Shown here: positions 1-64,000 of the stretch, one piece after another
Numbering within the stretch: position 1 is the first letter of the stretch
How the letters are laid out: each line of letters begins with the position of its first letter
DNA from: Schmidtea nova
Lineage: Eukaryota
Length of the DNA stretch: 64,000 nt
Direction of reading: 5' to 3'
Assembly (NCBI GenBank): GCA_044892505.1
Contig: CM097883.1
Location: 159,836,001 to 159,900,000 of the forward strand
Made by a program: the position numbers and the translations under genes
Notes under the pieces: model-generated
Databases searched by the model: none
What the model was told of the DNA's origin: nothing
What the model saw: only the letters and a program-made list of their open reading frames with translations

Positions 1-540
1 GAGTTTTGATTGTTCGTTTAAAGTTTGAGTCACCTCAATTGAGTCCTCTAAAATACCCGATAAACTAGCTTCTTCACTTATGCCAAAGTTTGAAAAATTA
101 GTTGAAGTTGATGAATTAGCATGAGATTCTGTTTTCAACAGAAAACTATCGAGATTTCGATGTTTCTTAATGTTTTTTTCTATTTCTGCTTTTTTCTTTC
201 TTTTTGCAGCTCCACTTTCATAAGTTCTTAAGGAGCTTCTTCCCTATTTCTGGTTGAAATTTTTTTTTCTCGGAGAAATTAACTTAATATTTTATAATTT
301 TAAGATGAAATTTTTATCAATAAAAATATTAAATTATATTGCAAATCAATTGATATTAAAAAAATTTTTCATACTACTCAAAATATTTTTCGGCCTGTCT
401 GTAAATCCGGCCCTGGGTTGAATATGCCTGTAAAAGGTAAACTGCGTCTCCGTGACTGATAATGCCCAGGTAATTTAGTGGGTTCAGGAATTCCTGATAG
501 AAGGCTTATGATACTCTTTTTTTTATCCCATTGCGATGTA

Positions 541-1173
541 CGTGGTGCGTTCAATAAGTACCCGACGTGACGAAGAAAACGAATTTCAAAATGGGCCATT
601 TTTATAACACAACAAGCTTAACGTATGTAGGCATCATTTCTCAACATAATGTCCATTTCGCTCCACACACTTCCGCCAACGAATAATCAACTCAGAAAAC
701 GCATTTTTGAAGAAATCTCGGGGACATGCATTGAAGAAATCCTCCAAGGCAACCTTCAAATCGTCTTTGGATCCAAACTGGGTGCCATCAACTGTGTCAA
801 AAATTTCTTGTGGCCGACCTGATTTTTCTTGATTAAAAACGGAGGTGCGACCACCTTTAAACTCTCTGACCCAATATTTAACAGTTGTCAGAGATGGGGA
901 GTCATGTATGTAAGTTGACTGCAAAAGATCGTAGATTTCACTGCACGTCTTCTTCTGCAACACAAAGAACTTGATAACGCTGCGATACTCAACGTCTGAA
1001 ATCATTACACCGACGAAAATTCAAAATGTCACAATAAAAATTTTAATGCGTTTGATAAAATAAAACAATAACTGAAATCAAAACCTATATTTATTTATTT
1101 ATTTACACAAAAAAACTAAAATTTGTCATTACATTTTTTTACCTTTGGTCGGGTACTTATTGAACGCACCACG
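541..1173 (-). mobile_element. Internally deleted mariner (non-autonomous) element
   Basis: 26-bp perfect TIR CGTGGTGCGTTCAATAAGTACCCGAC (541-566 / 1148-1173), flanked by TA on both sides. ORF 634-1005 joins a mariner N-terminal HTH (YRSVIKF...YWVREFKGGR...SGRP) in frame to the C-terminus (RWRKCVERNGHYVEK); the DDD core is deleted. Confidence 0.93.
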
Positions 1174-1950
1174 TATCTAATCTTTCTTTGTTCTTCATTA
1201 CTTTAAAATAGATATTTTACAGTTAAATATAATCGAAACCGCTAATATAAATATTTCATTCCTTTAAAATTTATCTATATTCCTCCTCAACTCAATCATT
1301 TATATCCTCATAGCTCCTCTTTGCGTTCATAATTTATGGATCAATCAAATTAAACTGAAATTTCATAACAAAAAATCACAATATAATACAAGAAAATTTT
1401 ATTTCTAAACATTTAACCCAAATTTTTCTCTACACACTAATGTGTCCAACTATATGAGCCATCTTTCTTAGTTATCGTCTTCTTCTTTCAGATCTTCCTG
1501 GATTTGATCTCTTCGCTTGTTTAGTGTGTAGTATTCCTTGTTGAAATGGTTGATGATCACTCGGAAACAATTCATTTTACCATAGATTAACAGTTTTATG
1601 GCCTTTGTGATCGCTTGCCATACAATCTCTTGATCTTGTGTAAACGCTTCCTAGCTTAACCTTAATAATTTCATTACAAGTTTTACTACCTCACGCTGAG
1701 CCATTCGTTTTCTTGAGAGCTTCTATCTGTTGTTGGGTTTTCTTAATTTTTGTAAGTTACTGGTAAACAACATTGACTGTTGTTATGGCTCCTATCTCTC
1801 AACAACCCTGCATATAAACATTAGTTAACTATGTTGTTAGTAAGAATAATTTTGTTTTCACATTTGTTAATTTAGATAATTATAATTTAAGAAGTATTTA
1901 TATACTTACAAGTTTAAATGCTAAATATAGAAATGAGTTTTCCTCTAAAA

Positions 1951-4349
1951 CAGTGGTACGCAAACTTTTTACCTCCCGGCACAAAATAGGAAAAAAAAGT
2001 CAAGGCACAAATAGAAAGAATGTATCTTTTATATAGAATTTTTTTAATAAAATGAAATTACATGTATATAATTTATTTAATGGGATGAGTGCGCTTGTTT
2101 TTTGTCGCAAATAAATTTTATACGTGGTTTCGATTTTTGTTAAACAAACTCGCAGCTCATCATCCAACATTAGCAATCGCTCTCTCTTTTTAGATTTAAT
2201 CTCTGTGAGTGCAGAGAATCCGAATTCGCACAGATATGAGGATCCAAATGGCAGCAGAGATTTGATGGCTTTTAAACTTAAATCAGGATATTGACTTTTT
2301 ACGAAAATCCAAAATTCTGGCAAGTCCTTCTCAGCAAGCGCAGCTTTCAAAACTACATCATTTTTCAATTCAATGAGTTTTTCTTCTTCTGCCAAAGACA
2401 GAGACACATCATTGTGGCATATGAATGGATTTATCACCCAACAATATTGTGAAGTATCAAGCGACGGAAAATATTTGGAGAAAGATGAAAAAAGATTTTG
2501 CAATGTTTCATAGATTTGGTTCATTATTTTGCTCTGATTTTGAGAAGCATGGACACCTGGCAAAAATTCAATGTTATTTTTTTTTGTCTGTCTGATCCAA
2601 AGTTGCAGTTTTTCATCGAATGCTTTGAGTTTTCCTGTAATTGTGATCATATTTTCTTTCTCACCTTGCAGACTTAAATTAAGTAAGTTCAATTTTTCAA
2701 ATAAATCGTTCAGAAAAATAACTTCCAGCCACCATATATCGCTTTCAAGAAACTCGAACTTACCACCTTCAGTAGAAAAATAGGAAATAATCTCAGTTCG
2801 CAAACTGACAACACGAGCAAGCACTTTCCCCTTCGAGAGCCATCGGACTTCTGTATGAAATAGTAAACTTTTGTGATCTGAATCCATTGCCTCACATAAA
2901 GACGTAAATATTCTTGTCCGAAGCGGATTTGACTTGATGTAGTTCACTACTTTGATTACTTCATTCATTGTTTGCAGAAGCTGAGTGGGCAGAGCTTTTG
3001 AAACTAAAACTTCTCGATGAATCATACAGTGCACAATTTTTACTTGTGGATTGCGATGCAAAACATAAGCAACAACGCCTTTGTTCCGTCCTTGCATTGC
3101 TGGAGCTCCGTCAGTGCAGACACTAACACAGTTATCCCATTGGAGTCCCTTTGATTGAACTTTTTGATTGACCAGCTCAAAAACATCTTTTCCCGTGGTA
3201 ATTTTCGTCAGCTCACTACAGAAGAAAAATTGGTTTTTAATTTTTCCTTCTCTGATGAATCGTAGAAACGCAATCAACTGAGCTTTGCTACTGATATCAG
3301 TCGATTCGTCAATTTGAAGCGCCCAAAGTTTTTCAAGTTCATCTGTATTTGCTACGAAATGCTCATGAATCTGATTGTCAACGTCCTGCGACATGTGTTG
3401 AATTCTTCGAGAAATTGTATCAGCTGACAACGGAATTTGCTTAATTTTTTCGACTGCTTGATGGTCGAACATTAATTCAACGGCAATTTCTAACGCTGGC
3501 AAAATAATCTTTTCGGCATCAGTATGTGGCTTTTTATTTTTGCATAAAAGTTGAGCAATTTTATAGCTAGAAATTTGGGCTTTTTTAGGGATCGAACAAA
3601 ATACCTTAATTTGTTTTGACTGCCTTTGTAAATTAGTTCGGAGGTGGTCAAAGTACATTTTTGGTTTATTCTTCATTTCTGGATGTTTTGTTTCCAAATG
3701 TCGATGAAGCTTACTTGGTACCATTGATTCATTCGCAAGAGTTTTTGAGCAAATTAAGCAAAAAGGAAGAAAACTATCATTTTCTGATGGAATAAACCCA
3801 ATTTCAATATAGTCGTCTTGATATTTGCGCTTTGCCAAACTGTTTGATTTCGCATTTGATTTTGGATTTGGATTTTGGACATTTTCATGTCCAGTTTTCT
3901 GAGTTCTTGATACAAATTTATCCATAAGGATGCCTTGTATTAAAATAAATTAGTAATGGCTGTTAAGAAAAAAATATTAAATTACTTGCTTGGAATAACA
4001 ACAATTTAGATCACTACCAATTAATTAATAACTTTGGTCAAATCGAAGAAATATCTGGAATTTTTATCAGTTACTAATAATAAAAACTGAGGAACCATTT
4101 TTTCCATTTTTTTAAATTGCTTTTTGCTTGTGTTATTTTTGAATCTAGATAAGAGTGCCATTTTCTGGTGATTTAAACAAAAACGATTTTTTTATAAATA
4201 AATTAATAATTGATTTTAATATATAAATATAATTATATTTAATTAAATTTCTACATAGAAATAATATAATAACATAATATAATAGCGGCACATTTTAAAT
4301 TCTTTTACGGCACACTAATATGCCGCGGCACATAGTTTGCGTACCACGG
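1951..4349 (-). mobile_element. hAT DNA transposon, Buster/Charlie type
   Basis: 16-bp TIR CAGTGGTACGCAAACT (1 mismatch at the right end). Perfect 8-bp TSD CTCTAAAA (1943-1950 / 4350-4357) with the central TA typical of Buster elements. Confidence 0.96.
2000..3925 (-). CDS. hAT (Buster/ZBED5-like) transposase, 641 aa as annotated; probable 1-nt frameshift near the C-terminus
   Basis: BED finger CLIC...LHRHLETKH, LQIDESTD, CTDGAPAM, HCMIHRE, EVRWLS, SYLCEFGFS. Removing one A at ~2128-2130 restores the family-type end IEPRIKFICDKKQAHSSH* (stop 2077-2079). Confidence 0.93.
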   Translation of the reverse strand: MDKFVSRTQKTGHENVQNPNPKSNAKSNSLAKRKYQDDYIEIGFIPSENDSFLPFCLICSKTLANESMVPSKLHRHLETKHPEMKNKPKMYFDHLRTNLQRQSKQIKVFCSIPKKAQISSYKIAQLLCKNKKPHTDAEKIILPALEIAVELMFDHQAVEKIKQIPLSADTISRRIQHMSQDVDNQIHEHFVANTDELEKLWALQIDESTDISSKAQLIAFLRFIREGKIKNQFFFCSELTKITTGKDVFELVNQKVQSKGLQWDNCVSVCTDGAPAMQGRNKGVVAYVLHRNPQVKIVHCMIHREVLVSKALPTQLLQTMNEVIKVVNYIKSNPLRTRIFTSLCEAMDSDHKSLLFHTEVRWLSKGKVLARVVSLRTEIISYFSTEGGKFEFLESDIWWLEVIFLNDLFEKLNLLNLSLQGEKENMITITGKLKAFDEKLQLWIRQTKKNNIEFLPGVHASQNQSKIMNQIYETLQNLFSSFSKYFPSLDTSQYCWVINPFICHNDVSLSLAEEEKLIELKNDVVLKAALAEKDLPEFWIFVKSQYPDLSLKAIKSLLPFGSSYLCEFGFSALTEIKSKKRERLLMLDDELRVCLTKIETTYKIYLRQKTSALIPLNKLYTCNFILLKKFYIKDTFFLFVP

Positions 4350-5054
4350 CTCTAAAATATTGACGATTTTGGATCATGCATTTTATAACCCTTTATGTAG
4401 ATATAACAGTTGCTTTTAAGAAAATTTATGCATACATTAGTAGATGGATATTTACTCGAAGTTAGTAGATATGACACTATTAGCAACAAGGACACATATC
4501 TTACAAAAATTCAACAATAGGGTATTGATATAGTCATAAAAGTGGGTTCTTATAATTATGATTTTTTATTTTCAATCTGCAAAATGTGACGATATACGTA
4601 CTTAAGGGAAATAAGGTGGAAATAAGAATTAGGTGATATAAATGAGAATTGCTAACTTCCAATAACAATATTAACATTCGCATTATGAATAATAAGATGT
4701 TAAAGTTGAACAAAATTAATTCTTTACAGATAAATCAACGAACATATAGATATTCAATTGAAGATCAATTTTCTGATAATTCGATTTTTTCCATACATTC
4801 CCAGGTTTTTTTACTCCGATCCTTGAATCCATTTTTTCATTTGACCCATACGCTCCGCGTACTTTGGCGGGGGCTATTGTAGTGCCTCCGTTATTGATAT
4901 ATAAGTACAATATTTTTATATACAGTAATTTAATTAAATATTATATCTTTATATTTATATATTAAAATCAAATATTGATTTATTTATAAAAAAACAAAAT
5001 TGTTTAAATCGCCAAAAAACATTCTTTTTAGCTGGATTCAAAAATAAAGCAAGC

Positions 5055-5170
5055 AAGAAATAAACACTCAATCATCTAAAAGAAGAAATAAACACTCAAT
5101 CATCTAAAAGAAGAAATAAACACTCGATATCTAAAGGAAGAAATAATCACTCAATCATTTAAAAGAAGAC
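5055..5170. repeat. ~28-bp tandem repeat, about 4 copies
   Basis: AAGAAATAAACACTCAATCATCTAAAAG repeated with increasing divergence. Confidence 0.85.
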
Positions 5171-5227
5171 ATAATCAATCGACAATTACATTTGAATAAT
5201 AATAAAATGTTTAACTATGTTATAGCC

Positions 5228-5555
5228 CAACGGTGGGCAAATGCGGCTCTTGGAGCCTCATGCGGCTCTTCGTTGAGTAAACTGCGGCTCATTGATAATT
5301 GAATTTGAAAATTGAATTCGATTTTTATTACTTTTTATTAATGGATTTTCATTACTTTTTATTAATGGATTTTTATTATATTATATTTTTGTTACTTAAA
5401 TTTTGAAATAATTATTTTCTTTTTTTTTTAATAGCGTTTAAGTCTTTTTTAATCAAATTAATGAAATAAAAAAATGTGTACTTTACTATGGTGGCTCTTT
5501 AAAAAATAAATTATCGGAAATTGTCTCTCATTGAACTCATGCGTGCCCACCCTTG
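5228..5555. mobile_element. hAT (Buster/Charlie-type) MITE
   Basis: 12-bp TIR CAA(C/G)GGTGGGCA, perfect 8-bp TSD TTATAGCC (5220-5227 / 5556-5563), subterminal TGCGGCTC repeats. Confidence 0.9.
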
Positions 5556-6300
5556 TTATAGCCTTATTCTATCTTATTTCAGCAGCTAAAATTATGATCA
5601 AAATAATTGAGATTTTGAAATGAAAACGAGTTTTGGACCAGACTGAATTACATATGTGTACTGAAGAGCTCTTTGTCGACGAAATATTGTTTCTTGATGA
5701 GGATGTTGGTTGTAGAAATATGTTATGGATGAAAATTTCGAATACACATCTCTAATGAATGAGGTGAATATCGATGAATCGGCAATTTCGCTATTAAAAT
5801 AACTATCACTGGCACTCAACTTGCTTCAACTCTGTTGTATATTCAACACTCCATTACGTTTGATGAATGTTATGCGATGATGAGTAAAAGTGAATGTTTT
5901 GAATACAATATTATAAATTCAGATAAATTACAATACGATAAATAAGAATTATTATTACTTTGAAAAACTTATTCTTGACCAAAACACCGTCCCTATACAT
6001 CAGCATATAAGATGAGGTGTCGAGGATGGAAGAGCGTTGTCCCTATGGAGACATGGGCACGGTAAACAGCATAGCGCTATTCACCGGCGATCCAATTAGG
6101 CTACCTGGTTGATACTGGATCATGCTATTCAAGCATCTAGAACCAACTTCGGAAGGTATGGACGAAAAATTTATTTTATTAATAGTATAAATTCAAATTA
6201 GAATTGTAAGATCCTTATTTTAGATTCATGGAAAAATGCATGACAAAATAAGAAAATTGATAGAAATGAGTATTGAATTCAAAATATTTATTTTCATAAT

Positions 6301-7398
6301 TAGTGGGTTGTTGACCTTCAAGATGACCTTGACGTTGTTATGGCTCCCATCAACAGCTCAACACATAAAACATTAGTTTAACCATTTTGTTGCCCATCAC
6401 AATGTAACGTTGGTAATGCAAAAATGGGTAAATGTCCGCAAACAGTGAGCATCGAAAATTCGAAACTATGATTGACCGAACATCTCAGTGGGTTCAATGG
6501 CTATCGATAGAAGGTTTAGTGTCCATTTTTGTCACAAATTTAACGATTAATCTATGAAAATTCTTTGAAATTTTTAGTAATAAAAAGAAATAAATTAAGC
6601 GCCTCGGAACAGCTCACTTCACGGTCCGCTCTATAATCTCACTAAACCGAATTATTCAGAAGAGATTCTAAAATATTTTAGTGATTCGATAGATATTTTA
6701 TTTTTTATTGACTTCATGTTGTTATTGACCCATCAATCTCAAATATGGCAAACGACACGTTCAAACATGTAAATGAACAAAACAATTTTGATACGTATAA
6801 TTAAGTAAGGAAAATATAAAAAACATAGAATATATATCAATTTACAATCGGAGTCATGATTTCAGTTATCGATGGATAAATCAATAGTCTCTACCGAGAC
6901 TTTCCAAAGTTGTCCCAGGAGCCGGTCCTCTTGTCACCGTTTTTGGCGGGCACGAACTCCTTTGCTCGGTAGCCACTTCTTTGGGCGATCTATTTTTGAG
7001 TTCTTTGGTAATTGAGCTGGGACGACAGGCTCCTCCATTCGTACTGGGAACAATTCTAACGCAAGAAATCCGGATTTTGATGGTTATGGTGCTGACACTT
7101 TGCCGGTATCTATTCTCATTTGGGCGATTTCGGCATATTATAAGCTTCAATGCCCGGATCTAAAGCGCGTCTCGGCTGTCTGCTCATGTGGCAGCTTGTT
7201 CTGCTTCTGCATCTTCTCGGTGCAATCCACATTCGTCCACGTTGATTCTATTTTTCGGCACCGAGAACGGAACTTCTTTATACGCTCCGTCATGGTCCAG
7301 AGCTCTTCCCAGAGAAACTTCCTCTCCTCCTCCATCTCGGCAACGTGGATTATTAATTTCCTTATGCTCCTTTTCGTCTTAGTCATCTGGGCCAACAT
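6301..7398 (-). mobile_element. Decayed LTR 3' part of a second (divergent) giant-type LTR family: ORF-B homolog plus U5 element
   Basis: Pseudogene 7398->6863 (one frame, 4 internal stops) homologous to the peptide at 57373-57611 (PKKWLPSKGVRARQKR*QEDRLLGQL vs PKRWKPSKGVRVRRKRRQEARLLGQL). It is followed by the ~230-nt element 6535->6301. Confidence 0.65.
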
Positions 7399-7617
7399 TA
7401 CCTCCTTACCGTGGAAAAACTTTTTTTTTATGCAAACGTGTATTTCTTTCTTTCATAATTTGATATGTTATGTTGTCCTGGCAAAATAAAATGTTTTTCT
7501 AAGTGAAAATGAGTTGTCTTTTAGAAATTGTGAGGAAAATAACAAAAACCTGAATTATCGTACTTTTTTTAAAAAAGATTTTAAAATTTATTTTAACACT
7601 GCTTAAAATGTTCTATA

Positions 7618-8070
7618 CTAAATTGTACTTTTCAATAACGAACTAAACTGATTCGTATATTCGATGTCAATTGTCTTTTTGTAATCATATTTGATGTGAT
7701 AAACACCTAAACATAGTGCTGTATCACACTCCGGACAGTATCGTGTCTTTTTAAGAAATTTTCTTCCATGGGGACCAGGTCTGTTGCAACACACTTTACA
7801 CCTCTTTGTTGGTGCTTGTTTTACAGCATTGGCTGGAATGAACATAAGGAAATGTCGAGTAGTTAGACGTAGAGGATTACCGGTTTTGTTCAATAGTCTA
7901 CCTCGGCGTTGAAATTGATCAGGAACATGATATTTCTCGAGATGTCGTTCGGTCAATTTGACTATAAATTGTAAATGACTAAGTTTTGGTGTATCTGTCT
8001 TTTCTCCAGTGTGTATAGTAAGTAAATTGTTTACTACAATGACTGCAACAAAATGGCTTTTCTCCGGTGT
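7618..8070 (-). pseudogene. piggyBac transposase C-terminal fragment (cysteine-rich domain)
   Basis: KLSHLQFIVKLTERHLE...RLTTRHF...PTKRCKVC...KTRYCPECDTALC matches the PGBD-type C-terminus. Approximate limits. Confidence 0.75.
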
Positions 8071-9380
8071 GCATACCGAGAAAATTGTTTACTAAAATAA
8101 ATGAGCTATATTATGTAAGTGGCTATTACTTACTTAGAAATAGGGTCTAATGCGCGCACAATATAGCCAATGATCGTATCAGATGTAGGTATGCAGAATA
8201 TATAAATTGTTCATGCACTTACTCTGTAGATTCCAATCTTACTAATAAAAACTATGCAAATACATGTCCATACGAATACATGTACGCATACATCTACACA
8301 AGCTATACTATGCATAAATTATAATCATAATAAAAAGTTATAATTTATAATTATAATAAAATCATAATAAAATCATAATAAAAGTTTTTTTTTCTTTCGT
8401 ACATATTTGTTCTTGTCTACTTTCCACTTTCACTTTTGGCTTCACGTGATGACCTACTTTTATCATCCACTGTTGAACTGGCTTTTGGATTAGCAGCCCT
8501 ATACATTTCCTATGCTATTTTCGTATTAACACGAATTTACTCGGGACGCACGGCACACAGAAGACTTTTACATCTGATGACGAGTTAACTCGTGACACAC
8601 GGTAAATGGATTAAATCCATTTTCGCTTCTATTTCCTGTAAAAAAAAATAAAAAATAAAACATCAATGACAATCTTTATCAAAAACATCTTCCTGCACTC
8701 ATTCACATTCCTCAATCTCCAGACAATCATTTTAGTCACCCCTCAATTCAGGACTAAGGTCTTTCTTTCTTAAATGTACATCTGCGGCGATATTTATTCA
8801 CTATTATTTTGCGTTCAAGTGGCTATTGTTTTCTTTATTTTGAACTATTTGATTCCCGACTTAAGATTTTAGTTAAATCAATCTTAATTATTCGTTTATT
8901 AGTCCCCCTTTCGTAAGATTAAATTAAAATTTTAGGCAAATTTAACATCTTAAAATTTGAATTATCGCCGAGGCCGTAGCGACGGTAACGTTAAATTGCA
9001 ATAAATAAACGTTTGTCAATCCTATATGTTTTATTGGTTATTTAAATTGGTAAAGATTTTAATTTTAATATTATATATGAGATTAGTATCTTGCCAGTCC
9101 CCTTGTCTACTAAATTGACGTAAAAAATTTAATCTATATAATTATTTTAGGCAAAATTCTAAAATCAACGAAATTTGATTGGTCAGATTTTTATATGGTA
9201 ATGGTTTTACTATAATATATGTTATTGATTTTATTTCTATTTTAGGATCGGAGGAAATATTTGTGATAATTGATTATTATTTTTGTTTGAATAATGTTAA
9301 AAACGTTATTGCCATTTTTTTATAAATTCTTAATAAAGTCATTCTTGTGCGTTCGACTTCAAGCTATCGCGGCTAAATTC

Positions 9381-10085
9381 ATGGAATTTATTAAATACAT
9401 TGAAAAATTTGATGGAACGGGTGACGTGACGATATGGTTCTCCCAAGTAAGAACGATAGCTCTCATGCAAAAGATTGAAAACCTGGAGATGTTTCTGCCG
9501 ATACTGATGAAAGGAGACGCATATGCGGTGTATCAGCATTTCAGCGATGAAGTCAGAGGAAGTTTCATCAAGACCGAAGCAGCAATGAAGAGAGCCTTCT
9601 CTATGTCAATGTTTCTTGCCTTTGAGAAATTGAAGAATCGATCATGGAACAACGAGCCTGTCGATGTTTATCTGGCCGAACTAACATCTCTAGGTAAATT
9701 ATCTGGGGTCAATGATGCCGTTATTAAATGTTTGTTCGTTACTGGACTTCCAGCGCCAATATCACAGTCACTACAGGCTATTCCGAACATTGAAACAATG
9801 GCAATGGATGCTGTCGTACAGATAGCTCGAGCTATGTTAAGTAATTCAGTTTCTCAACAAAGTTGTATGCTGGGAGTAAAGGAAAGAAGAATTTTCAATT
9901 CTAATGACCAAATGTGTTCGTTTTGTGGAAAGAAAGGGCACAATGAAGATTCATGTTTCCGAAAAAGCAAACAATGTTGGATATGTGGTGATAAAGCCCA
10001 CCTCGCGCGATCGTGCCCAAAGAAACAGACGGGAAACGCTATTGGAGTAACACGTGCGCCAGTGTTCACTCCGGAAAAGCAATAA
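9381..10085 (+). CDS. gag: Gag of compact Gypsy (capsid plus 2 CCHC knuckles)
   Basis: Likely start ATG 9381 (MEFIKYIEKFDG). Knuckles CSFCGKKGHNEDSC and CWICGDKAHLARSC. Confidence 0.9.
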   Translation: MEFIKYIEKFDGTGDVTIWFSQVRTIALMQKIENLEMFLPILMKGDAYAVYQHFSDEVRGSFIKTEAAMKRAFSMSMFLAFEKLKNRSWNNEPVDVYLAELTSLGKLSGVNDAVIKCLFVTGLPAPISQSLQAIPNIETMAMDAVVQIARAMLSNSVSQQSCMLGVKERRIFNSNDQMCSFCGKKGHNEDSCFRKSKQCWICGDKAHLARSCPKKQTGNAIGVTRAPVFTPEKQ

Positions 10086-12650
10086 TGGCGCTGCAGACTG
10101 TCGTTGTAACTGTCAACGGAAGGACTTCCAAAGCTTTAATAGATTCAGGTTGTACCCAATCTATTATTTTGTCATAGTTGGACAGCGGTCCGTATGGGAA
10201 GAGTGAGAGTGTGCTGGTGGCTGATGGATCATTGGCCAAGAGTCTGGGAACCGTTGAGGTTAACATTGTTATTAGAAAGACAAGTCTGCGAGTGGTCTGC
10301 CTGGTGATGGAAAACCTTCCAAGAGATTTTGGTGTAATTTTGGGAATGGATGTTATAGGAATGCTCGGTGGGGTGAATATATCAAGACAAGGGGTATCGT
10401 TTCCTTTAGCCAGCGCCGTGGGGAGAAAGTCCGATTTCTTGAGGGCAGACGAACGTCATACCGAGTCTCTGGAAATTAGAGATGAAGACTTTCAAGCCGA
10501 TTTCCTTTCCGGTAATTGGACAGTGAGCTGGAAATGGAATTAAACCAGAGCTACGCAATGGATTCGACGCGGAAATCACAGAATGGATTAGAAACAGTTG
10601 GTTAACGCCTTATGAAGGAAACTCTGATGGTATACTGCCATTAATGGCAGTTAATCAGTCTAACAAAGGAAAAATACGACCAGTACTTGACTATCGCGAA
10701 CTGAATAAATATGTAACGAGCCACACGGGTCAGAGTGAAGCTTGCGACGAATCTTTACGACGTTGGCGAAGATTCGGGGAGAAAGTCGAGATGCTCGATC
10801 TGAGGAAAGCTTATCAACAAATACATGTAAATCCCGATCTGTGGGATTTTCAAAAAGTCAGATTTAAAGAAAAGATATATGCTTTGACAAGATTGGGTTT
10901 CGGTCTCAATGTAGCACCGAAAATAATGTCTGCCATAGTGCGAAGAGTGTTAGAATTACGCAAAGACATTAAAGATGCAACCGACATTTATATTGACGAT
11001 ATCATCGTAAATACGTCAAAAGTACAATTAGACGAAGTTGTGCGTAATCTGGCAAGATACGGGCTAGCAGTTAAAACTCCGGAAAAATTCGATACTTCTA
11101 AAGTTTTGGGATTACAGATCTCTAGATGCAAGGAAGGCAGATATTGGAGGAGAGGAAACGTAATCAATGAGATGGGACCATACGAAGCGATGACGAGGAG
11201 GGAGCAATTTTCCTTGTGCGGTCAGCTGGTCGGTCACTACCCGGTTGCTGGCTGGTTGCGGATTGCATGTAGTTATGTTAAGCGTCAGAGTACCGGTTCA
11301 ACGTGGGAAGATACAATTGGAGATTATGCTTCCATGATAATAGCTGAAATTATCGAACTCGTTAAGAAAGATGATCCAGTTCGTGGAGTTTGGCATGTTT
11401 CACCGACAAAAGATGGAGTTGTATGGTGTGATGCAAGCAATCTGGCTCTTGGAGTTTGTCTTGAAATCAACGGAGAGATCGTGGAGGATGCCGCTTAGTT
11501 GAGAAAGACAGACGACGCAGTGCATATAAACGTGGCTGAACTCGATGCTGTAATTAAAGGAATTAACCTCGCGATTAAATGGGATCTGTCGTCGATAATC
11601 GTGAAATCAGATTCTGCGACGGTCCAAAGTTGGCTGGTGTCATTACTGACAGATAATCATCGAGTAAAAACTCATGGATCTTCCGAGATGCTAATTCGTA
11701 GGCGTCTACAAATTATTCATGAACTTCAACTGACATACAACTTAAAGATAGCCGTGGAGTTTGTCCCGACCGAGAAAAACAAGGCCGATGTTTTAACTAG
11801 AGTTAAGAAAGCTTGGCTTACATGGGCTAAACAACTAAGTTGTTCTACTATATCGATATCCGACAGAATAAGGAAGTGCCACGAGGCGCATCACTTCGGA
11901 GTGGATCGAACTCTGTATTTCGTAAGGAAGTTGTTTCCTAACGTATCTCGTGGAGCGGTACAAGGAGTGATATCAAACTGTATTAAGTGTCGAACGATAG
12001 ATCCGGCACCTGTAAAATGGAAACATGGAAATTTGGCGGTGAAGTGTAATTGGACCAGATTGGCGTTAGATGTGACTCACTATCGGAATAAGCGTTATTT
12101 GACGTGTATCGACTGCGGACCGAGTAGATTCGCAATATGGAGAGAGATTTGTAACGAGGATGCTGTAACCATTACTAGAATCTGTGAACAAATATTCAGA
12201 GAACGCGGACCTCCGTGCCAGTTGCTCATGGATAATGGCAGTTCATTTAGGTCTCGTCAATTAGAGGAATTTTGTGCAAAGTGGGGTTTTGGTCGTATTT
12301 TTCGATGCGCTTACCGACCATCAGGAAACGGAATTGTTGAGAGGAACCACAGGACCGTGAAGAGAATGGCGGCCCGGACAGAAGGGGATCCCCTTGACAT
12401 GGTTTACTGGTTCAACATGAGCTCCAACAGTAAATTTGAAGCGCCTTCGCGACAACTATTTACATACGAATGGAAGGATATGCAAGAAGTGGAAATCGGG
12501 AGTGACGAAATTCTGAGTCGTTATGCTAGAGGAGACAAGGTATTCTGTAAGCCGCCGAATGCAAGATGTACAAGTGTTTGGACGGAGGGTACCGTCACAA
12601 ACGTTCACTTTTCCACGAATATCGAGGTAGATGATGTGCCCAGGTTGAGC
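10031..12650 (+). pseudogene. pol: Pol (PR-RT-RNaseH-IN) of compact Gypsy, broken by stops and a deletion
   Basis: LIDSGC protease, LDLRKAYQQI/YIDD RT, CDAS...AELDAV...SDS RNase H, HHCC plus LDVTH/MDNG/VERNHRT integrase. Stops at 10175-77, 10541-43 (after a ~44-nt deletion relative to the copy at 56340) and 11496-98. Confidence 0.92.
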
Positions 12651-13499
12651 CAACTGACACGACGGGAGAAGAGCGAACTATTGAAAATAATGGTCAACCT
12701 ACGACTGAAATGTCAACCGATAGGAAACAAAGAAACCGATACGTACCAGCGTACCTACAAGATTATATTCTCGGCGACGACGCGCTTGACGATGATGTTG
12801 ACATCACGGGGGAATGTGATAATTGATTATTATTTTTGTTTGAATAATGTTAAAAACGTTATTGCCATTTTTTATGAATTCTTAATAAAGTCATTCTTGT
12901 GCGTTCGACTTCAATATTCAGGTTTCCCTTCAATGGCTAAATTTTTTACAAGTAATTTGATATTGCTTTACCCCCCTCTTATAATGGTCTCAAATCTATA
13001 TTTGAGAAATCGTTCCAACAGAGCTGTACTGCTGGTCGAAACTTGGTATTCATTTCAATAACAAATCTAATACAAAATTTTCTATCTGGAATCACACGTT
13101 TTGGGTGGAATTTTAGTTTTCTCTGTTTAATGAAAAAAATTGATCTCGCCATGGATTTATTTCGAGTCAATGTTTCCCATAGATTCAGAATATTCATAGT
13201 TTCATTTTAATTTTCTTCTATTGTGAATTTTATCGAGATATAATTTTTTTTCTCAAAAAAATTGTTTCTCAAAAGCTATTACAAGTCTATATCCTCAATC
13301 AGAATTCAAGGTACCATGGCGAGAAGGATTCACAGATGTGCACGTCACATGGATTCTCCCGTCTGAAATTATTTTGTGAATAAAACTTTTGTTATATTTA
13401 TTTGAAATTTCCTAATTAAGTAATTTATATGGTGGATTATTTTCCCTTATGATTGTTGGTAAAAGTCTGGTAAATTTTCATTTTTGATTTATCTTTATG

Positions 13500-14290
13500 A
13501 CTATTAGTGCGAGACGTTTATATAAAGGTTTGGTCAAGTTTTATATAGGAAAATTTAATATTAACTTGATTTTTGGTGGATTGTCGTTGAGGGAATATAT
13601 GATTAACATTTCCTTCACTAACGTTGATTTAATAGTTTACTGTGTAAAGCACGATAGCTGGGTCATATGGGTCTTAATGACTAAAACAATAATTTGTAAA
13701 ATGTAATTCATCTTTATAGGTGTCATCAAGTGCAAATAAGATAGTTAAGGTTACAATGTGTTATTGAGTGTAATGATTAGCTTAATTTCAAATATAAATG
13801 AATAAAGTTTTTGGTGAAATTTTTGAATGTAAAATGCTGTATAGATAACATTAATGAGCGAACAATTAACCTATTGTAAAAAAAGTATTTGGACTTCTGT
13901 GTAGATTTTTCTGGGTATGTTATTAGTATGGATGATGATTGTTGGTTGAATGATTTAATTAATTGCGAATAAAGATGTTGTGAGATGCAAATAGGAAATT
14001 AATACCATAGGGTTATGTTATTTAATGACATGGGTAACTTAACGATGAATGTAAATGAATGGATCTTTGTAAAAATTCTCTGGATGTAGCATGCTGTATG
14101 AGATGTTAATAAGTTAAACGATATAATTTACATGAAATTATAGATGAATGAATTTTCGTGTGTAGTATTAGTTATAGATGATACTAATGAGTTAAATGGG
14201 TGTACTGATCTGCAAATAGGATTCTATGAATTTTTCTTAGGTTTAAGAGGGTAATTTATGAAACGATATATATATTAAAATCAATAATTC
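13500..14290 (-). pseudogene. Highly decayed non-LTR (LINE-like) RT relic
   Basis: The minus strand reads FNIYI..LP...RILFAD(Q/D)T at ~14210-14280, the LINE RT motif region. The rest is too degenerate to align by eye. Confidence 0.35.
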
Positions 14291-14442
14291 CCATAATGGA
14301 TGACTATAGATCAAAATTTCTTTAAATAAGTACACAATATTCGGCACAGCCTTTATCAAGTGTGATAAAGGCTGTGCCGAAATATTGTGTACTTATTTAA
14401 AGAAATTTTGATCTATACTCTTACCATTATGGGAATTATTGA
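14281..14442. repeat. Near-perfect inverted repeat (~78-bp arms, 4-nt loop)
   Basis: Left arm 14281-14358, loop AGTG, right arm 14363-14442. Lies just before the N gap. Confidence 0.9.
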
Positions 14443-14471
14443 TATTAATATTAAAAAAGGATCAAAGGTGA

Positions 14472-14639
14472 NNNNNNNNNNNNNNNNNNNNNNNNNNNNN
14501 NNNNNNNNNNNNNNNNNNNNNNNNNNNNNNNNNNNNNNNNNNNNNNNNNNNNNNNNNNNNNNNNNNNNNNNNNNNNNNNNNNNNNNNNNNNNNNNNNNNN
14601 NNNNNNNNNNNNNNNNNNNNNNNNNNNNNNNNNNNNNNN
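14472..14639. other. Assembly gap (168 N)
   Basis: Run of N. Confidence 1.
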
Positions 14640-15142
14640 TGAAATAAAAACCGATTGTAATATTTATTATTTTTCTGTCTAAATTAGGAAAATTTAAATT
14701 TGAAATTCTATAAAAATATTTATAACAATAAAAAATTTTAGATTCATAATTTTTATAATTTACAAGCTTAATTTGAATTTTCAATTTTTTCACAAAATAT
14801 TATTTTTAATATTGGAATTATATTTTTACCAAAAAGATAACTTTGATCGCATGTGAATTTTCCAAAAGAATATACATAAAATTTCCGAGCTATTTCGTTT
14901 GGAAATTTCAATCACCCAAAATTATAAATAAAATTTTAAAAGTTTTTATGAATAATGTTTCAGATAAAATGGAATTCAGCTGAATGAAATCAAATATAAT
15001 TTACATAATCTAGAAAAATCTATATTCTCTATTATAATCGAGACATTTCTATCATACTTTGAGCTTCTAGTTAGACGATTTTTATAAATTCGATTTTCCA
15101 AAAGACTTTGTGATTCCTTTCGTGATGAAGTGAAGGAGATGT

Positions 15143-17402
15143 TCATGTGAGCGAAGGTGATTTACGAGGTGGATGCATCGTTTCAATAACTTTCATTATG
15201 TCAAAATTTTTGTGTAATTGTGTACAATTAATAAGCTTTATATAGATACAAATAGTTACTGTCAATCCGAACGGTAATCGCTCAAAACAGAACTGCCCGC
15301 TTTTCGTACTAAACGCGGTTTTCTCCTGTGACTCTGCTGCCAATGCCACTTGATAATATGCTTGACCCAGATCCAATGATGAGAAAAACTTCGCTCCGGC
15401 CAAGCAATATAGTAGCTGTGTGATATTCGGCATCGGAAAAGATTCCTTCTCTGTCAGACTATTTAGACTCCGATAATCCGCACACATTCTGATCGATCCG
15501 TCTTTTTTCCTACTATGACTAATGGTGCGTTCCATGGAATCTGACATCGCCTGATCACCCTTGCTTCTACTAACTTTTGTATTAAGTCATCTACCTTCCG
15601 TTCCAGATGCATCGGTTGTCGTCGTGGATATTGCATTACTGGATTACCAGTCGTTTTAATTTTATGTACTACCGTCGTGGTATATCCTAAATCGAATTTG
15701 TTTGCCATAAATATTGAAGCAAAATCCATGATTAATTTCTAGAGCTCGATATTTTCCTCTTTCAGCAAGTCTGTTTTCGCTTTTAATATTCGGTCTTTGT
15801 CGTTGATGTTTGTCTTGATCTCATTGTCTTCAATACTTTTCACTTCCACCAGTTGTATGCCGAACGCTTTCATTGTATATACTCCACCAATAAATCCTGG
15901 TCGAATATCCCTCATAACAACAATACAAATGTTCCTCTGTTTTTGGTTCCATTTCGCTTCTACCATCGTACGTCCCAGTGGTCTTTTACTTCCTGGAAAA
16001 ACGCCACAAATCGTCAAATCGCTTGCATCTAACCTCGGTTTTCCGATGTTTATCCATGTTTCTTCATTCATCACTGATATTGATGCCCCCGAATCCCATA
16101 ACATTTCTACTTCAACCGTATTAATAACCATCTTACTCCATTCTCTTCCATCGCTCGTCTGATACTTCATGCTTCTTCTCCTGTCATTTCGATTTTCTTC
16201 ATTTATATCTGCGATTCCATTGACGAAATGTGTGCAATGAGATCGTTGGCATTTTTTCTTACTTCTACTTCATGTGGTTGACACTCACTTCCGTATTCAT
16301 CTCTAAAATCATAACTATTTATCTGCTGATCCTCCGTTTCTTCGTGTATACATGATATCTTCTTGACGTCAGTGTTGTAACCTCATCGTCCATTCAGGAG
16401 GTTACAATTTCTAAAATTGTGTCCGTTCTTCCCGCAAATCAAGCATTTATCCTTTAAAGGGCATTCAAAACGCCTATGTCCTTCTTCTCCGCAACAAAAA
16501 CATTGACCTGATTTGAGTTCGCATTGCCTTGGTTCTGGTAATCCCATATGTCTGTTGTATAATTGTTTGGCTATATGTTTCAGAGATACAGTTGGCATCT
16601 TCTTTTCACCCGCCTGTTGTCCTTTCCATCTTTGGGACTCTGGTTGTTCATATCTTCCGTATTCTACTTTGTTTTCGAAACTTCTGGGTTCTTTTCGTAT
16701 ATATGGTCTTTGCTTTCCTCTCTCCAATTCCTCTCGATTCCTTAGACCTTCTTTGAATTTTTCCGCATATGACATTGGCTTCACTGCCAAAATTTCTTCA
16801 GATCTGTCCTCTGTTTTCTGATAAATATTTGCTAAATCATTTCTCTCTTTGTGATCCATCTTAGGTTTTGTCGTAAGTACCTCTTTTAATCTTTTATCTC
16901 TCACTCTGTGCATAATAATCTCACTTACGATTTCTTCCTTTGACAATCCTGAATAAAAACCTTCTTCCACGATTTTGAGAACTCGAATCTCGAAAGTAGC
17001 AAAACGTTCGTTGTCATCTTGTCTGATAGTTGCAAGATCCTTGATTTTATCTAATATTGACTTTTTTATAGTGAATGTTTCAATAAACCATTCTCTAGCA
17101 TCATCCTCTGATGTGTCTTCGGTTTTGACATTCTTCCACAAGATTGACGCTTCTTCTGATAACAACAAATCAAAAGCTTCCACCCGTTTTAGATCATTTC
17201 TTATAATCCAATCATCGATCGCTTTAATCCATTTTTCTGCTTCCTTAGCGCATCTTCCATCGTATCTACGAATTTCAACGTCTAAGATTTCTTGAGCCTT
17301 CTTTGGTAAAACATCTCTTGCCGATTTCTTATCTTGGCTACGTGTTTTAACTGCGTTAATTTCGGCGTGATCGCCAGTAACTATCTTAATATCAAATATC
17401 AA
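15143..17402 (-). mobile_element. Truncated Ty3/Gypsy relic (gag, protease, N-terminal RT)
   Basis: Gag 16383-17402 with knuckles CFCCGEEGHRRFEC and CLICGKNGHNFRNC. Protease LWDSGASISV (15739-16170). Frameshifted RT (PWNAPLVIVGKK / DYRSLN / LDLGQAYYQV) lost before YxDD. No LTR pair identified. Confidence 0.88.
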
Positions 17403-18446
17403 GAATAATAATATTTATTTTAAAAACAACTCGTTCTTGTTGATTATTTAAACAACATTCTTTTTTAATAATCATTACATTACTATAATAAGCACTTCAG
17501 CTCTCATTTTCGAGAAAATCCACATAAAAGCTTAAATAAAATCAGAAGTATTAAAATTGCACACCAAAGCCTGATTCAATGAACTAACGTAAGTTAAAAT
17601 GATAGAAAATCAGCAACTATTTATAGCGAAAACGATTTCTCCATCTAAATGAAAGAGAAATAACCGTACTTGTGGTTATAAGAAACCCGGACAGACAAAA
17701 AGATCCAACATCAAAATCTTTATTTGAGCATAAGTAAATGCAGCAAATACCCCCTCAAGGAAAGAGGAAAAACCGCACCACTCGTGGTTATAAGAAATCA
17801 ACGATTTATGTCGAGTTATCAACGTCAACCGAGGTTACTGTAACTATACGACGTATAGTATACGTGTTGATATAATTTTTCATTATAGATCCACCTTTTT
17901 AAGTATAGGAGACAATGGAAAATTAAATTCACTCAGTAATACTTTTGCGACTCGTAAATATAAACATTTAAATTGATTAGATGATGAATAAAAGCTACTC
18001 ATCAGAGTAGAAAAGGTAGAACAATAATTTCACTCTCCTACATTGTAGGTATCTGTTTGCAAATGCTGATCTATGAAGCAATCAGCAAACTCATCGAGAT
18101 TTAAAATCAATGAAACAGGTTTTATAAAAAACTCAGTCACTAATAAAGGCATTTAATAACAAAAATTTGTATAACAATATAACAGAAATCTTCACGTTGG
18201 GTAATATAAAAACATAAAAGGTGGTGGACAAAATAAAATATTATTGTCACATTAAATAATCATTACACATTAAACTATCGTAAAATATTGAATTTAAAGA
18301 TAAACTCTAAAATTTCTTAGGACGAGGTGCGACTCAGCCTACAACAACTATGTGACTACAATACAACTATATAAGAGCAGACCGAGCAGAGCAGAATTTA
18401 GATTTTGTCAACACCGTCATAATGCACCCATGATCAACCAGAACAC

Positions 18447-18681
18447 TGGAGGGTTGTTGACCGTCAATATAACCTTGACGTTGTTATTGCTCACATCAAC
18501 AACTCAACACATAAAACATTAGATTATCCATCTTGTTGCCCATCACAATGTAACGTTGGTAATGCAACAATTGGGTGGGAATTTGCAACCAGTGAGCGTC
18601 GAAAACTCGAAACTATGATTGACCGAATATTTCCTGGATCCAAGGACTACCGATAGAAAGTTTAATGTCCATTTTTGTCCC
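18447..18681 (-). repeat. ~230-nt dispersed element (U5-like LTR end of the second family)
   Basis: Aligns with 6301-6535 (-), 57839-58072 (+) and a partial copy at ~1774-1830. Ends ...CAACAACCC(T/A)CCA. Confidence 0.85.
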
Positions 18682-20518
18682 GTATTTAAAGATTTATCTA
18701 CAAGCATTCGATAAGATTTTAATCAAAAATTCAAAATAAATAATCAACATCAATGTAAATTTATTATTGCATTAAAAGGAATCCTTCCAAGCATCAAAAC
18801 ACTAACAAATTTACGTAAAGATCCATTTAAAATACACAGAAAATCAATAAACACAGCAAAATTATAAAAATAATATTACCCCAGTATCAAAGTATTCGGT
18901 TCGTGCAAAAATTTGTCCGAGGTTTTTATTTTACGAGCCCCTTCTTCGGATCGGGTATTAAATCGATCGATTTGCGACTTCTACAACGAATATTATTTTA
19001 TTTGTAGCTATTAAAAGATTTATTTCAAGCAAGCAAATGTTATCCATAAGACATCATTCTCAGGTAGGATCTGGTCGCTACTCGATTCAGGGATCAAATT
19101 GCGTTTATGCTCGGGATGTAATTATATTGTTACCATAATATATCTAATTATTATTTTCATGCTTTTGGAAATTTTTCTTATATTCTCTTAAATTTAATTG
19201 AATTTTACTTAAGTCCTATTCCCTAATGTATATCTTGGCTTCATAATTATAATAAAATTTTCATTAAAAATTTAATATTTAGATTTTTTTTGCCTAGGCC
19301 TTAGTAACGGCTTTGATTCAGTAAAACTTTCCTCTTATAATTTATAGGCATAAAATTTCGTTTTTCAAGACAATTTAATTATTTCATTTTAATTTAAGAA
19401 TTTGTTGTCATTTAAATTGAACTCGGTAAGAATTACGAAAAAATTAATAATTATTATATTATTTATAACACTTTGTTTAAAATAACTTATTTCCATTCGA
19501 CCTTTGGTCTATTTTTAAAATAAAACACAACCTGATTGGTTAGTTCTTACATTAATTTTAATTATCATAAATCAATTATCGATTTTGTAGATTTAACTCC
19601 AGGAATGTAACTGTCCTAAGCTGTCAAAATGGAAATTTAAAGGCAAAGGAAGAAAAAAAGATTTTCCATTGATTTATCTCTTATATTAGTTTGGCTTTTA
19701 GTTATTGCAAAAAGAAACGATAAGCTACCATCATCACAATTCTTTTCTGTTTGTCTAGTCAAATATACAGATCAAAGTTCAACAGAATGTTTTAACAACG
19801 ATACTTTCCTTTCAAATTACTCCGTAAGCGCGACTATGGGTAGACCTAGCCTAATCGGGATTTCAACTCTCGTGGATTTTCTCATTCTTGTCACCGAATC
19901 TCGATCTCTATCCAACAAACTTCACATCGAAATTTTCATGATGCTTTTAATAAGCCGCAATATCGAGCCTGTTTATTTTTGAAATTGCCTTGACTACAAG
20001 AGATATTTATCTTTATCTTTATGAATACCAATAAAAGTCTTGTAAACTTTTATCTTTTATATTTCTGGATGTGTGTTGCAATTTTTTCAAGTTTTGGATG
20101 GATTCTTTTTTGTGATACATTCACGAAATTTTTCAATGAAATAAAGTTTAGTGAACCACATTAAGATTGGTGCAACCTGACATGATGAATTTGAGCTTCG
20201 TGAAGCGCTTTCGAAATTATTTTCTACTTCTTGACTAAAAGAAAAAAAAATTTTTTAGTTGTTAGTTGGTTTTTTTACACAAGATATCTAATTAGTAGTT
20301 TAAGCCAGGTTTAGTGAAATTAGGGGTATTTGTGGGTTACCATTAAGGGGAACGTTACTTTATTGATTTCTTTACTAGTTATCGGGTATTTTAAGTTAAA
20401 ATGAACTTGTGTGTAGGGTATTGTACGTGGTTGGTTCATTAAGTACCTGCAGTCGGTATCAAAAACAAAAGATATTGACAAAACACATTTATTTTTAGAA
20501 TCTACGACATGTCTAGGC

Positions 20519-20646
20519 TTATTGTTCAATGTAAGAGCCATTGTTCTCAATACACTTTTTCCAACGAACAGGAAGTTCTAAAAACCCGTTATTGTAGAAC
20601 GATTTTGGTTTTTCGTCGAAGAATTTTGTTACTTCCTCCTTTAGTG
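20519..20646 (-). pseudogene. Mariner transposase C-terminus, separated from its N-terminal part by the giant LTR element
   Basis: KEEVTKFFDEKPKSFYNNGFLELPVRWKKCIENNGSYIEQ*. Joins in frame to 50029-50871 once one TSD copy is removed. Confidence 0.9.
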
Positions 20647-21030
20647 TGCTGGTGTGTTGGTTAGATTGACAACTGAGATCATTAGGATTTTATATGTTAG
20701 GGTGATCTCGCCAACATAAAAACATTCCCCCGCTGACACCCATGATGTATCCCTAACTACTCATCATGTTGGTGCTGTGTCAACGTTGTGAAATGACAAG
20801 GCAGGTGAGCAACCTTTCGGCTACTATTCCCTTGTTTATTCACGGGTCCGCCACTACCGATAGAAGGTGTCTGTGGCTTTCTTTCGGTCCCACTTATGCT
20901 CTTTTCTATTGTCCTAGGGTGATTTAATCTTAGCGCATCTGCAGTTTTTCATGAATCCGGGTTTTATTTATATTCAATTCTCAGACATTCCACACACAAA
21001 CAAGACAAGTCAAATCATTCGTTTTATACA

Positions 21031-21036
21031 TTTATT
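21031..21036 (-). promoter_or_regulatory. Putative polyadenylation signal in the LTR
   Basis: AATAAA overlapping the ORF-B stop, followed ~25 nt later by GU-rich TTGTCTTGTTTGTGTGTGG. Confidence 0.55.
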
Positions 21037-21613
21037 TATAGTTTAACAATACAGAGGGTCGGATTACATTTAGTAGTTCTTGCTCGGATAGACCACTGAG
21101 CAAGTCTACCTCTATTCCTACGCGATCTGCATATGCGCGTCTCTCCCTGCGCTTTTTCGCTCCCAAGCGATTCCGTCTCTTTGTCCGTTTCGAGCCTTCC
21201 AGAATTATTGGGGATGTTGTGGTAGTTGTGATTGGGATGGTTTCTATTTCCGTTTGGGTACTTGTTGTCCTCGATATTGTGTCCACCCACCGATTAAAGG
21301 TGCTAGCCCTGATCACTGGGCGTAATTGCTCGGTGATGAACTCCTGGGTTGATGCCCTCAAGTAATTCGACAGCTCCATCTTTAGTGCGGCGACCTCCCT
21401 AGCTTGCTCGTCGATTGTTCGTTCCGCCCTGTATCTGGCTTGTAAGATGGCTTTAACCCTCTCCGGATTAAACCATGTTGTCTTAATTCGCTGGTGCTCC
21501 TCATTCAGTTGTCTCAAGCGACTCTCGAGGACACGAGATCGTGCTCTATGTTCGTGTGACTCTTGCTTGTAATTTCGATTGGGATTTTCGTCCATATCTG
21601 AGTAATGTATCAT
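21032..21613 (-). CDS. LTR-encoded ORF-B, 193 aa, coiled coil plus Arg-rich motif
   Basis: Open in the 3' LTR; KRTKRRNRLGAKKRRERR basic tract; homologous pseudogene at 6863-7398. Confidence 0.75.
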   Translation of the reverse strand: MIHYSDMDENPNRNYKQESHEHRARSRVLESRLRQLNEEHQRIKTTWFNPERVKAILQARYRAERTIDEQAREVAALKMELSNYLRASTQEFITEQLRPVIRASTFNRWVDTISRTTSTQTEIETIPITTTTTSPIILEGSKRTKRRNRLGAKKRRERRAYADRVGIEVDLLSGLSEQELLNVIRPSVLLNYK

Positions 21614-21790
21614 TAACTAGGATATATATGCATTGTTTGGTTTCTCAGTCATCATTTTATGGTTAAACAACTGCATTCCTATCCTTACTCATTCCTCATA
21701 CATCCCAAATCAAAACAAAAACCCTTTTAAATGGATACATATATTTGCGATTCACAACAGATATTCGTTTATTGGGTGTTGTCCTCGTGA

Positions 21791-22423
21791 TCAATTGTAT
21801 GGTCGTAACTCTTGATTGGCCGGGTTCTCGTCTCGGCGAATCCCTGTTTCATGGTATAGTTCGGGGGCTGGATTCCAACTCAGTTTGTTTTGATAAATGA
21901 ACACCTCCCAGAGGCGAAGGTCTTTGGGCTCGGGGTGTTGATCCACGGAAACACTGCCTGGGGCATTCGGGTAAACGAAGACTTCCCCAGTGTCACCACA
22001 CCGAGGCCTGTCTAGCAGCAAATACCCGAGTTGGCCGAATGCCTGCCCGGTCATCATTCCGGTGCTTAGTACCCAGCGGGGTTGTCGTGTTTCATCTACA
22101 AATTGATAGAACCATCTCTTGTACCCATCTTTGGTGGGGTTCGGGGAGGGCGTCCAATCGACATCACCTTCCCACCTCAGCTGTAGTTGGAATGCACAGG
22201 CGGGAATACTCGCCGCGGTGCTCATATGGGTCCTTGTCCATCGACGCAGGTGTCTACGTGCGGAGTTGAAAATTTGGCGTGGGGCCTCCTTCTCTCCTTG
22301 GATTTCGGTAGGTACTTTTGGTGTGACGAGGGAGCGGATGCGCCGTTTCCTCCGTAGAATGTACTCCTCTAATTTGACGGTTAGGGGTTCTGTCGCATCC
22401 TTTACGAGATATTCTGTTTTCAT
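21791..22423 (-). CDS. LTR-encoded ORF-A, 210 aa, unknown function
   Basis: Open 210-codon frame in both LTRs, GC-richer than its surroundings, with RRKRR, its own AATAAA after the stop and CAG-A-ATG at the start. Confidence 0.65.
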   Translation of the reverse strand: MKTEYLVKDATEPLTVKLEEYILRRKRRIRSLVTPKVPTEIQGEKEAPRQIFNSARRHLRRWTRTHMSTAASIPACAFQLQLRWEGDVDWTPSPNPTKDGYKRWFYQFVDETRQPRWVLSTGMMTGQAFGQLGYLLLDRPRCGDTGEVFVYPNAPGSVSVDQHPEPKDLRLWEVFIYQNKLSWNPAPELYHETGIRRDENPANQELRPYN

Positions 22424-24092
22424 TCTGTCCCTCTGAAATGGAATTTTAAGTTAACTGACAGACTCTATCATCGACCATCGATATTTATGTCGATCAACCT
22501 ACTTGGTTTATTGTTCTACTGGCCGTAGGCCTTAGTAGTTCGTACATAATTTACTAGACTATTGGTCGCAGTGTTCAAGTAGGTGGTGAATTTACTTGGG
22601 TGAGTTGATACACTCCGCAATTTCAGTCGGTTTTAGCTATGCTCATTTAGGCTGATTATTTACAATCAGATTTTTCGTTACATTAAATTTCTCATCGATC
22701 ATTTTTATTCATCAAACCTGGTTCATTCACAGAGCATCATTAGCAACTATCAAGATTCACGTCGCGGGAAAAATTTTTTGTAATCCCTTAGTCGACTACT
22801 GTGTCGAGAAACGCACTAATTTTTATCTACTATCGGGTCTGACTTTTCATGCCCTTTGTGGGTTATATGTGTATATCTAACAGCTCATTCGGTTCACTAC
22901 TGTGCTTTGGTGCTAATGTCTTTTGACCGCGATGCTACGCTTTACCTACCTCAATTCTCGTTGATTTTTATGTACTAGCACTCCTTGAAGGTACACCCCT
23001 CGTCACGGTACCTCATGCATATATTTTCCCTTGCGAAATGAGCTTTACCTCGATTTTATTTATGACCATTAACTATCACTCGATACCCTATCATCGTGAT
23101 GTATAACGTTTATACTAGGTCATCTCTACCTTGATTTAGTTCCTGATCATTAGGTCTTACTCGATACCCTATGTGCATTTAACCCCTTCCGCTTTCCAAA
23201 TATTTAGTACACCTATAGTCCCGCCGCATCAGCACCTCACAACCGAAAGGTTGTGTTGCGCTGAGAGGCCCGAGAATCCGTCAGGCTGTTAGGCCTCCGG
23301 AAAACCTTATGGATTTTAATATGATTAACAATTATAATTATGAGGGTTTAAAGTAACAATCCAACACACAACAATTACCTTTTATTTTTCCTTCAAGTTG
23401 ATTTTACAATGTTCTCAGTGCTCAACTGCAAGATACACTTGGTAAAAATGACATTGTCAAATACTGATTTGACTTCAGTATTTATACTGAACCGGTGTTG
23501 TTGGTTAGCCAATCAGCATCGAGTATGTGTGTATGTTTGCTTCATTTTTCATGTTGTCGGCTTTTTGCTGCCTAACTTAACTTGCCGATTTGTTTGGTTA
23601 ATCATGCGGTAAGTTTTTCTTAGTCATCAATTTATTTTATTTTATTTTTGTTTTAGGTCTTTGGTGACATCCGCCCACGCGCTGTCATATTCCAATTTTA
23701 TCTGCTTCGCATGAGTGAGTTTTGAAGATTTTTTGTTGTTTTGATTTATATTTTATTTCTTTTAGATGTTGCCGCCTATTTTGTTACGCTTTGGTGTTGG
23801 TAATTTATTTTGTTGTTATTCTGTATTTAATTTATTTTATTGATTGTATATTATTTTCAGATGCTGCTCGATTTGGCTGGCCCAACATCACTCGGGGTCC
23901 CCTAAAATTGCGTCCCGCAATTACATGCATATACCTACATCAACATACATAAAAAGTTCGTGACAGAACTTACATGCAAAACCACATAAGGTGGTAGCTT
24001 TTATACACATTTATACAAAGTCACACATTGTCATTGTCATGTTTATATTGTTTATACACAGTTTCATGTTTCTGGCTCATAGGGGTTGATTT

Positions 24093-24617
24093 TCAGGTCC
24101 TTTCACTGGTTGACTGCATTTCGTATCGGGCTTGGATTTGTCGTAGATGACTTCTCATCCTTTGTTGGGTTTTTGCTTCTCTTTTGGCGCATCTACACAT
24201 TATCGTTTGTTGTTGTTTGAGGCTTCTGATTCGGTACAGGGTATAGGTAATCACGATGATCAGGATGATTGTCAATATTGTCATTGTGACTATTCCAACG
24301 ATGATCCATCTGTTTCGGATTTCGGATTCGATTTGGGTTTGACCTTTGATTGGCTTTAGGTGATCTTGAAATGTTTTATGGATTTCTCGGATCTTCTCGA
24401 TTTGACTGAATAGGGTTTGTAAGGGTTTGCGATGATCATGACTGATCCTCATTTGTCGGATTAATTGTTTCAAGTCTTCTCTGACTTCGTTTAGTTGTTT
24501 TTCGATCTCTTGGGATATTTCGTTTGACAGGGTTCTTTGGATTTCGGTTGTCGAACAGTTCATGATTATTGCTGTTAACATAATCGTTAGGATTGATAGG
24601 ATTTTGAGCCAGATCAT
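24093..24617 (-). CDS. Cargo ORF, 174 aa, predicted type I membrane protein
   Basis: N-terminal hydrophobic signal, coiled-coil ectodomain, TM WIIVGIVTMTILTIILIIVITYTLY, basic tail. Confidence 0.75.
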   Translation of the reverse strand: MIWLKILSILTIMLTAIIMNCSTTEIQRTLSNEISQEIEKQLNEVREDLKQLIRQMRISHDHRKPLQTLFSQIEKIREIHKTFQDHLKPIKGQTQIESEIRNRWIIVGIVTMTILTIILIIVITYTLYRIRSLKQQQTIMCRCAKREAKTQQRMRSHLRQIQARYEMQSTSERT

Positions 24618-24690
24618 TTCTGATTATTCTACTGATTAATACAGGTTACATCGATTTGTACATTTTTACACACGGATTTTTCGCCTCTTT

Positions 24691-25851
24691 TTACACATCC
24701 GTCTCCTCTGGTTCATGGAACCCTTCGTCTTGGAGTTCCATTGGTGGTGGTGGTATAAATGGTAACCACACCACTATACTTCTCCACATTGCAATTTCAT
24801 CTTGATACGTTCGAGAGATTTGTATCTCTTCATCTAACAGATACTCCATATAGTCTGATTGTTCGCTTAGAGTTTCGATTTGTCTTTCCATTTCTTCCAC
24901 TTTCCTCTTCAGGGCTTCTGTTTCTGTTGGTCCGGTTTCTACTTCTATGGTTTCTTTCTCTGCTTTCAGGGTTCGTATTTGTTGTTTCAGTTCCTCGTTT
25001 TCTTTCGTCAAATTCGTTATGTTTTCCTCGTAAGCTCGGTTTGATTCCGCATGTCTTTCTTTCACTGCTTTCAACTCCATTTTCTTTTGAGTCACCACCC
25101 CTTGATAACCATTTACATCTCTTTCCAGACTTTCTTTTTCCCTGATCAACTTTTGTCTTTCCACTTCCTCTTTCTGTCTAATGCCTCGCATTTCTCCATT
25201 TATCATCTGTATTTGCCATTGCGTTTTCTTTAGTTCCTTTGCCTGTTCTCGAATAAATCGCTGTCGTTTTCGACTCCATTCTTTGTTTGCTTGTTCTTGT
25301 CGTTTTCTCTGTTCCAATTCCTCTTTCAATTCGTCTATCTCTTGATATAATTTCCAATCTTTGCTGTATGCTGTCCTTCCGATTATCTCTTTGGCTTCTT
25401 TATACACTCGTTTCGACTCCATCTTCCAATGTCTCGCTTGAGTTTTGATTGCTAGTATTTTTACCTCCATTTTTTCCTCTTGTTTCTCCCTCTCTTCTCT
25501 TCGCGTTTTCTTCATATTTTTATAATGTTCTGCTTGTTTTCTCATCAATTGATAGGTCTCTTCTATCTTCTGTCGACTTCGTACATTCGTTCCTTCAAGC
25601 TTCTCTATTTGTGTTGTCAGTTGTACTATCTCTTTATTCACTTCCTCGAGTTCCAGTTGATATAACTCCATTTGTCTTTCGCATTTTAGTTTCTCGTAGA
25701 AATTGTTTGTCATTACTTCGTTTAATTCTCTGGTTCTTTGTTCCACTTCCATTTTACATCTACTTTCGATTTCTCTTTCTATTGCTTCTCGTTCGTTCGC
25801 CATCTCGTTTCTCGTTTCATCTTCGATTACATGTTCATTTGCGTTTTCCAT
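24691..25851 (-). CDS. Cargo ORF, 386 aa, long coiled-coil protein ending -ETDV
   Basis: E/K/R/Q-rich heptads over most of its length; C-terminal PPPP and EETDV. Confidence 0.8.
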   Translation of the reverse strand: MENANEHVIEDETRNEMANEREAIEREIESRCKMEVEQRTRELNEVMTNNFYEKLKCERQMELYQLELEEVNKEIVQLTTQIEKLEGTNVRSRQKIEETYQLMRKQAEHYKNMKKTRREEREKQEEKMEVKILAIKTQARHWKMESKRVYKEAKEIIGRTAYSKDWKLYQEIDELKEELEQRKRQEQANKEWSRKRQRFIREQAKELKKTQWQIQMINGEMRGIRQKEEVERQKLIREKESLERDVNGYQGVVTQKKMELKAVKERHAESNRAYEENITNLTKENEELKQQIRTLKAEKETIEVETGPTETEALKRKVEEMERQIETLSEQSDYMEYLLDEEIQISRTYQDEIAMWRSIVVWLPFIPPPPMELQDEGFHEPEETDV

Positions 25852-25940
25852 TCTGTAATTTACAAATTTACGCTTGTTATACTATATGTTTATTGTTGTC
25901 GTCGATTTTTACACTTTATTTACAGGGTCGTTCACTCTGA

Positions 25941-27353
25941 CTACTCTAACCATCCTTTCGTTGACTTCGTGTTCATCACTGTTGTACTTGTTTTCTTTTC
26001 GATCTCCAACTCTACATATAAGTTGTCGTCGTACAACATTTCCCACATTGTTTGGTGTGGTATGAATTTTGGTTCTCCAGTCGCTAATGAACATTCTGTG
26101 GTTGGTCTTTTGTAAGCTTCGTGCTTACCATCAATCTTGAATACTCTCGCTATTGTTTCTTTCGAGTTTCTCACTCTCATTATAGCCTTTGTTTCTAGTG
26201 GCCATTCTAATATGTCGTCGTAACCACCTTTACACAACGCAAAGAATAATGACACATGCGTTTCCTTTCCTGATCCATCTCCATTTGGATAAATTCTCAT
26301 CCGGACTTTGTATCCGTTTTTCCACAGATAGAATGGTGGACTTGTTACCGACACTTGACTTCCTGCTTTTGCTGCTGTGAACTTTTCGTTGAAGTTCTTG
26401 ATTTTCCATATATATGGTGCAACAGGTAAACTCTCGATATCCTCTGCATCTCGCACCCACATTTGATGTCGCACGTTTACTTCTTTTACTAGCGTCTCTA
26501 TGACTTTGATTTTCTCCATCATTTTCTCTCTGGTGAGCTCGAATAGCTCTCTTGTTTCTAGTAACAGCTCCGTCATTATTCTCTGAGATTCGATTTCTTT
26601 TCCCAGCTTCTGTATGGTTTGTTCCATTCCGTTCAAATTTGCTGTTAACATCTCGGCGTGTTGTACTGTTTCCGTTTCCAAATGCTCTTTCATCTCTTTG
26701 CTCGTTTTCTTTACTACACATCCTTGTTTACTCCATACGCACTTTCTTGGTCTTGATTCGCACTGTTCCCAATGTTCTCTCAACATCACTTCTTCTCCGG
26801 TTCCGCAATTACTTGGACAAATTCCTCTGAATTTTCCACACACTTTCTCTTCTGCTACGTTGAGATGTTCTGTTTCGATTATCTCTCTTGTCTCTCTTTG
26901 TTCGCAGTATTGACACTCTATTATCTCTGCTTTGCACTCATCTTTGTGATTTTTCGACTGCTTGATGGTTATCGTCTGTTGACACTTTTCACATATCGCT
27001 TTCTTGTTTTCACATTTCCCCAGATGTTGTCTTAACTCGATTATTGGTCCTTTCCATTCACATGGTTGGTTTGTACACTCTGTTTTTATCTTCCAGATCT
27101 CCTTTTGGATTGCTTTGTCTGGTTTCGTCTCGTTGATTAGTAGTTTATCGTCACACTCTGGACATTTTCTTGTCTCACTTTCACTGATTATTTGCAATAT
27201 ACACTTGGTGCACATCCTGCATCCACATTCCGTTTGTCTCGGTTTTAACAGTAAATTTTTACACTTTACACACGTCACATTTACTCCCCATTGTCGATTC
27301 TCTCCTCTTAGAATCTCGATTGTTTGGTAATCTGCTTCGTTTTCTGCTCTCAT
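25941..27353 (-). CDS. TRAF: Cargo ORF, 470 aa, TRAF-like protein (RING, TRAF zinc fingers, coiled coil, MATH)
   Basis: RING CVKC..KPRQTECGCRMCTKC..CPEC; Zn finger CTNQPCEWKG..HLGKC; MATH YIWKIKNF...SPPFY...GYKVRMRIYPNGDGSGKETHVSLFF...YDDILEWP. Intronless. Confidence 0.93.
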   Translation of the reverse strand: MRAENEADYQTIEILRGENRQWGVNVTCVKCKNLLLKPRQTECGCRMCTKCILQIISESETRKCPECDDKLLINETKPDKAIQKEIWKIKTECTNQPCEWKGPIIELRQHLGKCENKKAICEKCQQTITIKQSKNHKDECKAEIIECQYCEQRETREIIETEHLNVAEEKVCGKFRGICPSNCGTGEEVMLREHWEQCESRPRKCVWSKQGCVVKKTSKEMKEHLETETVQHAEMLTANLNGMEQTIQKLGKEIESQRIMTELLLETRELFELTREKMMEKIKVIETLVKEVNVRHQMWVRDAEDIESLPVAPYIWKIKNFNEKFTAAKAGSQVSVTSPPFYLWKNGYKVRMRIYPNGDGSGKETHVSLFFALCKGGYDDILEWPLETKAIMRVRNSKETIARVFKIDGKHEAYKRPTTECSLATGEPKFIPHQTMWEMLYDDNLYVELEIEKKTSTTVMNTKSTKGWLE

Positions 27354-27443
27354 TCTACAACAATATTTACATCAATTTCCCCATGTTTTTGATTTTTTCT
27401 GGTTCTTTATTTACACGTATTTACACAATTTTCCGCTTATTCA

Positions 27444-27794
27444 CTATACATCCTCAGTTGAATCTGGCTCTGGATACACGTCTATCTCATTTACAATCCA
27501 GCTCGTCCAACTATCTGGTATCTCTTCCTCTTCATGTCTCGTTAATCTGTCAATTTCTTCTGCTTGCCAGTTGTTCACTTCATTCAATGTTCGGTTCTCG
27601 TTCTGTAATTCGTTTATCTGTAGTTGTTGAATCTCGATTTTGTTCATTGCTTCGAAATTACAGTTATAACTCTCGGTTAATAATTGCGTTTTTGCCGTCA
27701 ACTGGCTCTGTAATTCATTTACTGTTCTGGCTAGCAGGTCACATTGTACTTTCCATCTTGTCATCATCGACATCTCTGTGGTTCCTTGATTCAT
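27444..27794 (-). CDS. Cargo ORF, 116 aa, short coiled-coil protein
   Basis: Heptad pattern; acidic C-terminus YPEPDSTEDV resembling the end of the 386-aa ORF. Confidence 0.65.
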   Translation of the reverse strand: MNQGTTEMSMMTRWKVQCDLLARTVNELQSQLTAKTQLLTESYNCNFEAMNKIEIQQLQINELQNENRTLNEVNNWQAEEIDRLTRHEEEEIPDSWTSWIVNEIDVYPEPDSTEDV

Positions 27795-27916
27795 CGTTTT
27801 TCTAGATTATATACATCATTCTCTTTTTCTGTTTTTATGTTTTATAATATTTATACCCATACGTATACGGTTATGCATTGGTTTTTACACTATTATTTAC
27901 ACTCATATTCCACCCT

Positions 27917-30900
27917 CTATACAACTATTACTGGTTTTCCTTCGTACAGTTCCTCGTCCTCGATCTGTACCCACATCTCTTCGTGTTTTGATCGTCTTTT
28001 CAGCTCTTCTCGTACTTCTTTTGGTAGTTTTATGTTGTAATTCGTGACCTTTACGTCTGGCCATTTTACTGCTATGGTCTTATTTCTCATGCCATATCTC
28101 CAACATACTATCATGATCGTTATCAGCGGTATACACCCTATGAATACTCCCATGCTGATTAATCCCATTATTGTTTTCCCAATGCTCATCTTCGGAGTTT
28201 CACTTTGGTTTGTCATCACGCCATATTGACCTTTCCATTCTGCTTCCCATTGTTCATATTGTTGTTGTCTCTGTCTGACTTCTTCGATCACTTTCTCTGG
28301 TTCCCATCTTTCTTGTTGGTTTGGTAATTTTTCCTCCTTCTCGTTTTGTTCTCTCTTCTGACTAAATTCTCGGAATTCTAACTTTTTGATTCTCCTCTTT
28401 ATCGGCGTGTAATAGGTTTCGCACCTTTCTTGTGGATTTCCTTGTGCGTCCACTTCTTCGATTGCACACACTTCGTATTCTGCGTTTGTTTTCAACTTCC
28501 TCATTTCTACCTCGATTATTTCTCCTTTATCATTTGATGTCTTTTGACAGTTTCGTGGGGACTTTCCCATACTGTTTGGCATTAATGTCCAACAGATTTC
28601 TAGGACCTTTTTATGGATCTTCCATATTATCAACGTTGTTGATTCCGGTTCTTTTTCTATTGTCGTCCTTTCTGTTGTTACCTGTTGAACTCCTTGACTG
28701 TTGGCTGTCGTGGTTCTTCTTGACTTTCTTTTCCTCTGTCGACTTCTTCCCATTTCGATCGTTCTTGTTCCGTTAATTTGCTCTGGCGTCTTGTACAGTT
28801 TGCACTCCAGGCTTCTTTGTATTATTTCTCTTATTCTTCGGATTACGCAGATTTCATATGCTTGTCCGACTTCGAATCCATTTAGTTGAAACGGGATTCC
28901 TCGTTCTCTCGTTCTGCATTGCGGTATTACGTTGCTGGTCGGTACTCCGATGTATTTTCTCCAACACATCCCAATTGTTCTCCGACCAATGCTTTTTATC
29001 TCCACGGTTACTACTTCATTCGCAATCGTTTCTTGATCTTGTTTCTTTCTTTTTGGGAACTCAATGATCTCCTTTGCTTGGAACACTTTACACTCGCTTG
29101 TTCCTGGTCTGTTTCCGTTTGCTGCTTTTTCCATGAGACATAGTTCACATTTTTTATCTGTCTCTATTTCTGTTATTTCGATTTCTTCATTTGTCTCTGC
29201 TTCCCGACTTTCTCTTGTCTCGCTGATTCCAATTACTTCATTATTTCGTCCCCAACATCTTCCATTCGTTGTTCGTTGATCTTGGATGTTTACTAACGTC
29301 ATCACGCTGATATCTATGTCTTCCATGATTCTCTTAATGAGGATTAATATTAATGCTACACATATCAGTTCTGGTTGGAATGTTAATTTTCCCGCTGGAT
29401 TTTTGGTTATTCTTTCTTTCTCTGTTCGGTTTCTGATTCCTTCTTCTGCTTCCGATTGATTCTTCCCTTTCTCCGATTCCACTTCTGTTCTTCTCGTTGT
29501 CTCTTCACTTCTTTTCCCAATCCATTTCTGTATCTTCAGCGCTTCCGTTGCTTTGTATAATTGACAGGCAGTTACTTGAGGTGCTTTTGGTTCTCCTCTC
29601 TGCTTTACTGCGCATATTATGTATGACTTTTCTTTCTCCAACCCTTTGATTTGGATGACGTCTCGCTTCAAGTCTGACAATATACATTTCAGCGTATCGT
29701 TTTTCTTCAGGTTTTCTTTCCAGCATATTCTTTCGTATACTTCGTTTCCTCTGATTATTTCCAGCGTGACGTATTGTTTCTTGGCTTCGCCTTGTCCGAT
29801 GATCGTTATCAATATCGCAATACACAACATTTCCGGTCTCAAAAGTAGACTTCCTGCTCGTTTTCCATAGTTCGTACTTTCGTCTTTTGTTCCTCTGTTT
29901 TCTCGTTCTTCGGCTTCTTCCTTTTTGTCGTTTCTCGTTGGCTTCGGTTCTTCTTGTCTTTCTTTTTCATTATCCTCCGTTCTTTTGTTGTCATTGTCTT
30001 CGTTGTTCTTTTCGTTGTTACTTTTGTCGTCGAAATCTTTGTAACCACCCCCTGGTCCTTTCGAAATGTCGTCCTCGACATTAATTTCTTTAATCAATCT
30101 TTCATACGCTTGAACCGCGAGTGTGCTAGACTCGAATTCACGTATTTCCATATCCTTGGATGGTTCTATGTTTTCTAGTCCACTTTGCTTGATCGTTTCT
30201 TTGGCATTTGCCCATTCATTCACATATTTTCTGAACAAGTCTTTCCATCTTCCCGTTCGTTCCTGTTCTTTTGGGTTGTTCGTAAATTTCAAATCTCTTC
30301 TCTTCAAGAATTCTTCTACTATCTCTGGCTTTTTGTGTCTTAGTAACGCGCTTCTGATACACCAATTCTGATTCTGTTCCATATGGTCATTGATCTTGAA
30401 CACTGGTTCCTTGGTGATCGGATTCACCCATGTTAGTAATGCTCTCGTTTTCTCTATGTCGTGTATCATTACCGTCAGACTGAAATTCTTTACGTTATTC
30501 GCCAGATATTCGATATCATCTTGTTTCTTGATGGACTTTATGAACTTGATCATCTCGAAGTTGTTCCACTGTATTGCGATATCTATGATGGAATTATTCT
30601 TTCCATTTTTCTCTTCGATTTTTGCTCCTGCTTCGTATAACTCGTTTAGCACTTTCAACTTCGTCTTCTTCCTTGCTGCGATTATCATGATTGTATCTCC
30701 ATTATCATCAACCGTATTCATGTCTGCTTCGCACTTGACCATCGCTTTCGTTATTTCTAGCGCTTCGTTTTCTTTCTTTCGACGTAATGCCCAGTGTATC
30801 GGCAATCTCCCATCCTTTGATAATAGGAATGTTACTGGCATTTGATTTTTGATCGTTTCTATGTCACTCTCGTTATAATCTCCTTGTGCGTATCTGTGCA

Positions 30901-33900
30901 CTTTCTCTGTAATTGCTCCTAGTATCTCCAACGAGTTTTTATTCTCCTTGAATTCTGATAGTCTTTCCTGCGTTTTTGCTACGATTGCGTCTAGTCTCTC
31001 TTGATTATCAGCTTTTGCATTGAACAACACTGCTTTGCTTCTTATTCGCGTTTGCATCTGTTTCATTCGTTGGTCTTGATACACTGCTTGTCTGAAGAAT
31101 TGTCCATACTTCAATGCTTCCATCAGCTCTTTATATCGCTTGCTTATTTCTTTGTGCTGCTTTTGGATGTCATAAAAATGTTCGAAGCTCATATCCGGAT
31201 TCCATTGCTTATCGCACCATTTCTTGATTAATCCGAATAATTCTTTCTTTCTGTCTTCCAACTTGTATTCTCTTGGGTTCTCGCTGACCCGTAGCGTATC
31301 TCTCGCTATTAACACTGCAAGTGTTTTTGGATCGTATGTTACTTCTAGTAGATGTTTCAGTAACGCATTTTCTCCCTTTGTGAATACTTCATTACAATCT
31401 ATGACCCACGAATCTCCTTCTGGTCTTTTCCACTTTAGCAATATCCTCCAGGTTTTACTGTTCTTTACCCCGATTGCTTGTTTCATGATCGATCCTCTAG
31501 TTAGTTCATCGATTTCCCACGTGGCATTTTCCGTAATATACTTCAGTATTCGGTGATTCGCTCTATCAATTGCATGATTCAGGAACGTTCGTCCTTCTTT
31601 ATCTTTTGCCATCCAACTCGATCTGGTGTTTCCGAATAGCTCGACTATTTCCTCATCTCTTCCATGAATCGTCATCATCATAAGTGGAGTGATTCCTTCC
31701 CAATTCACTTTGTCAATTTCTCCTCCACCTTCGAGTATCATCTCTACGATCTCTTTCACTTTTTCGTTCCCACTGTGCTTGATTGCATTGTGCAACGCGG
31801 TGTTACCGTCTTTGTCTTGTAGATTCAATGTTTGAGGGATTTCCTCTAGCAGCGTTCTTGTTATTGGATGTGCTGTTCTATCCTTCGCATAATCCATTAC
31901 ATTCTTTCGAACTTCTGACAGTATATTGAAATCGTGCCACCATTTCCATTCTGGTATGATTTCTCTGGTCCTCTTTGCCAGTTCTTTGATGTTTATTGCT
32001 TCTCTTCGGTTGTCTTCTAGACTTGTTTGCAGCTTTTGTTGTACTCGCAACATATTAATTCTCGCCGTCTGTGATCTTGTCATCACCCTTTTCTCTGGTG
32101 ATAGAGTTGCTGTCTTTGGTATTTTTCTGCATCGACATGCATTCACGTATATTGGTCTTACCAATGGATTGTTCACCAATCGTACTCGCACATTGTTTTC
32201 GTTTACGGTTGTTATTTCGTATGGCCCTTTGCCTGGTCGTTGGAGTTTCTTGACCGTACCGGGTATTATCTCTGGTGTCTCGATTATCACCCAATCTCCA
32301 ACTTTTAAATCATGTGCTTTCACATTCTTTTTCTGATCATGTAGATCCTTATAACTCTCTTGATAGAACTTGATGTTTAGTTCCGCCGTTTTCCAGATTT
32401 CTTGCATTCTTTCTTTGAACTTTGTAACGTAATCGTCAACCTCCATGTATTGTGATAATGGTGGTTGGTATTCTAAATCGATCGGTAAGTTGCAATCTCT
32501 TCCGTACATCAGTTGAAATGGACTTAGCTTTGTTGCCGCATGTATTGACATTCTATATGCCATTAAACACAAGTTGATGTATTCGTCCCAGTCAGTCTGA
32601 TGTTTGCTGACGTAATTCGACAACATGCGTATCAATGTTCCATTGAACCTTTCTGTTTGACCGTTCGTTTGTGGATGGTATGGGGATGTTCGTAATTTCG
32701 CAATTCGGAAGTAATTCGTGACTTCGTCTAATATCTCACTCATGAAATTTGTTCCTTGATCCGTTAGGATTTTCTTTGGTGTTCCGTATCTGCAGCATGT
32801 CTCTTCCACCAATATTCTCGCGACTGTTTTCGCTTTTTGATCTGGTATTGCGAATGCTTCTGGGAACTTTGTTAGATAGTCCGTGACTACTAAGATATAT
32901 TGATTCCCCTTTAAACTTTCTGGCAGTGGCCCAACTACATCCATGGCTATCGTCGCCATTGGTTCTGCAGATATTGGCATTGGTTTTAGTGGTGTTTTCC
33001 ACTTCGTTCCGACGTTCTTTCTTGTTGCACAGGTTAAGCAGTTCCTTATCCATTCTTTCACATCATCTTCCATGGTTGGCCAAAAATACTTTTGTCTCAA
33101 TCTCCCGATTGTCTTTTTCGCTGACATATGTCCGCCTAATTTTCCGTCATGATATTGAGTCATGATTTCCTTTCGCCTATTCGCAGGTAAGCACATTAAT
33201 CTCCGTTCTCCATCTTGTATCAATAACCATCCTTTTTCCATCACGTATCTATGTTGGTATTTTTGCATATGTTCGCGCAACGTTTGGTTCTTGCCGAATA
33301 TTTCTATTTCCCTTTCTTTCAGATACTTGCTGATCAATCCCAACTCCTCATCTTCGAGTTGATCCTTCCTTAATTCGCTGAAATCCAGATCTTCCGCTAT
33401 TAGTGCACATATTTTTAGAGCATTCAGGTTCACCAACTCCGGAAATGTAAACCTTGACATGCAATCTGCGTTTGCATTTGCTTTTCCTGCTTTAAACTTT
33501 ATGAATGGCGAGTATTCTTGCAACTGCATTGCCCAACGCATCAATCTACTTGATGATTCTTTATGTTGACCTAACCATACTAGCGGTTGATGATCCGTCG
33601 TGATATATATTTCATGACCCCACAGTAGGTACTTGAAATGCTTGATTGCCAATATTATCGCATAGGCTTCTCTTTCTGTGACTGAGTAATTCCTTTCATG
33701 TTTTCTGAACGTTCGACTATAATATCCGATTACTCTCTCTTTGCCTTCTTCATCAAATTGGCCTAGTACTGCTCCTGCTGCATATCCACTTGCATCTGTT
33801 GCCAACAAAAATGGCTTCTTAAAATCTGGATGGACCAGTATTGGTGCTGTAATCAGCTTATCTCGTAATGTTTCAAATGCTGCTTGCTGTTCTATTCCCC

Positions 33901-36900
33901 ATATAAACGACACATCTTGTCTTACCAATTCTTGCATTGGCTTTGATATTCCTGCATAGTCCTTGATGAATTTTCGATAATATCCACACAATCCCAAAAA
34001 TTCTTGTATTTGAGTTACTGTCTTGGGTGGTGGACATTCTTTAACTTTCTCGATATTTCTTGGATCTGGTTCTTTTCCTTTTGCTGATACAATGTGACCT
34101 AAGAATGTCACTTTCTCTTTTGCCCAATCGCACTTTGACGGCTTCAATTTCAGCTTCCATTGCCTTAATTTCACGAACACATTTCTGATGTCTTGCAAGT
34201 GATCCTCGAATGTTGCGGAGTAGATCAATAGATCGTCGATGTACACCATGCATTGTTTTATGCCATGTGTTACGAAATTCATGCATCTCTGGAATGATGC
34301 TGGCGCGTTTGTTAACCCAAACGGCATTTTCTTGAATTGGTACAGATCTCGTCCGATTGTAAATGCTGTCTTCTCTTTATCCTCGTCTTTCATTTTGATC
34401 TGCCAATATCCGCTTTTTAAATCTAGTGACGTGAAATAAGCTGCTCCTTGTAACGTCAACAACATTTCGTTTATGTCTGGCAGTGGGTACGTATCTCTTT
34501 TCGTAACTGCGTTCAATCGTCTGTAATCGATACAGAATCTCTGAGTTCCATCCTTCTTTTTCACCATCACCACTGGGAATTGCCAGGGTGAGCAACTAGG
34601 TTCGATGACCTCTGCATCTAACATCTTTTGTACCTCTTCTTCTGCCACTGCTTTTTGAGCTTCTGCCAATTTGTATGGTCGTAATGCTATTGGCGTTTCG
34701 TCCGTCAACGGTATCGTGTGTAATGTTACATCACAGGTTCCCAGATCTAAATCTGATGCTGCGAATATATCTTTATATTCCATCAACAGTTTCTGTAACT
34801 GTTCTTTTTGTCGTTCGTCCAACAACACACTGTCGATTTTCCATGGTAATTCGCCTTTGCTTTTCTCATTCTTGTCTGGTATTTCGATTTCGGACATGGG
34901 TGTCAATTTACCCAATCTCTCATTCTCGTATATTATCTTGTCCTCTTCGTCGAAATTTACCAGATTGATCGGTATTTCTCCTTCTTGATTTATCGTAACC
35001 AATTCTCTTGCCATTGGTAATTCTTTCTTTGCTTCGAACTTTTTACTTGGTTCGAATATCATATCTCCTTTGATTGTTGAATCGATCTTGACATAGCACA
35101 TCATTTCGTGTCTCGCTGGCACTACTATTTGTTCCGCACTTGCCACTTTAACTTTCATCCTGCAGATTTTTCCTGTTCTATCTTTTAGTTTCATTGCTCC
35201 TAGATCAATTACGATTTCCTTGAACAGGTCGGGCATCAGGTCAGTTCCAATAATACATGGTACACTCAGCGATGGTATTACAGCGATGTACGTGTCGATT
35301 TCTGCACCTCGATGCTTAATTTTTACAAACCATCTTCCGGCTACTTCTACTGTCTCTTGACTGCACGCGATTACATGTACGTTCGTCTTCTCAATTTCTC
35401 CTTGGTTTTTCTCGGGTATATAGTTAATGTCGATTGCCGAAATATTCGCGCCTGTATCGATCATTGCTTCAATTTCTCTTCCGTTTATTTCTACGGTTGT
35501 TGTTAAGATTGGTCCCATGTTTGTGGACATAACCGCTATCGTGTGCGTGTCTTCCAATGAGTCTACGCTTTTACCTCGTTTTACTTTGCATCCTTCTGGA
35601 ATTATCGGGTATATACTTGTCATCGGCATCATCTGCATCATATTCGGCTTTGCTTTATATATAGGTTCGTTATACATTGACTGAGGTGGAGCGCTGTATC
35701 TCCAATTCTCAACTGTACTCTTTTCGTTGTATTGTGGAATCTGGTTTATATTCGCTTGTCCTCCTCGATCGTCATCATCATCGTCATCATTACTTGAATC
35801 ATCTTGTGTTCGATATCCTCTCACTCTTTCCCATAATCCTTTCCTTTCCTTCTTCAGTTGTCGTCTTGCTTGTTCATCTTGCATTATCTTTTTGAATTTT
35901 CTTCCGACATCTTCGTTAGTTCCTTTCATTTTTGCAAGTATCTTCAACAACCTCTTTATTCGATGTATGTCTTTCGAGTGTCCATGTAACACCATCGTTT
36001 TCGCAAGGAATGGTAAAAACCCTACTACCATTTTCCAATTCACTTTCTTTTCTCTCTTGTAGATATCGAAACACGCTAACATTTGCGTTATTATCACTCT
36101 GACGATTTGTATTATCAATATAACACCCAGTATTCCAGCCATCATTTGTCCAAATATCAGGAATCTTCCCCACATTGCCTTCATCATATTTTCTGTGGCC
36201 TTCTTGAAATGTGCCGGTGACAACAACAGTTCGTAATTCGGTCCTTCTCGATAATTCGTTCCTCCCGTTATCGTTACGATATTTGACAGTAATGCTTCTC
36301 TTCTTGCCGGGAATAATATATTCTGTCTTGCTGCTTCCAGATCTTTTGGACTATAGATTCCGTTGTTTGAGACATCTACGTCACTGAACTGTCTATCCTT
36401 TGACAACTGCATTAGCTCAAATTCTCTTGGTGCTAATACTTCAGTTCTTCCTGGGAACATGACCCATTTGCCATCTGGCTTCTGATAAAGCGGTCCGTAC
36501 GCGTTACTACAGTTGAATGGATTTGGTTCAAAACCTGGTGGATTGATGATTCTCGTCACCGGTTGAACGTATCGTACTTTTCCTTTGTAATCGATTTCTA
36601 GTTCGTTTGTACATTGTCCAGGTTTCAACTGCGTTGTTGCTGCTAGCGATGCGTGTGTCTTTTCGCAAATGTATACATACATTGCTTCTCCGACCACTCT
36701 TCCGAAATGTCCTTCTCTCAGTGGTAATAACGGCATCGCGCTATCTGGATTCGTAATCGCTACGGCCAACTTTGTCTTCAATATTTCTCGATTCAGTATA
36801 CAATCGTTATTTATCAGATCATAGTACACTTTTTGCAATGAGGCTTGACCTCTATGGAATAAGAAATCCATTTTATTATTCACATACAAGTGTAGCTTGA

Positions 36901-39900
36901 TATCCATTGTGTCGATCTTGGGTTTCGCATTCGGCACTTCTTGTTTCGACACGTATATTCCTGGATAGTTTGTTTCGTATACTGTTGTACTGCACTTAAG
37001 GGTTGCTTTCCCTTTTATGAATCTCATGCCTACATCCTGATTTGTGGTTATCAACACTGTTGGTGTGGTTCTCATCTCTATTCGTTTTTCTCTATGATCT
37101 GGTTTCAATTGTCTTTTATTCTCTAAAGCCTCTTTGAGATGTTTTGCTCTAGCTTTGTCATCATCGTCTTCTTCTTGGAAGGTTTTTCCTTGAATTTCGT
37201 CGAACTTTGCTCCTTGTAGCAGTTGTAATTGACATTCGTTCACTTTTGGTTTATACACCAAAGTTGACATTCCCGTTTGACACATGCTTCTGTCAATTTT
37301 ACACATGGATAACGTTTTCATTTCTCCTGTTGTTGGTTCGAAGAATGCTTCGTAGCTTTTCAGTTCGACTATATACGTATCCATTACCACTAAGTTGGTT
37401 GCAGGTGCTCCAAATATCGGATAGGTTTCTCCTTGACAATATCCTTCTCCTCCCGTAATCCGTCCTGCTACATAATACGTCTGCTGCAACATCATTCCTG
37501 GCTTTCCTTTTATCTTGATTTTGTCTCTCGTTGTCACTTCTCCATGTTTGAATAATGCTTCACAGTCTTCTCCTTGTAACACGATTGGTTCTCTTTCGGT
37601 TCCTGGCATGACAATTGCTGAATAATGTCCTCTACCACAATAGAATGCGAATCTCGTCTTTTGCACTTTGCATTCATTCACCATTGTCTTTATTAGTTCT
37701 GCCTCTTGATATACGTGGTACCATTGTTCTTTTTTGATCTCTTTCAATTCTACTGGAGTTGCATCTTTGCATTGCTCCGTACCTCTCAATGAGTACTTTT
37801 CTCCCAACTTCATTTGATCACAGTCAAATACTTCAAATGTTGTTACACCCTCTGTGCTTAACAACCATACTAACATCATCATGATTATCGAGTTTAAATT
37901 CAACGTCGATCTCCCGTTTCCTTGCATCGTTTGTCTATTCTCCATTTCTCTCAATACTCCTTCGAGTTTCTTTCTCATAACGTTAGACCCTTCTTTTGTC
38001 TGGTTCTCTTTTATGAACTTTTCCCATCCTCCTTTTCTGAGGATATATGGTTCAATTTCCTTCTCGATAATCATCGCCGTATTTTTAATATGTCTTCCCA
38101 TCGGACTTGACTTCGGGCTTCCTCGGCTTAGCGTTAACAAATTGTATATTGTATACGCGATTGCTACCAGATATTTGCTGTCCGTCTCTGCTCCGTTAAG
38201 TAGCCTTTTTATCAACATCGTGGTTCCTTGCCAATCTAGATGATTCGATTTTGTTTTTGCCTTTATCAATTCTGGCATAATCGGTGCTATTGCATTGTGT
38301 AGCATCCTTGCCTTTGTACTGGGTTCGTTTATTCGCCACAAATTCTTTAATTCCGGGTCAATTATTGCTAACACATCCATTATCGTTTTGGTGAGCCATT
38401 CTTCTCCTTGGCAGACTTGATTCTCTTCTTTTCCTCTGATTTCTGCGATTTTATCCAGTTTCTTCAAGCAAATCTCCCATTGCTCTTGTCTCCTTTCTTC
38501 CCTTGTCTTTGGGATTGTTGTTGCTGGATCTATCTTTGGTCTTCCTCTTGGTCGTTTCTCCATTCCCGTTCCGGTTTCTACAAATCTCGCTGCTCTTCCT
38601 GTTTCCTCTGTAACATCTCTTCCTTCGTTCGCTCGCTGTTCTAACCATCTTTCCATTTCTTGAGTAAACTGTGGTTGTTCTTGTTCGTCTTCCGAATCGT
38701 TTACCATTTCTATGACTACCTCCTGTTCCACTCCTTGATCGTCGATTTCTGCTGGTGACGTTATTGGCATCTCTACTATTCTGTCAAAAATGTTCGCCGT
38801 TGGTTTTTGAGTCAGTTTCGTTAATTCTTCTATCGCTTCGTCACTGTCTGTTAGTATCTCATCCACGTCATACGCTTCTGGCGGTGTTCTCTCTCTCGTT
38901 TTTATTGGTGTTGTCCTTGCTTGTCCCGAACTTGTTCCTGGGGTCATTGTTGACTTCATCGGACTTGGTGTACTCATGCTTCCTTTCGCTTTCTTTTCCT
39001 CTTTAAACTTCAGTGGTTGACCCACTATCTGTGCTACTGTTAACGTATTCATTAGATCCAATTGCACTGGTGTCAGCCAGATTTCCAAATTATTATCCAA
39101 CGATCGTCCTTGATGTTGCAGGTGGAATGGTAGTTCGTACATCAGTTTCTCTTTAACGCTTTTCACTTTTTCTGTTAGCATCACCCGAAACTCTTCTTTT
39201 CTTTGATTCGGATACATTATCCTCAAATGTATTTTCTGTGGCGTTTCTTCTGCAAACTCTTTGTTTCTCCACTTTTTTATTACATCGTCTAGTTGCTCTG
39301 GACACCACTCGTTAACTCTCTTGTATTCTGCTATCGCTTTAGCTACTTTTCTCAAGTTCGTTATGTCTTCTCCATTTGTGATTATGAATTGTGCTAAGCC
39401 TTTTATTGTTTGTCTCTTTCCCCGAGTATTTCCTCTCAATAGCTCGATCAATTCACTCGTTTTCTGTTTCTCCAATTCTGCCCATATTGCTGCAGTTTCT
39501 GGTCCGTCTAAGTCCGTTGGTAATAACCTCCTTGTTACCATACATATCCGTTTCGTATTCCGTTCGTGTCTGTCTTCTCCTTCCGGATCTTCTTCGTACA
39601 CGCCTCCTTTCACTTTCCAACATTTCTCTTTGTTATCCCATTGTTTCTCTACTGGCGTCAATCGTCGTCTGTTAAGATCCAATTCTCCCAAGATTGTCTC
39701 CCATTCTGGCTTCATCTGCCAGTTCCGATAGATTTCTACTATCTGCCTCAGCTTACGCATAACGTCCTCTTGTCGTTTCTTTTTCCTTTCCTCATCTCTT
39801 GGTGTTGCTCTTTGCACATCATCCATTCTGATGACATGTATTGTCTGATAATTATCCCATATGCCGATTTTATACGCTCGTCTTTCATCACGTTCATTCA

Positions 39901-42208
39901 GTAGATGTTCTTTGTATTTTATCGCTATGTCATCCTCAAATTCGTCTTCCCGTTCTCGTTGTAGTATCGTCTCATTGATGACCTCTACTATTTCTCCCAC
40001 TTTACTATCTGGTATTACCTCAATTTGTCTTGTCTCTTCGTTTGGTAATCTCACGGTAATATTCAGATCTGATACCTCTCCTCGTTTAAACATTTCTTTT
40101 CCCATCTTGGCAATTAGCTTGTCCGTCTTGAAATTTGAATGTCTCGTTTGACTTGTATCTCGTATGTTCTCGATACACTGTTTCAAATTCTCATACTCGC
40201 TTTTCGTCAATTCCTTTCGATGTTTCTTGATTTGTTGGATGATCTGTTCTATCATCGTATTCAAATTCTCCGCCAAGATTCTTTCCTTTGCCTCTAGCAA
40301 CTGAGGTTTTATTCTCATCTCATAACACATATTCGCTTCTTTGACGATCCCTTGCAAGTTCTCTTCCTTTTTGGTGTTGCATATAGATAACGTCGTTATT
40401 TCTCCTGGCCATATGCCTGTGTCTATCATATGCGTTCCTTTTCTCACCAATCCGTTTTCCGAATATATGAATTTGTCTTTGTACGAGCTTCCCAATCTGT
40501 CTTCAACCCATCGGTAAATTCCATCCGTCATTGGGTTCCTTATCCAGATTCTCGGTGAACACTCGTTTATCCATATCTGTATTATGTATTCGTTGAGTGG
40601 TTCTTTCAATAACCTCTCTATGAACTCTTGTATTACTCTCACTTCTCTTTCTTGTAACCACTTTTTATACTTCATCTGCCATACTGCTCGTATAAACTTT
40701 CGATATCGTTTCGTGTCGATAAACTCCTCGTTATGGATCACTTCCAACGCGTTATCCATCAGCTTCTGAATTTCGTCTTCCGTTACTGACAATGTTTCTA
40801 TTGTCTCGACTACTTCCATCTTTTTGTCCTCGTTTTCTGGTTCCTTTAGCATGTCTCCTGCCAGACTGCTAACTTCACTGTCGTCTTCTTCATCTGACAA
40901 CTCTTGTCTTGGGTGTCTCAGCATCCCAATATGCGCGATTGGTCTCGTTTCGTTTTTGCTGACTTCCTGGGTTAGTTCCTTCTCGTTTCCCATTATTTCG
41001 GCTTTTCCCATTCTTTTCTCCAACTCGTCTATTTCTTCCAACCGTCTTCGTCTTATTTTTCCTTTGAATATTCGACTGATCCGGGTTTGATGTTTCACTG
41101 GTGGTGGGATTTTCTCCGGTTCCACCTCTCTGATGATCATCACGTTTATTTTCGTCTCTGTTACTCCCATATCTTCCCATATATCAGTCATCTTTAACTT
41201 TACTTCTGGCAAATCCTCTGTTTGTAGGAATGCTTCTCTGGGCAGTTTCGTCACTCCCGGAATCATCTCATTTACTTTATTGAACAATCTTCCTACTTCT
41301 TCTTTTACATCGTATTTGAATCGAAATACGTGATCATTCGGCATGATCACCAACATTCCTCTTTGTTTGATTCTCACTCCCTCTTCTTGATTCGTTTCTC
41401 TTTCTGTTTCTGTTTCTTTTTCCACTTCTTCATCTTTTGGATTCCGCTCTGCGGTTTCTACTGCCTGCTTCACTTTTTCTTGTTTCTGCTCTTCGTTTCT
41501 TTTCTCTTTAACTTCTAACTCGTCTGACTCATCCTGCTGCTTCTCTTCCATCATCGCTCGCATCATGTTGATCCTTGGATTTCCCTTTTTTAACTGTTGT
41601 AATCGTTGTTGCCTGACTTGTTCTTCTTCTCGTCGTACTCTAGCCCATTCTTGATTATGTTTCTGTTGGCTCTCCCTATTTTCTCTTTCAGCCTCAGCTT
41701 CTATTAGCTGGATCATGTTTATCTTTGGTTGAGCCGCTTGCTGGCTTCCCTTTGCCATGCTTTCGATTATCTCGTGTAATCTGGATACCTCCTGTCTCAA
41801 CTTGGCTTCTTTCATACTGGCTTCATTTGCACTGCTGTTTGGGTTATTCCGTTGTTGACCCTGATTCCCATAGCTTGGTCGATTCTCGTAATTCGGTCTA
41901 TTTCCACTGTTTGACCAACTTCTCTGTTGATTACAGTCTCTTGACATGTGTCCGGTTTTTCCACATGTGTAACACGTTTTCCCATAACATCGATTTTCTG
42001 AGTGACCCTTTTGTCCACACAGTTTACAGGCTACGTTCTGAAAACACTCTTGTTGCCAATGTCCGTTTTTCCCACACGTCTGACATTGCCTATTCTGCCT
42101 GTCATTGTAACTATTTCCTCCATTCGGGTTCACCGTGATATATCCGTTGTTTTTCGTCGCTGGCGGTTCTTTGAACAATCTCTGCGAATGGGGAATACTT
42201 TGATTCAT
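27917..42208 (-). CDS. pol: 4763-aa polyprotein (NC, Ubl, Bcl-2-like, Env, PR, RT, RNase H, IN, ankyrin, FN3-like, TM)
   Basis: Single uninterrupted ORF; motifs are listed in the sub-features. Confidence 0.97.
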   Translation of the reverse strand: MNQSIPHSQRLFKEPPATKNNGYITVNPNGGNSYNDRQNRQCQTCGKNGHWQQECFQNVACKLCGQKGHSENRCYGKTCYTCGKTGHMSRDCNQQRSWSNSGNRPNYENRPSYGNQGQQRNNPNSSANEASMKEAKLRQEVSRLHEIIESMAKGSQQAAQPKINMIQLIEAEAERENRESQQKHNQEWARVRREEEQVRQQRLQQLKKGNPRINMMRAMMEEKQQDESDELEVKEKRNEEQKQEKVKQAVETAERNPKDEEVEKETETERETNQEEGVRIKQRGMLVIMPNDHVFRFKYDVKEEVGRLFNKVNEMIPGVTKLPREAFLQTEDLPEVKLKMTDIWEDMGVTETKINVMIIREVEPEKIPPPVKHQTRISRIFKGKIRRRRLEEIDELEKRMGKAEIMGNEKELTQEVSKNETRPIAHIGMLRHPRQELSDEEDDSEVSSLAGDMLKEPENEDKKMEVVETIETLSVTEDEIQKLMDNALEVIHNEEFIDTKRYRKFIRAVWQMKYKKWLQEREVRVIQEFIERLLKEPLNEYIIQIWINECSPRIWIRNPMTDGIYRWVEDRLGSSYKDKFIYSENGLVRKGTHMIDTGIWPGEITTLSICNTKKEENLQGIVKEANMCYEMRIKPQLLEAKERILAENLNTMIEQIIQQIKKHRKELTKSEYENLKQCIENIRDTSQTRHSNFKTDKLIAKMGKEMFKRGEVSDLNITVRLPNEETRQIEVIPDSKVGEIVEVINETILQREREDEFEDDIAIKYKEHLLNERDERRAYKIGIWDNYQTIHVIRMDDVQRATPRDEERKKKRQEDVMRKLRQIVEIYRNWQMKPEWETILGELDLNRRRLTPVEKQWDNKEKCWKVKGGVYEEDPEGEDRHERNTKRICMVTRRLLPTDLDGPETAAIWAELEKQKTSELIELLRGNTRGKRQTIKGLAQFIITNGEDITNLRKVAKAIAEYKRVNEWCPEQLDDVIKKWRNKEFAEETPQKIHLRIMYPNQRKEEFRVMLTEKVKSVKEKLMYELPFHLQHQGRSLDNNLEIWLTPVQLDLMNTLTVAQIVGQPLKFKEEKKAKGSMSTPSPMKSTMTPGTSSGQARTTPIKTRERTPPEAYDVDEILTDSDEAIEELTKLTQKPTANIFDRIVEMPITSPAEIDDQGVEQEVVIEMVNDSEDEQEQPQFTQEMERWLEQRANEGRDVTEETGRAARFVETGTGMEKRPRGRPKIDPATTIPKTREERRQEQWEICLKKLDKIAEIRGKEENQVCQGEEWLTKTIMDVLAIIDPELKNLWRINEPSTKARMLHNAIAPIMPELIKAKTKSNHLDWQGTTMLIKRLLNGAETDSKYLVAIAYTIYNLLTLSRGSPKSSPMGRHIKNTAMIIEKEIEPYILRKGGWEKFIKENQTKEGSNVMRKKLEGVLREMENRQTMQGNGRSTLNLNSIIMMMLVWLLSTEGVTTFEVFDCDQMKLGEKYSLRGTEQCKDATPVELKEIKKEQWYHVYQEAELIKTMVNECKVQKTRFAFYCGRGHYSAIVMPGTEREPIVLQGEDCEALFKHGEVTTRDKIKIKGKPGMMLQQTYYVAGRITGGEGYCQGETYPIFGAPATNLVVMDTYIVELKSYEAFFEPTTGEMKTLSMCKIDRSMCQTGMSTLVYKPKVNECQLQLLQGAKFDEIQGKTFQEEDDDDKARAKHLKEALENKRQLKPDHREKRIEMRTTPTVLITTNQDVGMRFIKGKATLKCSTTVYETNYPGIYVSKQEVPNAKPKIDTMDIKLHLYVNNKMDFLFHRGQASLQKVYYDLINNDCILNREILKTKLAVAITNPDSAMPLLPLREGHFGRVVGEAMYVYICEKTHASLAATTQLKPGQCTNELEIDYKGKVRYVQPVTRIINPPGFEPNPFNCSNAYGPLYQKPDGKWVMFPGRTEVLAPREFELMQLSKDRQFSDVDVSNNGIYSPKDLEAARQNILFPARREALLSNIVTITGGTNYREGPNYELLLSPAHFKKATENMMKAMWGRFLIFGQMMAGILGVILIIQIVRVIITQMLACFDIYKREKKVNWKMVVGFLPFLAKTMVLHGHSKDIHRIKRLLKILAKMKGTNEDVGRKFKKIMQDEQARRQLKKERKGLWERVRGYRTQDDSSNDDDDDDDRGGQANINQIPQYNEKSTVENWRYSAPPQSMYNEPIYKAKPNMMQMMPMTSIYPIIPEGCKVKRGKSVDSLEDTHTIAVMSTNMGPILTTTVEINGREIEAMIDTGANISAIDINYIPEKNQGEIEKTNVHVIACSQETVEVAGRWFVKIKHRGAEIDTYIAVIPSLSVPCIIGTDLMPDLFKEIVIDLGAMKLKDRTGKICRMKVKVASAEQIVVPARHEMMCYVKIDSTIKGDMIFEPSKKFEAKKELPMARELVTINQEGEIPINLVNFDEEDKIIYENERLGKLTPMSEIEIPDKNEKSKGELPWKIDSVLLDERQKEQLQKLLMEYKDIFAASDLDLGTCDVTLHTIPLTDETPIALRPYKLAEAQKAVAEEEVQKMLDAEVIEPSCSPWQFPVVMVKKKDGTQRFCIDYRRLNAVTKRDTYPLPDINEMLLTLQGAAYFTSLDLKSGYWQIKMKDEDKEKTAFTIGRDLYQFKKMPFGLTNAPASFQRCMNFVTHGIKQCMVYIDDLLIYSATFEDHLQDIRNVFVKLRQWKLKLKPSKCDWAKEKVTFLGHIVSAKGKEPDPRNIEKVKECPPPKTVTQIQEFLGLCGYYRKFIKDYAGISKPMQELVRQDVSFIWGIEQQAAFETLRDKLITAPILVHPDFKKPFLLATDASGYAAGAVLGQFDEEGKERVIGYYSRTFRKHERNYSVTEREAYAIILAIKHFKYLLWGHEIYITTDHQPLVWLGQHKESSSRLMRWAMQLQEYSPFIKFKAGKANANADCMSRFTFPELVNLNALKICALIAEDLDFSELRKDQLEDEELGLISKYLKEREIEIFGKNQTLREHMQKYQHRYVMEKGWLLIQDGERRLMCLPANRRKEIMTQYHDGKLGGHMSAKKTIGRLRQKYFWPTMEDDVKEWIRNCLTCATRKNVGTKWKTPLKPMPISAEPMATIAMDVVGPLPESLKGNQYILVVTDYLTKFPEAFAIPDQKAKTVARILVEETCCRYGTPKKILTDQGTNFMSEILDEVTNYFRIAKLRTSPYHPQTNGQTERFNGTLIRMLSNYVSKHQTDWDEYINLCLMAYRMSIHAATKLSPFQLMYGRDCNLPIDLEYQPPLSQYMEVDDYVTKFKERMQEIWKTAELNIKFYQESYKDLHDQKKNVKAHDLKVGDWVIIETPEIIPGTVKKLQRPGKGPYEITTVNENNVRVRLVNNPLVRPIYVNACRCRKIPKTATLSPEKRVMTRSQTARINMLRVQQKLQTSLEDNRREAINIKELAKRTREIIPEWKWWHDFNILSEVRKNVMDYAKDRTAHPITRTLLEEIPQTLNLQDKDGNTALHNAIKHSGNEKVKEIVEMILEGGGEIDKVNWEGITPLMMMTIHGRDEEIVELFGNTRSSWMAKDKEGRTFLNHAIDRANHRILKYITENATWEIDELTRGSIMKQAIGVKNSKTWRILLKWKRPEGDSWVIDCNEVFTKGENALLKHLLEVTYDPKTLAVLIARDTLRVSENPREYKLEDRKKELFGLIKKWCDKQWNPDMSFEHFYDIQKQHKEISKRYKELMEALKYGQFFRQAVYQDQRMKQMQTRIRSKAVLFNAKADNQERLDAIVAKTQERLSEFKENKNSLEILGAITEKVHRYAQGDYNESDIETIKNQMPVTFLLSKDGRLPIHWALRRKKENEALEITKAMVKCEADMNTVDDNGDTIMIIAARKKTKLKVLNELYEAGAKIEEKNGKNNSIIDIAIQWNNFEMIKFIKSIKKQDDIEYLANNVKNFSLTVMIHDIEKTRALLTWVNPITKEPVFKINDHMEQNQNWCIRSALLRHKKPEIVEEFLKRRDLKFTNNPKEQERTGRWKDLFRKYVNEWANAKETIKQSGLENIEPSKDMEIREFESSTLAVQAYERLIKEINVEDDISKGPGGGYKDFDDKSNNEKNNEDNDNKRTEDNEKERQEEPKPTRNDKKEEAEERENRGTKDESTNYGKRAGSLLLRPEMLCIAILITIIGQGEAKKQYVTLEIIRGNEVYERICWKENLKKNDTLKCILSDLKRDVIQIKGLEKEKSYIICAVKQRGEPKAPQVTACQLYKATEALKIQKWIGKRSEETTRRTEVESEKGKNQSEAEEGIRNRTEKERITKNPAGKLTFQPELICVALILILIKRIMEDIDISVMTLVNIQDQRTTNGRCWGRNNEVIGISETRESREAETNEEIEITEIETDKKCELCLMEKAANGNRPGTSECKVFQAKEIIEFPKRKKQDQETIANEVVTVEIKSIGRRTIGMCWRKYIGVPTSNVIPQCRTRERGIPFQLNGFEVGQAYEICVIRRIREIIQRSLECKLYKTPEQINGTRTIEMGRSRQRKRKSRRTTTANSQGVQQVTTERTTIEKEPESTTLIIWKIHKKVLEICWTLMPNSMGKSPRNCQKTSNDKGEIIEVEMRKLKTNAEYEVCAIEEVDAQGNPQERCETYYTPIKRRIKKLEFREFSQKREQNEKEEKLPNQQERWEPEKVIEEVRQRQQQYEQWEAEWKGQYGVMTNQSETPKMSIGKTIMGLISMGVFIGCIPLITIMIVCWRYGMRNKTIAVKWPDVKVTNYNIKLPKEVREELKRRSKHEEMWVQIEDEELYEGKPVIVV
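28100..29850 (-). other. Polyprotein C-terminus: two signal-like hydrophobic segments, four FN3-like Cys repeats and a TM helix (approximate)
   Basis: Repeated pattern CW....C....(G/K)L....YE(I/V)C...C..Y.TP; duplicated AG(S/K)L..(R/Q)PE(M/L)(L/I)C(I/V)A(I/L) hydrophobic leaders; TM IMGLISMGVFIGCIPLITIMIVCW. Confidence 0.6.
30540..31830 (-). other. Two ankyrin-repeat clusters downstream of integrase (approximate)
   Basis: QDKDGNTALHNAI, NWEGITPLMM, KDKEGRTFLNHAI; SKDGRLPIHWAL, DDNGDTIMIIAA, NGKNNSIIDIAI. Confidence 0.88.
32150..33200 (-). other. Integrase domain (approximate)
   Basis: HDGKLGGH...CLTC, MDVVGPLP, LTDQGTNF, GQTERFNGTL, GPY motif. Confidence 0.96.
33470..34700 (-). other. Reverse transcriptase and RNase H domains (approximate)
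   Basis: LDLKSGYWQI, YIDD (34232-34243), ATDASG, EREAYAII, TDHQPL. Confidence 0.97.
35180..35515 (-). other. Aspartic protease domain (approximate)
   Basis: AMIDTGANISAI (DTG at 35450-35458), CIIGTDL. Confidence 0.95.
35980..37890 (-). other. env: Envelope glycoprotein domain, chuvirus/herpes gB-type (class III) (approximate)
   Basis: Internal signal IIMMMLVWLLSTEG, mature start FEVFDC..YSL..C, Cys-rich ectodomain with CILNREILKTKLAVA...GEAMYVYIC...CTNEL...YVQPVTRII, furin-type REKR (37082-37093), C-terminal TM. Confidence 0.8.
38000..38402 (-). other. Bcl-2-like domain (approximate)
   Basis: BH2-like YILRKGGWEKF (38015-38032 encodes GGWEKF); degenerate BH1-like LLNGAETDSKYLVAIAY; helical region of the expected size. 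Confidence 0.65.
41935..42087 (-). other. Nucleocapsid, three CCHC zinc knuckles
   Basis: CQTCGKNGHWQQEC, CKLCGQKGHSENRC, CYTCGKTGHMSRDC. Confidence 0.95.
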
Positions 42209-42244
42209 GTTTCTTTTTCCTTGTTCTTCATCTTCTGTCGTTTT

Positions 42245-42802
42245 TCACATTACCGCCGTAATTCTCATGTCGTTCATTGCCATATGCAATTCGAATAGGT
42301 TGGCTGCCTCCAACGCTTCATCTACCGTTTTACATCCTTTGCATCCCACTTGTGCTCTGATGTCAGGTCTCCTGAGACCTCGTACGAATAACGCTGTCAT
42401 CAATTCTTCGTCTACTGGGCTTCCTCTATTGAATGCCAGTTTCGCCAACTTTCTTAATTCACTTGCGTACACCGCATTTGACTCATTTCTCCTCTGTTTT
42501 CTTGCTGAGAACTCATCGAATGCTTCGTTCAACACTTTATTTATCCCAAACGTCTGTTGGAAGAACTCCTTGATTGCTTCCCACGTTCTGGGTGGATTAC
42601 TTCCCGATCTCTTCTCAATATACAGATCCAATGCGCTATCTTTCAAGTATAGCGGGATTCGATTCGCTAACGTTTCTGCACTCCATCCGCATATATCCAC
42701 GAATATGCCAAATTCCTTCAGGAACGTGTCCAATCTACTGGCGTCTCCATTAAATGGTTCGCCCTTGAATTTTTCTCTTAGATCCTCTCTGTGATCACTC
42801 AT
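42245..42802 (-). CDS. gag: Gag capsid domain of giant element, in frame with the polyprotein across one TGA
   Basis: Retrotrans_gag-like (PFNGD...TWEAIKEFF...RKQRRNESNAVYASELRKLA...LFVRGL). TGA at 42245-42247 is followed by 12 sense codons and then the polyprotein ATG. Confidence 0.88.
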   Translation of the reverse strand: MSDHREDLREKFKGEPFNGDASRLDTFLKEFGIFVDICGWSAETLANRIPLYLKDSALDLYIEKRSGSNPPRTWEAIKEFFQQTFGINKVLNEAFDEFSARKQRRNESNAVYASELRKLAKLAFNRGSPVDEELMTALFVRGLRRPDIRAQVGCKGCKTVDEALEAANLFELHMAMNDMRITAVM

Positions 42803-43678
42803 CCCGATTCCACTATCTTGGAATACTGTACTAGTTTTCTTTACTTCTAGTTCACCACTTGTTTCTGAATTCGACTCTTCTTCTTCGCTACTCTCTGTTT
42901 CGTTATCTCTTGATTCGCTTCTTGTTCTGTTTTCCCTGACTAGTTCACTGTCTATCGTCTCTACTTCGTTTTGTACTTCTAGATCTTCTGGGGTTTCTTC
43001 TTGATTCTCTTTATTACTCGAATTGTCGCTGATCTCTACTTGTTTGTTCTTTTGTTGCTTAGGCTTGTTACCTGTTCTTGTTCTTTTTGCTGCTTTTCTC
43101 TCTGCTTCCGTTAAGATTGGTATTATACCTGATCTTGTTTCTCGTCCCTCAATTTTGTCTATTCCTCAACTTCTTATATTCTCAATTGATTTTCTACTCC
43201 GCTTTTGTTTTGCTTCTTCTTTGCTTTGTTTCCTTTGATTGCTCTGACTGCTAGATTGCTTTGAATTGCTTGATTGATTTGTTTCCTTAAAACAAATAAT
43301 CACTTACACGATACGTCCCCGTTATCGTGTTTCTCGTCCCTCTCACGGGTGTAGTCATAATTCATGAAGATCCCCATTTTTCCCATTTCCCTTGATTTTA
43401 AGTCTATTTAAATTATCTATGCAGTCGCATCAATTATCTATTCTTTATCAAATACACCAATTACTTTTCCCCAGTTCCCCAATTACTTTGTCGCTCAGCG
43501 CTCTTATTATCCCCTTTACTTTTCTCAGGCTTCTCTGGCTCTGAGTTCAAATCCCCCTTATCTGTCTACTACTCTATTTCCCAACTATTCGCTTTATCTC
43601 CTATTCGCACTACGTTTACTACTTCATTTCAATTCTCATCTCTACTCACCTTTACTTCAACTGACATCTCTCGTTGGC

Positions 43679-44141
43679 CTGCTGGGTTTTCCAGTCAGCG
43701 CTTTTAATCTCACCTTTTATCTCGAACTCTGTTTCTCTCAACTTCACTCATTATCTCATTAGCCTGCTGGGTTTTCCAGTCAGCGCTTTTAATCTCACCT
43801 TTTACTTCTGCTTCATTATTCTCGACCTCAATTGTCGTTTCATTAGCCTGCTGGGTTTTTCCAGTCAGCGCTCTTATTATCCACCCTTTATCTCTTCACT
43901 GTCGACTTTTAACTGCTCGTTACTCCGATGATCATCACTTTTGACCTGCTGGGTCTTCCAGTCAGCGTCCTCAATTTTACCACTTTATTATCGTTCACTT
44001 TTATTCTCTCGATCTTTCCTGATCGTTATCATTGACCTGCTGGGTTTTCCAGCTAGCGTCTTTACCACTTTACTGTCCTAACAAACCGGTTTCATTTTAT
44101 TCCCATCGAATCTCATGGTCTGCTGGGTTTTCCAGTCAGCA
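43679..44141 (-). repeat. Six spaced copies of a ~22-nt hairpin motif in the 5' leader
   Basis: Plus-strand CTGCTGGGTTTTCCAGTCAGCG starting at 43679, 43764, 43848, 43946, 44037 and 44120. Confidence 0.9.
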
Positions 44142-44468
44142 CCCTCCACTTACTCACTTTACTTTGCTACTCCTCCTTGTATGCATACTTTAACATCATT
44201 AGGCCACATAATCAGCTTTACTCGCATTTATCAATACCCAGGTGCGCACCTTCAACTCTCTCGTTATTAATTCGGTTTCTTTCAACCCTTATTCCTCATT
44301 ACTCGCTATTCATTTTCACTATTCATCATTTATCCTCATTATTATTTATTCATCTCCATTATCGCTTGTTGATCTTCACTATCCGGATAGTTTTATGCGT
44401 AATTTAGTCCTCATCTGCCTCACTTCGTCGTCTTTCTCGTGGGCTTTTACTCAATATTTTATTTCGAA

Positions 44469-44753
44469 CGAGAACTATGCTCACTGCTGAGAACTATGCT
44501 CACTAACGAGAACTATGCTCAATGACGAGAACTATGCTCAATGACGAGAACTATGCTCAATGACGAGAACTATGCTCACTAACGAGAACTATGCTCACTG
44601 ACGAGAACTATGCTCACTAACGAGAACTATGCTCACTGACGAGAACTATGCTCACTGACGAGAACTATGCTCACTGACGAGAACTATGCTCACTGACGAG
44701 AACTATGCTCACTGACGAGAACTATGCTCACTGACGAGAACTATGCTCACTGG
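44469..44753. repeat. 19-bp tandem array, 15 copies, with degenerate copies to ~45090
   Basis: CGAGAACTATGCTCA(C/A)T(G/A)A x15 (285 bp). Confidence 0.97.
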
Positions 44754-45786
44754 CAAAACATGGTTGTTATGAGGGTTTTGCTTACTGATGGAAACTCTTT
44801 GCTCCGGGGACTATGTTCCCCGATGAGAACTATGCTCACTGATGGTGACTACAGGAATTATGTTTCCTGATGAGAACTAAGCTCACTACAATGACTATGT
44901 TTATTAATGAGAACTACGCTCACTGATGAGGACTATGTTCGCTGGTCTTGTGTTTATTACTGAGAACTCTGCTCACTACGAGATTTATATTTCTGGACGA
45001 GAACTATGCTCACTATGACGAGACCTACGCTCACTAGGATGTTATGTTTTATGACGAGACCTATGCTCACTATGAGACCTGTGCTCACGAACGAAAACTC
45101 GAAATATCATCTCTCAGTGGTTGCATGTGTTGCTTCGGGATGTTCCTCCCAGTGGTCACTTATGCTTCTTCGGAGAATCTATTGTCGCGTTTCGTTAAGT
45201 TCTATCTTTCAAGAACTATGGGCAAATCCTTTCTCTTTAGGACCCCTTTTATCATTTCCTTTCTTTCAAGGATTTCATTTACCCTCGAGTTTTCCTTTAC
45301 TCGGTTCATCTATTATACCCCTTTATTCTGTTATCTATTCATCGACTTCTCTAGTTGATTTTACCTTATGCGAGCTGATTACGTGCCTTTCATCATATAC
45401 TCCGTTTTGCTATTCATCTTACTCATTTCATTGCTTTCTCTCTCTCTTACTGATCAGTTTATCATCCTATTTTTTATAGTTTTTTCTGCGCGCGCCTAAC
45501 CTCATTGAGTTGTCCCTACCTTTCACCCCAAGCAAAATATATAAAAAGATCGCATTGGTCCACTGATGCACGATGTGGTGATCAGTCACATCACAAGAGC
45601 TTTCCAATATCCGCGATTGGATCCCTTTCTACACATCTCGGGTGAGTTGATCAGTTGGTTCCCCCCAATGGGTGCTTATCGGACTACTCGTGAGTAGCTC
45701 ATTATTACTTAGGTCATTTTTACCAAATCCTTATTAAACCCTCATAATTTCAATAACAACTGCACTTGCTCAAAACTTTATTTCTA

Positions 45787-46245
45787 TTACAAGTACACTG
45801 CTATTTTCTCGGATACGGGAAGGTTGCACATAGGACATCGTTCGTTTATTTTACAGTCATTACAGAATCGGAAATGCCCACATGGCAACAACATTATCTG
45901 TATCTTATTCATTTCACAGATATGACACGTCAGATATTGTCTCGTATGTTCTGTTGTTATTCTTATCCACTCATCGTGTTTTGTTGTTAACTGTTGTTCT
46001 AGCCTGTGGCACTCGATATTCATCTCAGGGTTGTTTAATCTTTCTCTATACCACTGATATCGTGTTGCTGTATCCACTGTGTTCTTATTCTCACTTAAGC
46101 TCATCATCCTTTCGGCTCTTTCTGTGTTGTTTGTCGGTTCGTGATATTCTCCTACCTCGAGTCGTTTTAACTTTCTCGTTATTGTCTCCACTGTCTCGTT
46201 GTTTGTTTCGAAAAACGTTTGCATTTCTTTTATTTTGTTCTCCAT
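45787..46245 (-). CDS. Cargo ORF, 152 aa, C-terminal IAP/Mdm2-type RING finger
   Basis: CHIC...PCGH..CNDC....CPMC ending in hydrophobic IAVYL*, the terminal RING arrangement of IAP-type E3 ligases. No BIR seen. Confidence 0.85.
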   Translation of the reverse strand: MENKIKEMQTFFETNNETVETITRKLKRLEVGEYHEPTNNTERAERMMSLSENKNTVDTATRYQWYRERLNNPEMNIECHRLEQQLTTKHDEWIRITTEHTRQYLTCHICEMNKIQIMLLPCGHFRFCNDCKINERCPMCNLPVSEKIAVYL

Positions 46246-46762
46246 CCCCTGAATGAATTCTCGTTAATTTTGTTATCGATTTTTATTTATTATTTATCAT
46301 TCCTATTCTATGGTAGCCCTACTGTTCGCTTTCTGTTGTTCTGTTTTACGTCGTTACTTGCGTATCCCCCCGTGTTCTTGAATGTCGCCCCGACATGATC
46401 ATTGCTAGTTGCTCACACTCATACCATTTTCATGCGCTCTTTTCATCATACTTTTACATCATGCATACTTCACTTTTCATACTGTCACTCCACATACTAT
46501 TCATCCTGCTTCATTCATCCTCATATTTACACATTCATACTTTCGTTCTCTTGCATACTTTTATCATGCTCATCATTCTCATTATTTTACACTCATACTT
46601 TTATTTATTATTTTTCAACCCGATTCATTCTTGCTTCAGGACCCTCAAACCCTCTATTATTTACTTTACTTTTCCTCGCTAAATTCGATTCCATCCCGGT
46701 TCATGCGCTCTAAAACTGTCCGCAGATATCGAATTCACTTTTTCCCACAAAGATCGATTTGA

Positions 46763-46780
46763 ATCCCGGCTGAGCCCCCA
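46763..46780 (-). promoter_or_regulatory. Primer binding site, tRNA-Pro-like
   Basis: Sense TGGGGGCTCAGCCGGGAT, 6 nt after the 5' LTR. Its complement ..ATCCCGGCTGAGCCCCCA resembles the tRNA-Pro 3' end (..TCCCGGACGAGCCCCCA in many animals). Confidence 0.75.
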
Positions 46781-46786
46781 AATTTA

Positions 46787-49700
46787 TGCTGGTGTGTTGG
46801 TTAGATTGACAACTGAGATCATTAGGATTTTATATGTTAGGGTGATCTCGCCAACATAAAAACATTCCCCCGCTGACACCCATGATGTATCCCTAACTAC
46901 TCATCATGTTGGTGCTGTGTCAACGTTGTGAAATGACAAGGCAGGTGAGCAACCTTTCGGCTACTATTCCCTTGTTTATTCACGGGTCCGCCACTACCGA
47001 TAGAAGGTGTCTGTGGCTTTCTTTCGGTCCCACTTATGCTCTTTTCTATTGTCCTAGGGTGATTTAATCTTAGCGCATCTGCAGTTTTTCATGAATCCGG
47101 GTTTTATTTATATTCAATTCTCAGACATTCCACACACAAACAAGACAAGTCAAATCATTCGTTTTATACATTTATTTATAGTTTAGCAATACAGAGGGAC
47201 GGATTACATTTAGTAGTTCTTGCTCGAATAGACCACTGAGCAAGTCTACCTCTATTCCTACGCGATCTGCATATGCGCGTCTCTCCCTGCGCTTTTTCGC
47301 TCCCAAGCGATTCCGTCTCTTTGTCCGTTTCGAGCCTTCCAGAATTATTGGGGATGTTGTGGTAGTTGTGATTGGGATGGTTTCTATTTCCGTTTGGGTA
47401 CTTGTTGTCCTCGATATTGTGTCCACCCACCGATTAAAGGTGCTAGCCCTGATCACTGGGCGTAATTGCTCGGTGATGAACTCCTGGGTTGATGCCCTCA
47501 AGTAATTCGACAGCTCCATCTTTAGTGCGGCGACCTCCCTAGCTTGCTCGTCGATTGTTCGTTCCGCCCTGTATCTGGCTTGTAAGATGGCTTTAACCCT
47601 CTCCGGATTAAACCATGTTGTCTTAATTCGCTGGTGCTCCTCATTCAGTTGTCTCAAGCGACTCTCGAGGACACGAGATCGTGCTCTATGTTCGTGTGAC
47701 TCTTGCTTGTAATTTCGATTTGGGATTTTCGTCCATATCTGAGTAATGTATCATTAACTAGGATATATATGCATTGTTTGGTTTCTCAGTCATCATTTTA
47801 TGGTTAAACAACTGCATTCCTATCCTTACTCATTCCTCATACATCCCAAATCAAAACAAAAACCCTTTTAAATGGATACATATATTTGCGATTCACAACA
47901 GATATTCGTTTATTGGGTGTTGTCCTCGTGATCAATTGTATGGTCGTAACTCTTGATTGGCCGGGTTCTCGTCTCGGCGAATCCCTGTTTCATGGTATAG
48001 TTCGGGGGCTGGATTCCAACTCAGTTTGTTTTGATAAATGAACACCTCCCAGAGGCGAAGGTCTTTGGGCTCGGGGTGTTGATCCACGGAAACACTGCCT
48101 GGGGCATTCGGGTAAACGAAGACTTCCCCAGTGTCACCACACCGAGGCCTGTCTAGCAGCAAATACCCGAGTTGGCCGAATGCCTGCCCGGTCATCATTC
48201 CGGTGCTTAGTACCCAGCGGGGTTGTCGTGTTTCATCTACAAATTGATAGAACCATCTCTTGTACCCATCTTTGGTGGGGTTCGGGGAGGGCGTCCAATC
48301 GACATCACCTTCCCACCTCAGCTGTAGTTGGAATGCACAGGCGGGAATACTTGCCGCGGTGCTCATATGGGTCCTTGTCCATCGACGCAGGTGTCTACGT
48401 GCGGAGTTGAAAATTTGGCGTGGGGCCTCCTTCTCTCCTTGGATTTCGGTAGGTACTTTTGGTGTGACGACGGAGCGGATGCGCCGTTTCCTCCGTAGAA
48501 TGTACTCCTCTAATTTGACGGTTAGGGGTTCTGTCGCATCCTTTACGAGATATTCTGTTTTCATTCTGTCCCTCTGAAATGGAATTTTAAGTTAACTGAC
48601 AGACTCTATCATCGACCATCGATATTTATGTCGATCAACCTACTTGGTTTATTGTTCTACTGGCCGTAGGCCTTAGTAGTTCGTACATAATTTACTAGAC
48701 TATTGGTCGCAGTGTTCAAGTAGGTGGTGAATTTACTTGGGTGAGTTGATACACTCCGCAATTTCAGTCGGTTTTAGCTATGCTCATTTAGGCTGATTAT
48801 TTACAATCAGATTTTTTGTTACATTAAATTTCTCATCGATCATTTTTATTCATCAAACCTGGTTCATTCACAGAGCATCATTAGCAACTATCAAGATTCA
48901 CGTCGCGGGAAAAATTTTTTGTAATCCCTTAGTCGACTACTGTGTCGAGAAACGCACTAATTTTTATCTACTATCGGGTCTGACTTTTCATGCCCTTTGT
49001 GGGTTATATGTGTATATCTAACAGCTCATTCGGTTCACTACTGTGCTTTGGTGCTAATGTCTTTTGACCGCGATGCTACGCTTTACCTACCTCAATTCTC
49101 GTTGATTTTTATGTACTAGCACTCCTTGAAGGTACACCCCTCGTCACGGTACCTCATGCATATATTTTCCCTTGCGAAATAAGCTTTACCTCGATTTTAT
49201 TTATGACCATTAACTATCACTCGATACCCTATCATCGTGATGTATAACGTTTATACTAGGTCATCTCTACCTTGATTTAGTTCCTGATCATTAGGTCTTA
49301 CTCGATACCCTATGTGCATTTAACCCCTTCCGCTTTCCAAATATTTAGTACACCTATAGTCCCGCCGCATCAGCACCTCACAACCGAAAGGTTGTGTTGC
49401 GCTGAGAGGCCCGAGAATCCGTCAGGCTGTTAGGCCTCCGGAAAACCTTATGGATTTTAATATGATTAACAATTATAATTATGAGGGTTTAAAGTAACAA
49501 TCCAACACACAACAATTACCTTTTATTTTTCCTTCAAGTTGATTTTACAATGTTCTCAGTGCTCAACTGCAAGATACACTTGGTAAAAATGACATTGTCA
49601 AATACTGATTTGACTTCAGTATTTATACTGAACCGGTGTTGTTGGTTAGCCAATCAGCATCGAGTATGTGTGTATGTTTGCTTCATTTTTCATGTTGTCG

Positions 49701-50028
49701 GCTTTTTGCTGCCTAACTTAACTTGCCGATTTGTTTGGTTAATCATGCGGTAAGTTTTTCTTAGTCATCAATTTATTTTATTTTATTTTTGTTTTAGGTC
49801 TTTGGTGACATCCGCCCACGCGCTGTCATATTCCAATTTTATCTGCTTCGCATGAGTGAGTTTTGAAGATTTTTTGTTGTTTTGATTTATATTTTATTTC
49901 TTTTAGATGTTGCCGCCTATTTTGTTACGCTTTGGTGTTGGTAATTTATTTTGTTGTTATTCTGTATTTAATTTATTTTATTGATTGTATATTATTTTCA
50001 GATGCTGCTCGATTTGGCTGGCCCAACA
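46787..50028 (-). repeat. 5' LTR of giant element (3242 bp)
   Basis: Direct repeat of 20647-23887. Contains ORF-A (47932-48564) and ORF-B with a +1 frameshift near 47720. Confidence 0.97.
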
Positions 50029-50871
50029 AGTGAATCACTAGAAACAAAGAATTTACCAGCCAAGTGTTTCTTCAAATTTCTAAATAAATAGAAATCACTT
50101 GGAGCTAGATCAGGACTTTAAGCAGGTTGTTCCAATGTTGAAAAGCCACATCGAACAATTTTCTCCGACACAAGTTTTGATGCATTAATTGAAGCATTGT
50201 CGTGAAGCAGCCACAAATTTGTGTTTTTCTTTTTTCGTCAAAGCTTCTGAGTTTGTTCAATGAGATTAGAATAATAAACACTGTTAATTTTAACTTGTCT
50301 ATCTGTGAAATCAATATTGATTATTCCATCACTCTCCCAAAAAATCGAGAGCATCAAATTTCGACGGTGAATGGTTCCAGATTTCAGCTTCTTTGTCGGA
50401 TTTTCATCTAGAAACTTCCATTCTGCTGAAGATCTTTTACTTTCTGGAATATAAAGACTTAGTGGTGTCTCGTCTTCCGTTATAATGTTTTTCAAAAATG
50501 ACTCACCATGTTCCTCGAACAGTGCAAGATTGTGTTCACAAATCATTAGCCTTTTTCACACAATTCAGCTGATAAAAAATGAGGAACAAACCTGCTGTAC
50601 AACTTCTGCACACCCATCTCTTTTATCATTTCATGACACTTACCGACACTGACATTGACCTCCTTCAGCAAATTTTTTACTGTAAAAATTTCGTTCGTCT
50701 TTAATTAACGATTCAATCTGATTTTTCACTAATCCAATAATAAATAGTTCTATCACATGGACAGTCTTCTTTATACGTCTCTTGGAGCATTGCTAATATC
50801 TCTAATCTTGAAGCCTCGCGCATTACAAAAAACTTAATCACCGACCGATATTCAATGCTTAAAATTGCCAT
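50029..50871 (-). pseudogene. Mariner transposase N-terminal and central part (decayed), target of the giant insertion
   Basis: MAILSIEYRSVIKFF..., ITEDET, SIFWESDG, LHDNA, SPDLAPSDFYLF; stops and frameshifts. TIRs not found. Confidence 0.88.
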
Positions 50872-51030
50872 ATTTTGAATGATTAAATATTTGCTCTAAA
50901 CAAATATTGGTTAAATAAAACAAAATTAAGATTTCTAACTTTTTATAAATTCTCTACAACGGAAACATAAAGTTATTATAATATCGAAAAAATGATGGCC
51001 TATTATTAATAAAAACACGAAATCGCCAAA

Positions 51031-51076
51031 CAATAGAAATATATTTCAAGGACATAGTCCTCATCATCAGTCTGCC
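51031..51076 (-). ncRNA. Minimal hammerhead-ribozyme-like motif in pLTR (copy 1)
   Basis: Sense GGCAGA-CTGATGA-T-GAGGAC TAT GTCCTT-GAAA-TATAT-T-TCTATT: core boxes, stem II, palindromic stem III, imperfect stem I. Confidence 0.65.
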
Positions 51077-51141
51077 ATCATAATCTAAATCAAATGTTAT
51101 ATACGGAAACAGTAATGACGTAATGGCTATGATTTAATGAG

Positions 51142-53610
51142 TTAATTAAATAATCTCATTAAATTCGTTGCTGATTGAATATTAATTGTATGGGATTGTG
51201 ATTTAATCACCAACGCCTCACATAATATTCTTTCCCATTTATTATTAAAGTTTTTTAATATAATTTTAAAATCTTTTAAATCAGTTTCTCCTATACACAT
51301 TTTTCTATGCTCAATAATATTACTCACACCTCTCAATCGGCTATGTTCCTGAACCCGTGTGCGGAGATGACGGGAAGTCTCTCCAATGTATGTGGCATTG
51401 CACCCATTACAAGAAAACTTATACACTAGATCAGAAACTAAACCTATTGGGGTTTGAGATTTATTACTAAACATATTTACTGATTTTAAAGACTTAGACA
51501 CTATGTTAAATATGTTAGAATTTCCTAAGGATTTCATTATAGAACACTTAAAATTTTTAAAACCTTCCGAATATGGAATTACTAAAACGCGCGTTTTTAA
51601 ATGTTCACTATCATTAGATGGACTACCATTTCCAATGCTTTCATCAGGCTCAATCAATAGCCGATCAATGGTTTCCTTAGTCAGTCTTTCTACAAAAGCC
51701 TTTGAATATCCATTTTTATTCAGAAGAGAAACAAGTTTATGTATACTTTTGTTAGATTTTTCAAAAGTAGAAGATAATGACCACGATCTAAAAATCAAAC
51801 CTTTAATCATATTTTTATTATATTTAAAATCACAAAAGCTATTAGCAGTAGTATATAGACCTGTATCAGTTGGCTTTCTATATACTTCTGTTTCAAAACC
51901 CTTAGATGTTCGTTCCACTAACAAATCTAAAAATGGAAGAAAAGCATTAACTTCTTCTTCCACCGTGAACTTAATATTGGAATGTAGCCCATTCATAAAA
52001 TTTAAAAAAGGAACAACATCATCAGCATTCGAAAATACTAAAAAAATATCATCAACGTAACGTTTATATATCTTAGGCTTAGAAAAAGGAAAATCAGAAA
52101 TCTTTTTCTCTAATTTTGAAAGAAAAATAGACGCAAGAGTTGGAGCTAAAGGTGATCCCATCGCCACTCCATCAACTTGCTGATACCATTTATCATCAAA
52201 AAGAAAAGCAACATTTGAGGTTGCAAATATCAACAATTCACAAAAAGCAATTACATCTAATGTCTGATCATCAACAATGTTCTCTTTCCACAACTCACAA
52301 CACAGATCAATCGTCTCACTTAATGGAACATTTGTAAATAAACTAGTTACATCGAAAGACACCATATAATCAGCAGGATCAATAACCTGTTTTGTTATAA
52401 ACTCAACAAATTCAAAAGAATCCCGACACTCATACTCTTTAAAGATCAAAGGTTTTAACAATGAGTCAAGAACCTTAGCAACCTTATACTGTGCTGAACC
52501 TACCATAGAAAGAACCGGGCGCATTGGAACATCTTTTTTATGAATTTTCGGCAGACCATATAATTTTGCAGGTTGGGACCCAACCGCATATATTTGTTTA
52601 CCAAAATCACAATCTAAATGTTTATCTTTTATCAGACGACAAACAAGTTTATTAAGAATTTCTTCATCTTTTTGGGGAGGAAATTTAACATTTTTACGTA
52701 AATTATCCATTTTAACAAATTGTGGACCTTCAATTATTTTATACAATTTGTTGAAATAATCCACTTCATTCATAACTACAAGTCCATTTCCTTTATCAAA
52801 CTTACAAACCTTCACCGGTTTTTTGGACAGTGTCTTTAAAACTGAAAAATCGCTATTATTTTGTAACTTATTTTTCCTAAGATACTCAACAGTACTTGAT
52901 TTTAAACTATATTTTAATTTATCTACGTTAAAAAATTTTCTATATGACGAATTTGTCAAAAAACCAAAATATGATTCAATCTTAGCCATAAACCGTTGGT
53001 CATTGATACGATGTCTAATACCATGTTTAGGTCCAAATTTCAAAATATTCATTTCTTCAGACTTAAGTTCTATATCACTAAGATTAACTACTGTATTCTC
53101 AACATTAAATTTAAATACACCAAACATCTTTCTTAATTTAATTAATTTTTTATTTTGGGAAGAAATCTTATCAATCAGCAATTTACGAGATAATCCAATA
53201 ATCATTTTTATACATAAACCAAAACAATCATCACCAATTACCTCATACAACATTAATCGGATCAATGATAACTGTGCTGCTATTTCTTTTCGTCGAATCT
53301 TCTCTACCTCAAGCGTCCGTCGAAGCACCTTCAAATGTAATTTACGAACATCACTATCTGAGAGGAATTCAGATAACTTTTTCTTGTAAATAAACGAAGG
53401 AACGATTCTATCTTCGAGGCATGTTTCCAAAAAACATATATCAAGTTCTTTTTTCCTTAAACACGAAAAAACTTTCAAATATTTTCTGACAAATGGCAAC
53501 GAATCTGGAAATTTTAAATCTAAATATCGAAAAAATGATGGCCTATTATTAATAAAAACACGAAATCGCCAAACAATAGAAATATATTTCAAGGACATAG
53601 TCCTCATCAT
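51142..53610 (-). CDS. Penelope RT plus GIY-YIG endonuclease, 822 aa
   Basis: LYGLPKIHK..PMRP, GVAMGSPLAP, RYVDDIF, LPFLD, VYRKPT; LVYKFSC..C.ATYIGETSRHLRTRVQEH. Confidence 0.96.
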   Translation of the reverse strand: MMRTMSLKYISIVWRFRVFINNRPSFFRYLDLKFPDSLPFVRKYLKVFSCLRKKELDICFLETCLEDRIVPSFIYKKKLSEFLSDSDVRKLHLKVLRRTLEVEKIRRKEIAAQLSLIRLMLYEVIGDDCFGLCIKMIIGLSRKLLIDKISSQNKKLIKLRKMFGVFKFNVENTVVNLSDIELKSEEMNILKFGPKHGIRHRINDQRFMAKIESYFGFLTNSSYRKFFNVDKLKYSLKSSTVEYLRKNKLQNNSDFSVLKTLSKKPVKVCKFDKGNGLVVMNEVDYFNKLYKIIEGPQFVKMDNLRKNVKFPPQKDEEILNKLVCRLIKDKHLDCDFGKQIYAVGSQPAKLYGLPKIHKKDVPMRPVLSMVGSAQYKVAKVLDSLLKPLIFKEYECRDSFEFVEFITKQVIDPADYMVSFDVTSLFTNVPLSETIDLCCELWKENIVDDQTLDVIAFCELLIFATSNVAFLFDDKWYQQVDGVAMGSPLAPTLASIFLSKLEKKISDFPFSKPKIYKRYVDDIFLVFSNADDVVPFLNFMNGLHSNIKFTVEEEVNAFLPFLDLLVERTSKGFETEVYRKPTDTGLYTTANSFCDFKYNKNMIKGLIFRSWSLSSTFEKSNKSIHKLVSLLNKNGYSKAFVERLTKETIDRLLIEPDESIGNGSPSNDSEHLKTRVLVIPYSEGFKNFKCSIMKSLGNSNIFNIVSKSLKSVNMFSNKSQTPIGLVSDLVYKFSCNGCNATYIGETSRHLRTRVQEHSRLRGVSNIIEHRKMCIGETDLKDFKIILKNFNNKWERILCEALVIKSQSHTINIQSATNLMRLFN

Positions 53611-53619
53611 CAGTCTGCC
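53574..53619 (-). ncRNA. Minimal hammerhead-ribozyme-like motif in pLTR (copy 2)
   Basis: Identical to copy 1; overlaps the annotated ORF start. Confidence 0.65.
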
Positions 53620-53684
53620 ATCATAATCTAAATCAAATGTTATATACGGAAACAGTAATGACGTAATGGCTATGATTTAATGAG

Positions 53685-54101
53685 TTAATTAAATAATCTC
53701 AATAAATTCGTTGCTGATTGAATATTAATTGTAGGGGATTGTGATTTAATCACCAACGCCTCACATAATATTCTTTCCCATTTATTATTAAAGTTTTTTA
53801 ATATAATTTTAAAATCTTTAAAATCAGTTTCTATTATACACATTTTTCTATGCTCAATAATATTACTCACACCTCTCGATCGGCTATGTTCCTGAACCCG
53901 TGTGCGGAGATGACGGGAAGTCTCTCCAATGTTTGTGGCATTGCACCCATTACAAGAAAACTTATACACTAGATCAGAAACTAAACCTATTGGGGTTTGA
54001 GATTTATTACTAAACATATTTACTGATTTTAAAGACTTAGACACTATGTTAAATATGTTAGAATTTCCTAAGGATTTCATTAAAGAACACTTAAAATTTT
54101 T
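53685..54101 (-). pseudogene. 5'-truncated duplicate of the Penelope GIY-YIG C-terminus
   Basis: Near-identical to 51142-51560 with a few substitutions (YIG to NIG). Confidence 0.9.
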
Positions 54102-55073
54102 AAATATATTTCTATTGTTTGGCGATTTCGTGTTTTTATTATAATATCTCTTATTTTTGATATCGAGTGCAGGTACTTCGTGAACCAACCACGTAGGTTG
54201 CAAATTAGTTAAGTCATGAGATGTCGTTGAGGGAAACTACTAGTCTAACTTCGAATGTATATGAATAATATTTTGGATAAAACGTTTGGATGCAGTGTGC
54301 TATATGTGAGGCATTGATGGATGAGAGGAAGTAAATTGTATGGATGTATGAATTTCCATGTGTGAGGTGAGATGTGGATGTAGATTGTTGGCTGCGGTAA
54401 GTGGATGGATTTGTGAATATCGATGTTGGGATGTGAAATTGTTTAGAATAAGGGATGTTAGATTTGTGAATGTATTGGTGATGTGAGATGGAGTGATTGC
54501 AAGTTGGTGTGTATACTTTTATAGATTTATTATGAATTTCCATTTTTGGTGATTGTTTGTTGGATAAGATAGGTAATTCAATGATGGATGAGATTGAATG
54601 AGTGCCTGTGTGAATTTTTAAAATTTCTAAAAATAATAATTCAATTTTTATAATTATGAATTTTTCAAATAACTAAATTAGAAATTTCGTGAATTATTAT
54701 AAAGTTTTTAATTTCTAATTTTCCTATATAAGTTAGGGAACATATAAATTTTAATTTTTACACAATTTATAAAATAATAAAATTCTAAATAAATTTTTAT
54801 ATATTAAAATCTGAATTCTAAAATAAATCAAAAATAAATCAAAATCAGCATAATATAAATTTTCCGGTAAGATTTTCAATATCCCATTCTTTCACATATA
54901 TCCGAGTAAACTCTGTAAAAATTTTATAATATTTATAAATTGATGGTAATTTTAGATTAGGAACTTTAATATCTTTATAATTTAAATTCAACTCTTCGTA
55001 TCATAGCCTTTTGATGGCAGGGTTTTTGAATTTTATTTCCGATCGTATGTGAATTGGTTGATAAAATATATAT

Positions 55074-57372
55074 TGTGATAATTAATTATTATGTCTGTTT
55101 AAATAATGTAAAAAACGTGATCGCCGATTTTTTGAATGTTTTAATAAAGTTATCTTGTGCGTTTGACTACAAGCTATCGCGACTAAATTCATGGAAGTTA
55201 TTAAATAAATTGAAAAATTTGATGGAGCGGGTGACGTGACTATATGGTTCTCCCAAGTACGAACAATGGCTCTCATGCAAAAGATTGAGAACCTGGAGAT
55301 GTTTCTGCCGATAATGATGAAAGGAGACGCGTATGCGGCGTATCAACATCTCAGCGATGAAGTCAGAGGAAGTTTCATCAAGACCGAAGCAGCATTGAAG
55401 AGAGCCTTCTCTATGTCGATGTTTCTTGCCTTTGAGAAATTAAAGAATCGATCATGGAGCAACGAGCCTGTACATGTTTATCTGGCCGAACTAACACCTC
55501 TAGGTAATTATCTGGGGTCAATGATGCCGTTATTAAATGTTCGTTCGTAATTGGACTTCCAGCGCCAATATCACAGTCACTACAGGCTATTTCGAACATT
55601 GAAACAATGGCAATGGATGCGGTCGTACAGATAGCTCGAGCTATGTTGAGTAATGCAGTTTCACAGCAAAGTTGTAAGCTGGTAGTAAAAGGAAGAAGAA
55701 TTGCCAATCTTAATGACCAAATGTGTTCGTTTTGTGGAAAGAAAGGGCACAATGAAGATACATGTTTCCATAAAAACAAACGATGTTGGATATGTGGTGA
55801 TAAAGCCCACCTCGCGCGATTGTGCCCGAAGAAACAGACGGGAAATGCTATCGGAGTATCATGTGTGCCAGTGTTCACTCCGGAAAAGCAATAATGGCGC
55901 TGCAGACTGTCATTGTAACTGTCAACGGATGGACTTCCAAAGCTTTTATAGATTCAGGTTGTACCCAATCTATTATTTTGTCATCGTTGGACAGAGGTCC
56001 GTATGGGAAGAGCGAGAGTGTGCTGGTGGCTGATGGATCACTGGCCAAGAGTTTTGGAACCGTCGAGAATAACATTGTTATTAGAAAGACAAGTCTGCGA
56101 GTGGTTTGTCTGGTGATGGAAAACCTTCCAAGAGATTTTGGTGTAATTTTGGGAATGGATGTTATCGGAATTCTTGGCGGGGGGAATATGTCAATGCAAT
56201 GAGTATCGTTTCCTTTTGCCAGTGCCGTGGGGAAAAAGTCTGAGTTCTTGAGGGCAGACTAACGACATACCAAGTCTTTGGAAATTAGAGATGAAGACTT
56301 TCTAGCCAATTTCTTTTCCGGTAATTGGACAGTGAGCTGTAAATGGAAAAATCAACCTCATGAACTTGGTAATACATGTGCCAACTATGGAATTAGGCCA
56401 GAGCTACGCAATGGATTCGACTCGGAAATCACCGAATGGATTAGGAACAGTTGGTTAACGCCTTATGAAGGAAACTCTGATGGTATACTACAATTAATGG
56501 CAGTTCCTCAGTCTAACAAAGGAAAAATACGACCAGTGCTCGACTGTCGTGAACTGAATAAATATGTAATGAGCCACAGGAGCCAGAGTGAAGCTTGCGA
56601 CGAATCTTTACGGCGTTGGCGAAGATTCGGGGAGAAAGTCGAGATGCTCGATCTGAGGAAAGCCTAAATACATGTAAATCTCGATCTGTGGGTTTAAAGG
56701 AAAGTTTAAAGGAAAGTTATATGCTTTGACAAGATTGGGTTTCGGCCTCAATGTAGCACCGAAAATAAATGTCTGCCATAGTGCGAAGAGTGTTAGAATT
56801 ACGCAGACATTAAAGAGGTAACCGACAGTTATACTGACGATATCATTGTCAATGAGTCAAAAGTACAATTAGAAGAAGTTGTGCGTCATCTGGCAAGATA
56901 CGGGCTAGTAGTTAAAACTCCGGAAAAATTCGATACTTCTAAAGTTTTGGGATTACAGATCTCTAGATGCAAGGAAGGCAAATATTGGAGGAGAGGAAAC
57001 GTAATCAATGAGATGGGACCATATGAAGCGATGACGAGGAGGGAGCTGTTTTCCTTGTGCGGTCAGCTGGTCGGTCACTACCCGGTTGCTGGCTGGTTCC
57101 GAATTGCATATAGTTATGTTAAGCGCCAGAGTACCGGTTCAACGTGGGAAGATACAATTGGAGATTATGCTTCCATGATAATAGCTGAAATTATTGAACT
57201 CGTTAAGAAAGATGATCCAGTTTGTGGAGTTTGACATGTTTCACCGACAAAGGATGGAGTTGTATGGTGTAATACAAGTAATCTGGCTCTTGGAGTTTGT
57301 CTCGAAATCAACGGAGAGATCGTGGAGGATGCCGCTTGGCTGAGAAAGACAGACGACGCAGCGCGTATAAAC
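55074..57372 (+). mobile_element. Second, older and 3'-truncated copy of the compact Gypsy family
   Basis: 5' LTR 55074-55171 homologous to 9262-9361. gag/PR/RT/RNase H fragments with many stops and frameshifts. Homology to copy 1 ends at ~57372. Confidence 0.9.
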
Positions 57373-58072
57373 GGCTCCAAATGGAAAGCCGAATAATATC
57401 TGCAGTGATTCCCAAATTGAGTCAGCTGACCCAAGAGTTAATTCCGGTGAGGTTCAAAGAAGAGATCCTGAAACCTCCAGCTCCGGAGAAGCCTAAACGC
57501 TGGAAACCCAGTAAAGGGGTTAGAGTTCGAAGGAAGCGCCGACAGGAAGCGCGTTTATTAGGACAACTGCGAAAGTCAGTGACTGAGATAATCGACATTT
57601 CTCTCCTGTGATATTCGTCTTAAAAAATTTTGTTTTGTTATTGTTATCGATGTTAATGAATGTGTAGTTCATGTGATTTATATTAAATTTTCTGTGATTT
57701 CTGAATAATTTTCCCTTTATGGTTGGTATGATACGAACGAATAAATAAGTTAACGAGTTTCCCGTAAAGTCTAAAGGGTAAATTTTGATAATCGGGTAAA
57801 TCCATATAAACGAATAGATGATATTGTAAAATGGAGAAGGGACAAAATGGGCATTAAACCTTCTATCGGTAGCCCTTGGACCCAGGAGATATTCTTTCAA
57901 TCATAGTTTTGAATTTTCAACGCTCACTGATTGCGAATACCCATCCATTTGTTGTATTACCAACGTTACATTGTGACGGGCAACAAGATGGTTAATCTAA
58001 TGTTTTGTATGTTGAGTTCTTGATGTGAGCCATAGCAACGTCAAGGTCATATTGACGATCAACAACCCACCA
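57373..58072 (+). mobile_element. LTR 3' fragment of the second giant-type family: ORF-B homolog C-terminus plus U5 element
   Basis: Peptide LTQELIPVRFKEE...PKRWKPSKGVRVRRKRRQEARLLGQL (stop 57609-57611), then the ~230-nt element 57839-58072 ending CCACCA. Confidence 0.65.
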
Positions 58073-58582
58073 TTATGCATGTATATTCTTTCACTTGGTA
58101 CAGTATTAACGTTGCCAAGCAAAGGGTGCCAGCGAAGGGAAAAAGTTTTTATGCTGATGTAAGTGAGTCAGGCGATAAGCTAGAAAATATATAGTTAAAT
58201 AAAAGTCGACTCTCTACACAGACAATAGCTTTTGAATTCATGATACACTCCATTGCACTACAGTACCAAATATGTTAAATAATTTTTTAAGACATAAAAA
58301 TCACTTAATTCTAATATTTACTACTAATTTTAGAGGTCTTCAAATTTTAATTTTAAAAACTAAAATAAAAACTTAGATAAAAATTTAATGACTATTATAT
58401 AAAAAATAAATTTATAAAAATAATTATATAAAAATTTTCCATTATAAATTTCAATCTATTCTATATTCTATTCTTAAATATTGAAATTAACAAACCGATT
58501 TTGTTATTCCTAATAAAAAATAACCTTGAACAAGTTGTACTTTTCAGTTTATTAAACGAACGATTTTTAAATTAGAATAATA

Positions 58583-59334
58583 ATGGCGCACTCGAAAGAT
58601 TCAGTATTTCGACTTCCCCCTCAATGCTATCTCCATGTACTGGATACAAACACAAATATTACCAGATTAGAAGTAGGTCCTCAGACTTTTGTCAGAAAAG
58701 ACCACGAATGCGTTGTGGTCAATGCAACATCTATGATCAATATTCCTCCACAACATTATTGTGAGATTTTAAATCCTGTAGTCAAAGACGAAGAGGGCAA
58801 AGTTGTTTTTGATGCTCTTGGTTCTGTAAAGCTGAGATTTGGTGACTCGGAAATCAGGCTTCATCAGGAACCATTTCCATTTTATCCGGGGGAAATTATG
58901 AAAATCAACGTTACTCCATTGAAAATTGTTCAATCAAATTGTGCATTGAAATTGAAAGCGTTGATCAACATCGATGAAGAAGGAATTAAAAAAGTATCCG
59001 GAGATGAGTGGCTATTTGAAGGGCCAGGTTAATTTGCTATTATTATCCAGTTTTATTTATTTCAATTTTATTAATAAGTTGATTTGATATTGTTATCGTT
59101 GTTTTAGGTGTGTATATACCGGTTAAAGGGGTCCAAGTGGTAGAGGAAGTCCAAGCTTGTGTCATATTGATTAACCATGCATTGAGATTGAAAGCAACAA
59201 AAGAGTTTACTGACAGACGCAGTATAAATCGTGTTACCGGTGAGGAGTGGCTAATAAAAAAGGTCGGATCATATATACCTGATGTTTTTGAACACGTGGT
59301 CAAATATATTTCTGGATATGTTCTGACGGAAAAG
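58583..59334 (+). CDS. MVP: Host major vault protein, exons 1-2 (exon 1 58583-59027, intron 59028-59107, exon 2 59108-59334); the gene continues beyond the window
   Basis: FRLPPQCYLHVLDTNTNITRLEVGPQTF...GDEWLFEGPG|VYIP...VTGEEWL...VLTEK aligns with the MVP N-terminal repeats. GT-AG introns are in frame. No exon 3 recognised before 64000. Confidence 0.95.
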
Positions 59335-59616
59335 GTATATAGGATTTTTTAATTATATAATATTTTGTTTTATTACAAATGGAATTTTATTATTATATAT
59401 TGAAATAGTTTTTGAAAATGAATCACAAGAATTTTCTGATATCAATAAGTAATCGAATAATTATCCGGGGAAAGTGGGATAAATTGATTAAATGCGGGGG
59501 ATTGACACAGCGACATAACTACAGATTGTAGACGTACATCTAATATCTATTTTGAGACCTCCTTAACAACTGAATATATTCTGAACGAATGAAATGCGTT
59601 ATGAAAGGATTTGAGT

Positions 59617-59831
59617 CAGTGGCCCTTAACTATAAAGATAACGGGGCCCTCAAAACTTCTTTTTACTCTTAGTTTCTGGAGCTGGTTAATAAAAATCTAC
59701 ATCAAATTGAATACAAATGTTATAAAACAATGTTTAACTTAAACATTTAATATAATCGGCCTTTTTTTGGCCCCTTACAAACACGGGACCCCCGCGACCG
59801 CTTATTCCACTTACCGTATAATCCGCCACTG
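59617..59831. mobile_element. Probable hAT MITE in MVP intron 2
   Basis: Ends CAGTGGC.../...GCCACTG; flanks ATTTGAGT / ATTTCAGT (7/8 TSD). Confidence 0.6.
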
Positions 59832-60115
59832 ATTTCAGTAAGTTTAAATAATAAATATAAAGACAATACACGTGTTATACAAGGCTCTTCCTCTTCTACC
59901 CGGATGCGCTATGTTTAAAGCGAATTGTTTTTCATATCAGCCGCTCCAACCCGCCGTCAATTTATTAATTTCACTGGAATTTCATTGCATTTAACAAAAC
60001 TCTTACGGTACTTGTAGCATGTTTTATCGAGTAGAGGATAAAGGTGTCGGAAATTTAGGAAATGTCTGCCAAGTATTGTAATAGGAAAAAAATTATTCCA
60101 CTATTGCATGCTCTA

Positions 60116-61478
60116 CAGGATAAACCAATAAGTTTTGTCCGGTGAAACATGTATAAATTTCAAAACATCAAAAATGTTAATCATCTTTGTCAGAGAGATG
60201 TTCAAAATATGCACCATTATGAAGGACAAATCGGCGCCATCGATCAGACAGTTTCCTGATTCCATCGGCGAAGAAGCTGCGTGATTTACTGTCCAATTAA
60301 GCGTCCAGAACCACTTGAATTTCATCAACTCCGTTGAAATATCTTCCACGAATCGCAGATTTGAAAGGGGAAAACAAATAAAAATCGGATGGTGCGAGGT
60401 CTGGGGAGTAAGGGGGATGTGGCAGAACAGTAAAACCAATGTCAGTAAGTTTTTGCACAGATCTGGCTGCCGTATGGGGTCGTGCATTGTCGTGGAGATA
60501 GTGAATTTGATGAAACCCACCACCAAGAAGACGGCGTCGCTTTTGGTGTTTTGCCTACACCAGACGGGACAGCTGTTCGCAGTAAACATCGGCAGTGATT
60601 GTAGCACCCTGCGGCAGAATATCCATCATAATCACACCTTTACAGTCCCAAAAGACGGCCATGAGATGTTTCCTGGATGAGAGTGTGCGGCGAACTTCCA
60701 CATCAGGGGCATCACCTGCGCCTCTCCACGAACGGTGGTGATAGGTTTCGTCGCTGTTCCAATAGATCCAGACTTCGACCATTGTAATGAGCTGTCTGAG
60801 GAAGTCATTAGCAGCATACTTGCACAGCAGCTCGTTACATATTTTCTCACGGTTGGCCATTTGTTGCTCGGACAACTTATGTGGGACCCAGTGGTGGCAC
60901 AGGTAACGCATGCCCATTGCAAGCAGATGATTTTGAATTGTCTGCTGACAAACTCCAAGCTCCACGCTCATTTCCACAGTACTGTTGTGCTCCTCCAAAA
61001 GAGCTAGAATTTTGTCGTTGATATCAAGAGAGGGCCTCCTACATCGCTCTTTGTCTTCAACATCAAAGTTTCCTTCTTTGAAGTTTGCAACCCAGCGTCG
61101 ACAAGTGCGCTCATTTGTTGTGTTCTTCCCCAGTGTCAAATTTATTTCATTTGCAATCTGGGAAGGCACTAATCCACGTTTCCAATTGTAGTAGATTAAC
61201 TTGCGGATATCTTCTCGTGCGAAATTCATTTCAAATAGACGTATTCTAATGAAAACAAAAAGTATTTCAGTCAAACAAGAAATTTATTAAAAGTGCTTAA
61301 TTCATGTAAGACATATCAATGTTAATAGCAATATTAAAAATTATTAATAAGTGATTTTTTTAATTTTACAAATCTACAACATATATAGCATAGACACACA
61401 AAGTTGCAGACCTATACACTCATTAAAGCATTGGAAAGCTAAGTATGAGCACCGGACAAAACTTATTGGCTTATCCTG
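60116..61478 (-). mobile_element. Full-length mariner with nonsense mutations
   Basis: 29-bp TIR CAGGATAA(A/G)CCAATAAGTTTTGTCCGGTG, TA flanks; transposase with WVPHKL, HDNARPH, YSPDLAPSDF interrupted by TAG/TAA. Confidence 0.95.
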
Positions 61479-62388
61479 TATAATTTGACGAGTTTCGAGT
61501 CACCAATGATTAGAAAGTGATGGAACAAGCTTTAAAGACTGCTCAATGCAATTGAAGTTTAAAAAAATGTCGTTTTGGCTTTTTTAACTATTCAGATTAA
61601 TTGAGAAAGTTAAATTTTTATTAAATCGATTTTTACAAAGCAGTAGTGTGTAGAATATTTTATTATATGCGTGGCCTTGCAAAGCTGAGTTTCTGCAAGT
61701 GAACAGTGAACAAAGCACTAATTAATCCGGTTTGAAGAACTTTTTAGTGGCGCTTTTACAGTTTATCGATGTAATTCGACAATTTTGAATATAAGTTGCT
61801 ATTCTCCATCGTCCTGTGTCAATGAAGTGTTGAAGTGTGTGTCCAATTGCACAGCATACTCTGCACAGTCGTTAACAACACAAATGGCTAAAACAAGACA
61901 AGATTTACTACCAAGAGTACCCGAATCATTGATTACATTGAATTTTATTTTATCAATAAAGTTCCAGCGTTCTTTAAATCTACCGAAAATTGCGATCGGT
62001 AGATGGGACGATTTAAAGAAGAAACTAAAAACTGATGTTGAAACTATTTCGAGAATGTGATGATTGGAAGCTTTAAACAACAGACTCGCACCAAATGCCC
62101 TCTAGATTACTTTAATGGCACCTATTATGAATGTCAATGTTTGAAATATCCTGTAATAATCTGTAATTATCATTTCTACTAGATAATTTAGAGTTGACAA
62201 AATTTCTCAAACTATCATCCTGAAATGACAATGTGCATCATATCTACCAATCCTTCATCATTATCTGATAAAAGCTTCCCGTCAATAATGTGCAACCAAC
62301 AGAGTATTTTGCTAGAAGATTTCCATCTGGTGGTCTACGAACTACTTTCTGTGCTCAACAAATTAGGCTGGTTAACAGACTGATATTA

Positions 62389-63359
62389 TTAGGTTGGAAG
62401 GAAAGTTCTGTCGTATTTTTAATAGGCGTGGCTAATGAGTTTTCGGATTTTTATTTATTTAAAATTTTAATTTTATATAATAAATCAGGTTATTACTTGT
62501 TTTATTATATAAAATTAAACAAGACAAATTGAGGAAAAACTCAGAATTTCTCATACAGTTGCTGGAGATTACATTAAAGCTCTTGAGTTTGTCTTGAAGC
62601 AAGCCGTTTGGATCCCACACGATTTGAATGAAAAAACCTTGTCTCACCGTATAAGGATATGTTTATCACATCTTATTAGAAACAATGTGTTGCCATTTCT
62701 TGATAAACTGATTACTGGAGATGAAAAGTGGATTCTTTACAAGAATATCAAGAAGAGAAAAGTTTACTGCAAACCTGGAACATCACCAGCAACACCTGCA
62801 AAACTAGATATTCATCAAAAGAAAGTTCTGCTCTGCTTGTGGTGGGATAGAAAAGGACCAGCGTATTAGGAGTTGCTGAAGCAAGCACAAACTATCAATG
62901 GGAATGTGTACTGCAACCAGCTCGATAAACTAATTGCAGCTATCAAGGAAAAAAGGTCTGCATTGGCATCAGAAAAGGAATCTTGTTTCACCATGATAAT
63001 GCTAGACCACATGCTGCAATGGTGGCACAACAAAAACTTACTACGTTGGGATGGGAAGTTCTTAGTCATCCACAATATTCGCCTGACATTGCACCATCTG
63101 ACTATTGCCTGTTCAGGTCCCTGTAAAATTATCTAATGGGAACAAAGTTTAACTCTTTCGAAGGTGTTTCTAAGGCAGTGGCTAAGTATTTTCAGTCCAA
63201 GAACGAGAATTTTTATAGAAGCGGGATCGACCGACTGCCTGAAAAATGGCAACAAGTGGTTACAAATAATGGAAAAATTGAAAAAATTAAATATATATAT
63301 TTTTTAATTGACTCAAATGTTTTTATTGAAAATATGGCAGGACTTTCCTTCCAATCTAA
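62389..63359 (+). mobile_element. Internally deleted, decayed mariner
   Basis: TIR TTAG(G/A)TTGGAAGGAAAGT.CTG with TA flanks; WIPHDL, ITGDEKW, HHDNARPH, YSPDIAPSD in broken frames. Confidence 0.92.
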
Positions 63360-64000
63360 TATTTTGGTACAATAGAGACTGATGACAAACAATGGGTCGC
63401 ATAAGAAACATAGCTACAGGGTTTTTTTCAATAATGATTTAAAACTTTAGAGTGTGCCTTTGAAATGTTCAGTCTATTTCGGTAATAATTTGTAAATTGT
63501 TATTCACCAACAACAGTGCCATTGTCAACCCAGTCGTCACATATCATTTCTGAAAAGGCATTGATTCATTGTCATCATTTTTATCGCCATCATTCAAAGT
63601 GACTGTAGATGCAGCCATTTCGGATGCTTTCTCTTTATGGGTCAATTCACTTACTTTCCTTTACCATTTTTGTTCTTCTCACGCTTTGAAATCTAGGCCT
63701 TTCTTTCTCATCGTTATCTAATCACTTATCTGATTTTTAAGGAATGTCTAGTTTTCTATCTTGATCATTTCCCGACGATCTGTGTGCGCCACTTCAAACA
63801 AGTTATTTGATAAGTTTGCGAAGTCTTGTTCCAAATGCTGTTGTCTGTCAGTCCTTTTTCACTTGTTTTTAGAGTGAAATTTTGCTATAGAGCTCTTTAA
63901 GGTTTTTTACTACATTATACTGCAACTAAATGAATTGTCATCAACATTTTGGGTTAATGTGAAAATTCTGAAGCTCCATGTGCCATAAATATTTCAAAAC

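What the first reader, a model, noticed from the sequence alone, without database searches (positions are those of the whole stretch)
20647..50028. 29.4-kb Gypsy element organised like a virus, with an apoptosis/innate-immunity toolkit
Seen: 3.24-kb LTRs, TSD, PBS, a 4763-aa polyprotein and seven additional sense-strand ORFs. Cargo includes Bcl-2-like, IAP-type RING, TRAF, ankyrin and ubiquitin-like modules. Known: poxviruses, herpesviruses and baculoviruses use these families to block cell death and NF-kB signalling. Giant planarian Gypsy elements with extra domains were reported as 'Burro' (recalled from Grohme et al. 2018; whether this family was covered is unverified). Inference: with an env gene this looks like an infectious endogenous virus with its own host-manipulation genes rather than a simple retrotransposon.
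Basis: partly seen in the sequence, partly recalled or inferred. Interest (0 to 1): 0.9.

Follow-up and report, generated by a model that had tools for sequence, protein, structure and literature searches.

The report
Giant planarian Burro-type envelope retrotransposon
This is a recently inserted but damaged copy of a known kind of giant flatworm retrotransposon; its envelope gene and its extra cell-death and signalling genes are kept intact by selection across many copies, and two families of it share one recently exchanged envelope gene.

Summary
The element is real: minus strand, 50028 to 20647, with 3.24-kb LTRs 0.22% apart, a 4-bp target duplication and a primer-binding site. Its order is gag, ubiquitin-like, Bcl-2-like, env, PR, RT, RNase H, IN, ankyrin in one frame, plus TRAF and RING genes. 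This is the published Burro architecture (PMC6431247). A gB-type env in flatworm gag-env-pol elements is also published (PMC13524379).

Correction: '4763 aa' comes from a stop inside gag found in 0 of 29 other copies; the family frame is about 5,080 codons.

Added here:
- All seven accessory ORFs, two of them inside the LTR, stay open across copies, with omega 0.06-0.36.
- The env folds as a class III, chuvirus-like fusogen (pLDDT 89; omega 0.02).
- The env block is 92-93% identical in DNA to that of a sister family whose flanking genes are only 71% identical, which points to a recent env exchange.
- A C-terminal membrane module may be fibronectin-III-like (lead only).

Expression, particles, infectivity and host manipulation were not tested.

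The parts
46787..50028 (-). 5' LTR, 3242 nt
20647..23887 (-). 3' LTR, 3241 nt; 0.22% from the 5' LTR
20643..20646 (.). 4-bp target site duplication (left)
50029..50032 (.). 4-bp target site duplication (right)
46763..46780 (-). Primer-binding site, 6 nt inside the 5' LTR; resembles a tRNA-Pro PBS (recalled, not tested against host tRNAs)
   Evidence: same sequence follows the 5' LTR in 7 other copies
45787..46245 (-). 152-aa accessory ORF with C-terminal IAP-type RING, no BIR
   Evidence: Pfam PF13920 E 6e-9; cIAP/XIAP RING best PDB hits; open in 21 of 23 copies, omega 0.36
43665..44752 (.). Leader tandem arrays (85-nt and 19-nt units)
   Evidence: 10-21 copies of the 19-nt core in 23 other copies
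42803..43162 (-). AUG-less coding extension upstream of the first gag AUG
   Evidence: open in 29 of 29 copies with no earlier AUG; omega 0.18
42245..42802 (-). Gag capsid domain, ended in this copy only by a stop at 42245-42247
   Evidence: PF03732; stop in 1 of 30 copies; omega 0.02
27917..42208 (-). Rest of the single polyprotein frame (4763 aa from the next AUG)
41909..42106 (-). Nucleocapsid, three CCHC knuckles
39005..41362 (-). Three candidate ubiquitin-like repeats (41117-41362, 39818-40069, 39005-39235); weak support
   Evidence: profile's top two PDB hits E 0.08 (redesigned ubiquitin) and 0.38; omega 0.06-0.13
38009..38491 (-). Bcl-2-like domain
   Evidence: profile hits Bax and Bcl-xL at E 0.002-0.03; homologous region of related elements passes the Pfam Bcl-2 cut-off; omega 0.03
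36089..37890 (-). Env: signal-like stretch, 556-aa class III (gB/chuvirus-type) ectodomain, transmembrane helix; block shared with the sister family
   Evidence: PF24664 E 7e-71; model pLDDT 89; fold hits; omega 0.02
35228..35500 (-). Aspartyl protease
33512..34564 (-). Reverse transcriptase and RNase H
   Evidence: omega 0.06
32672..33187 (-). Integrase (zinc-binding and core), after RT/RNase H: Gypsy order
30536..31837 (-). Two ankyrin-repeat clusters
28094..29854 (-). C-terminal membrane module: hydrophobic stretches, four cysteine-containing repeats (fibronectin-III-like, lead only), transmembrane helix
   Evidence: omega 0.22-0.25
27444..27794 (-). 116-aa coiled-coil-like accessory ORF
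   Evidence: open in 28 of 29, omega 0.06; 52% identical in the sister family
25941..27353 (-). 470-aa full-length TRAF (RING, zinc finger, coiled coil, MATH), intronless
   Evidence: open in 27 of 29, omega 0.15
24691..25851 (-). 386-aa coiled-coil (Smc-like by composition) accessory ORF
   Evidence: open in 25 of 29, omega 0.16
24093..24617 (-). 174-aa ORF with signal-like start and transmembrane helix
   Evidence: open in 29 of 29, omega 0.20
21791..22423 (-). 210-aa ORF inside the LTR (also at 47932-48564)
   Evidence: 210-211 aa in 14 of 15 other LTRs; omega 0.29
21032..21613 (-). 193-aa ORF inside the LTR (truncated to 115 aa in the 5' LTR, 47172-47519)
   Evidence: 193 aa in 15 of 15 other LTRs; 30% identical LTR ORF in the sister family

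Best explanation
A young, defective insertion of an active Burro-type family: a giant Ty3/Gypsy (Metaviridae) element of a planarian, with at least 137 copies in this genome. SHOWN: the family replicates by LTR retrotransposition (fresh LTR pairs, target duplications, solo LTRs). It encodes one frame of about 5,080 codons, gag-Ubl-Bcl2-env-PR-RT-RH-IN-ankyrin-membrane module, plus seven accessory ORFs, all under purifying selection. Its env is a well-formed class III fusogen that was exchanged recently with a sister family. INFERRED: the polyprotein is cut by its own protease and by signal peptidase, releasing env into the secretory path. Env gives enveloped particles that move between cells of the same animal, as Drosophila errantiviruses move from soma to germline (about 60%). 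Bcl-2-like, RING and TRAF proteins keep the producing cell alive or damp its stress and innate signalling (about 55%). The env exchange arose by template switching between co-packaged genomes. The window's copy cannot make the full polyprotein and is probably a passenger.
For: Architecture matches Burro point by point. Omega for variants shared by two or more copies: env 0.02, Bcl-2-like 0.03, RT-RH 0.06, TRAF 0.15, 386-aa 0.16, 174-aa 0.20, LTR 210-aa 0.29, RING 0.36; binomial p of about 1e-4 or smaller in each. Control: an off-frame 163-aa ORF inside TRAF gives 2.57 and has stops in 14 of 29 copies. The same gene order and 30-56% identical cargo proteins persist in a sister family whose synonymous sites are saturated. 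The env model (pLDDT 89) matches herpesvirus gB in the PDB (E 4e-13) and chu-like glycoproteins in BFVD (E 1e-36). Env DNA identity between families is 92-93% against 71% on either side; third-position identity is 0.81-0.84 against 0.53-0.59, and about 0.5 in RT where amino acid identity is 91-97%.
Against: No expression, particle or function data were obtained. Selection shows the proteins matter to the element, not what they do. Bcl-2-like support is indirect and no BH1/BH3-groove function was tested. No BIR is present, so direct caspase inhibition is not implied. Copies were the top BLAST hits, biased to young and intact ones. Burro reference sequences could not be fetched, so membership rests on architecture, not on an RT tree with named references.
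Confidence: 0.8

Rival explanations
1. Strictly intracellular retrotransposon. Env and cargo are selected for roles inside the producing cell (particle assembly on membranes, protein turnover, keeping neoblasts alive), and no particle leaves the cell.
For: No particle or transfer data exist here; PMC13524379 section 11 says the entry mechanism of gB-type elements is unknown. Env is buried in frame between gag and pol, fixing a 1:1:1 ratio that is odd for a virion (inference).
Against: A complete fusogen fold with signal-like start and transmembrane helix, omega 0.02 like gag and pol, and an exchange between families limited to the ectodomain and membrane anchor are hard to explain without a fusion role.
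Confidence: 0.3
2. A virus that still passes between animals (exogenous phase) and re-enters the germline, with accessory genes aimed at host immunity as in complex retroviruses.
For: Many accessory ORFs, two inside the LTR; very young insertions; env exchange between families; nearest env folds are chu-like RNA virus glycoproteins.
Against: PMC13524379 (abstract and passages) finds gB-type env diverging with pol and host over long times. Relatives found outside this genome are distant, 46-55% in RT. No cross-host data.
Confidence: 0.12
3. Cargo genes are host genes captured recently and carried passively; the env similarity between families reflects constraint rather than exchange.
For: The host has a large TRAF cluster with intronless full-length members.
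Against: The element's TRAF is only 26-34% identical over its length to the closest host TRAFs examined and does not group with them. Cargo omega is far below 1. Within-family third-position identity in env (0.89-0.94) is no higher than in the Bcl-2-like block (0.91), so env has no special synonymous constraint.
Confidence: 0.04

Closest known systems
Burro1-4 / GYPSM1 of Schmidtea mediterranea (Grohme et al. 2018 and Jurka 2007, seen only as described in PMC6431247 section 7)
   Same: About 30 kb, internal region up to 25 kb (here 22.9 kb); one polyprotein near 4,900-5,100 aa; gag with three CCHC knuckles; Ubl, Bcl-2-like, in-frame env between Bcl-2 and PR; PR-RT-RH-IN; ankyrin; MATH/TRAF; accessory ORFs.
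   Different: TRAF is a separate full-length gene downstream of the polyprotein, not a polyprotein domain. No BIR found. dUTPase-like domain not detected. LTR-internal ORFs, the fibronectin-III-like module and env exchange are not mentioned in the section I read; its figure and the Grohme supplements were not visible.
Burro-like element of Dugesia (Girardia) tigrina (PMC6431247 section 7)
   Same: 5,140-aa ORF1 lacking MATH/TRAF, which sits in an accessory ORF.
   Different: There the TRAF ORF is upstream and gag has two knuckles; here it is downstream and gag has three. Midasin homology was not tested.
HSV/gB-type GAG-ENV-POL errantiviruses of Platyhelminthes (PMC13524379; six S. mediterranea entries in supplement file 2)
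   Same: gag-env-pol order and class III env; the listed S. mediterranea env rows resemble this env by eye; within-species env recombination is proposed there.
   Different: Listed spans are 14.5-18 kb. The main text has no mention of Burro or Schmidtea, and the passages I read describe no cargo and no specific recent exchange.
Anakin BEL/Pao elements with chuvirus glycoprotein in mosquitoes (PMC7642597, search listing; cited in PMC13524379; the name is recalled)
   Same: LTR element carrying a chuvirus-type class III glycoprotein.
   Different: BEL/Pao rather than Gypsy; no such cargo reported in what I saw.
Drosophila gypsy errantiviruses
   Same: Env-bearing Metaviridae; the model for cell-to-cell spread within an animal.
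   Different: Their env is F-type (class I) and a separate third ORF; here it is class III and in frame before pol.

Membership tests
Ty3/Gypsy (Metaviridae) | LTRs with TG...CA ends, target duplication, PBS | tested here: met
Ty3/Gypsy (Metaviridae) | pol order PR-RT-RNase H-IN | tested here: met
Burro | About 30 kb with multi-kb LTRs and internal region up to 25 kb | tested here: met
   29,382 bp, internal 22.9 kb
Burro | Single gag-env-pol polyprotein near 4,900-5,100 aa | tested here: met
   26 of 137 family matches lie in stop-free frames of 5,076-5,114 codons, counted by hand; window copy broken by a private stop
Burro | Env in frame between a Bcl-2-like domain and PR | tested here: met
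Burro | MATH/TRAF and ankyrin cargo | tested here: met
   TRAF as an accessory ORF, as reported for the D. tigrina element
Burro | Ubi2/SUMO-like domain before Bcl-2 | tested here: inconclusive
   no Pfam hit; best PDB hit ubiquitin at E 0.08
Burro | dUTPase-like domain between PR and RT | tested here: inconclusive
   conserved 96-aa block, omega 0.08, but no Pfam or PDB match
Burro1/GYPSM1 (the exact family) | BIR domain, and MATH inside the polyprotein | tested here: not met
   no BIR hit in any ORF; MATH in a separate ORF. Not Burro1 itself
Burro | RT groups with Burro1-4 | not testable with these tools
   no named Burro sequences available; tree of unnamed relatives only
Burro | Dugesiid planarian host | not tested
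   inferred from the element's architecture and env resemblance
gB-type GAG-ENV-POL errantiviruses (PMC13524379) | Class III gB-like env ectodomain between gag and pol | tested here: met
Classical Drosophila errantivirus | F-type env as a separate third ORF | tested here: not met
Infectious endogenous virus | Enveloped particles that enter new cells | not testable with these tools
   needs microscopy and biochemistry
IAP | BIR domain(s) plus RING | tested here: not met
   RING only

The most novel reading that the evidence does not exclude
Burro-type elements are working complex viruses of planarians. They spread as enveloped particles, swap envelopes between co-packaged families as vertebrate retroviruses do, carry a second, fibronectin-III-like surface protein that partners the gB-type fusogen or acts as a decoy receptor, encode LTR-internal accessory proteins, and supply a large share of the TRAF and Bcl-2-like coding capacity that tunes cell death in a regenerating animal.
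Probability: 0.25. Interest if true: 0.8.

Novelty: new member of a known kind. Interest (0 to 1): 0.45.

Why it matters
Burro's domain list and the provirus idea are in print, but in the searches I ran I found no paper testing whether the cargo is under selection or showing env exchange between Burro families. The results here turn a suggestion into a testable model: env is as constrained as RT, and the cargo is kept across two diverged families. About 93 of the 150 best MATH-domain matches in this genome have the element's score and length, and most of the 150 Bcl-2 matches lie in long frames typical of related elements. Counts of planarian TRAF and Bcl-2 'expansions' may therefore be inflated by mobile elements. 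BURRO1 is known to be transcribed when PIWI is lost (PMC8532177 passages), so the predictions can be tested in a standard model animal.

Tried and rejected
1. Programmed read-through at the gag stop: rejected, the stop is in 0 of 29 other copies.
2. Assembly duplication of the LTRs: rejected.
3. Single-sequence fold of the Bcl-2-like region: pLDDT 49, no match at E 0.001; phmmer against the PDB and the ESM Atlas gave nothing. Uninformative.
4. Env sequence search against the PDB: nothing significant; only the fold search worked.
5. Fibronectin-III reading: profile against the PDB gave 0 hits, Pfam fn3 in 1 of 10 repeats at E 0.14, Atlas score 0.78 with its ten best named hits in one family or clan. 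Lead only.
6. dUTPase-like domain: no match.
7. Recent capture of TRAF from the host cluster: not supported; the tree is unresolved and used the 30 best-scoring of 150 matches plus 5 database proteins.
8. Direction of the env exchange: the sister env clade falls inside this family in a quick unrooted tree; not tested further, not claimed.
9. Expression: no RNA holder listed; no evidence either way.
10. LTR 193-aa ORF: my aligner flagged frameshifts in 11 of 15 copies, but a 193-aa ORF is present in all 15, so the flag is an alignment effect in a diverged stretch and that omega (0.23) is less reliable.
11. Grohme et al. 2018 could not be read; its extended data and supplements may already show the accessory ORFs. 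PMC12583693 and PMC9241645 passages added nothing.
12. Host tRNA matching the PBS: left untested.
13. Earlier scan findings: none.
Full report
1. Observation. The element lies on the minus strand, 50028 to 20647 (29,382 bp). Its LTRs are 3242 and 3241 nt with TG...CA ends and differ by 7 substitutions and 1 indel (0.22%); both flanks carry the same 4 bases, and an 18-nt PBS-like site starts 6 nt inside the 5' LTR. Seven other LTR pairs are 0-0.15% divergent with their own 4-bp duplications, and six solo LTRs have them too (24 LTR loci examined of 40 listed). This is a real, recently active family and not an assembly duplication. A protein search gave 137 matches to this family among 150 scored, a lower bound.

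2. Coding anatomy. Pfam places gag capsid at 42245-42802, then in the 4763-aa ORF the CCHC knuckles, a Monjiviricetes-type fusion glycoprotein (E 7e-71), protease, RT, RNase H, integrase and ankyrin repeats. Seven accessory ORFs lie on the same strand: a 152-aa RING protein before gag; 116-aa, 470-aa TRAF, 386-aa and 174-aa ORFs after the polyprotein; and 210-aa and 193-aa ORFs inside the LTR. The RING is closest to cIAP and XIAP RINGs, but no BIR was found.

3. This copy is broken. Gag capsid and the 4763-aa ORF are in one frame, separated by a stop at 42245-42247. That stop is in 1 of 30 copies examined, the window's own, so it is not programmed read-through. In the family the frame runs about 5,080 codons; 26 of 137 matches lie in stop-free frames of 5,076-5,114 codons, counted by hand. 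The frame is also open for 121 codons before the first AUG in 29 of 29 copies, none with an earlier AUG, with omega 0.18. A non-AUG start or a spliced first exon is inferred.

4. Uncertain labels. Pfam does not detect Bcl-2 or ubiquitin-like domains in this protein, and a single-sequence fold was useless. Bcl-2-like is supported indirectly. The matching region of two smaller env-bearing families hits PF00452 at E 6e-4 and 4e-3. A third family passes the Pfam cut-off and aligns to this polyprotein at 30-32% across the domain and env. A four-sequence profile retrieves Bax and Bcl-xL as its best PDB hits (E 0.002-0.03). Three ubiquitin-like repeats have weak support (E 0.08). Four cysteine-containing repeats between hydrophobic stretches near the C-terminus may be fibronectin-III-like: Atlas score 0.78, Pfam E 0.14 in 1 of 10 repeats, no PDB hit. 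That is a lead only.

5. Selection. I counted distinct variants against the window copy and compared non-synonymous to synonymous counts with a transition-weighted expectation. For variants shared by two or more copies, omega is 0.02 for gag capsid (29 copies) and env ectodomain (19), 0.03 for Bcl-2-like (19), 0.06 for RT-RH (9) and the 116-aa ORF (29), 0.15 for TRAF, 0.16 for the 386-aa, 0.20 for the 174-aa (29 each), 0.29 for the LTR 210-aa (15) and 0.36 for the RING ORF (23); p is about 1e-4 or smaller in each. An off-frame control ORF gave 2.57 with stops in 14 of 29 copies. The LTR ORFs keep their length in 14 of 15 and 15 of 15 other LTRs. Limits: copies were the best BLAST hits, variants were counted by site and not on a tree, and the estimate for the 193-aa ORF is unreliable.

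6. A sister family and an env exchange. A second family (13 of the 150 matches, frames up to about 5,690 codons) has the same gene order, with RING, 116-aa, TRAF, 386-aa, 174-aa and one LTR ORF 30-56% identical and synonymous sites saturated; the 210-aa LTR ORF has no clear counterpart. Against that background the env block (about 37843-35900) is 97-98% identical in protein and 92-93% in DNA between the families. The Bcl-2-like block and the stretch after env are 71% identical in DNA, and third positions in RT are near 0.5. This holds for 9 of 9 sister copies in the second half of env and for 8 of 8 that could be scored in the first half (9 of the 13 listed were examined). Within families env third positions are no more conserved than elsewhere, so constraint does not explain it. 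I infer a recent recombination that moved the ectodomain and anchor; the direction is not established.

7. The env. An AlphaFold2 model from a 117-sequence alignment has mean pLDDT 89. Its best PDB matches are herpesvirus gB (E 4e-13) and its best viral-library matches are chu-like and xinmo-like glycoproteins (E 1e-36). It is a class III fusogen, not the F-type env of Drosophila gypsy. A signal-like stretch precedes it and a transmembrane helix follows. Unnamed database polyproteins with the same env-before-protease order exist at 46-55% RT identity, and this genome holds smaller families with frames of about 3,070 and 3,400 codons and short LTRs in the two examined. The giants look like cargo-laden members of that wider lineage; the tree does not resolve the order of events.

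8. Mechanism. Shown: retrotransposition, selection on every gene tested, an intact fusogen fold, env exchange. Inferred from general retroelement and class III fusogen biology: the polyprotein is processed by its protease and by signal peptidase; env reaches membranes and gives particles that pass between cells of one animal (about 60%); Bcl-2-like, RING and TRAF proteins protect the producing cell or damp signalling (about 55%). How the downstream and LTR ORFs are expressed is unknown; no RNA run was listed.

9. Comparison with print. Arkhipova and Yushenova 2019 (PMC6431247, section 7 read whole) describe Burro: over 30 kb, a 4,873-5,140-aa polyprotein, CCHC, Ubi2/SUMO-like, BCL2-like, env in frame between BCL2 and PR with hits to mononegavirus glycoproteins, MATH/TRAF, BIR, ankyrin, TRAF as an accessory ORF in D. 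tigrina, the provirus hypothesis and the apoptosis-tinkering idea. Chary and Hayashi 2026 (PMC13524379; abstract, passages, section 11 and supplement rows) report gB-type GAG-ENV-POL elements in Platyhelminthes, list six from S. mediterranea, and propose within-species env recombination. PMC8532177 (passages) shows BURRO1 transcripts on PIWI loss. PMC6109357 and PMC11410931 (passages) report the planarian TRAF expansion and Gypsy abundance. Grohme et al. 2018 was not held, and figures and its supplements were not visible; they may already show the accessory ORFs. The element meets the Burro features I could test and differs from Burro1 itself (no BIR, TRAF outside the polyprotein). The host being a planarian is inferred, not tested.

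10. Verdict. A new member of a known kind. What I did not find in eight literature searches is the selection test, the LTR-internal ORFs, the possible fibronectin-III module and the recent env exchange. Interest 0.45; 0.8 if the element proves to be a working complex virus (probability about 0.25).

Noticed in passing
G000:C2, about 405-455 Mb (L119-L148): Large host TRAF/MATH gene cluster, including tandem copies and intronless full-length TRAFs 29-34% identical to the element's TRAF.
   Followed up: partly
genome-wide: About 93 of the 150 best MATH matches have the score and length of the element's TRAF, mostly in 476-codon frames; not each verified as element-borne.
   Followed up: partly
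genome-wide; L153-L158, L168, L169: At least three smaller gag-Bcl2-env-pol families (frames near 3,070, 3,393 and 3,401 codons; LTRs of 855-870 nt in the two examined), with unannotated downstream ORFs of 330-482 aa. One has Bcl-2 scores near the Pfam cut-off in over 100 matches.
   Followed up: partly
L150:785-4147: The sister family has more of the cysteine-containing C-terminal repeats (at least six aligned) than the window's four.
   Followed up: partly
copies on C1 (about 219.28 Mb), C2 (about 448.88 Mb), C3 (about 87.59 Mb): Spacing between gag and cargo matches is 3-5 kb shorter than in the window, suggesting internally deleted copies.
   Followed up: no
L118 and L115: An LTR with the same 4 bases on both sides and no PBS, whose downstream flank equals that of an LTR 26 kb further on; rearrangement or assembly effect.
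   Followed up: no
L120:135-390: A 78%-identical fragment of this family's LTR end lies beside a host TRAF gene.
   Followed up: no
window 9262-13061 and 55074-57234: Another retroelement (RT, DUF7047, RNase H-like, integrase; short terminal direct repeats) with a second, 85-95% similar degraded copy.
   Followed up: no
window 50980-53822: 822-aa RT ORF flanked by near-identical direct repeats of at least 300 nt, Penelope-like by layout (label recalled).
   Followed up: no
window 2000-3949 and 60113-61283: hAT-like transposase ORF (641 aa, weak Pfam hits) and a split mariner-type transposase.
   Followed up: no
window 20647-50028: The element is about 40% G+C against 27-43% (mostly 30-37%) in the flanks, and its coding strand is 36-45% A through the coding region.
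   Followed up: no
P0001-P0004, P0010-P0012, P0023: Distant env-before-pol polyproteins carry two or more aspartyl-protease-like domains.
   Followed up: no

Follow-up and report, generated by a model that had tools for sequence, protein, structure and literature searches.

A conserved structured RNA core in the long terminal repeats of Burro-type giant retroelements of a planarian, with a candidate role in packaging and priming

What do the LTRs of a giant retroelement share with a scatter of shorter LTR-like sequences lying in the same 64,000-nt stretch of Schmidtea nova DNA (here termed the window), and what might the shared part do? The original prediction proposed a unit of ∼230 nt, built of colinear blocks common to both giant LTRs and to copies dispersed through the window, and took it for a conserved structured cis-element or an unrecognised ribozyme.

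The giant element, which we term family A, occupies 20647..50028 on the minus strand (29.4 kb). Self-comparison of the window delimits its 3.24-kb LTRs (5′ LTR, 46787..50028; 3′ LTR, 20647..23887; both on the minus strand), which are 99.75% identical across 3242 columns, and the whole is flanked by a 4-bp target-site duplication, AGTG. A primer-binding site (46762..46780, minus strand), 6 nt beyond the 5′ LTR, is complementary over 19 nt to the 3′ end of tRNA-Pro(TGG), and a gene for the matching tRNA is present in the same genome. The domains found are gag, fusion glycoprotein, protease, reverse transcriptase (RT), RNase H, integrase, ankyrin and TRAF. One frame of 4,775 amino acids carries a zinc knuckle, a Monjiviricetes-type fusion glycoprotein, protease, RT, RNase H, integrase and ankyrin; gag has its own open frame just upstream, and TRAF/MATH its own frame downstream. 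On sequence criteria (size, LTRs, target-site duplication and polyprotein) we assign family A to the Burro-type giant Ty3/gypsy elements, since its layout matches the description of planarian Burro in the available text of PMC6431247. A protein search with the RT region returned Ty3/gypsy proteins; among the 120 matches listed of 237 the closest were polyproteins bearing a fusion protein (50–56% identity), and none was a named Burro protein. The search with the gag frame found no homologue beyond its own genome.

Two open frames lie inside the family A LTR, at 21032–21616 and 21791–22450 on the minus strand, and are repeated in the 5′ LTR. Neither has a Pfam match; the former has weak matches (30–34%) in the LTRs of families C and E, and its stop codon overlaps a candidate AATAAA. 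The leader contains an array of a 19-nt unit (44457–45099), with 15 near-perfect copies at 44468–44752 and decayed ones adjoining, whose sense strand holds the complement of GCTCAC, one of the shared blocks, ∼20 times. This array is absent from six leaders of other families, each of which has an array of its own, and we rejected pairing between GCTCAC and leader repeats as a general feature, having seen it in one of seven leaders, that of family A.

A covariance model of the core, the ∼150-nt conserved part of the shared unit, finds five full copies in the window at 78–123 bits, while the rest of the window scores at most 11.4 bits; three of the five were included in training, the copy at 46859 is identical to a training row, and the copy at 57857 was unused. 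All five copies that the original prediction had named are thereby recovered. Those in family A lie on the minus strand at 46859..47009 in the 5′ LTR (the copy expected in the RNA leader) and at 20719..20869 in the 3′ LTR, each scoring 122.6 bits. The other three belong to older LTR 3′ ends of a second family, B, at 6301..6535 (core 6373–6516, minus strand), 18447..18681 (core 18519–18662, minus strand) and 57839..58072 (core 57857–58000, plus strand). No primer site follows any of these three, and their 5′ ends were not located in a test for solo LTRs because their upstream parts have diverged from young LTRs; for the 18447 copy a weaker likeness to B LTRs runs on to about 19484. A further partial copy, predicted at about 1774–1830, proved to be real (1769..1838, minus strand; its alignment with 18471–18537 was matched by none of 500 shuffles), although it is a terminal fragment of a family B LTR that gives no covariance-model match and lacks the structured core.

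Direct comparison says less. The local alignment score between the giant LTR and one dispersed copy was equalled by 10 of 1000 dinucleotide shuffles, which is marginal, and blastn gave no link between them; their homology, as judged from sequence, rests on many intermediate lineages. Copy alignments bear out the predicted hairpin between TAGT and GCTCAC as described. The colinear blocks do form a homologous unit, although two of them, CAACGTT and CAACA.GATG, do not align between the families in the register given: in the giant LTR, CAACGTT lies at the base of the bulged stem, and in the dispersed copies it makes up the CCAAC bulge and upper stem. The shared end of ∼230 nt, which takes up the last 245 nt of each giant LTR, is real, but its conserved part is the core, followed by a variable terminal hairpin.

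Near the other end of the unit, a GACC-containing motif lies 30–40 nt upstream of the first hairpin (20886–20891 in the window, GGGACC in family A) and recurs in many lineages, with the exception of family C. B subfamilies part from one another immediately upstream of it, so the motif may be a boundary, for instance the beginning of the region that is shared. Contigs of the sequencing runs X1 and X2 placed on 20400–21300 pile up over the core, many diverging at 20891, and we do not count them as independent support.

The window also holds other repeats. An 844-aa RT frame (51142–53676, minus strand) is enclosed by direct repeats of 582 bp (98.6%), accompanied by a short inverted piece, in an element at 50980–54236 that we take to resemble the Penelope type; the Rfam search of the window detected no hammerhead there. 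A second, small LTR element at 9257–13061 encodes gag, RT and integrase between 100-bp repeats at 9262 and 12815, and has a partial copy, 90% identical, at 55068–57373; the covariance model finds no core in either. The stretches 2000–3949, 15739–17414, 58571–59032 and 60113–61480 contain a 649-aa transposase-like frame, gag and protease fragments of another LTR element, an exon of a major vault protein and the remnant of a mariner transposase whose inverted ends measure 31 bp.

The nature of the dispersed copies is clear from their relatives elsewhere in the genome. The 30 best genomic matches to the 18447 copy have a sharp common end, unrelated 3′ flanks and varied 5′ flanks. A genome search for the primer site gave 2,991 matches (0 for the control), and among 30 primer-site loci (29 places) the sequence directly upstream was family B in 18, a third type, family C, in 11 and family A in one. 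Elsewhere in the genome the family B end is followed by the primer site and occurs twice around an internal region. Since the same sequence stands directly upstream of the primer site in 18 of the 30 loci, we identify the dispersed copies, on sequence grounds, as LTR 3′ ends of the sister family B, as had been predicted. Many different upstream regions are joined to this one LTR end.

Six full-length B elements were found, and all carry the core. In five, tblastn found nothing matching gag, fusion protein, RT, RNase H or integrase, while the sixth encodes gag and pol, 48–53% identical to those of the window's element. In one of the elements lacking gag and pol the LTRs are 99.95% identical, from which we infer that it was copied recently, presumably by proteins supplied in trans. 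Young non-autonomous B elements measure about 18–22 kb between LTR ends and have long frames for a protease-ankyrin protein of ∼1,050 amino acids and a coiled-coil protein, with TRAF in four of five; a clade that lacks gag and pol and keeps host-signalling domains may be of interest in itself. In one family E element, whose LTRs are 99.9% identical, gag, fusion protein, protease, ankyrin and TRAF are all retained, and there was no match to the RT–integrase section.

A 15-base spaced pattern, TAGT..GCTCAC..CCAAC, has 18,533 matches in the genome, compared with 76 for the reversed control. Among fetched loci, 319 near-full matches fell into 88 clusters at 88%, and the 82 cluster sequences scoring at least 44 were aligned for covariation tests; sampling of loci was biased to the start of contig C1 and to the patterns chosen. 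The core begins 224–277 nt upstream of the primer site in 80 of 80 sampled loci (a few being the same place counted twice), and all sampled primer sites are for one tRNA, tRNA-Pro. On contig C1, near 459.6 Mb, tRNA-Pro(TGG) genes are repeated in tandem with a period of 308 bp, and the pattern has 1,106 matches in the genome. The core motif spans dozens of lineages whose polyproteins are 52–65% identical and whose LTRs are otherwise unalignable, in at least 18,500 genomic copies.

Where the core falls in the transcript depends on the polyadenylation site. In the window a candidate signal with a GU-rich stretch lies at 20991..21040 on the minus strand (AATAAA within 21031–21040, GU-rich 20991–21008). 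Across 79 copies AATAAA peaks 100–120 nt upstream of the first hairpin, with 19 and 12 occurrences per 20-nt bin compared with 3–11 in other upstream bins, and T-rich words come just after the peak. Because these signals lie upstream of it, the core would be part of U5 and hence present at the 5′ end of the RNA only. It is upstream of the primer site, as U5 demands; the putative polyadenylation site is placed from AATAAA enrichment.

Is the core conserved beyond its surroundings? Mean pairwise differences per site, gaps counted, were 0.00–0.01 in the core and 0.33–0.52 upstream among primer-adjacent copies of family B (n = 50), and 0.00–0.02 and 0.16–0.45 among those of family A (n = 18). The mixed group C (n = 15) gave 0.15–0.28 in the core and 0.4–0.7 in its flanks, and within families A and B the differences rose to 0.5–0.6 in the leader. 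Conservation merely equal to that of neighbouring LTR sequence, which would have spoken against the prediction, is therefore not what we see: 0–2% in the core compared with mostly 20–50% in the flanks. Old copies behave differently. In family D (n = 20), singleton changes per site in the core amount to 0.015 in A/T columns and 0.021 in G/C columns, compared with 0.016–0.019 and 0.027–0.030 in the flanks; in family B (n = 30) the values are 0.007 and 0.015, compared with 0.004–0.014 and 0.019. Since old copies decay in the core about as fast as in the flanks, the constraint operates during replication, and selection acts on the replicating element rather than on a host function of inserted copies. 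We rejected a MITE or a host non-coding RNA as the source of the likeness: the core is part of LTRs, its old copies decay like their flanks, and it has no Rfam match.

The core is predicted to fold into three domains, given here for the 3′ LTR copy on the minus strand. Hairpin 1 (20856..20868) is a short stem with the 7-nt loop UUCUAUC; in family A it has a probable extension, 20873–20877 pairing with 20850–20854. A conserved linker, G(A/G)ACCC (20843..20849), complementary to the 5′ strand of the tRNA-Pro T arm, leads to the long arm (20788..20843), with two lower helices, an invariant internal loop TAGT/GCTCAC, a 4-bp tip helix and a GAAA loop. The third domain is a bulged stem (20728..20788), in which a lower helix is followed by a conserved CA-N3-CCAAC bulge facing GGG, an upper helix and a UAGGG loop. 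Beyond the core, at 20647..20716, come the variable terminal hairpin region and the LTR end; here a CCCTA (20697–20702) may pair with the UAGGG loop in family A, a pairing absent in family B.

RNAalifold, applied to 36 copies with no structure given, returned 27 pairs, 22 of them with double changes. A 34-pair structure is 87.7% paired, compared with 69.9% for shuffles and 35–39% when slid along the alignment, and contains 261 cells with double changes compared with 86.5 in the control. A further 56 matches (50 loci) are 83.1% paired compared with 69.3%, though they were aligned to the model and are hence biased towards it. Because these controls ignore relatedness, alignments were simulated on an inferred tree, and all column pairs were scored by a G-test with APC (our own script, not R-scape). 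With 36 rows, two of 10,470 pairs reached E < 0.05, both inside the structure; with 82 rows one of 21,528 did so and two more reached 0.09, the top nine all being nested complementary pairs. Support is better at the level of helices. When stacked 4-bp helices among the 82 copies were compared with the best null helix, four beat 100 of 100 nulls and a fifth beat 99 of 100, and the next nine did not beat the nulls. The supported helices are three in the long arm, around TAGT/GCTCAC, and two in the bulged stem, around CA-N3-CCAAC facing GGG. Hairpin 1 is not among the helices that beat the tree null; its pairing in a plain permutation test (66 of 80 and 54 of 80 paired) was reached in none of 2000.

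The swaps observed include U-A/A-U and G-C/C-G, compensatory changes that CpG decay, the alternative raised in the original prediction, cannot produce. G-U pairs are modestly above A-C (185 and 134). Single-sequence folds predict the long arm in six of six young copies (z −0.96 to −3.47); three of nine folds, two of them from old window copies and one from a young copy, are no better than shuffles (z −0.96 to +0.6). TAGT/GCTCAC and other invariant bases cannot show covariation, and pairs drawn within the internal loop are unproven. Judged from these alignments, the core is a conserved structured RNA, with helix-level covariation beyond relatedness and weak support at the level of single pairs. 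With helices that covary and a core more conserved than the LTR around it, the structured cis-element of the original prediction is borne out.

Several additional features were rejected or proved to be unsupported, wholly or in part. For a closing helix around the whole core, 191 of 200 permutations were as good, and an alternative in which the GG that follows the 7-nt loop pairs with the CC of the linker is weaker than hairpin 1 itself. On direct reading, only families A and B have a workable self-complementary dimer site at hairpin 1, and a possible splice donor upstream of that hairpin, GTAAGT, is not fixed even within a single family, where ATAAGT also occurs. The pseudoknot between the loop and CCCTA averages 4.48 bp compared with 3.58 for shuffles in the 29 of 82 copies that could be parsed, and is hardly lineage-specific, cross-lineage partners giving 4.20 bp and 19 of 300 permutations being as good.

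What, then, is the core for? Three lines of evidence lead to the reading that we prefer: variable helices with fixed loops, tight spacing to the primer site and retention in elements without gag and pol. The core is likely, with a probability of roughly 55%, to be a cis signal, read in trans, for the selection of RNA by Gag and Pol in packaging and in setting up priming. The proteins of an element would pick their own RNA via the core, packaging being coupled to the loading of the primer; the invariant internal loop and the bulge would be the protein contact sites, the helices merely holding them in place; and a single shared signal would allow helper elements to copy the non-autonomous families. 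As expected of a packaging signal, the core is kept in the five of six B elements that lack gag and pol. Against this, in many retroviruses the packaging signal is located mainly downstream of the primer site, whereas the core lies upstream, and the non-autonomous B elements keep long accessory frames, so that a role in export, stability or translation fits too.

That last role would make the core a binding element for a host factor acting on the long unspliced RNA, like retroviral transport elements, in which a host protein binds to internal loops. Invariant internal loops on variable helices are typical of protein-binding sites, and elements that keep long reading frames would need such a function; we nevertheless regard it as quite unlikely, given that no Rfam family of such kind matches, that the first long frame begins at least 3.6 kb downstream of the core, a great distance for an element acting on the start of translation, and that its distance to the primer site is so tightly kept. 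It is unlikely, too, that the core is a primer-activation device and nothing else, in which the linker pairs with the tRNA-Pro T-arm strand freed by annealing at the primer site, and the 7-nt loop, starting with UUC like a tRNA T loop, holds the linker until the tRNA arrives. Such pairing has been reported for HIV-1 and predicted for HTLV-1, which is primed by tRNA-Pro (available text of PMC11251516), and the linker does match the complement of the T arm over 6–7 nt, and of 74 copies 67 have A and 7 have G as its second base, both able to pair with U; the sampled primer sites are all for the same tRNA. Yet the duplex energy clearly beats shuffles in only two of ten copies, both from family B (4 and 6 of 300), 15–122 of 300 shuffles being as good in the remaining tested copies; the A/G change is also the commonest mutation; the loci sampled include no lineage with another primer; and the two large arms are left unexplained.

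Four separate invariant strands on covarying helices, with a possible pseudoknot, might also suggest a ribozyme of an undescribed class, self-cleaving or RNA-processing, which every Burro lineage would carry in its LTR to act on its own transcript. HDV-like ribozymes form a nested double pseudoknot, with P1 between P3 and P1.1 and the catalytic C in J4/2. Mapping the core onto this fold fails on spacing (in one lineage group hairpin 1 and the linker are only about 2 nt apart, too close for P1 to fit between them), on the catalytic C (none is conserved before the 3′ strand, in the place of J4/2, in the tails compared) and on the closing helix. Rfam returned nothing at gathering score in the window, and two chance matches only at E ≤ 5 in 14 loci; the ribozyme half of the original prediction, as far as known classes go, is not supported. 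Self-cleaving ribozymes are common in retroelements (available text of PMC6765202), but cleavage inside U5 would presumably cut the template for the first strand transfer, and we consider an undescribed class very improbable. Least probable of all is a feature of the DNA, such as downstream promoter motifs or integrase sites, or a likeness kept by recombination, with no RNA fold. LTRs do hold promoters, several blocks are short near-palindromes by direct reading, and family B shows many upstream regions joined to one end; but compensatory swaps link strands 30–60 nt apart, and of 69 parsed copies 27 have a GNRA tip loop on the sense strand and 1 has the reverse pattern; both observations indicate single-stranded RNA. 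Covariation between lineages is not something that recombination can create, and the sequence on either side of the core varies.

If the core is the packaging and priming signal that we propose, its sharing would explain how abundant derivatives that lack gag and pol and keep TRAF and ankyrin frames are copied. RNA signals that act in cis can seldom be aligned between families of Ty3/gypsy elements. In work on flatworm TRIMs, packaging signals are described as hard to identify, with only structure conserved (available text of PMC4558846). The core is a well-defined, probe-ready RNA family absent from Rfam, and with its covariance model all Burro LTRs could be counted and dated by a single tool. 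Burro1 is reported to support stem cells during regeneration (cited in the available text of PMC13465017), so a signal controlling the spread of Burro would matter to that field.

Beyond this genome, 78 metagenome and three viral Ty3/gypsy loci (455 kb, many loci being without LTRs) gave no model match. In viral contigs the strict pattern had no match and a loose pattern at least 120; the 80 listed give no model match above 11.9 bits and are, by this measure, chance matches. We found no RNA structure in Burro LTRs in the literature covered, the 2018 genome paper that named Burro and the 2026 Burro1 paper being outside its scope.

The closest known system is planarian Burro itself (GYPSM1), described as ∼30 kb long, with multi-kb LTRs, one frame of ∼4,800 amino acids and tandem repeats in the leader (available text of PMC6431247). 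The window element shares with it the in-frame fusion glycoprotein before protease, RT, RNase H and integrase, the ankyrin repeats, MATH/TRAF and the leader tandem repeats, and differs in having a separate TRAF frame downstream and a separate gag frame upstream; that description, in the portion available, covers proteins and mentions neither LTR RNA structure nor non-autonomous families. In function the nearest parallel is Ty1, in which the first 326 nt of the RNA carry packaging and priming signals used in helper-driven mobilisation, and in which a structured 5′ region near the primer site (5′ TIPIRT) is required in cis for packaging and priming, mini-elements included (available text of PMC5454406). 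Ty1, however, is a copia-type element whose domain is a pseudoknot with kissing hairpins, whereas the core lies wholly inside the LTR, and no sequence or fold match between them is shown. Extended tRNA pairing has been described for Ty1 and Ty3 (PMC5371799, text available in part). The primer activation signals of HIV-1 and, by prediction, HTLV-1 are likewise short motifs upstream of the primer site and complementary to the T arm (PMC11251516, in part); the linker differs in lying ∼200 nt upstream, in its 6–7 nt length and weak energy, and in being set within a 150-nt fold. HDV-like ribozymes of R2 and related retroelements (PMC6765202, in part) also have a short stem and a 7-nt pyrimidine-rich loop followed by GG. 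In the core, loop positions 5–6 differ, the closing helix is unsupported and Rfam gives no match. The double-hairpin packaging signal of gammaretroviruses and the epsilon signal of hepatitis B virus place covarying paired hairpins, or a bulged stem, close to the 5′ end of the RNA, where they serve packaging or priming; the resemblance is of architecture only, Rfam being negative for the core. Set beside these systems, the core appears from its sequence alignments to be a new RNA motif family of a known kind, the retroelement leader signal, with good covariation at the level of its helices.

Follow-up and report, generated by a model that had tools for sequence, protein, structure and literature searches.

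Coding sequence within or overlapping the LTR or its U3 region is known for MMTV sag, HIV nef, and the bel region of foamy viruses. Sections of one account describe MMTV sag as singly spliced and place the RexRE of HTLV-1 in the 3' LTR (PMC12789967). Among Gypsy-type elements, Cer1 of Caenorhabditis elegans encodes CERV, which an excerpt of PMC10309623 describes as spliced, oligomeric, lineage-restricted, and required for export of the genomic RNA. The Burro elements of dugesiid planarians, as characterized in a section of PMC6431247, fit the element analyzed here in size and gene content. Our window, a stretch of 64,000 nucleotides from Schmidtea nova (contig CM097883.1, 159,836,001 to 159,900,000 of the forward strand; positions below count from its first letter), holds this element, and its LTRs carry a reading frame, ORF-B. 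What we describe is a well-supported gene family together with an RNA element; for ORF-B itself, a function is proposed only.

The Host Element and Its LTRs

20647..50028, minus strand: giant Gypsy LTR element of the Burro type, 29.4 kb, TG...CA termini, 4-bp target duplication
20647..23887, minus strand: 3' LTR, 3241 bp
46787..50028, minus strand: 5' LTR, 3242 bp
46763..46780, minus strand: primer binding site (PBS), complementary to the 3' end of tRNA-Pro(UGG) of the same genome

Membership in the Burro type was borne out by a length of about 30 kb, long LTRs, and an env-like fusion domain placed between gag and PR-RT-RH-IN in the polyprotein. The interior codes for gag, a viral fusion glycoprotein, PR, RT, RH, IN, ankyrin repeats, a TRAF/MATH protein, and a RING protein. 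The two LTRs are 99.75% identical, and their eight differences comprise seven substitutions and one 1-nt indel. The PBS sequence had 2,964 exact matches in the genome, compared with 0 for a reversed control. The pattern of tRNA-Pro(UGG), the tRNA that primes Burro, matched 900 times genome-wide, and at one locus (L191, G000:C1:459.6 Mb) its genes stand in a tandem array with a period of 308 bp. In the window's copy, gag is cut off from the remainder of the polyprotein by an in-frame TGA at 42245, a position without a stop in two other lineages examined. Upstream of gag, the leader contains two tandem-repeat arrays at 43669-45025 (units of 19 nt and ~85 nt). A retroelement of a different RT/integrase type is also present in two copies, 9257-12914 and 55068-57373, which are 90% identical.

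ORF-B Is a Protein-Coding Gene under Purifying Selection

21032..21595, minus strand: ORF-B, 187 aa counted from ATG 21595, the conserved start, to the stop
47172..47735, minus strand: ORF-B copy in the 5' LTR, frame broken near its start by a 1-nt indel at 47719
21598..21601, minus strand: splice-acceptor-like motif, AG two bases upstream of the ORF-B ATG
21791..22423, minus strand: ORF-A, second LTR-borne ORF, 210 aa, likewise with an acceptor-like AG

The open frame on the minus strand spans 21032-21616 and includes RLRQLNEEHQRIKTTWFN. An earlier note on this DNA had started ORF-B at 21613, which is not the conserved start; the ATG kept across copies is that at 21595, present in 54 of 54 copies of the ORF-B family (F1). 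The genome search gave 9,811 candidates, 150 of which were scored (identity 80-100%), and 137 of these 150 had no internal stop. For the analysis of selection 66 copies were taken and 54 kept; the 12 left out were second LTRs of the same insertion, and stops were present in two of these 12.

Purifying selection, for which the earlier note had suggested dN/dS as a check, was evident: dN/dS was 0.10 over the 54 copies, chosen by protein similarity. The regions differed, the Thr-rich linker having a value of 0.35, the helical part 0.07, and the basic tract together with the tail 0.04. Variants common to several copies gave 0.09 versus 0.42 for singletons. Four of the five other frames of ORF-B had values of 1.2-2.6, while the mirror antisense frame gave 0.20 for ORF-B, and 0.20 and 0.26 across sets, which is the usual shadow. 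As a check on this choice of copies, pairs were drawn from open-frame LTRs that had been selected through the PBS; dN/dS was 0.04-0.13 in six of nine pairs, and the other three were saturated. ORF-B is a real protein-coding gene under purifying selection, and the LTR gene is held under such selection in several Burro lineages.

The second frame, ORF-A, is rich in Trp and Arg, mostly open among 150 scored copies (identity 67-100%), and without a match in Pfam; LTRs of lineage F4 likely carry distant counterparts. The window's LTR (20647-23887) is a subfamily recombinant, with ORF-A and the start of ORF-B from one subfamily and the ORF-B linker from another.

An AG occurs at the acceptor offset of ORF-B in 54 of 54 F1 copies and in 22 of 26 copies of a second LTR family (F2, below). 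If the second, conserved ATG is taken as the start of ORF-B, a YAG lies no more than 10 nt from the start ATG in all seven accessory ORFs, compared with 197 of 709 sense ATGs. A conserved splice donor was looked for, and none was found. Judging from the acceptor motifs, ORF-B is likely expressed from spliced RNA, and their pattern points to splice acceptors as the means by which seven or more accessory genes of Burro are expressed. Because all seven accessory ORFs have a YAG, the full-length RNA is likely rich in acceptors, and it would therefore need an export route.

Relationship between ORF-B and Other LTR Lineages

6863..7400, minus strand: F2-family pseudogene with four stops (F2 profile E 1e-35), in a decayed Burro LTR ending near 6301
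57357..57611, plus strand: C-terminal remainder of an F2 ORF, with another retroelement (55068-57373) in place of the 5' part

The stop-broken frame at 6863-7452 includes RIKKFRSRCRKIESTWTN and has its stops at 7149, 7140, 7086, and 6936; the F2 ORF on the plus strand is cut at 57373 by the second copy of the RT/integrase retroelement. The earlier note had joined ORF-B and both these loci into one family through pairwise alignments. The pseudogene and the 57-kb copy are indeed homologous (Smith-Waterman score 160, as high in 0 of 1000 shuffles). The direct alignment of ORF-B with the pseudogene turned out to be at chance level (score 41, reached by 121 of 1000 shuffles), as did that with the 57-kb copy (score 43, 73 of 1000).

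F2 is an abundant LTR family with a 184-aa ORF; 150 of 3,795 candidates from its genome search were scored, and dN/dS of the ORF was 0.11 (25 of 26 copies, selected for long open frames). F2 LTRs are Burro LTRs, with the same PBS following the LTR end and gag-env-pol interiors adjoining. The ORF was found in LTRs of two elements with gag, env, and an RT of 91-92% identity (L166 and L172) and in both LTRs of a third (L133). Interiors bordered by F2 have an RT 91-92% identical to the window's, but a PR only 53% identical. The pol beside L072 was set aside as proof of F2 origin, its RT being 52% identical and possibly part of a nested element.

Three new lineages, F3, F4, and F5, have LTR homologues of ORF-B with about 30% identity (E 1e-10 to 1e-17), although their RT is 90-96% identical. 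Among the first 70 PBS-anchored LTRs, searched within 1.5-2.1 kb, 10 matched the ORF-B profile, 7 matched F2, and 53 matched neither. The profile search that the earlier note had named as a test of its alignment was significant for F3-F5 and borderline for ORF-B against F2. In the latter comparison, hhalign assigned a probability of just 8-14% and aligned the basic tract alone; in global mode, the Trp motif was aligned exactly as in the earlier note, and block shuffles reached the global score in 0, 0, 1, and 3 of 60. These values, together with the unlike Trp-to-Gly spacing (104-116 vs. 91), would suit two proteins of separate origin that each came to combine a coiled coil with a basic tract, in matching positions of the LTR. 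We consider such convergence improbable, as position, length, acceptor offset, and the order helix, break, helix, linker, basic helix are all alike, and an outside protein links the two groups. A search of a library of 1.84 billion proteins returned three matches, of which one, the unnamed protein P0001 (E 1.4e-4), is credible; P0002 and P0003, repeat proteins, were set aside. P0001 beat all 500 shuffles against seven of seven representatives of the ORF-B group and F2, and against the F2 profile block shuffles were as high in 6, 3, 43, and 115 of 500. With P0001 added, the match between the ORF-B and F2 profiles rose to E 4e-4 (local, over 128 columns) and 8e-5 (global). A motif of Gly, a basic residue at +2, Arg at +4, and an aliphatic residue at +14 was present in 45 of 45 aligned proteins of both groups. 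Position, architecture, the basic motif common to both groups, and the bridging P0001 make homology of the F1 and F2 ORFs likely. The claim that divergent LTR families have in common an LTR-borne protein with a coiled coil and a basic tract, conserved and under selection, and placed beside a conserved structured element, is supported.

Protein Architecture

21350..21571, minus strand: predicted parallel coiled-coil dimerisation region, with an invariant W-F-x-P helix break near 21475
21137..21190, minus strand: basic tract, 12 K/R in 18 residues, running into a predicted helix (dN/dS 0.04 with the tail)

The AlphaFold models of the ORF-B and F2 proteins (mean pLDDT 75 and 80, pTM 0.3) have the same layout: two long helices, parted by a break directly behind the conserved Trp, are followed by a disordered linker and then by a basic helix. 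Residues 8-81 of ORF-B were modelled as a parallel homodimer with a score of 0.49 (best control 0.00) in a test where coiled coils may score from general likeness; contact agreement between runs was at least 76% and pLDDT at least 73. In calibration, 21 of 30 solved pairs attained the mark and none of 23 single chains did. The eukaryotic figures were 17 of 29 for pairs, but just 1 of 7 for pairs lacking an older relative, and 0 of 30 for single chains. The models predict that ORF-B dimerises as a coiled coil and bears a basic arm.

The basic tract has 10-12 K/R per 18 residues in nine of nine proteins, 3-9 of them Arg, and in this it agrees with the Arg-rich motif of the Rev/Rex/Rem/Rec adaptors; pI is 9-10 in the ORF-B-like protein of every lineage. 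The Arg-rich tract that the earlier note had reported near the C-terminus is basic in all three of its loci, but Arg-richness is not general, since the tract of F5 is Lys-rich (3 Arg in 18). A pattern scan for CRM1-type Leu-rich export signals, which atypical signals would escape, found none conserved and counts no higher than in shuffles; the proteins of L129 and L182 had zero such patterns.

Neither Rev, Rex, Tat, nor any other family was matched in Pfam, PDB, or fold searches. Searches with ORF-B, its alignment, and the F2 alignment gave nothing at E<=0.01 among proteins of ~100-350 aa; the ESM Atlas held nothing at >=0.9, and Foldseek nothing at E<=0.001 in viral and PDB sets. In terms of sequence, the family is without a named relative. 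ORF-B was rejected as a member of the Rev/Rex/Rem/Rec family, having no sequence or structural homology to known members, and as a Tat, which would have Cys-rich and core domains ahead of the basic tract, because it has no Cys and no Pfam match.

LTR-Terminal RNA Element and Leader Block

20672..20883, minus strand: conserved LTR-terminal element, 3' LTR copy; four of its helices covary, and it has a GNRA loop
46812..47023, minus strand: LTR-terminal element, 5' LTR copy, directly upstream of the PBS
6314..6530, minus strand: F2 terminal element, covariance-model match E 9e-6 (rough)
57843..58059, plus strand: F2 terminal element, covariance-model match E 1.4e-6 (rough), LTR end at 58072
18466..18676, minus strand: F2-type terminal element, covariance-model match E 3.5e-7 (rough), no adjoining ORF match
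45480..45710, minus strand: a further conserved block of non-coding sequence, within the leader, predicted to fold as a long branched stem-loop

About 210 nt of the LTR end are alignable across all lineages, and the common "U5-like" element of the earlier note was found again as a homologous LTR-terminal element 150-350 nt downstream of all three loci. A covariance model built without F2 sequences, with rough E-values, recovered the three F2 terminal elements of the window at full length and found F2 copies in 12 of 12 loci. In the four helices, defined from the alignment of 16 non-F2 sequences, 97.9% of cells were paired, and 16 of 24 pairs had changed on both sides. Kinship inflates counts of this kind, and the 16 rows stand for about six lineages, but the changes are numerous. 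The covariation score was reached by 0 of 500 shuffles, slid controls paired in 30-46%, and the hairpin loop was GNRA in 16 of 16. The element covaries as an RNA structure and is predicted to fold. A pseudoknot between the loop and a downstream CCCTA, whose bases are invariant, is possible, as is, judged by eye, an HTLV-type poly(A) arrangement. Two Rfam matches were both due to chance, and additional pairing of the terminal element with tRNA-Pro was no better than in shuffles.

Covariation in the leader block was weaker than in the terminal element (13 of 60 pairs). The block is 85% identical in a lineage whose adjoining RING protein is 40% identical. It is a candidate packaging or response element and an equally possible target of ORF-B.

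Elements Lacking ORF-B

The interiors of 25 elements were examined, and nine of them had Burro gag, RT, and IN; coverage of L128 comprised the 5' LTR end and 20 kb only. An ORF-B-like gene was present in five of these nine and absent from four. Two of the four have intact polyproteins of 4,893 and 4,942 aa; the other two are F1 copies with no match over 29.7 kb that have kept their 3' accessory genes. Considering that elements without the ORF have intact polyproteins, ORF-B is not needed in cis, which agrees with a regulator that acts in trans or with a factor of accessory use only. In ORF-less F2-type LTRs, the last 245 nt are 94-98% identical, the middle is shorter, and the ORF is gone. The terminal element persists where the ORF is gone, so it has or had a job independent of the ORF and does not depend on a linked one.

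An abundant non-autonomous Burro type (on G000:C1) has no gag, env, RT, or IN and keeps PR and coiled-coil ORFs. TRAF/MATH is present in most of them, and those that were translated also have ankyrin, BIR-like/RING, and membrane ORFs. They were seen beside L133, L134, L139, L140, L135, L124, L121, L146, L187, and L189, and their terminal 245 nt are common to autonomous elements without 3' accessory genes, such as L136. A division of labour between autonomous helpers and non-autonomous cargo carriers is possible. Moreover, L123, L126, and L132 are Burro derivatives of ~11-12 kb with gag only; the ORF is absent from their LTR ends, and the terminal element is intact.

Proposed Function of ORF-B

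The reading that we favour, tentatively, is a Rev/Rex-like role in which ORF-B helps Burro's own unspliced RNA to leave the nucleus. It is preferred because an RNA with many acceptors would face an export problem, and because a basic protein, modelled as a dimer, occurs together with structured elements. ORF-B would be made from spliced RNA through the acceptor at the LTR and would dimerise through the coiled coil, leaving the basic helices exposed. These may bind the element's own structured RNA, either the LTR-terminal or the leader element, and unspliced genomes so bound would be helped out of the nucleus in the manner of Rev and Rex. Protein from copies bearing the ORF could then act in trans on copies without it. 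The Rev/Tat-like regulator of the earlier note thus keeps its selected LTR gene beside a structured element, while it lacks a conserved export signal and homology to Rev or Tat; the Lys-rich tract of F5 and the retention of the RNA element in ORF-less LTRs also argue against a strict Rev reading. A wider hypothesis, which we find rather doubtful, is that Burro elements are invertebrate complex retroviruses with their own Rev/Rex-type pair, the protein being supplied in trans to an ORF-less majority. The recipients would be ORF-less autonomous elements and cargo-carrying satellites that keep the RNA element.

The bZIP motif consists of a basic region with an invariant Asn followed by a leucine zipper. 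ORF-B might, as a second and unlikely explanation, be a DNA-binding activator or anti-silencing factor of its own LTR, comparable to foamy-virus Tas or to bZIP proteins, with the coiled-coil dimer placing two basic helices on duplex DNA. The predicted dimer and the 25-residue basic helix would suit this, the hydrophobic residues conserved at +14, +21, and +24 after Gly in 19 non-F2 proteins resemble a short zipper, and rapid divergence among lineages fits sequence-specific recognition. According to part of PMC8532177, SMEDWI-2 silences Burro in planarians. However, the main coiled coil is N-terminal and separated from the basic helix by a 30-residue linker. Membership in bZIP itself was rejected: bZIP_1 matched 1 of 19 members (E 0.028) and no tested C-terminal segment, and the Asn is not conserved.

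It is less likely still that ORF-B, in the way of the element's TRAF, IAP-type, and ankyrin cargo, targets the host, for instance by suppressing piRNA/RNAi defence or by modulating nuclear or nucleolar processes. The gene is optional in cis and present in non-autonomous elements that keep mainly host-modulating genes, and its basic tract could be only a nuclear localisation signal. Nevertheless, there is no sign of adaptive evolution (dN/dS as given above, both overall and in the basic tract), and the constant position beside the terminal element would be left unexplained. An oligomerising helix with a basic arm is a common design of capsid-associated proteins, and pI is high in all lineages, but a minor particle or packaging protein that condenses genomic RNA non-specifically is very unlikely, as CCHC knuckles already exist in gag-pol and the gene is missing from elements with intact polyproteins.

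Comparison with Known Systems

Our literature search found no description of Burro LTR ORFs, although the original Burro paper may annotate them; an excerpt of PMC11410931 contains nothing on LTR ORFs, and the giant-element section of PMC6431247 is silent on ORFs within LTRs, on acceptor motifs, and on RNA structure of the LTR. That section's Burro/GYPSM1 elements of dugesiid planarians resemble ours in size, gag-env-pol polyprotein, fusion glycoprotein, ankyrin, MATH/TRAF, and accessory ORFs (PMC6431247). To these, the most gene-rich LTR retrotransposons described, our results add a protein family without a named relative and a covarying RNA element. The expression of downstream genes and the genome export of giant elements become testable through one protein and two RNA targets.

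The coding sequences of MMTV sag, HIV nef, and the foamy bel region lie in or overlap the LTR and are expressed by splicing, as ORF-B may be. The proteins are unrelated, and the Burro LTR differs in carrying two ORFs, which many replicated copies have lost. HTLV-1 Rex/RexRE, MMTV Rem/RmRE, and HIV Rev/RRE, in the parts of PMC12789967 that describe them, pair small, basic, oligomeric, spliced proteins with structured elements, located for RexRE and its like at the 3' LTR as beside ORF-B, whose own splicing and oligomers are predicted (PMC12789967). ORF-B differs from them in having no sequence or fold match and no conserved export signal, in lying wholly within the LTR, and in its predicted long parallel coiled coil. 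CERV, as an excerpt of PMC10309623 presents it, has 517 aa, exons in common with gag, a Cys loop, and a Rossmann-type domain, whereas ORF-B, with 187 aa and located in the LTR, has none of these features. If it is Rev-like, ORF-B would join CERV as an export factor of Gypsy-type elements with an unrelated architecture.

Follow-up and report, generated by a model that had tools for sequence, protein, structure and literature searches.

A Burro-like element and its accessory genes

The window, a stretch of 64,000 nucleotides from Schmidtea nova (contig CM097883.1 of GCA_044892505.1), contains an env-bearing Gypsy LTR element with a target-site duplication and LTRs of 3.24 kb (Table 1). The 18-mer that looks like a primer-binding site presumably resembles those for tRNA-Pro. 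The polyprotein of the window copy has an in-frame stop (42245-42247) that is absent from the 12 listed copies spanning this point, in which gag is continuous with the rest of the polyprotein. Seven accessory ORFs accompany it: a four-gene cassette 3' of the polyprotein, two ORFs within the LTR and a RING ORF. Donor-like sites occur in the leader at 43798, 43713, 43649 and 43307. Pfam recognized TRAF and RING domains among the accessory proteins, a BIR domain in family E only, and no BCL2 domain in the element. A search with the TRAF-like protein returned only proteins with 24-31% identity. ESM Atlas gave only low-recognition leads for LTR-ORF210, unnamed or DUF7065; LTR-ORF187 had no family match and no named ESM Atlas match (best 0.76). 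For comparison we used two families of the same genome, B and E, which have diverged from family A, that of the window element. The cassette comprises four genes in families A and B and seven in family E, and the genome holds about 142 cargo-bearing copies.

Table 1. Features of the element, numbered from the first letter of the window
Feature	Position	Strand	Remarks
Burro-like env-bearing Gypsy LTR element	20647..50028	-	29.4 kb (29,382 nt); 4-bp target-site duplication CACT
5' LTR	46787..50028	-	99.75% identity to 3' LTR; ORF187 copy frameshifted near 47719
Putative TATA box of LTR promoter	49621..49627	-	3' LTR copy 23480-23486; kept across LTR subtypes and family B
Common 5' splice donor	49514..49519	-	AAAG/GTAATT; 3' LTR copy: G at 23378
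Primer-binding-site-like 18-mer	46763..46780	-	
Acceptor of RING ORF	46249..46251	-	CAG, 3 nt before ORF; 17/17 among copies listed
RING ORF152	45787..46245	-	AATAAA 4 nt past stop
Polyprotein	27917..42802	-	Gag-Env-PR-RT-RH-IN-ankyrin (Pfam domain order)
Spacer S1	27795..27916	-	122 nt; twin TGTA at 27901, 27889; acceptor TAG ending 27802
Cargo ORF116	27444..27794	-	Coiled-coil-like
Spacer S2	27354..27443	-	90 nt; twin TGTAAATA at 27425, 27415; acceptor TAG ending 27355
Cargo ORF470, TRAF-like	25941..27353	-	RING, zinc fingers, MATH
Spacer S3	25852..25940	-	89 nt; twin TGTA at 25924, 25913; acceptor CAG ending 25853
Cargo ORF386	24691..25851	-	Coiled-coil-like
Spacer S4	24618..24690	-	73 nt; twin TGTA at 24670, 24662; acceptor CAG ending 24620, alternative CAG ending 24632
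Cargo ORF174	24093..24617	-	Last gene before 3' LTR; two hydrophobic stretches
3' LTR	20647..23887	-	Holds two ORFs
Acceptor of LTR-ORF210	22433..22438	-	TTTCAG; 5' LTR copy ends 48574; joined to donor in L046
LTR-ORF210	21791..22423	-	No Pfam match
Acceptor of LTR-ORF187	21598..21600	-	CAG, 2 nt before Met7 of ORF193
LTR-ORF187	21032..21595	-	Likely true start at Met7 of former ORF193; coiled-coil-like, Arg/Lys-rich motif

No LTR retroelements are known to be larger than the Burro elements, and planarian tissues deficient in PIWI show them strongly derepressed (PMC8532177). The giant Burro/GYPSM1 elements of Dugesiidae (PMC6431247) share with our element a length of about 30 kb, accessory ORFs, ankyrin repeats and a very large polyprotein in which env sits between gag and pol. 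Their accessory functions include TRAF/MATH, RING, BIR and BCL2-like domains, of which TRAF and RING were detected in our element. The Burro env is mononegavirus-like and lies between gag and PR-RT-RH-IN, the order that Pfam finds in the window element. Unlike in Burro/GYPSM1, TRAF is here a separate ORF 3' of the polyprotein, the cassette has four genes, and two ORFs lie in the LTR. In size, domain order and ankyrin repeats the element is Burro-like. The accessible literature gave no account of Burro splicing or accessory-ORF expression, and the original Burro paper or its supplements may describe transcripts.

Splice acceptors and a donor in the LTR

A preliminary description of this DNA had placed a YAG 1-7 nt upstream of all seven accessory ATGs and proposed that one acceptor per ORF resolves the cassette into monocistronic mRNAs. 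All seven contexts exist on the minus strand where they were claimed. This frequency of 7/7 compares with 139 of the 709 minus-strand ATGs of the element (0.196; P ~1e-5, per-site shuffles 2e-6 to 1e-5), the 1-7 nt range having been a post hoc choice of that description. Internal in-frame methionines had a YAG at this distance in 46/222 cases, and the gag ATG (42802) has none within 7 nt upstream. At the two LTR ORFs the wrong AG or ATG had been picked. CAG-A-ATG at 22423 occurs in 1/28 copies of LTR-ORF210, the conserved acceptor being the TTTCAG that ends 9 nt before the ATG. Similarly, TAG-TTA-ATG at 21613 is found in 6/27 copies, whereas a YAG 2 nt before Met7 (21595) is kept in 27/27, and we corrected the start of this ORF from ORF193 to ORF187.

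In families B and E, a YAG lies 0-7 nt before 12/14 ORFs, compared to a background of 0.18-0.30 (P=3e-5), with two of the 14 scored from the second in-frame ATG; counting by hand from the first ATG gives 10/14 (P ~0.002). As these three families have a common origin, their spacers are not fully independent. The gap between acceptor and ATG is 0-11 nt at nearly all sites. The family B RING ORF has TTTAG with a 2-nt gap, spacer S4 of family B has AAG only and no YAG among the 29 copies listed, and the gap in E_S7 (family E) is 17 nt.

Could the spacers be left over from a single duplicated module, or from the capture of host genes as spliced mRNA, with the cargo translated by reinitiation or not separately expressed? 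They are indeed alike and homologous across families, but the acceptor AG is invariant (0/240 variant letters in 30 copies, versus 174/10003 other spacer letters and 736/9900 four-fold sites), and the acceptors in LTRs are kept while the surrounding LTR sequence diverges. Upstream ATGs in 3/4 window spacers, the same layout in front of family-E genes lacking a family-A counterpart, and the existence of a spliced copy (see below) also speak against this explanation, which we consider highly improbable.

The putative LTR promoter has a CCAAT-like ATTGG about 25 nt 5' of its TATA box, and a donor (AAG/GT) follows about 108 nt 3' of the TATA. This donor is kept in 32/33 family-A LTRs, which are 82-98% identical to their nearest relatives, and family B has a donor-like AG/GTATG in 12/14 LTRs. 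From TATA+38 to the donor there is no ATG in 32/32 family-A LTRs, and 6/12 family-B leader exons contain one. The 33rd family-A LTR (copy L046/L086, here L046) lacks exactly the 945-nt segment from donor to LTR-ORF210 acceptor, with the shared AG alone at the joint. As the gap coincides with the donor-to-acceptor segment, L046 is a retro-copy of spliced RNA. Both sites had been noted before L046 was recognized, and the remaining short LTRs have their breakpoints at other places (at microhomologies of 5-6 nt in L043, L053 and L056). Homology of the L046 element, followed towards its 5' LTR, ends within the polyprotein and does not resume over a further 34 kb. As read from this one genomic copy, cis-splicing joins the common donor to the acceptor of LTR-ORF210. 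The common donor suggested in the preliminary description was thus borne out for one LTR ORF.

A pattern search for the ORF210 junction gave two matches, one of them L046, against two control matches. Low-powered searches for exon-joined copies, with about 142 cargo-bearing copies in the genome, returned none for TRAF, RING or ORF187; that for the family-B LTR ORF, also of low power, gave one match unrelated to LTRs. Four read runs of unstated kind cover the whole element including intron and leader, and one loose read end resembles what we take to be a library adapter. We set these runs aside as RNA evidence and took them as DNA, given the cover over intron and leader and the adapter-like end; GT-AG ends were seen at none of the 15 joints listed in each of two mappings.

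A twin TGTA motif behind internal stop codons

The spacers had been described as 70-120 nt long, which fits all except the slightly longer S1. They are A-rich (A 0.34-0.64), and the U/GU-rich tract that follows the LTR and RING ORFs has no obvious counterpart in them. AATAAA/AATATA-TGTAT is found 3' of the LTR ORFs, and in LTR-ORF187 AATAAA overlaps the stop and is followed by a GT-rich tract. In S1, a conserved GTATGG precedes the AG by about 60 nt, and TATAAA-like hexamers are also present. The paired GTGTAAA(T/A)A attributed to the spacers is present in exact form in S1 and S2 only, and the supposedly common GTAAATA is absent from S4; the common core is TGTA. AATAAA does occur, as claimed for two spacers, but without enrichment (3 versus 2.8 expected, P=0.57), whereas TGTAAA was observed nine times in the window spacers versus a mean of 1.5 in 3000 shuffles, none of which reached nine.

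In 14 of 15 spacers, the first TGTA begins 14-20 nt past the stop codon (rotations gave 3.4 on average and at most 10 among 20000), and its distance to the acceptor varies from 51 to 230 nt. UGUAHAUA is matched by 12/15 first octamers and by 18/56 TGTA overall (P=2e-9). Of nine stops that close RING, LTR or last-cargo ORFs, none has a TGTA beginning 14-20 nt past it. The motif is strongly biased in strand, with 58 TGTA versus 7 TACA and 31 forward GTAAA versus no reverse-strand TTTAC, and T precedes GTAAA in 30/31 cases. We also considered TGTAAAT as cryptic donors and rejected this because of that T at position -1.

Forkhead sites follow RYAAAYA in either orientation and include GTAAACA. If each spacer were a mini-promoter with such sites, as the preliminary description had offered, the YAGs would be incidental or belong to short 5'-UTR introns. 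GTAAATA does fit RYAAAYA, and S1 offers TATAAA-like hexamers and, for such an intron, the conserved GTATGG. However, the 15 spacers contain no GTAAACA, the strand bias is strict, the T before GTAAA and the TGTATATA variants are out of keeping with it, the motif is anchored to the stop and not to the ATG, and in window spacers S2-S4 no TATAAA was noticed. This reading is therefore very improbable, and the twin UGUA likely acts on RNA rather than as a promoter, to judge from its sequence and placement.

The Pumilio consensus, given as UGUANAUA (PMC11182014), is often present on the sense strand downstream of the stops. Pumilio normally represses, and PUF binding here is a prediction. In its position the twin motif is also like the retroviral RSE, a cis-element directly 3' of a stop codon before a long 3'UTR, although the RSE is 400 nt long and binds PTBP1. 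For a PUF-type or NMD-escape element we see about an even chance; a weak poly(A)/CFIm signal is possible but doubtful, some other role has a small chance, and a promoter is very unlikely.

Expression of the cargo

The element carries a donor in its LTR and an acceptor for each accessory ORF, and with modest confidence we favor the reading, drawn from sequence, that the cargo is made as alternatively spliced mRNAs sharing a leader exon. Given a conserved acceptor before each extra gene and the donor-acceptor joint in one copy, a separate spliced mRNA per gene is likely; conservation, the two other families and the spliced genomic copy support the core of the original proposal. Transcription would start about 30 nt past the LTR TATA, giving a first exon of about 70 nt that is ATG-free in family A and would end at the conserved AAG/GT. 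This exon is joined to the ORF210 acceptor in the retro-copied LTR, and would likely be joined also to the other conserved acceptors, those in front of ORF187, RING and the four internal cargo genes. The short gap between acceptor and ATG would strip the upstream ATGs found in most spacers. With its twin UGUA(A/U)AUA-like units close beyond the ribosome that terminates at the stop, the motif is likely a PUF-like protein-binding RNA element that would act on the mRNA translating the ORF upstream; it could stabilize or repress this long-3'UTR mRNA, or help to end it. A difficulty for the scheme is how the internal acceptors would be reached: these are A-rich, are 21.7-24.9 kb away from the donor, and come after three nearer acceptors and several poly(A)-like signals.

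For the four internal genes, cis-splicing as the source of the 5' partner is an even bet and spliced-leader trans-splicing a less likely option. Under the latter, the LTR and RING genes would be cis-spliced and the internal cassette would be a viral operon: its transcript would be cut and polyadenylated within every spacer, by way of the twin UGUA and AATAAA-like hexamers, and the gene that follows would be given the host's spliced leader at its acceptor. Such an operon needs no introns of 22-25 kb. In flatworms and nematodes, SL-resolved operons have same-strand genes about 100 nt apart with an acceptor just before the downstream ATG (PMC8629364, PMC12582326), and the cargo genes of the window lie on one strand 73-122 nt apart, below 300 nt, each with a YAG. 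Trans-splice sites of flatworms resemble ordinary YAG acceptors and in many cases serve cis-splicing too (PMC12582326), and C. elegans Cer1 yields an SL1 trans-spliced mRNA (PMC3315495). The host genome encodes a CFIm25-family protein, several spacers have an AATAAA that overlaps their first or second TGTA unit, and AATAAA/AATATA-TGTAT comes after the LTR ORFs. In S. mansoni only 28% of trans-spliced mRNAs have the SL AUG in frame (PMC9851317), and the free frame of the gaps is hence compatible with an operon. On the other hand, the A-rich spacers without an obvious U/GU-rich tract, the lack of AATAAA enrichment and the working cis donor upstream tell against an operon, the motif follows the stop codon while the clear poly(A)-like signals of the element do not, and a planarian 3P-seq study saw no UGUA ahead of poly(A) signals (PMC5068929). 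We regard the operon as unlikely. Quite unlikely, too, is its extension to a portable module of stop, twin UGUA, acceptor and ATG whose duplication added genes to an SL-resolved cassette, the LTR genes being cis-spliced.

The favored scheme of cis-splicing from the LTR donor has parallels among complex retroviruses such as HIV-1, with one major donor and many acceptors. Like them, the window element has one 5' donor and an acceptor before each accessory ORF; it differs in being Gypsy-type and not of the Retroviridae, in its seven accessory ORFs (more in family E), in an R region of probably about 2.4 kb holding an intron and two ORFs, and in the small acceptor gaps. A Rev/Tas-like export or transactivator protein belongs to that type of virus; ORF187 has an Arg/Lys-rich motif and no family match. 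Foamy viruses (PMC3694450) likewise have the donor within the LTR, ahead of the poly(A) signal. Accessory ORFs are expressed from spliced messages also in LTR retrotransposons with ORF3/env (PMC5408684) and in Cer1 (PMC3315495), but these have one extra message, while here a repeated spacer module serves four to seven consecutive genes.

The mode of expression is likely a variant of the complex-retrovirus style within an already known element family, and the sites described here suggest that a Gypsy-lineage element arrived at such splicing with a donor that, like that of foamy viruses, lies within the LTR. For the apoptosis- and ubiquitin-related cargo of Burro-like elements, donor, acceptors and starts are now placed to the nucleotide. 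The stop-anchored twin UGUA, kept across three families, is a compact candidate for stabilizing, repressing or ending retroelement RNAs with long 3'UTRs, and this candidate control sits in an animal with both cis- and trans-splicing.

Accessory genes of a Burro-like element and their acceptors

The YAG sites (acceptor-like CAG or TAG) and the spacers lie in the 3′ part of a long LTR element. Its main ORF encodes, in order, zinc knuckles, a Monjiviricetes-type fusion glycoprotein, protease, RT, RNase H, integrase and ankyrin repeats, a layout reported for planarian Burro elements (PMC6431247) and one that points to a planarian host. Between primer site and gag sits a RING ORF; downstream of the polyprotein come four cargo ORFs (116 aa, TRAF-like 470 aa, 386 aa and 174 aa), and each LTR contains two ORFs, ORF210 and ORF187. 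Neither Burro elements nor spliced accessory mRNAs are new (PMC6431247, PMC5408684); among the papers listed by our literature searches none dealt with Burro splice sites, with an intron in the LTR or with a spacer module of this kind, part of which the original description or its supplements may cover. A 28-mer spanning the TRAF acceptor has 142 genomic matches (≤1 mismatch). Translations of the flanks contain what we take to be mariner-, hAT-, Penelope- and small Gypsy-like fragments.

Features of the window element and of related or host loci
Feature	Position	Strand	Description
LTR element	20647-50028	minus	29,382 nt; LTRs 3.24 kb, 99.75% identical; CACT duplication at flanks
ORF187 (second LTR ORF)	21032-21595	minus	coiled-coil-like N-terminus; Arg/Lys-rich motif (KRTKRRNRLGAKKRRERR), in our view reminiscent of Rev/Rex-type RNA-binding motifs
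S1 (spacer before 116-aa ORF; L124)	27845-27916	minus	A/B conservation extends past the twin motif, to a purine-rich run behind the stop and a palindromic stretch that includes GTATGG ~60 nt before AG; may be a hairpin, a small intron or an internal polypurine tract
gag first ATG	42802	minus	
Region upstream of gag ATG	42803-43286	minus	121 open in-frame codons directly before the ATG, kept in 15/15 other copies reaching that far (149 codons in one, frame kept)
ATG-free stretch upstream of gag		minus	~480 nt (by eye), back to acceptor-like TTTGTTTTAAG at 43286; perfect GTAAGT at 43307
Leader repeats	43640-44160	minus	~85-nt units with CTGAC then CCCAGCAG; donor-like AAG/GTGAG in three units (43798, 43713, 43649)
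Leader tandem array	44410-44800		19-nt repeat
ORF, likely host exon	58583-59032	plus	resembles major vault protein N-terminus
Family E, Burro derivative	L207/L206/L191/L205 (G000:C2:121615560-121639067)		23.5 kb; examined copy without RT; seven cargo ORFs
LTR copy L046/L086	G000:C3:55206072-55206101		2307 nt
Host CFIm25-family gene	L209:1000-1450		apparently starts ~190 nt after another same-strand ORF; CAG-A-ATG; U-rich intergenic sequence; candidate host operon to set beside A-rich Burro spacers

All seven YAG-ATG contexts listed in the preliminary description were found in the element, where 139 of the 709 minus-strand ATGs obey the same rule (P ~1e-5 for 7 of 7; shuffles concur), and the YAG/spacer feature is real. 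We compared 30 family-A cassettes of ~95% identity (29 of the 35 top-scoring matches plus the window). The four internal AGs had no variants among 240 letters and their -3 pyrimidines none among 120, compared with 4/960 in the twin TGTA cores described below, 174/10003 for other spacer letters and 736/9900 at four-fold codon sites; at the spacer rate ~4 AG variants would be expected, a difference that is weak alone, the copies being related. More can be learned from the LTRs, because these split into diverged subtypes, and we collected 33 complete ones (32 of 34 retrieved, plus the window). A pyrimidine-rich YAG precedes the ORF210 ATG by 4-11 nt in 25 of 28 copies; the remaining three are a spliced copy, an upstream-extended ORF and a 20-nt gap. 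The CAG-A-ATG first assigned to ORF210 occurs in only one of the 28. In 27/27 copies of the second LTR ORF, a conserved Met (window Met7, 21595) follows a YAG at a distance of exactly 2 nt, while the TAG-TTA-ATG originally proposed is present in only 6/27, which points to a likely product of 187 aa. Homologs of ORF187 are present in family B, and a solo LTR within L129 carries one too.

Two diverged relatives from the same genome extended the comparison. Family B, reached by primer-site search, is about 80% identical to family A in the RT-integrase region and 44-49% at the amino-acid level in the cargo. Family E, found in a neighbouring stretch, numbers at least 40 copies whose cargo regions are 96-100% identical; it encodes a BIR-RING inhibitor-of-apoptosis protein along with genes lacking family-A counterparts. 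In these families, a YAG stands 0-7 nt ahead of the ATG in 12 of 14 accessory ORFs (background 0.18-0.30; P=3e-5), with two TRAF genes scored from the second in-frame ATG, nearer the family-A start; scoring from the first gives 10/14 (P ~0.002, by hand). The misses are spacer B-S4 with only AAG among the 29 copies listed and spacer E-S7 with a 17-nt gap.

LTR donor and an intron-less copy

In 32/33 LTRs a CCAAT-like ATTGG and a TATA box are kept, the latter followed 100-125 nt on by a donor-like AAG/GTAATT (variants GTATGT, GTATGG and GTAAAT), and the predicted promoter would lie here. The interval from TATA+38 to the donor is ATG-free in 32/32. Family-B LTRs have a TATA box and AG/GTATG in 12/14, with an ATG in 6 of the 12 putative first exons. 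Foamy viruses likewise have their donor within the LTR, ahead of the poly(A) signal (PMC3694450).

In L046/L086 the exon end runs straight into the sequence after the ORF210 acceptor. Compared with its nearest full-length relative, this LTR lacks 945 nt, bounded by the donor and TTTCAG, sites that had been noted before the copy was recognised. The other five short LTRs have breakpoints elsewhere, those of L043, L053 and L056 at 5-6-nt microhomologies. The simplest reading is that L046/L086 is a reverse transcript of an RNA with the intron removed; hence the donor and the ORF210 acceptor work as a pair in cis, as seen in one copy, for which the 5′ LTR of the element was not found. Searching by pattern for other exon-joined genomic copies (TRAF, RING, ORF187 and family-B LTR acceptors) found none.

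Internal regions that are ~95% identical carry strongly diverged LTR subtypes (L031-L064 versus L002-L030) with both LTR ORFs open and homologous, which suggests LTR exchange or faster LTR evolution.

Stop-anchored twin TGTA

The paired GTGTAAA(T/A)A described earlier for the internal spacers was present in exact form in two of the four and not in the others. The four spacers hold an excess of TGTAAA (9 seen, 1.5 expected) but not of AATAAA (3 versus 2.8). We compared 15 spacers from the three families. In 14 of them the first TGTA begins 14-20 nt past the stop codon (null by rotation: mean 3.4, maximum 10 in 20000), and its distance to the acceptor varies between 51 and 230 nt; a second follows within 7-12 nt in 13. 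UGUAHAUA is matched by 12/15 first octamers and by 18/56 TGTA overall (P=2e-9). The stops of RING, LTR and last-cargo ORFs (n=9) have no TGTA starting 14-20 nt downstream, and several have AATAAA within 20 nt.

The motif had been compared with the forkhead consensus. These spacers contain 58 TGTA versus 7 TACA, 31 GTAAA versus 0 TTTAC, a T before 30 of the 31 GTAAA, and no GTAAACA. This strand bias, the absent GTAAACA and the stop anchoring speak against a forkhead site; the twin TGTA behaves instead like an RNA-level signal coupled to the end of translation in the gene upstream.

Sites in 3′UTRs need ~15 nt of clearance from the ribosome. UGUANAUA is the Pumilio consensus (PMC11182014). CFIm binds twin UGUA as well, and the host genome has a CFIm25-family gene, although planarian poly(A) sites reportedly have no upstream UGUA (PMC5068929). 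By analogy, Pumilio and CFIm are candidate binders. Any effect of the motif is likewise putative; a stop-proximal element shields Rous sarcoma virus RNA from NMD (PMC4764554).

Expression of the internal cassette

We give cis-splicing from an LTR or leader donor about an even chance for the internal cassette; its acceptors would then have such a donor as 5′ partner, and use of the RING and ORF187 acceptors is likewise predicted. An operon-like cassette resolved by SL (spliced-leader) trans-splicing is possible, though distinctly less probable, and is kept alive by spacer length, the 22-25-kb distance to the donor and the Cer1 precedent (PMC3315495). What probability remains we leave to mini-promoters or relics. 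Cis-splicing and SL trans-splicing are compatible, because flatworm acceptors frequently serve both (PMC12582326).

Follow-up and report, generated by a model that had tools for sequence, protein, structure and literature searches.

A gene whose product resembles the fusion glycoproteins of chuviruses and herpesviruses lies in the window, a 64,000-nucleotide stretch of the Schmidtea nova genome, within the long reading frame of a retroelement and upstream of its protease, which raises the question of what kind of envelope this is and whether the polyprotein that carries it could allow the element to pass between cells. We put the probability at roughly three in four that this gene is the envelope gene of an endogenous retrovirus-like element of the Burro type that was active recently. 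The two LTRs (Table 1) differ by 7 mismatches and 1 gap (99.75% identity), and the element has the size and multi-kilobase LTRs, the frame of about 5,000 codons, the protease, RT, RNase H and integrase together with Gag and CCHC knuckles, the envelope position, and the ankyrin and MATH/TRAF modules that characterize the Burro type. The family has copied itself recently; 69 of 69 scored genomic matches are 99–100% identical, all within long frames, and 21 of the 69 copies contain a continuous frame of 5,076–5,091 codons. A first look at the assembly gave 488 env, 662 RT and 455 gag candidates, so env copies are not in excess.

In the window copy the stop-free run extends for 4,775 codons, against a maximum of 152 across 200 shuffles of the same DNA, and encodes in order the zinc knuckles, ubiquitin-like repeats, Bcl-2-like domain, envelope, protease, RT, RNase H, integrase, ankyrin repeats and a second membrane protein. 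Within Pol, the Pfam families RVP, RVT_1, RT_RNaseH, Integrase_H2C2 and rve are each above cut-off; the protease DTG is residue 2263 of the long frame (nt 35458, minus strand), and the RT YIDD is residue 2668 on the same strand. The earlier note had placed the envelope between Gag and protease, and the order is as described; however, the envelope does not follow Gag directly, being separated from it by about 1,350 residues that include two ubiquitin-like repeats and a Bcl-2-like domain, and a single stop codon (42245–42247) splits the capsid part from the zinc knuckles and the long frame.

Table 1. Features of the element, by position in the window
Feature	Position	Strand	Basis or remark
Whole Burro-type Ty3/gypsy element, 29,382 bp	20647..50028	minus	TG...CA ends, 4-bp target-site duplication
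5′ LTR, 3,242 bp	46787..50028	minus	99.75% identity to 3′ LTR
5′ accessory ORF, C3HC4 RING finger	45787..46263	minus	Pfam zf-C3HC4_3 E 6.7e-9, above cut-off
Gag capsid-like part	42245..43165	minus	Pfam Retrotrans_gag E 9e-6; in frame with long ORF
Long open frame, 4,775 codons	27917..42244	minus	stop-free
Three CCHC zinc knuckles	41933..42085	minus	first domain of the long frame
Two ubiquitin-like repeats (weak evidence)	39845-40087 and 39020-39244 (span 39020..40087)	minus	profile search
Bcl-2-like domain (weak evidence)	38003..38482	minus	profile search
Predicted internal env signal peptide, aa 1446-1469	37838..37909	minus	hydrophobic core
Class III (gB/chuvirus-type) fusogen ectodomain, 561 aa, 14 Cys	36155..37837	minus	Pfam, predicted fold
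REKR, aa 1718, in variable charged loop; probably no functional furin site	37082..37093	minus	not conserved
Predicted env membrane helix, aa 2034-2052	36089..36145	minus	frame's strongest hydrophobic 19-mer (Kyte-Doolittle)
Pol: aspartic protease, RT, RNase H, integrase, Ty3/gypsy order	32195..35500	minus	Pfam
Ankyrin repeats	30536..31837	minus	Pfam Ank_2 E 6.4e-20
Second internal signal-like stretch	29783..29854	minus	hydrophobicity
Four fibronectin-type-III-like repeats, ~82 aa each	28400..29782	minus	repeat alignment
Duplicate of second signal-like stretch	29336-29392	minus	between repeats 1 and 2
Predicted C-terminal membrane helix, then 58-residue tail	28094..28186	minus	hydrophobicity
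3′ accessory ORF, complete TRAF-like protein	25941..27371	minus	RING, zf-TRAF, coiled coil, MATH
3′ LTR, 3.2 kb	20647..23887	minus	paired with 5′ LTR

Invertebrate genomes do carry chuvirus glycoprotein insertions, and the gene could in principle be a fragment of this kind that landed here by chance, or a chimera created during assembly. This explanation is refuted, to the point that we give it almost no credence, by the near-identity of all 69 matches in their long frames, by strong purifying selection, and by the repetition of the layout: the same one-frame arrangement is found in two other families of the genome and also in other datasets. The neighbors of the envelope are a retroelement Gag and Pol rather than the L polymerase and nucleoprotein of the Chuviridae, neither of which had a Pfam match in the element ORFs scanned.

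The features that the earlier note had read from the letters, namely an internal signal peptide, an FEVFDC start, a cysteine-rich ectodomain and a membrane helix, all in frame ahead of the DTG protease, were located. FEVFDC begins at residue 1470 (nt 37837, minus strand), and the predicted ectodomain (residues 1470–2030) contains 14 cysteines, 11 of which are at least 90% invariant among 101 aligned proteins, and one N-glycosylation sequon. Of the chuviral motifs proposed, GE..Y...C and P.TRI are present when read by eye, but FDC stands in place of YDC and C..ELE in place of C..ELP; the Pfam family PF24664 (Monjiviricetes_fusion) matches at 248.8 bits (E 1e-73, cut-off 27). All 18 relatives checked, and the sister family too, have an equivalent signal-like stretch with small residues ahead of the mature start, and downstream of it the same protein has a protease motif in 13 of the 18 and an RT motif in 8; the relatives also have one envelope membrane helix. 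With signal peptides and helices called from hydrophobicity scans alone, these observations support a predicted, conserved internal signal peptide and single membrane helix in frame with pol.

A 2019 review (Arkhipova & Yushenova, PMC6431247) tied the Burro envelope to gypsy Env and to mononegavirus fusion proteins, with class III unnamed, and reported an HHpred match to gypsy Env at 96.7% probability, which might suggest an F-type (class I) envelope. The AlphaFold2 model (pLDDT 88.1) points elsewhere: among the PDB matches listed by Foldseek all are herpesvirus gB (best E 1.3e-13), the best BFVD matches are chu-like G (E 5e-37), VIA-align superposes the model on HSV gB with Z 9.2 and an rmsd of 7.0 over 407 aligned residues, and the ten VIA-align matches with Z of at least 5 are gB, rhabdovirus G and thogotovirus GP. 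A sequence-profile search of solved structures likewise leads to gB, whereas a single-sequence query of them found nothing real. The global resemblance to gB is moderate (Foldseek TM about 0.4, rmsd 12–14 Å); the monomer model has a 48-residue central helix and two turns between long strands, at mature residues 68–72 and 129–132, which are candidate positions for the hydrophobic fusion loops that class III fusogens carry at the tip of domain I. Hence these fold searches refute a class I, F-type envelope, which we regard as wrong with near certainty, and support the modeled class III (gB/chuvirus-type) fold that the earlier note had predicted; a gB-like fold across the ectodomain, conserved cysteines, and a signal peptide and single anchor indicated by hydrophobicity scans are the characters of that class.

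The envelope is also intact in the sense that selection maintains it. Pairwise pN/pS across 51 copies and the window is 0.026 for env, 0.025 for RT–RNase H and 0.035 for integrase (9 of 60 loci were dropped because of frameshifts or poor coverage, and env similarity had been the basis for choosing 40 of the 60); because the copies are related, copy counts are not independent events. In 20 copies chosen by integrase, outside the env match list, shared env changes comprise 16 non-synonymous and 173 synonymous, and env is undamaged in 12, carries a stop or frameshift in 6 and is mostly or wholly missing in 2. These values support strong purifying selection on env, which is constrained as tightly as RT. 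Such selection shows that the envelope is needed, and says nothing about whether the need is for entering another cell.

From the frame, the domain order, the fold class, the conservation of signal and helix, the purifying selection and the recent copying, we infer a model of polyprotein processing and gB-like envelope fusion and spread that is likely as a whole, and whose cleavage sites, topology, trimer, particles, fusion and spread are conditional throughout. A single frame of some 5,080 codons would be translated, the Gag side remaining cytosolic; the internal signal peptide would direct the next 560 residues into the ER, signal peptidase would cleave immediately upstream of FEVFDC, and the envelope helix would halt transfer, leaving protease, RT, integrase and ankyrins back in the cytosol, where the element-encoded aspartic protease would trim the cytosolic portions. 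The envelope would form a gB-like trimer with no furin cut required and would equip particles for membrane fusion; through such fusion the element could therefore move between host cells. Gag, envelope and Pol would be made at 1:1:1, and the Gag and Pol precursors would initially be tied to membrane, which would favor budding at internal membranes.

It is worth considering two other ways in which such a gene could be used. A spliced message is the usual route to an envelope in retroviruses and insect errantiviruses, and most of the protein might likewise come from spliced or subgenomic RNA, the single frame being mere genome layout. We consider this improbable: three families of the genome, and distant relatives as well, preserve an open frame across env, and the signal peptide directly adjoins upstream coding domains that are also under purifying selection. 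The reads of three runs, of unspecified kind, have a roughly twofold summed depth over env that has no clear meaning, and they are uninformative on expression or splicing. Alternatively, a class III envelope could do its work within the cell that makes it, anchoring Gag and Pol at the ER and mediating budding into, and fusion out of, either the ER or the nuclear envelope, and the element would not spread from cell to cell. A membrane-tethered 1:1:1 layout would suit internal assembly, the predicted glycosylation of env is low, and how gB-type elements enter cells is stated to be unknown (PMC13524379). Nonetheless this too is unlikely, if less so, since the whole ectodomain, beyond the anchor alone, is constrained like RT and the proteins nearest to it in structure are those with which enveloped viruses enter cells.

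The model differs from the earlier note on one point, that of release or priming by furin at REKR. The motif is present in a charged loop at residue 1718, about 65 residues ahead of the central helix; it matches the R-X-K/R-R consensus, and the loop is exposed and of low confidence in the model. However, REKR occurs in none of the 12 near relatives that have loop sequence and in 1 of 95 aligned rows, the sister family (81% identical) has QEKQ at this position, and the first arginine is altered in 6 of about 58 copies. The residue directly after the motif is isoleucine, which furin disfavors at that place. Elsewhere, the furin site of gB-type envelopes is not always conserved (PMC13524379). The conserved R-X-K/R-R site that is the hallmark of furin-primed envelopes is thus missing here, and furin cleavage at REKR is largely refuted and very improbable.

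The arrangement of gag, env and pol is real, well conserved and already known, and the novelty implied by the earlier note does not hold: the in-frame layout was published for planarian Burro in 2019 (PMC6431247), and gB-type envelopes with GAG-ENV-POL order were published for flatworm elements in 2026 (Chary & Hayashi, eLife, PMC13524379). Since it is in print, the value of the result is confirmatory. As described in the review, Burro/GYPSM1 shares with the window element a length of about 30 kb, a single frame of close to 5,000 codons, a Gag that carries three CCHC knuckles, parts resembling ubiquitin and BCL2, ankyrin repeats, MATH/TRAF and accessory ORFs, and in both the envelope is in frame in the interval from BCL2 to protease, the Bcl-2 support in the window being weak (E 0.0017). 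In contrast, the window MATH belongs to a separate ORF, located 3′ of the polyprotein, that encodes a complete TRAF-like protein, a RING but no BIR is detected in the ORFs scanned, and the review mentions no second membrane protein past the ankyrins. With Smed_errantivirus_1-6 (PMC13524379) the element shares Ty3/gypsy pol, a gB-type envelope upstream of it whose ectodomain lies between signal peptide and helix, many near-identical copies and an unconserved furin site; by eye its envelope aligns with all six published domain I–II sequences, best with 5 and 6, and is visibly identical to none of the six. Another family of the same genome (L061) reads nearly like Smed_errantivirus_1. The words polyprotein, in frame, ankyrin and fibronectin are absent from the text of PMC13524379, and processing and the C-terminal cassette are therefore undiscussed there; the same paper cites nematode non-canonical ERVs (Sacco et al. 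2022) in which env likewise precedes pol. Compared with the chuvirus/Monjiviricetes glycoprotein and herpesvirus gB, the sequence family (PF24664) and fold are the same, but those are stand-alone genes of about 650–900 residues with an N-terminal signal peptide, whereas the window envelope is an internal part of a polyprotein.

The modules around the envelope vary in how readily they are recognized. The 3′ accessory ORF matches Pfam TRAF-mep_MATH (E 2.8e-25) and MATH_2 (E 6.6e-27). The ubiquitin-like repeats have no Pfam match and the window sequence alone finds nothing, but a profile of four repeats reaches redesigned ubiquitin (E 0.0017) and, more weakly, ubiquilins and ISG15. Similarly, the Bcl-2-like region has no match with the window sequence as sole query, a four-row profile reaches Bax (E 0.0017) and also Bcl-xL, and Pfam Bcl-2 appears in two other families at E 1.6e-4 and 5.9e-4, both under the cut-off. 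The cleaved env signal peptide may serve as a tail anchor for this adjoining upstream domain. Two further features of Burro-type elements, a BIR domain and a dUTPase-like domain between protease and RT, gave no Pfam match in the pieces scanned; the interval from protease to RT holds a conserved 100-residue block in 6 of 7 relatives.

At the C-terminus, the polyprotein may release a second surface protein, an FN3-repeat type I partner that would act with the gB-like fusogen in attachment or triggering; we offer this tentatively and consider it possible rather than probable. Herpesvirus gB has partners of its own, gD and gH-gL, to which the role proposed here is likened. The model of repeat 3 has pLDDT 80, the 50 VIA-align matches listed for it are all FN3-fold by title (best Z 6.9, rmsd 2.6, 70 aligned), Foldseek reaches an E of only 0.02, and the repeats have an Atlas lead of 0.85. 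Of 9 long relatives, 8 likewise have a signal and a helix after integrase, and pN/pS is 0.19, a looser purifying selection than on env; diversifying selection on the repeats, suspected from 88–97% protein identity among copies, was rejected at 0.08–0.30 per repeat. Against this reading, a second hydrophobic stretch, lying between repeat 1 and repeat 2, makes the topology ambiguous. The window repeats found none of 7 C-terminal cassettes of other families by BLASTP and none of 9 above decoys by profile; one FN3-like motif is present in 7 of 8 such cassettes, and is a lead only, because the pattern was composed after viewing them. A weak search with the C-terminal 661 residues found no homologue in longer database proteins. 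The literature searched shows no second signal peptide, FN3 repeats or end helix, though Grohme 2018 with its extended data, Jurka 2007, Sacco 2022 or the figures of PMC6431247 and PMC13524379 may report them.

If the two-protein reading is true, planarians would harbor in this element an infectious retrovirus-like agent that carries modules of the Bcl-2-like, TRAF-like, RING and ankyrin kinds and has a two-part entry machinery with the build of an RNA-virus polyprotein. The FN3 protein is a tangible candidate for the fusogen's missing partner. What the analysis provides is the assignment of the Burro envelope to class III, a constraint like that on RT within a family that has copied itself recently, and the removal of the furin idea; this matters because the 2026 survey (PMC13524379) states that no entry route is known for any gB-type retroelement envelope. 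The literature searched contains no prior report of planarian particles; in planarians, which serve as experimental animals, expression, particles and spread from stem cell to stem cell are open to study.

The earlier note's observation is confirmed: the signal-like stretch, FEVFDC, the cysteines (env has 14), REKR, the membrane helix and the DTG protease motif were all found where it had described them, in a single frame that runs for 4,775 codons without a stop, as against at most 152 codons in shuffles of the same DNA. The element, of Burro type, has a 3.2-kb LTR pair differing at 7 bases and one gap, which, together with the TG...CA ends and target duplication, indicates a recent insertion; at least about 125 near-full copies at ≥88% identity were found with a C-terminal probe against the genome. 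Upstream, in the same frame, lies a capsid-like piece, separated in the window copy by one stop codon that is not general to the family, and frames of 5,076–5,091 codons hold 21 of the 69 scored genomic env matches. In Pfam searches env is preceded by three zinc knuckles and followed by RVP, RVT_1, RNase H, integrase and ankyrins. The region between Gag and env appears to hold a Bcl-2-like domain and two ubiquitin-like repeats; both matched weakly (small profiles, E 0.0017 for each), and neither was detected when searching with the window sequence alone.

Features of the element, in window positions or, where marked aa, residues of the long frame
Feature	Position	Strand	Remarks
Whole element	20647-50028	-	29,382 bp; TG...CA ends, 4-bp target duplication
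Long stop-free frame	27917-42244	-	includes the region described in the earlier note
Signal-like stretch	aa 1446-1469	-	
FEVFDC	aa 1470	-	predicted env mature start
REKR	aa 1718	-	
Env membrane helix	aa 2034-2052	-	
Protease DTG	aa 2263	-	
C-terminal cassette	28094-29854	-	after ankyrins; second signal-like stretch, four FN3-like repeats (~82 residues each), final membrane helix
TRAF-like ORF, complete	25941-27371	-	inside element, 3′ of polyprotein; RING, TRAF zinc fingers, coiled coil, MATH
Further 3′ accessory ORFs	24093-25881 and 27444-27806	-	396-aa coiled-coil protein, 176-aa protein, 120-aa ORF
Two ORFs per LTR	21032-21616, 21791-22450; copy at 47172-48591	-	194 and 219 codons
Leader repeats	43669-44160 and 44410-45025		19-bp tandem array; 51-bp repeat in six copies spaced about 85-97 bp apart

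Among the accessory genes, a 5′ ORF encodes a RING finger; Pfam gave no convincing match for the two further 3′ ORFs that were scanned or for the LTR ORFs, and the 176-aa protein has hydrophobic stretches at its start and near its end. The leader repeats are possible packaging or regulatory signals, and a TGG-starting stretch six bases inside the 5′ LTR (46763-46780, -) resembles a tRNA-Pro primer binding site. Other long-ORF repeats flank the element (2000-3949, 9257-13100, 50980-54104 and 55068-57400), and a second direct-repeat pair (50980-51561 / 53523-54104) encloses an 844-codon frame.

The proposal that env has a class III fold is borne out by modelling. Pfam Monjiviricetes_fusion matches the env stretch (E 1e-73), and the AlphaFold2 ectodomain model, built from an alignment of the window ectodomain with 100 of the 150 relatives listed, shows a 48-residue central helix along with long strands (mean pLDDT 88.1, pTM 0.69). 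Foldseek against the PDB lists no protein other than herpesvirus gB (TM about 0.4, E 1.3e-13 at best); the top of the list from a viral structure library consists of chu-like glycoproteins and their relatives (E 5e-37, TM as high as 0.72). A Foldseek-free search agrees, with HSV gB on top (Z 9.2, rmsd 7.0, 407 aligned) and ten matches at Z ≥5 comprising gB, rhabdovirus G and thogotovirus GP, and a search with a sequence profile likewise hits gB, though weakly (E 0.005). The protein is class III, and the fold searches rule out an F-type env.

The earlier interpretation stands as regards fold and predicted internal signal peptide, and falls as regards furin. A hydrophobic core followed by small residues precedes the mature start in all 18 relatives whose match covers it (13 with an in-frame protease motif downstream, 8 with an RT motif), and an 81%-identical sister family has the same FEVFDC, with a signal ending in A-T-A ahead of it. 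After the ectodomain comes one strong membrane helix; the cleavage site and topology are predicted from hydrophobicity scans. Furin priming at REKR is rejected: the motif is absent from all 12 near relatives whose sequence covers the loop and present in 1 of 95 aligned rows overall, reads QEKQ in the sister family, and has its first arginine altered in 3/40 and 3/20 genomic copies. It also lies about 65 residues ahead of the modelled central helix, unlike the furin site of herpes gB, which directly precedes that helix. The signal peptide begins about 30–40 residues after the Bcl-2-like domain (38003-37838, -); cellular Bcl-2 proteins have a tail anchor at the corresponding place, and by analogy the cleaved peptide could anchor this domain.

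To examine selection, 60 genomic copies were each paired with the window (DNA identity 95–96%). Nine were set aside because of frameshifts or poor coverage; across the other 51 and the window, pN/pS is 0.026 in env, 0.025 in RT-RNase H and 0.035 in integrase. Because 40 copies had been chosen by env similarity, the other 20 were chosen by integrase from copies not on the env list; their shared env changes are 16 non-synonymous against 173 synonymous (ratio 0.024), these counts not being independent events since the copies are related. Env is undamaged in 12 of the 20, carries a stop or frameshift in 6 and is mostly or wholly missing in 2. In all three runs, which are of unknown kind, summed contig depth over 35655-37722 is roughly double the value elsewhere in the element; such depth cannot rank genes.

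The arrangement itself is already in print. Chary & Hayashi 2026 (PMC13524379) describe flatworm, nematode and bryozoan elements of gB type with the order GAG-ENV-POL, six of them from Schmidtea mediterranea. Compared by eye with these six, the env of the window comes closest to numbers 5 and 6, while a different family of the same genome (L061) is almost like number 1; these likenesses point to a planarian host. The passages of PMC10175614 consulted do no more than mention Burro. The genome has at least three other env-bearing families (L061 1-9930, L063 1-9930, L103, L105): two have frames near 3,400 codons and 37% env identity, with no ankyrins seen, and the sister family has a 5,140-codon frame and 81% env identity. 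Several database relatives (P0004–P0010) have two or three aspartic-protease motifs: upstream of RT, one on each side of a spacer, and a further one behind integrase.

The C-terminal cassette may be new, no mention having been found in the literature searched, although further sources may describe it. The model of repeat 3 (pLDDT 80) matches FN3 domains at best Z 6.9 (rmsd 2.6, 70 aligned; Foldseek E 0.02), middling scores with match lists that are consistent and domain-wide. Eight of nine long relatives have a signal and terminal helix after integrase, with no sequence homology to the window repeats detected. In 38 copies plus the window, the repeats have pN/pS of 0.19, which indicates purifying selection, looser than on env, and nothing suggests that selection on them is diversifying. 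The topology is uncertain, since the hydrophobic stretch has a duplicate between repeats 1 and 2. Our boldest reading, a tentative one, is that the FN3-like protein is an attachment partner for the fusogen; another is a receptor decoy acting with the TRAF-like protein.

On our best reading, a single polyprotein would be processed by two enzymes: host signal peptidase would cleave it at the internal signal, and the element's own protease would make cuts on the cytosolic side, with the env helix returning Pol to the cytosol. Gag, env and Pol would then be made at 1:1:1, both precursors would at first be membrane-tethered, and a gB-like fusogen would be inserted in the ER; production of env from a separate message seems improbable. 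Spread between cells, as the earlier note proposed, is unproven, and action of env inside the producing cell is unlikely, if somewhat less so than a separate message. Env is plainly maintained in replicating lineages, and its likeliest purpose would be entry into other cells.

Follow-up and report, generated by a model that had tools for sequence, protein, structure and literature searches.

A covarying bulged-A hairpin array in the leader of a Burro-like planarian retrotransposon: candidate packaging sites on unspliced genome RNA

Known cis-acting hairpins and the Burro-like host element

The operator of the phages MS2 and PP7 is a fixed-loop hairpin with a bulged A that covers the start codon and is read by the leviviral coat protein. 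In retroviruses the packaging signal (Psi) typically lies closer to the primer-binding site (PBS) than 2.6–3.1 kb, and that of MLV includes a dimerisation palindrome. Retroviral packaging by binding of nucleocapsid (NC) to stem-loops of unspliced RNA is established, and the Psi of RSV, HIV-1 and FIV is described as a set of small stem-loops that precede gag, close to a palindrome, and are read by a CCHC nucleocapsid selecting unspliced RNA (PMC5035971, in excerpt). With HIV-1 Rev/RRE and with CERV of the C. elegans element Cer1, a protein made from spliced mRNA acts on the intron-retaining genome RNA (PMC10309623, in excerpt). Burro elements fill planarian genomes, and one of them, according to a report cited in PMC13465017, helps stem cells and regeneration. 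The Burro section of PMC6431247 describes elements of ~30 kb with long LTRs, a single polyprotein of ~5,000 aa in the order Gag-Env-PR-RT-RH-IN-ankyrin, in which env separates gag from protease, and TRAF/MATH and RING accessory ORFs, and its figure legend marks tandem repeats; that section is silent on RNA structure, on a splicing map and on what the LTR ORFs do. The literature searched contained nothing on RNA structure or splicing of the Burro leader; Lee et al. 2026 (Dev Cell) and the 2018 genome paper, or their supplements, may describe Burro transcripts.

The window (the whole stretch analysed, 64,000 nucleotides of Schmidtea nova contig CM097883.1) contained an env-bearing Burro-like gypsy LTR element on the − strand at 20647–50028 (29,382 bp), with a 4-bp target duplication (AGTG) on both sides. 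Unless stated otherwise, its features are given below on the − strand. The 5′ LTR (46787–50028, 3,242 bp) was 99.75% identical to the 3′ LTR (20647–23887). The PBS (46763–46780), which we take to be tRNA-Pro-like, had 2,940 exact matches genome-wide. A RING-finger ORF (45787–46245), with its own predicted acceptor and an AATAAA after its stop, lies between the PBS and the non-coding leader. The polyprotein frame (27917–43165) has the order Gag-Env-PR-RT-RH-IN-ankyrin, with the Pfam domains Retrotrans_gag, zf-CCHC, Monjiviricetes_fusion, RVP, RVT_1, RNase H, rve and ankyrin; Gag carries CCHC knuckles, and the env part is a mononegavirus-type fusion protein. A stop at 42245–42247 was peculiar to the window copy, the frame of ~5,080 codons being open in many of the 150 gag matches scored; readthrough at this stop was considered and ruled out, since many other copies are open through 42245. 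Four 3′ accessory ORFs follow (24093–27794; 116, 470, 386 and 174 aa), each with a predicted acceptor 1–7 nt before its ATG, and the 470-aa product is a TRAF (RING, zf-TRAF, MATH). Burro cargo comprises TRAF/MATH, an IAP-type RING or BIR, and BCL2-like products; of these, TRAF and RING were present, a BIR domain was not found in this copy, and a BCL2-like stretch had no Pfam match.

In size, LTR length, polyprotein order, accessory ORFs and tandem repeats the element matches planarian Burro and is set beside Burro1–4 by published description only, and its TRAF is a separate downstream ORF, unlike that of the published element (PMC6431247, Burro section). Loci picked by gag, PBS or anchor fell into seven families, labelled A–G in this analysis. 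Gag identity to the window copy, a member of family A, was 72% in B, 69% in C, 69% in D, 67% in F, 65% in G and 48% in E.

Other elements were also observed in the window. An ORF encoding RT and a possible endonuclease (844 aa; 51142–53676 and 50980–54236) is partly duplicated in tandem, has an inverted end and is Penelope-like by eye. Two repeats of 2.3 kb (9257–11532 and 55068–57373) were 90% identical and had gag/protease-like frames, and fragments at 6295–6595, 18447–18741 and 57839–58077 had a motif in common with the Burro LTR ends.

Sequence, fold and conservation of the hairpins

Six hairpin units, all on the − strand, were found in the leader at 43676–44143. Counted on the + strand they start at 43679, 43764, 43848, 43946, 44037 and 44120, which confirms the intervals of 85, 84, 98, 91 and 83 nt given by an earlier sequence-only reading. 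That reading had described a 7-bp stem with one bulged A; the core was confirmed, but the true hairpin is longer. From the bottom upwards, each unit of 27–28 nt has a base stem of 3 bp, then a bulged G and 3 bp, then a bulged A and 4 bp, closed by a 5–6-nt loop. Hairpin 1, the first in transcript order (44117–44143), reads GGU.G.CUG.A.CUGG-AAAAC-CCAG-CAG-ACC, with the base stem GGU/ACC, and occupies the position at which families B, C and D carry their single copy. The base stem is GAC/GUC in hairpins 2 (44034–44060) and 3 (43943–43969), AGC/GCU in hairpins 4 (43845–43872) and 5 (43761–43787), and AGC/GCC in hairpin 6 (43676–43702; 2 bp and one mismatch), with the predicted gag acceptor ~390 nt further downstream. 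The variants reported earlier were also recovered: the bulged A is displaced by one position in hairpin 2 (2+5 bp), the loop is AAGAC in hairpin 3, and hairpin 4 has a 6-nt loop (AAAAAC). The base stem thus differs on both sides between repeats, as covariation after duplication.

A 20-mer search allowing ≤3 mismatches gave five matches in the window, all inside the array (mean of 100 shuffles, 0.00), and the core pattern had 636 exact matches genome-wide against 0 for the reversed control. The 541-nt array region folded with z = −3.27, a value equalled by none of 100 shuffles, and the core pairs had probabilities of 0.66–0.99 when folded in a 1.2-kb context. An Rfam scan gave only two sub-threshold chance matches in window positions 43000–47000 and none in three sister leaders. 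The spacers, 73% purine (224/305 nt), had been described as diverging: the stem is indeed better conserved, but the spacers are related, and the gag-proximal units form an 85-nt tandem with 79% matches in which two units are 96% identical across 51 nt. The array therefore grew by duplication.

The hairpin shares with the MS2/PP7 operator its short form and the single bulged A on the 5′ arm. This likeness, raised in the earlier reading, holds for shape; the loop, in contrast, is variable (4–8 nt), the hairpin contains no AUG, the bulged G and base stem are additional, and none of the ORFs scanned encoded a leviviral coat domain.

Within family A, conservation was compared in two sets of copies. 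The first consisted of 30 close copies, the best of 40 that were scored out of 163 candidates; substitutions per cell came to 0.004 in core and base stem alike, 0.002 in the loop and 0.025 in the spacers. The second set was chosen by a downstream anchor, not by the hairpin, from the first 70 of 528 anchor places (A 26, B 12, C 17, D 9, F 4, G 2). In the 17 full-length arrays drawn and aligned from its 26 family A copies, shared variants occurred in 3 of the 84 columns of the stem and in 64 of the 469 flanking ones (p = 0.006), so that by both measures the stem is better conserved than the sequence around it. The number of hairpins per family A copy was six in 16 copies, five in 5, four in 3, three in 1 and one in 1. 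Copies with six units were younger than those with four or five (median LTR divergence 0.09% and 0.25%, p = 0.013; 9 and 5 copies, 14 of 20 pairs usable). This trend may reflect an advantage of more units, and is also expected if old copies simply lose units. In a sub-lineage of five family A loci, the last repeat has U-A in place of a C-G pair.

At the orthologous place the hairpin was present in 12/12 copies of family B, 17/17 of C and 8/9 of D (37/38 in all), as a single unit except in one D copy with a second, degenerate one. In families B and C the sequence is CUG-A-CCGG...CCGG-CAG, where a C-G pair replaces the U-A of family A, and the loops of family C vary freely (AGCAA, AACAA, AGAAA). 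Family D reads UUG-A-CCGG...CCGG-UAG with loops of 5–8 nt, and keeps two pairs as U-G and G-U wobbles, which pair on the sense strand only. Family E keeps at most the 4-bp upper stem (a generic scan for hairpins of the 3+A+4 form was discarded for its many AT-rich chance matches in this family), and the hairpin was absent from the gag-bearing families F (0/4) and G (0/2). Pairing of the base stem holds in family A only.

Among 42 distinct hairpins with 5-nt loops, selected by fuzzy motif match, 96.6% of the cells of the 7-bp core were paired, and one pair was U-A in 25 and C-G in 17. The covariation score was 0.249, compared with ≤0.124 for slid registers, and was reached by 0 of 500 shuffles. 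The count of three doubly changed pairs was reached by 63 of 500 shuffles, so independent covariation events are few, and stem and flank conservation did not differ significantly inside B, C or D taken singly (p = 0.7–1). Covariation between families, as U-A to C-G swaps and wobbles, was thus found as the earlier reading had asked, and since the loops vary at the same time, the hairpin is very probably a selected RNA structure, as judged from these alignments. Because the gag tree grouped A with F and G (support 81/100), the comparison suggests that the hairpin was lost in F and G. The distribution of one copy in B, C and D and none in F and G indicates that the hairpin is not universal and that the six-fold array is a lineage-specific amplification in family A. 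The earlier proposal of a multivalent RNA element is therefore borne out as to a selected structure with six conserved units, whereas its multivalency belongs to one lineage.

Three other RNA features were found in the leader. A 12-nt palindrome around GUGCGCAC (44240–44251), ~107 nt upstream of hairpin 1, is a candidate dimerisation site. Its core was present within one mismatch in 62 of the 70 anchor-picked copies, mostly 83–109 nt upstream of the first hairpin; it was missing in 8 of 9 family D copies, though D mostly retains the hairpin. It was predicted to fold on itself and not in a kissing loop, and GC-rich palindromes were not enriched in the family A leader (8 against 8.2 expected). 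A 19-nt tandem array of 15 units lies at 44468–44752, a position at which each of the other families amplifies a different small hairpin and has tandem arrays of its own. Other short repeats have been amplified in this leader by every one of families B–G, and several of them fold as small hairpins with paired variants. Compensatory changes between units were observed in the internal-loop hairpin of B and in E (GACU/AGUC and AACU/AGUU).

The third feature, a rod-like RNA of ~200 nt (45490–45705; ~1.35 kb upstream of the hairpin array), occurs in all seven families and is more deeply conserved than the array. In an alignment from which the structure itself was derived, 28 of its 52 predicted pairs changed on both sides and 91.4% of cells paired, compared with ≤48% for slid registers. 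Folded alone it had z = −2.47, and it had no Rfam match.

Predicted splicing and the LTR-encoded protein

A YAG was found 1–9 nt before the ATG in 7/7 ATG-start ORFs of the window, against 49/166 and 178/640 control ATGs (28–30%), and in 24/26 LTR ORFs of other family A copies when any Met in the first 15 codons was allowed. An acceptor was predicted just upstream of every ORF (window positions 48564, 47736, 46245, 43286, 27794, 27353, 25851 and 24617). The one before gag (43286–43300) is T-rich and conserved, with its AG ending at 43286, and no ATG occurs from there to the first gag ATG at 42802. The same ATG-free stretch was present in 28/28 close copies covering both sites. In 5/5 family representatives, 475–678 nt before the gag ATG were without ATG, where ~8–10 were expected (0/2000 shuffles each). 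An in-frame AUU (43151–43153), a candidate non-AUG start of an N-terminally extended polyprotein, was kept in 26/28 close copies. It was also observed that an AUU in the context A-x-A-AUU-GA opens the gag frame in the representatives of five families, possibly adding ~120 residues.

A 5′ splice donor (AAG|GUAAUU) was predicted at 49514–49519, where it would close a first exon of ~90 nt; it is preceded by promoter-like signals (TATA at 49627, an initiator-like TCAGT at 49608). The donor AAG|GTAATT was present in 12/16 family A LTRs, and comparable GT sites followed by T-rich tracts were seen by eye in B, C and D. An inverted repeat (49620–49640) encloses the TATA box in families A, B, C and D. 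A conserved CTCACCTGCC near the 3′ end of the LTR (~46938–46948) can be read as an antisense splice donor in families A, B and F; contigs were also very deep there, though depth carries no weight in ranking parts of the element. Contig sets from four sequencing runs, which look like DNA libraries (one loose end reads as a Tn5 adapter), gave no splice event among the joints listed. An AATAAA occurs soon after the stop of most ORFs, and the 3′ ORFs are 70–120 nt apart; such short gaps are seen in operons processed by trans-splicing.

From this map, the array is probably removed from gag-pol mRNA at acceptor 43286. As it lies inside a predicted intron, it would be retained only in unspliced genome RNA. 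The sequence-only reading had counted splicing-out of the region against a functional element; the predicted removal from gag-pol mRNA is no refutation, because the array would then be confined to genomic RNA. SL trans-splicing may take the place of cis-splicing, and acceptor-to-ATG distances keep no frame; it too would strip the array from gag mRNA, so the consequence would be the same.

The LTR encodes two ORFs. ORF-A (47932–48564, in the 5′ LTR) was 61–93% and ORF-B 78–94% identical among family A copies, against mostly 98–100% for gag, which could reflect fast divergence or LTR exchange. ORF-B is uninterrupted in the 3′ LTR (21032–21595), where it comprises a coiled coil, a Thr/Pro linker and an arginine-rich helix, and is frameshifted near its start in the 5′ LTR (47172–47736). 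It is kept in families A–E and G with a basic motif, G-x-(R/K)-x-R-R-x-R, and the basic block was near-invariant in 14 family A copies although ORF-B as a whole was only 78–94% identical among them. The arginine-rich block was predicted as a helix after the coiled coil (residues 136–167; model pTM 0.33). A conserved acceptor of its own predicts that ORF-B is spliced. No homologue was found, no Pfam family was common to more than one of 12 members, there was no fold match (best E 2.7; best Atlas score 0.76), and no homology to Rev, Rex, Rec or CERV was found. A leucine-rich tail was noted by eye as a candidate export signal.

Possible functions of the hairpins

The leader resembles retroviral Psi in its small stem-loops upstream of gag and near a palindrome, here a candidate dimerisation site, and Gag, with its CCHC knuckles, is a putative binder. 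It differs from Psi in repeating one hairpin type six times, in lying 2.6–3.1 kb from the PBS and in that gag is predicted from spliced mRNA. We tentatively propose, at somewhat less than an even chance, that the hairpins are multivalent Gag/NC packaging sites on unspliced genome RNA, beside the palindrome. The LTR first exon of ~90 nt would be spliced to each acceptor, yielding gag-pol RNA that contains neither PBS nor array. With the leader missing from its mRNA, Gag, made in trans, would have to find genomes in trans, and the genomes of many co-resident copies (as the number of PBS matches suggests) would compete for it. The signal for selection would be the hairpins on their purine-rich spacers, next to a palindrome that possibly seeds dimerisation; a hairpin that is intron-only, family-specific and repeatable is what trans selection of genomes would need. 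An element with more copies of its family's own hairpin would be favoured, and this advantage is proposed as the reason why every family amplifies some small hairpin in its leader. The families with no hairpin (F, G) or only the upper stem (E) argue against a packaging signal universal to Burro. A broader version is on balance unlikely, if with a real chance: that all Burro proteins, including an AUU-start Gag-Env-Pol, come from spliced mRNAs, that a Rev-like LTR protein on the rod exports the genome, and that private hairpins reflect a packaging arms race among co-resident families.

Sites with which Rev interacts typically contain a purine-rich internal loop, and the hairpin has none, which weighs against reading the array as accessory sites for a Rev-like ORF-B that coats the intron and exports genome RNA, with the rod as the main response element. 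We regard this reading as unlikely. The conserved basic motif, the predicted arginine-rich helix after a coiled coil and the separate acceptor favour it, as does the gypsy element Cer1, which needs CERV, from spliced mRNA, for genome export (PMC10309623, in excerpt). ORF-B resembles Rev and CERV in its arginine-rich helix and coiled coil, but not in sequence or fold; its basic motif could be a nuclear or nucleolar signal, and its export signal was seen by eye only. Moreover, the hairpin does not track ORF-B, family G having ORF-B and the rod but no hairpin. It is the rod, not the bulged-A hairpin, that resembles the RRE, and from its conservation the rod is the better candidate for a response element of ORF-B. 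Decidedly unlikely is a role in RNA processing, in which a bound host or element protein would weaken the gag acceptor downstream of the array or the RING polyadenylation site and so set the ratio of genome to mRNA. The array does lie between the AATAAA after the RING ORF and the gag acceptor, the single copies of B and C stand at a fixed 203–210 nt from the downstream anchor, and eight predicted acceptors in one element need such control; however, no known splicing-factor motif was common to all families, and in family A the distance from array to acceptor changes with copy number.

That B, C and D succeed with one copy, that family A ranges from 1 to 6, and that tandem arrays grow in this leader in all families would also fit a single functional hairpin, the other five having arisen as the template slipped in a leader prone to repeats, and adding nothing. 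Every one of the six units, though, is better conserved than the spacers, and the base stems were re-paired differently in different repeats, so that selection acted on the duplicates; slippage as the full explanation is very unlikely. On the + strand the units contain TGGGTTTTCC, which we take to be a Rel/NFAT-type consensus. A DNA enhancer made of such sites is highly improbable, even though the loop matches the stem in conservation within family A and the element encodes TRAF and ankyrin repeats: family C breaks GGAAA yet keeps the stem, compensatory and wobble changes are not expected of a DNA site, and 5.5 kb separate the array from the predicted promoter. The seven RHD factors of S. mediterranea (PMC13563047, in excerpt) favour the enhancer; a PF00554 profile search of the S. 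nova genome gave 0 candidates, and was uninformative because the profile was silent in controls too. As the fourth ORF, gag lies 6.4 kb away from the predicted start site, and the conserved in-frame AUU suits non-canonical initiation; both could speak for an internal ribosome entry site that includes the hairpins and serves gag-pol in the unspliced RNA. We consider this barely probable, as the ATG-free stretch starts near the conserved acceptor in five families, fitting splicing and scanning, and several ATGs lie between array and acceptor.

The element type is already known, and the hairpins would be a variant of retroviral-type cis-acting hairpins, new as far as the literature was searched. 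In metagenomes, the 80 of 120 loci listed had a single match each and no array, and these were taken as chance. On the expression of Gag from a 29-kb element with many ORFs, and on the way in which such an element selects its genome RNA, the same literature was silent. For both questions the locus supplies cis-elements open to test, namely the covarying hairpin, the palindrome, the rod and the splice map, together with a candidate for the trans factor. Hairpin number ranges naturally from 0 through 1 to as many as 6 among the co-resident families, which makes packaging competition among them directly testable.
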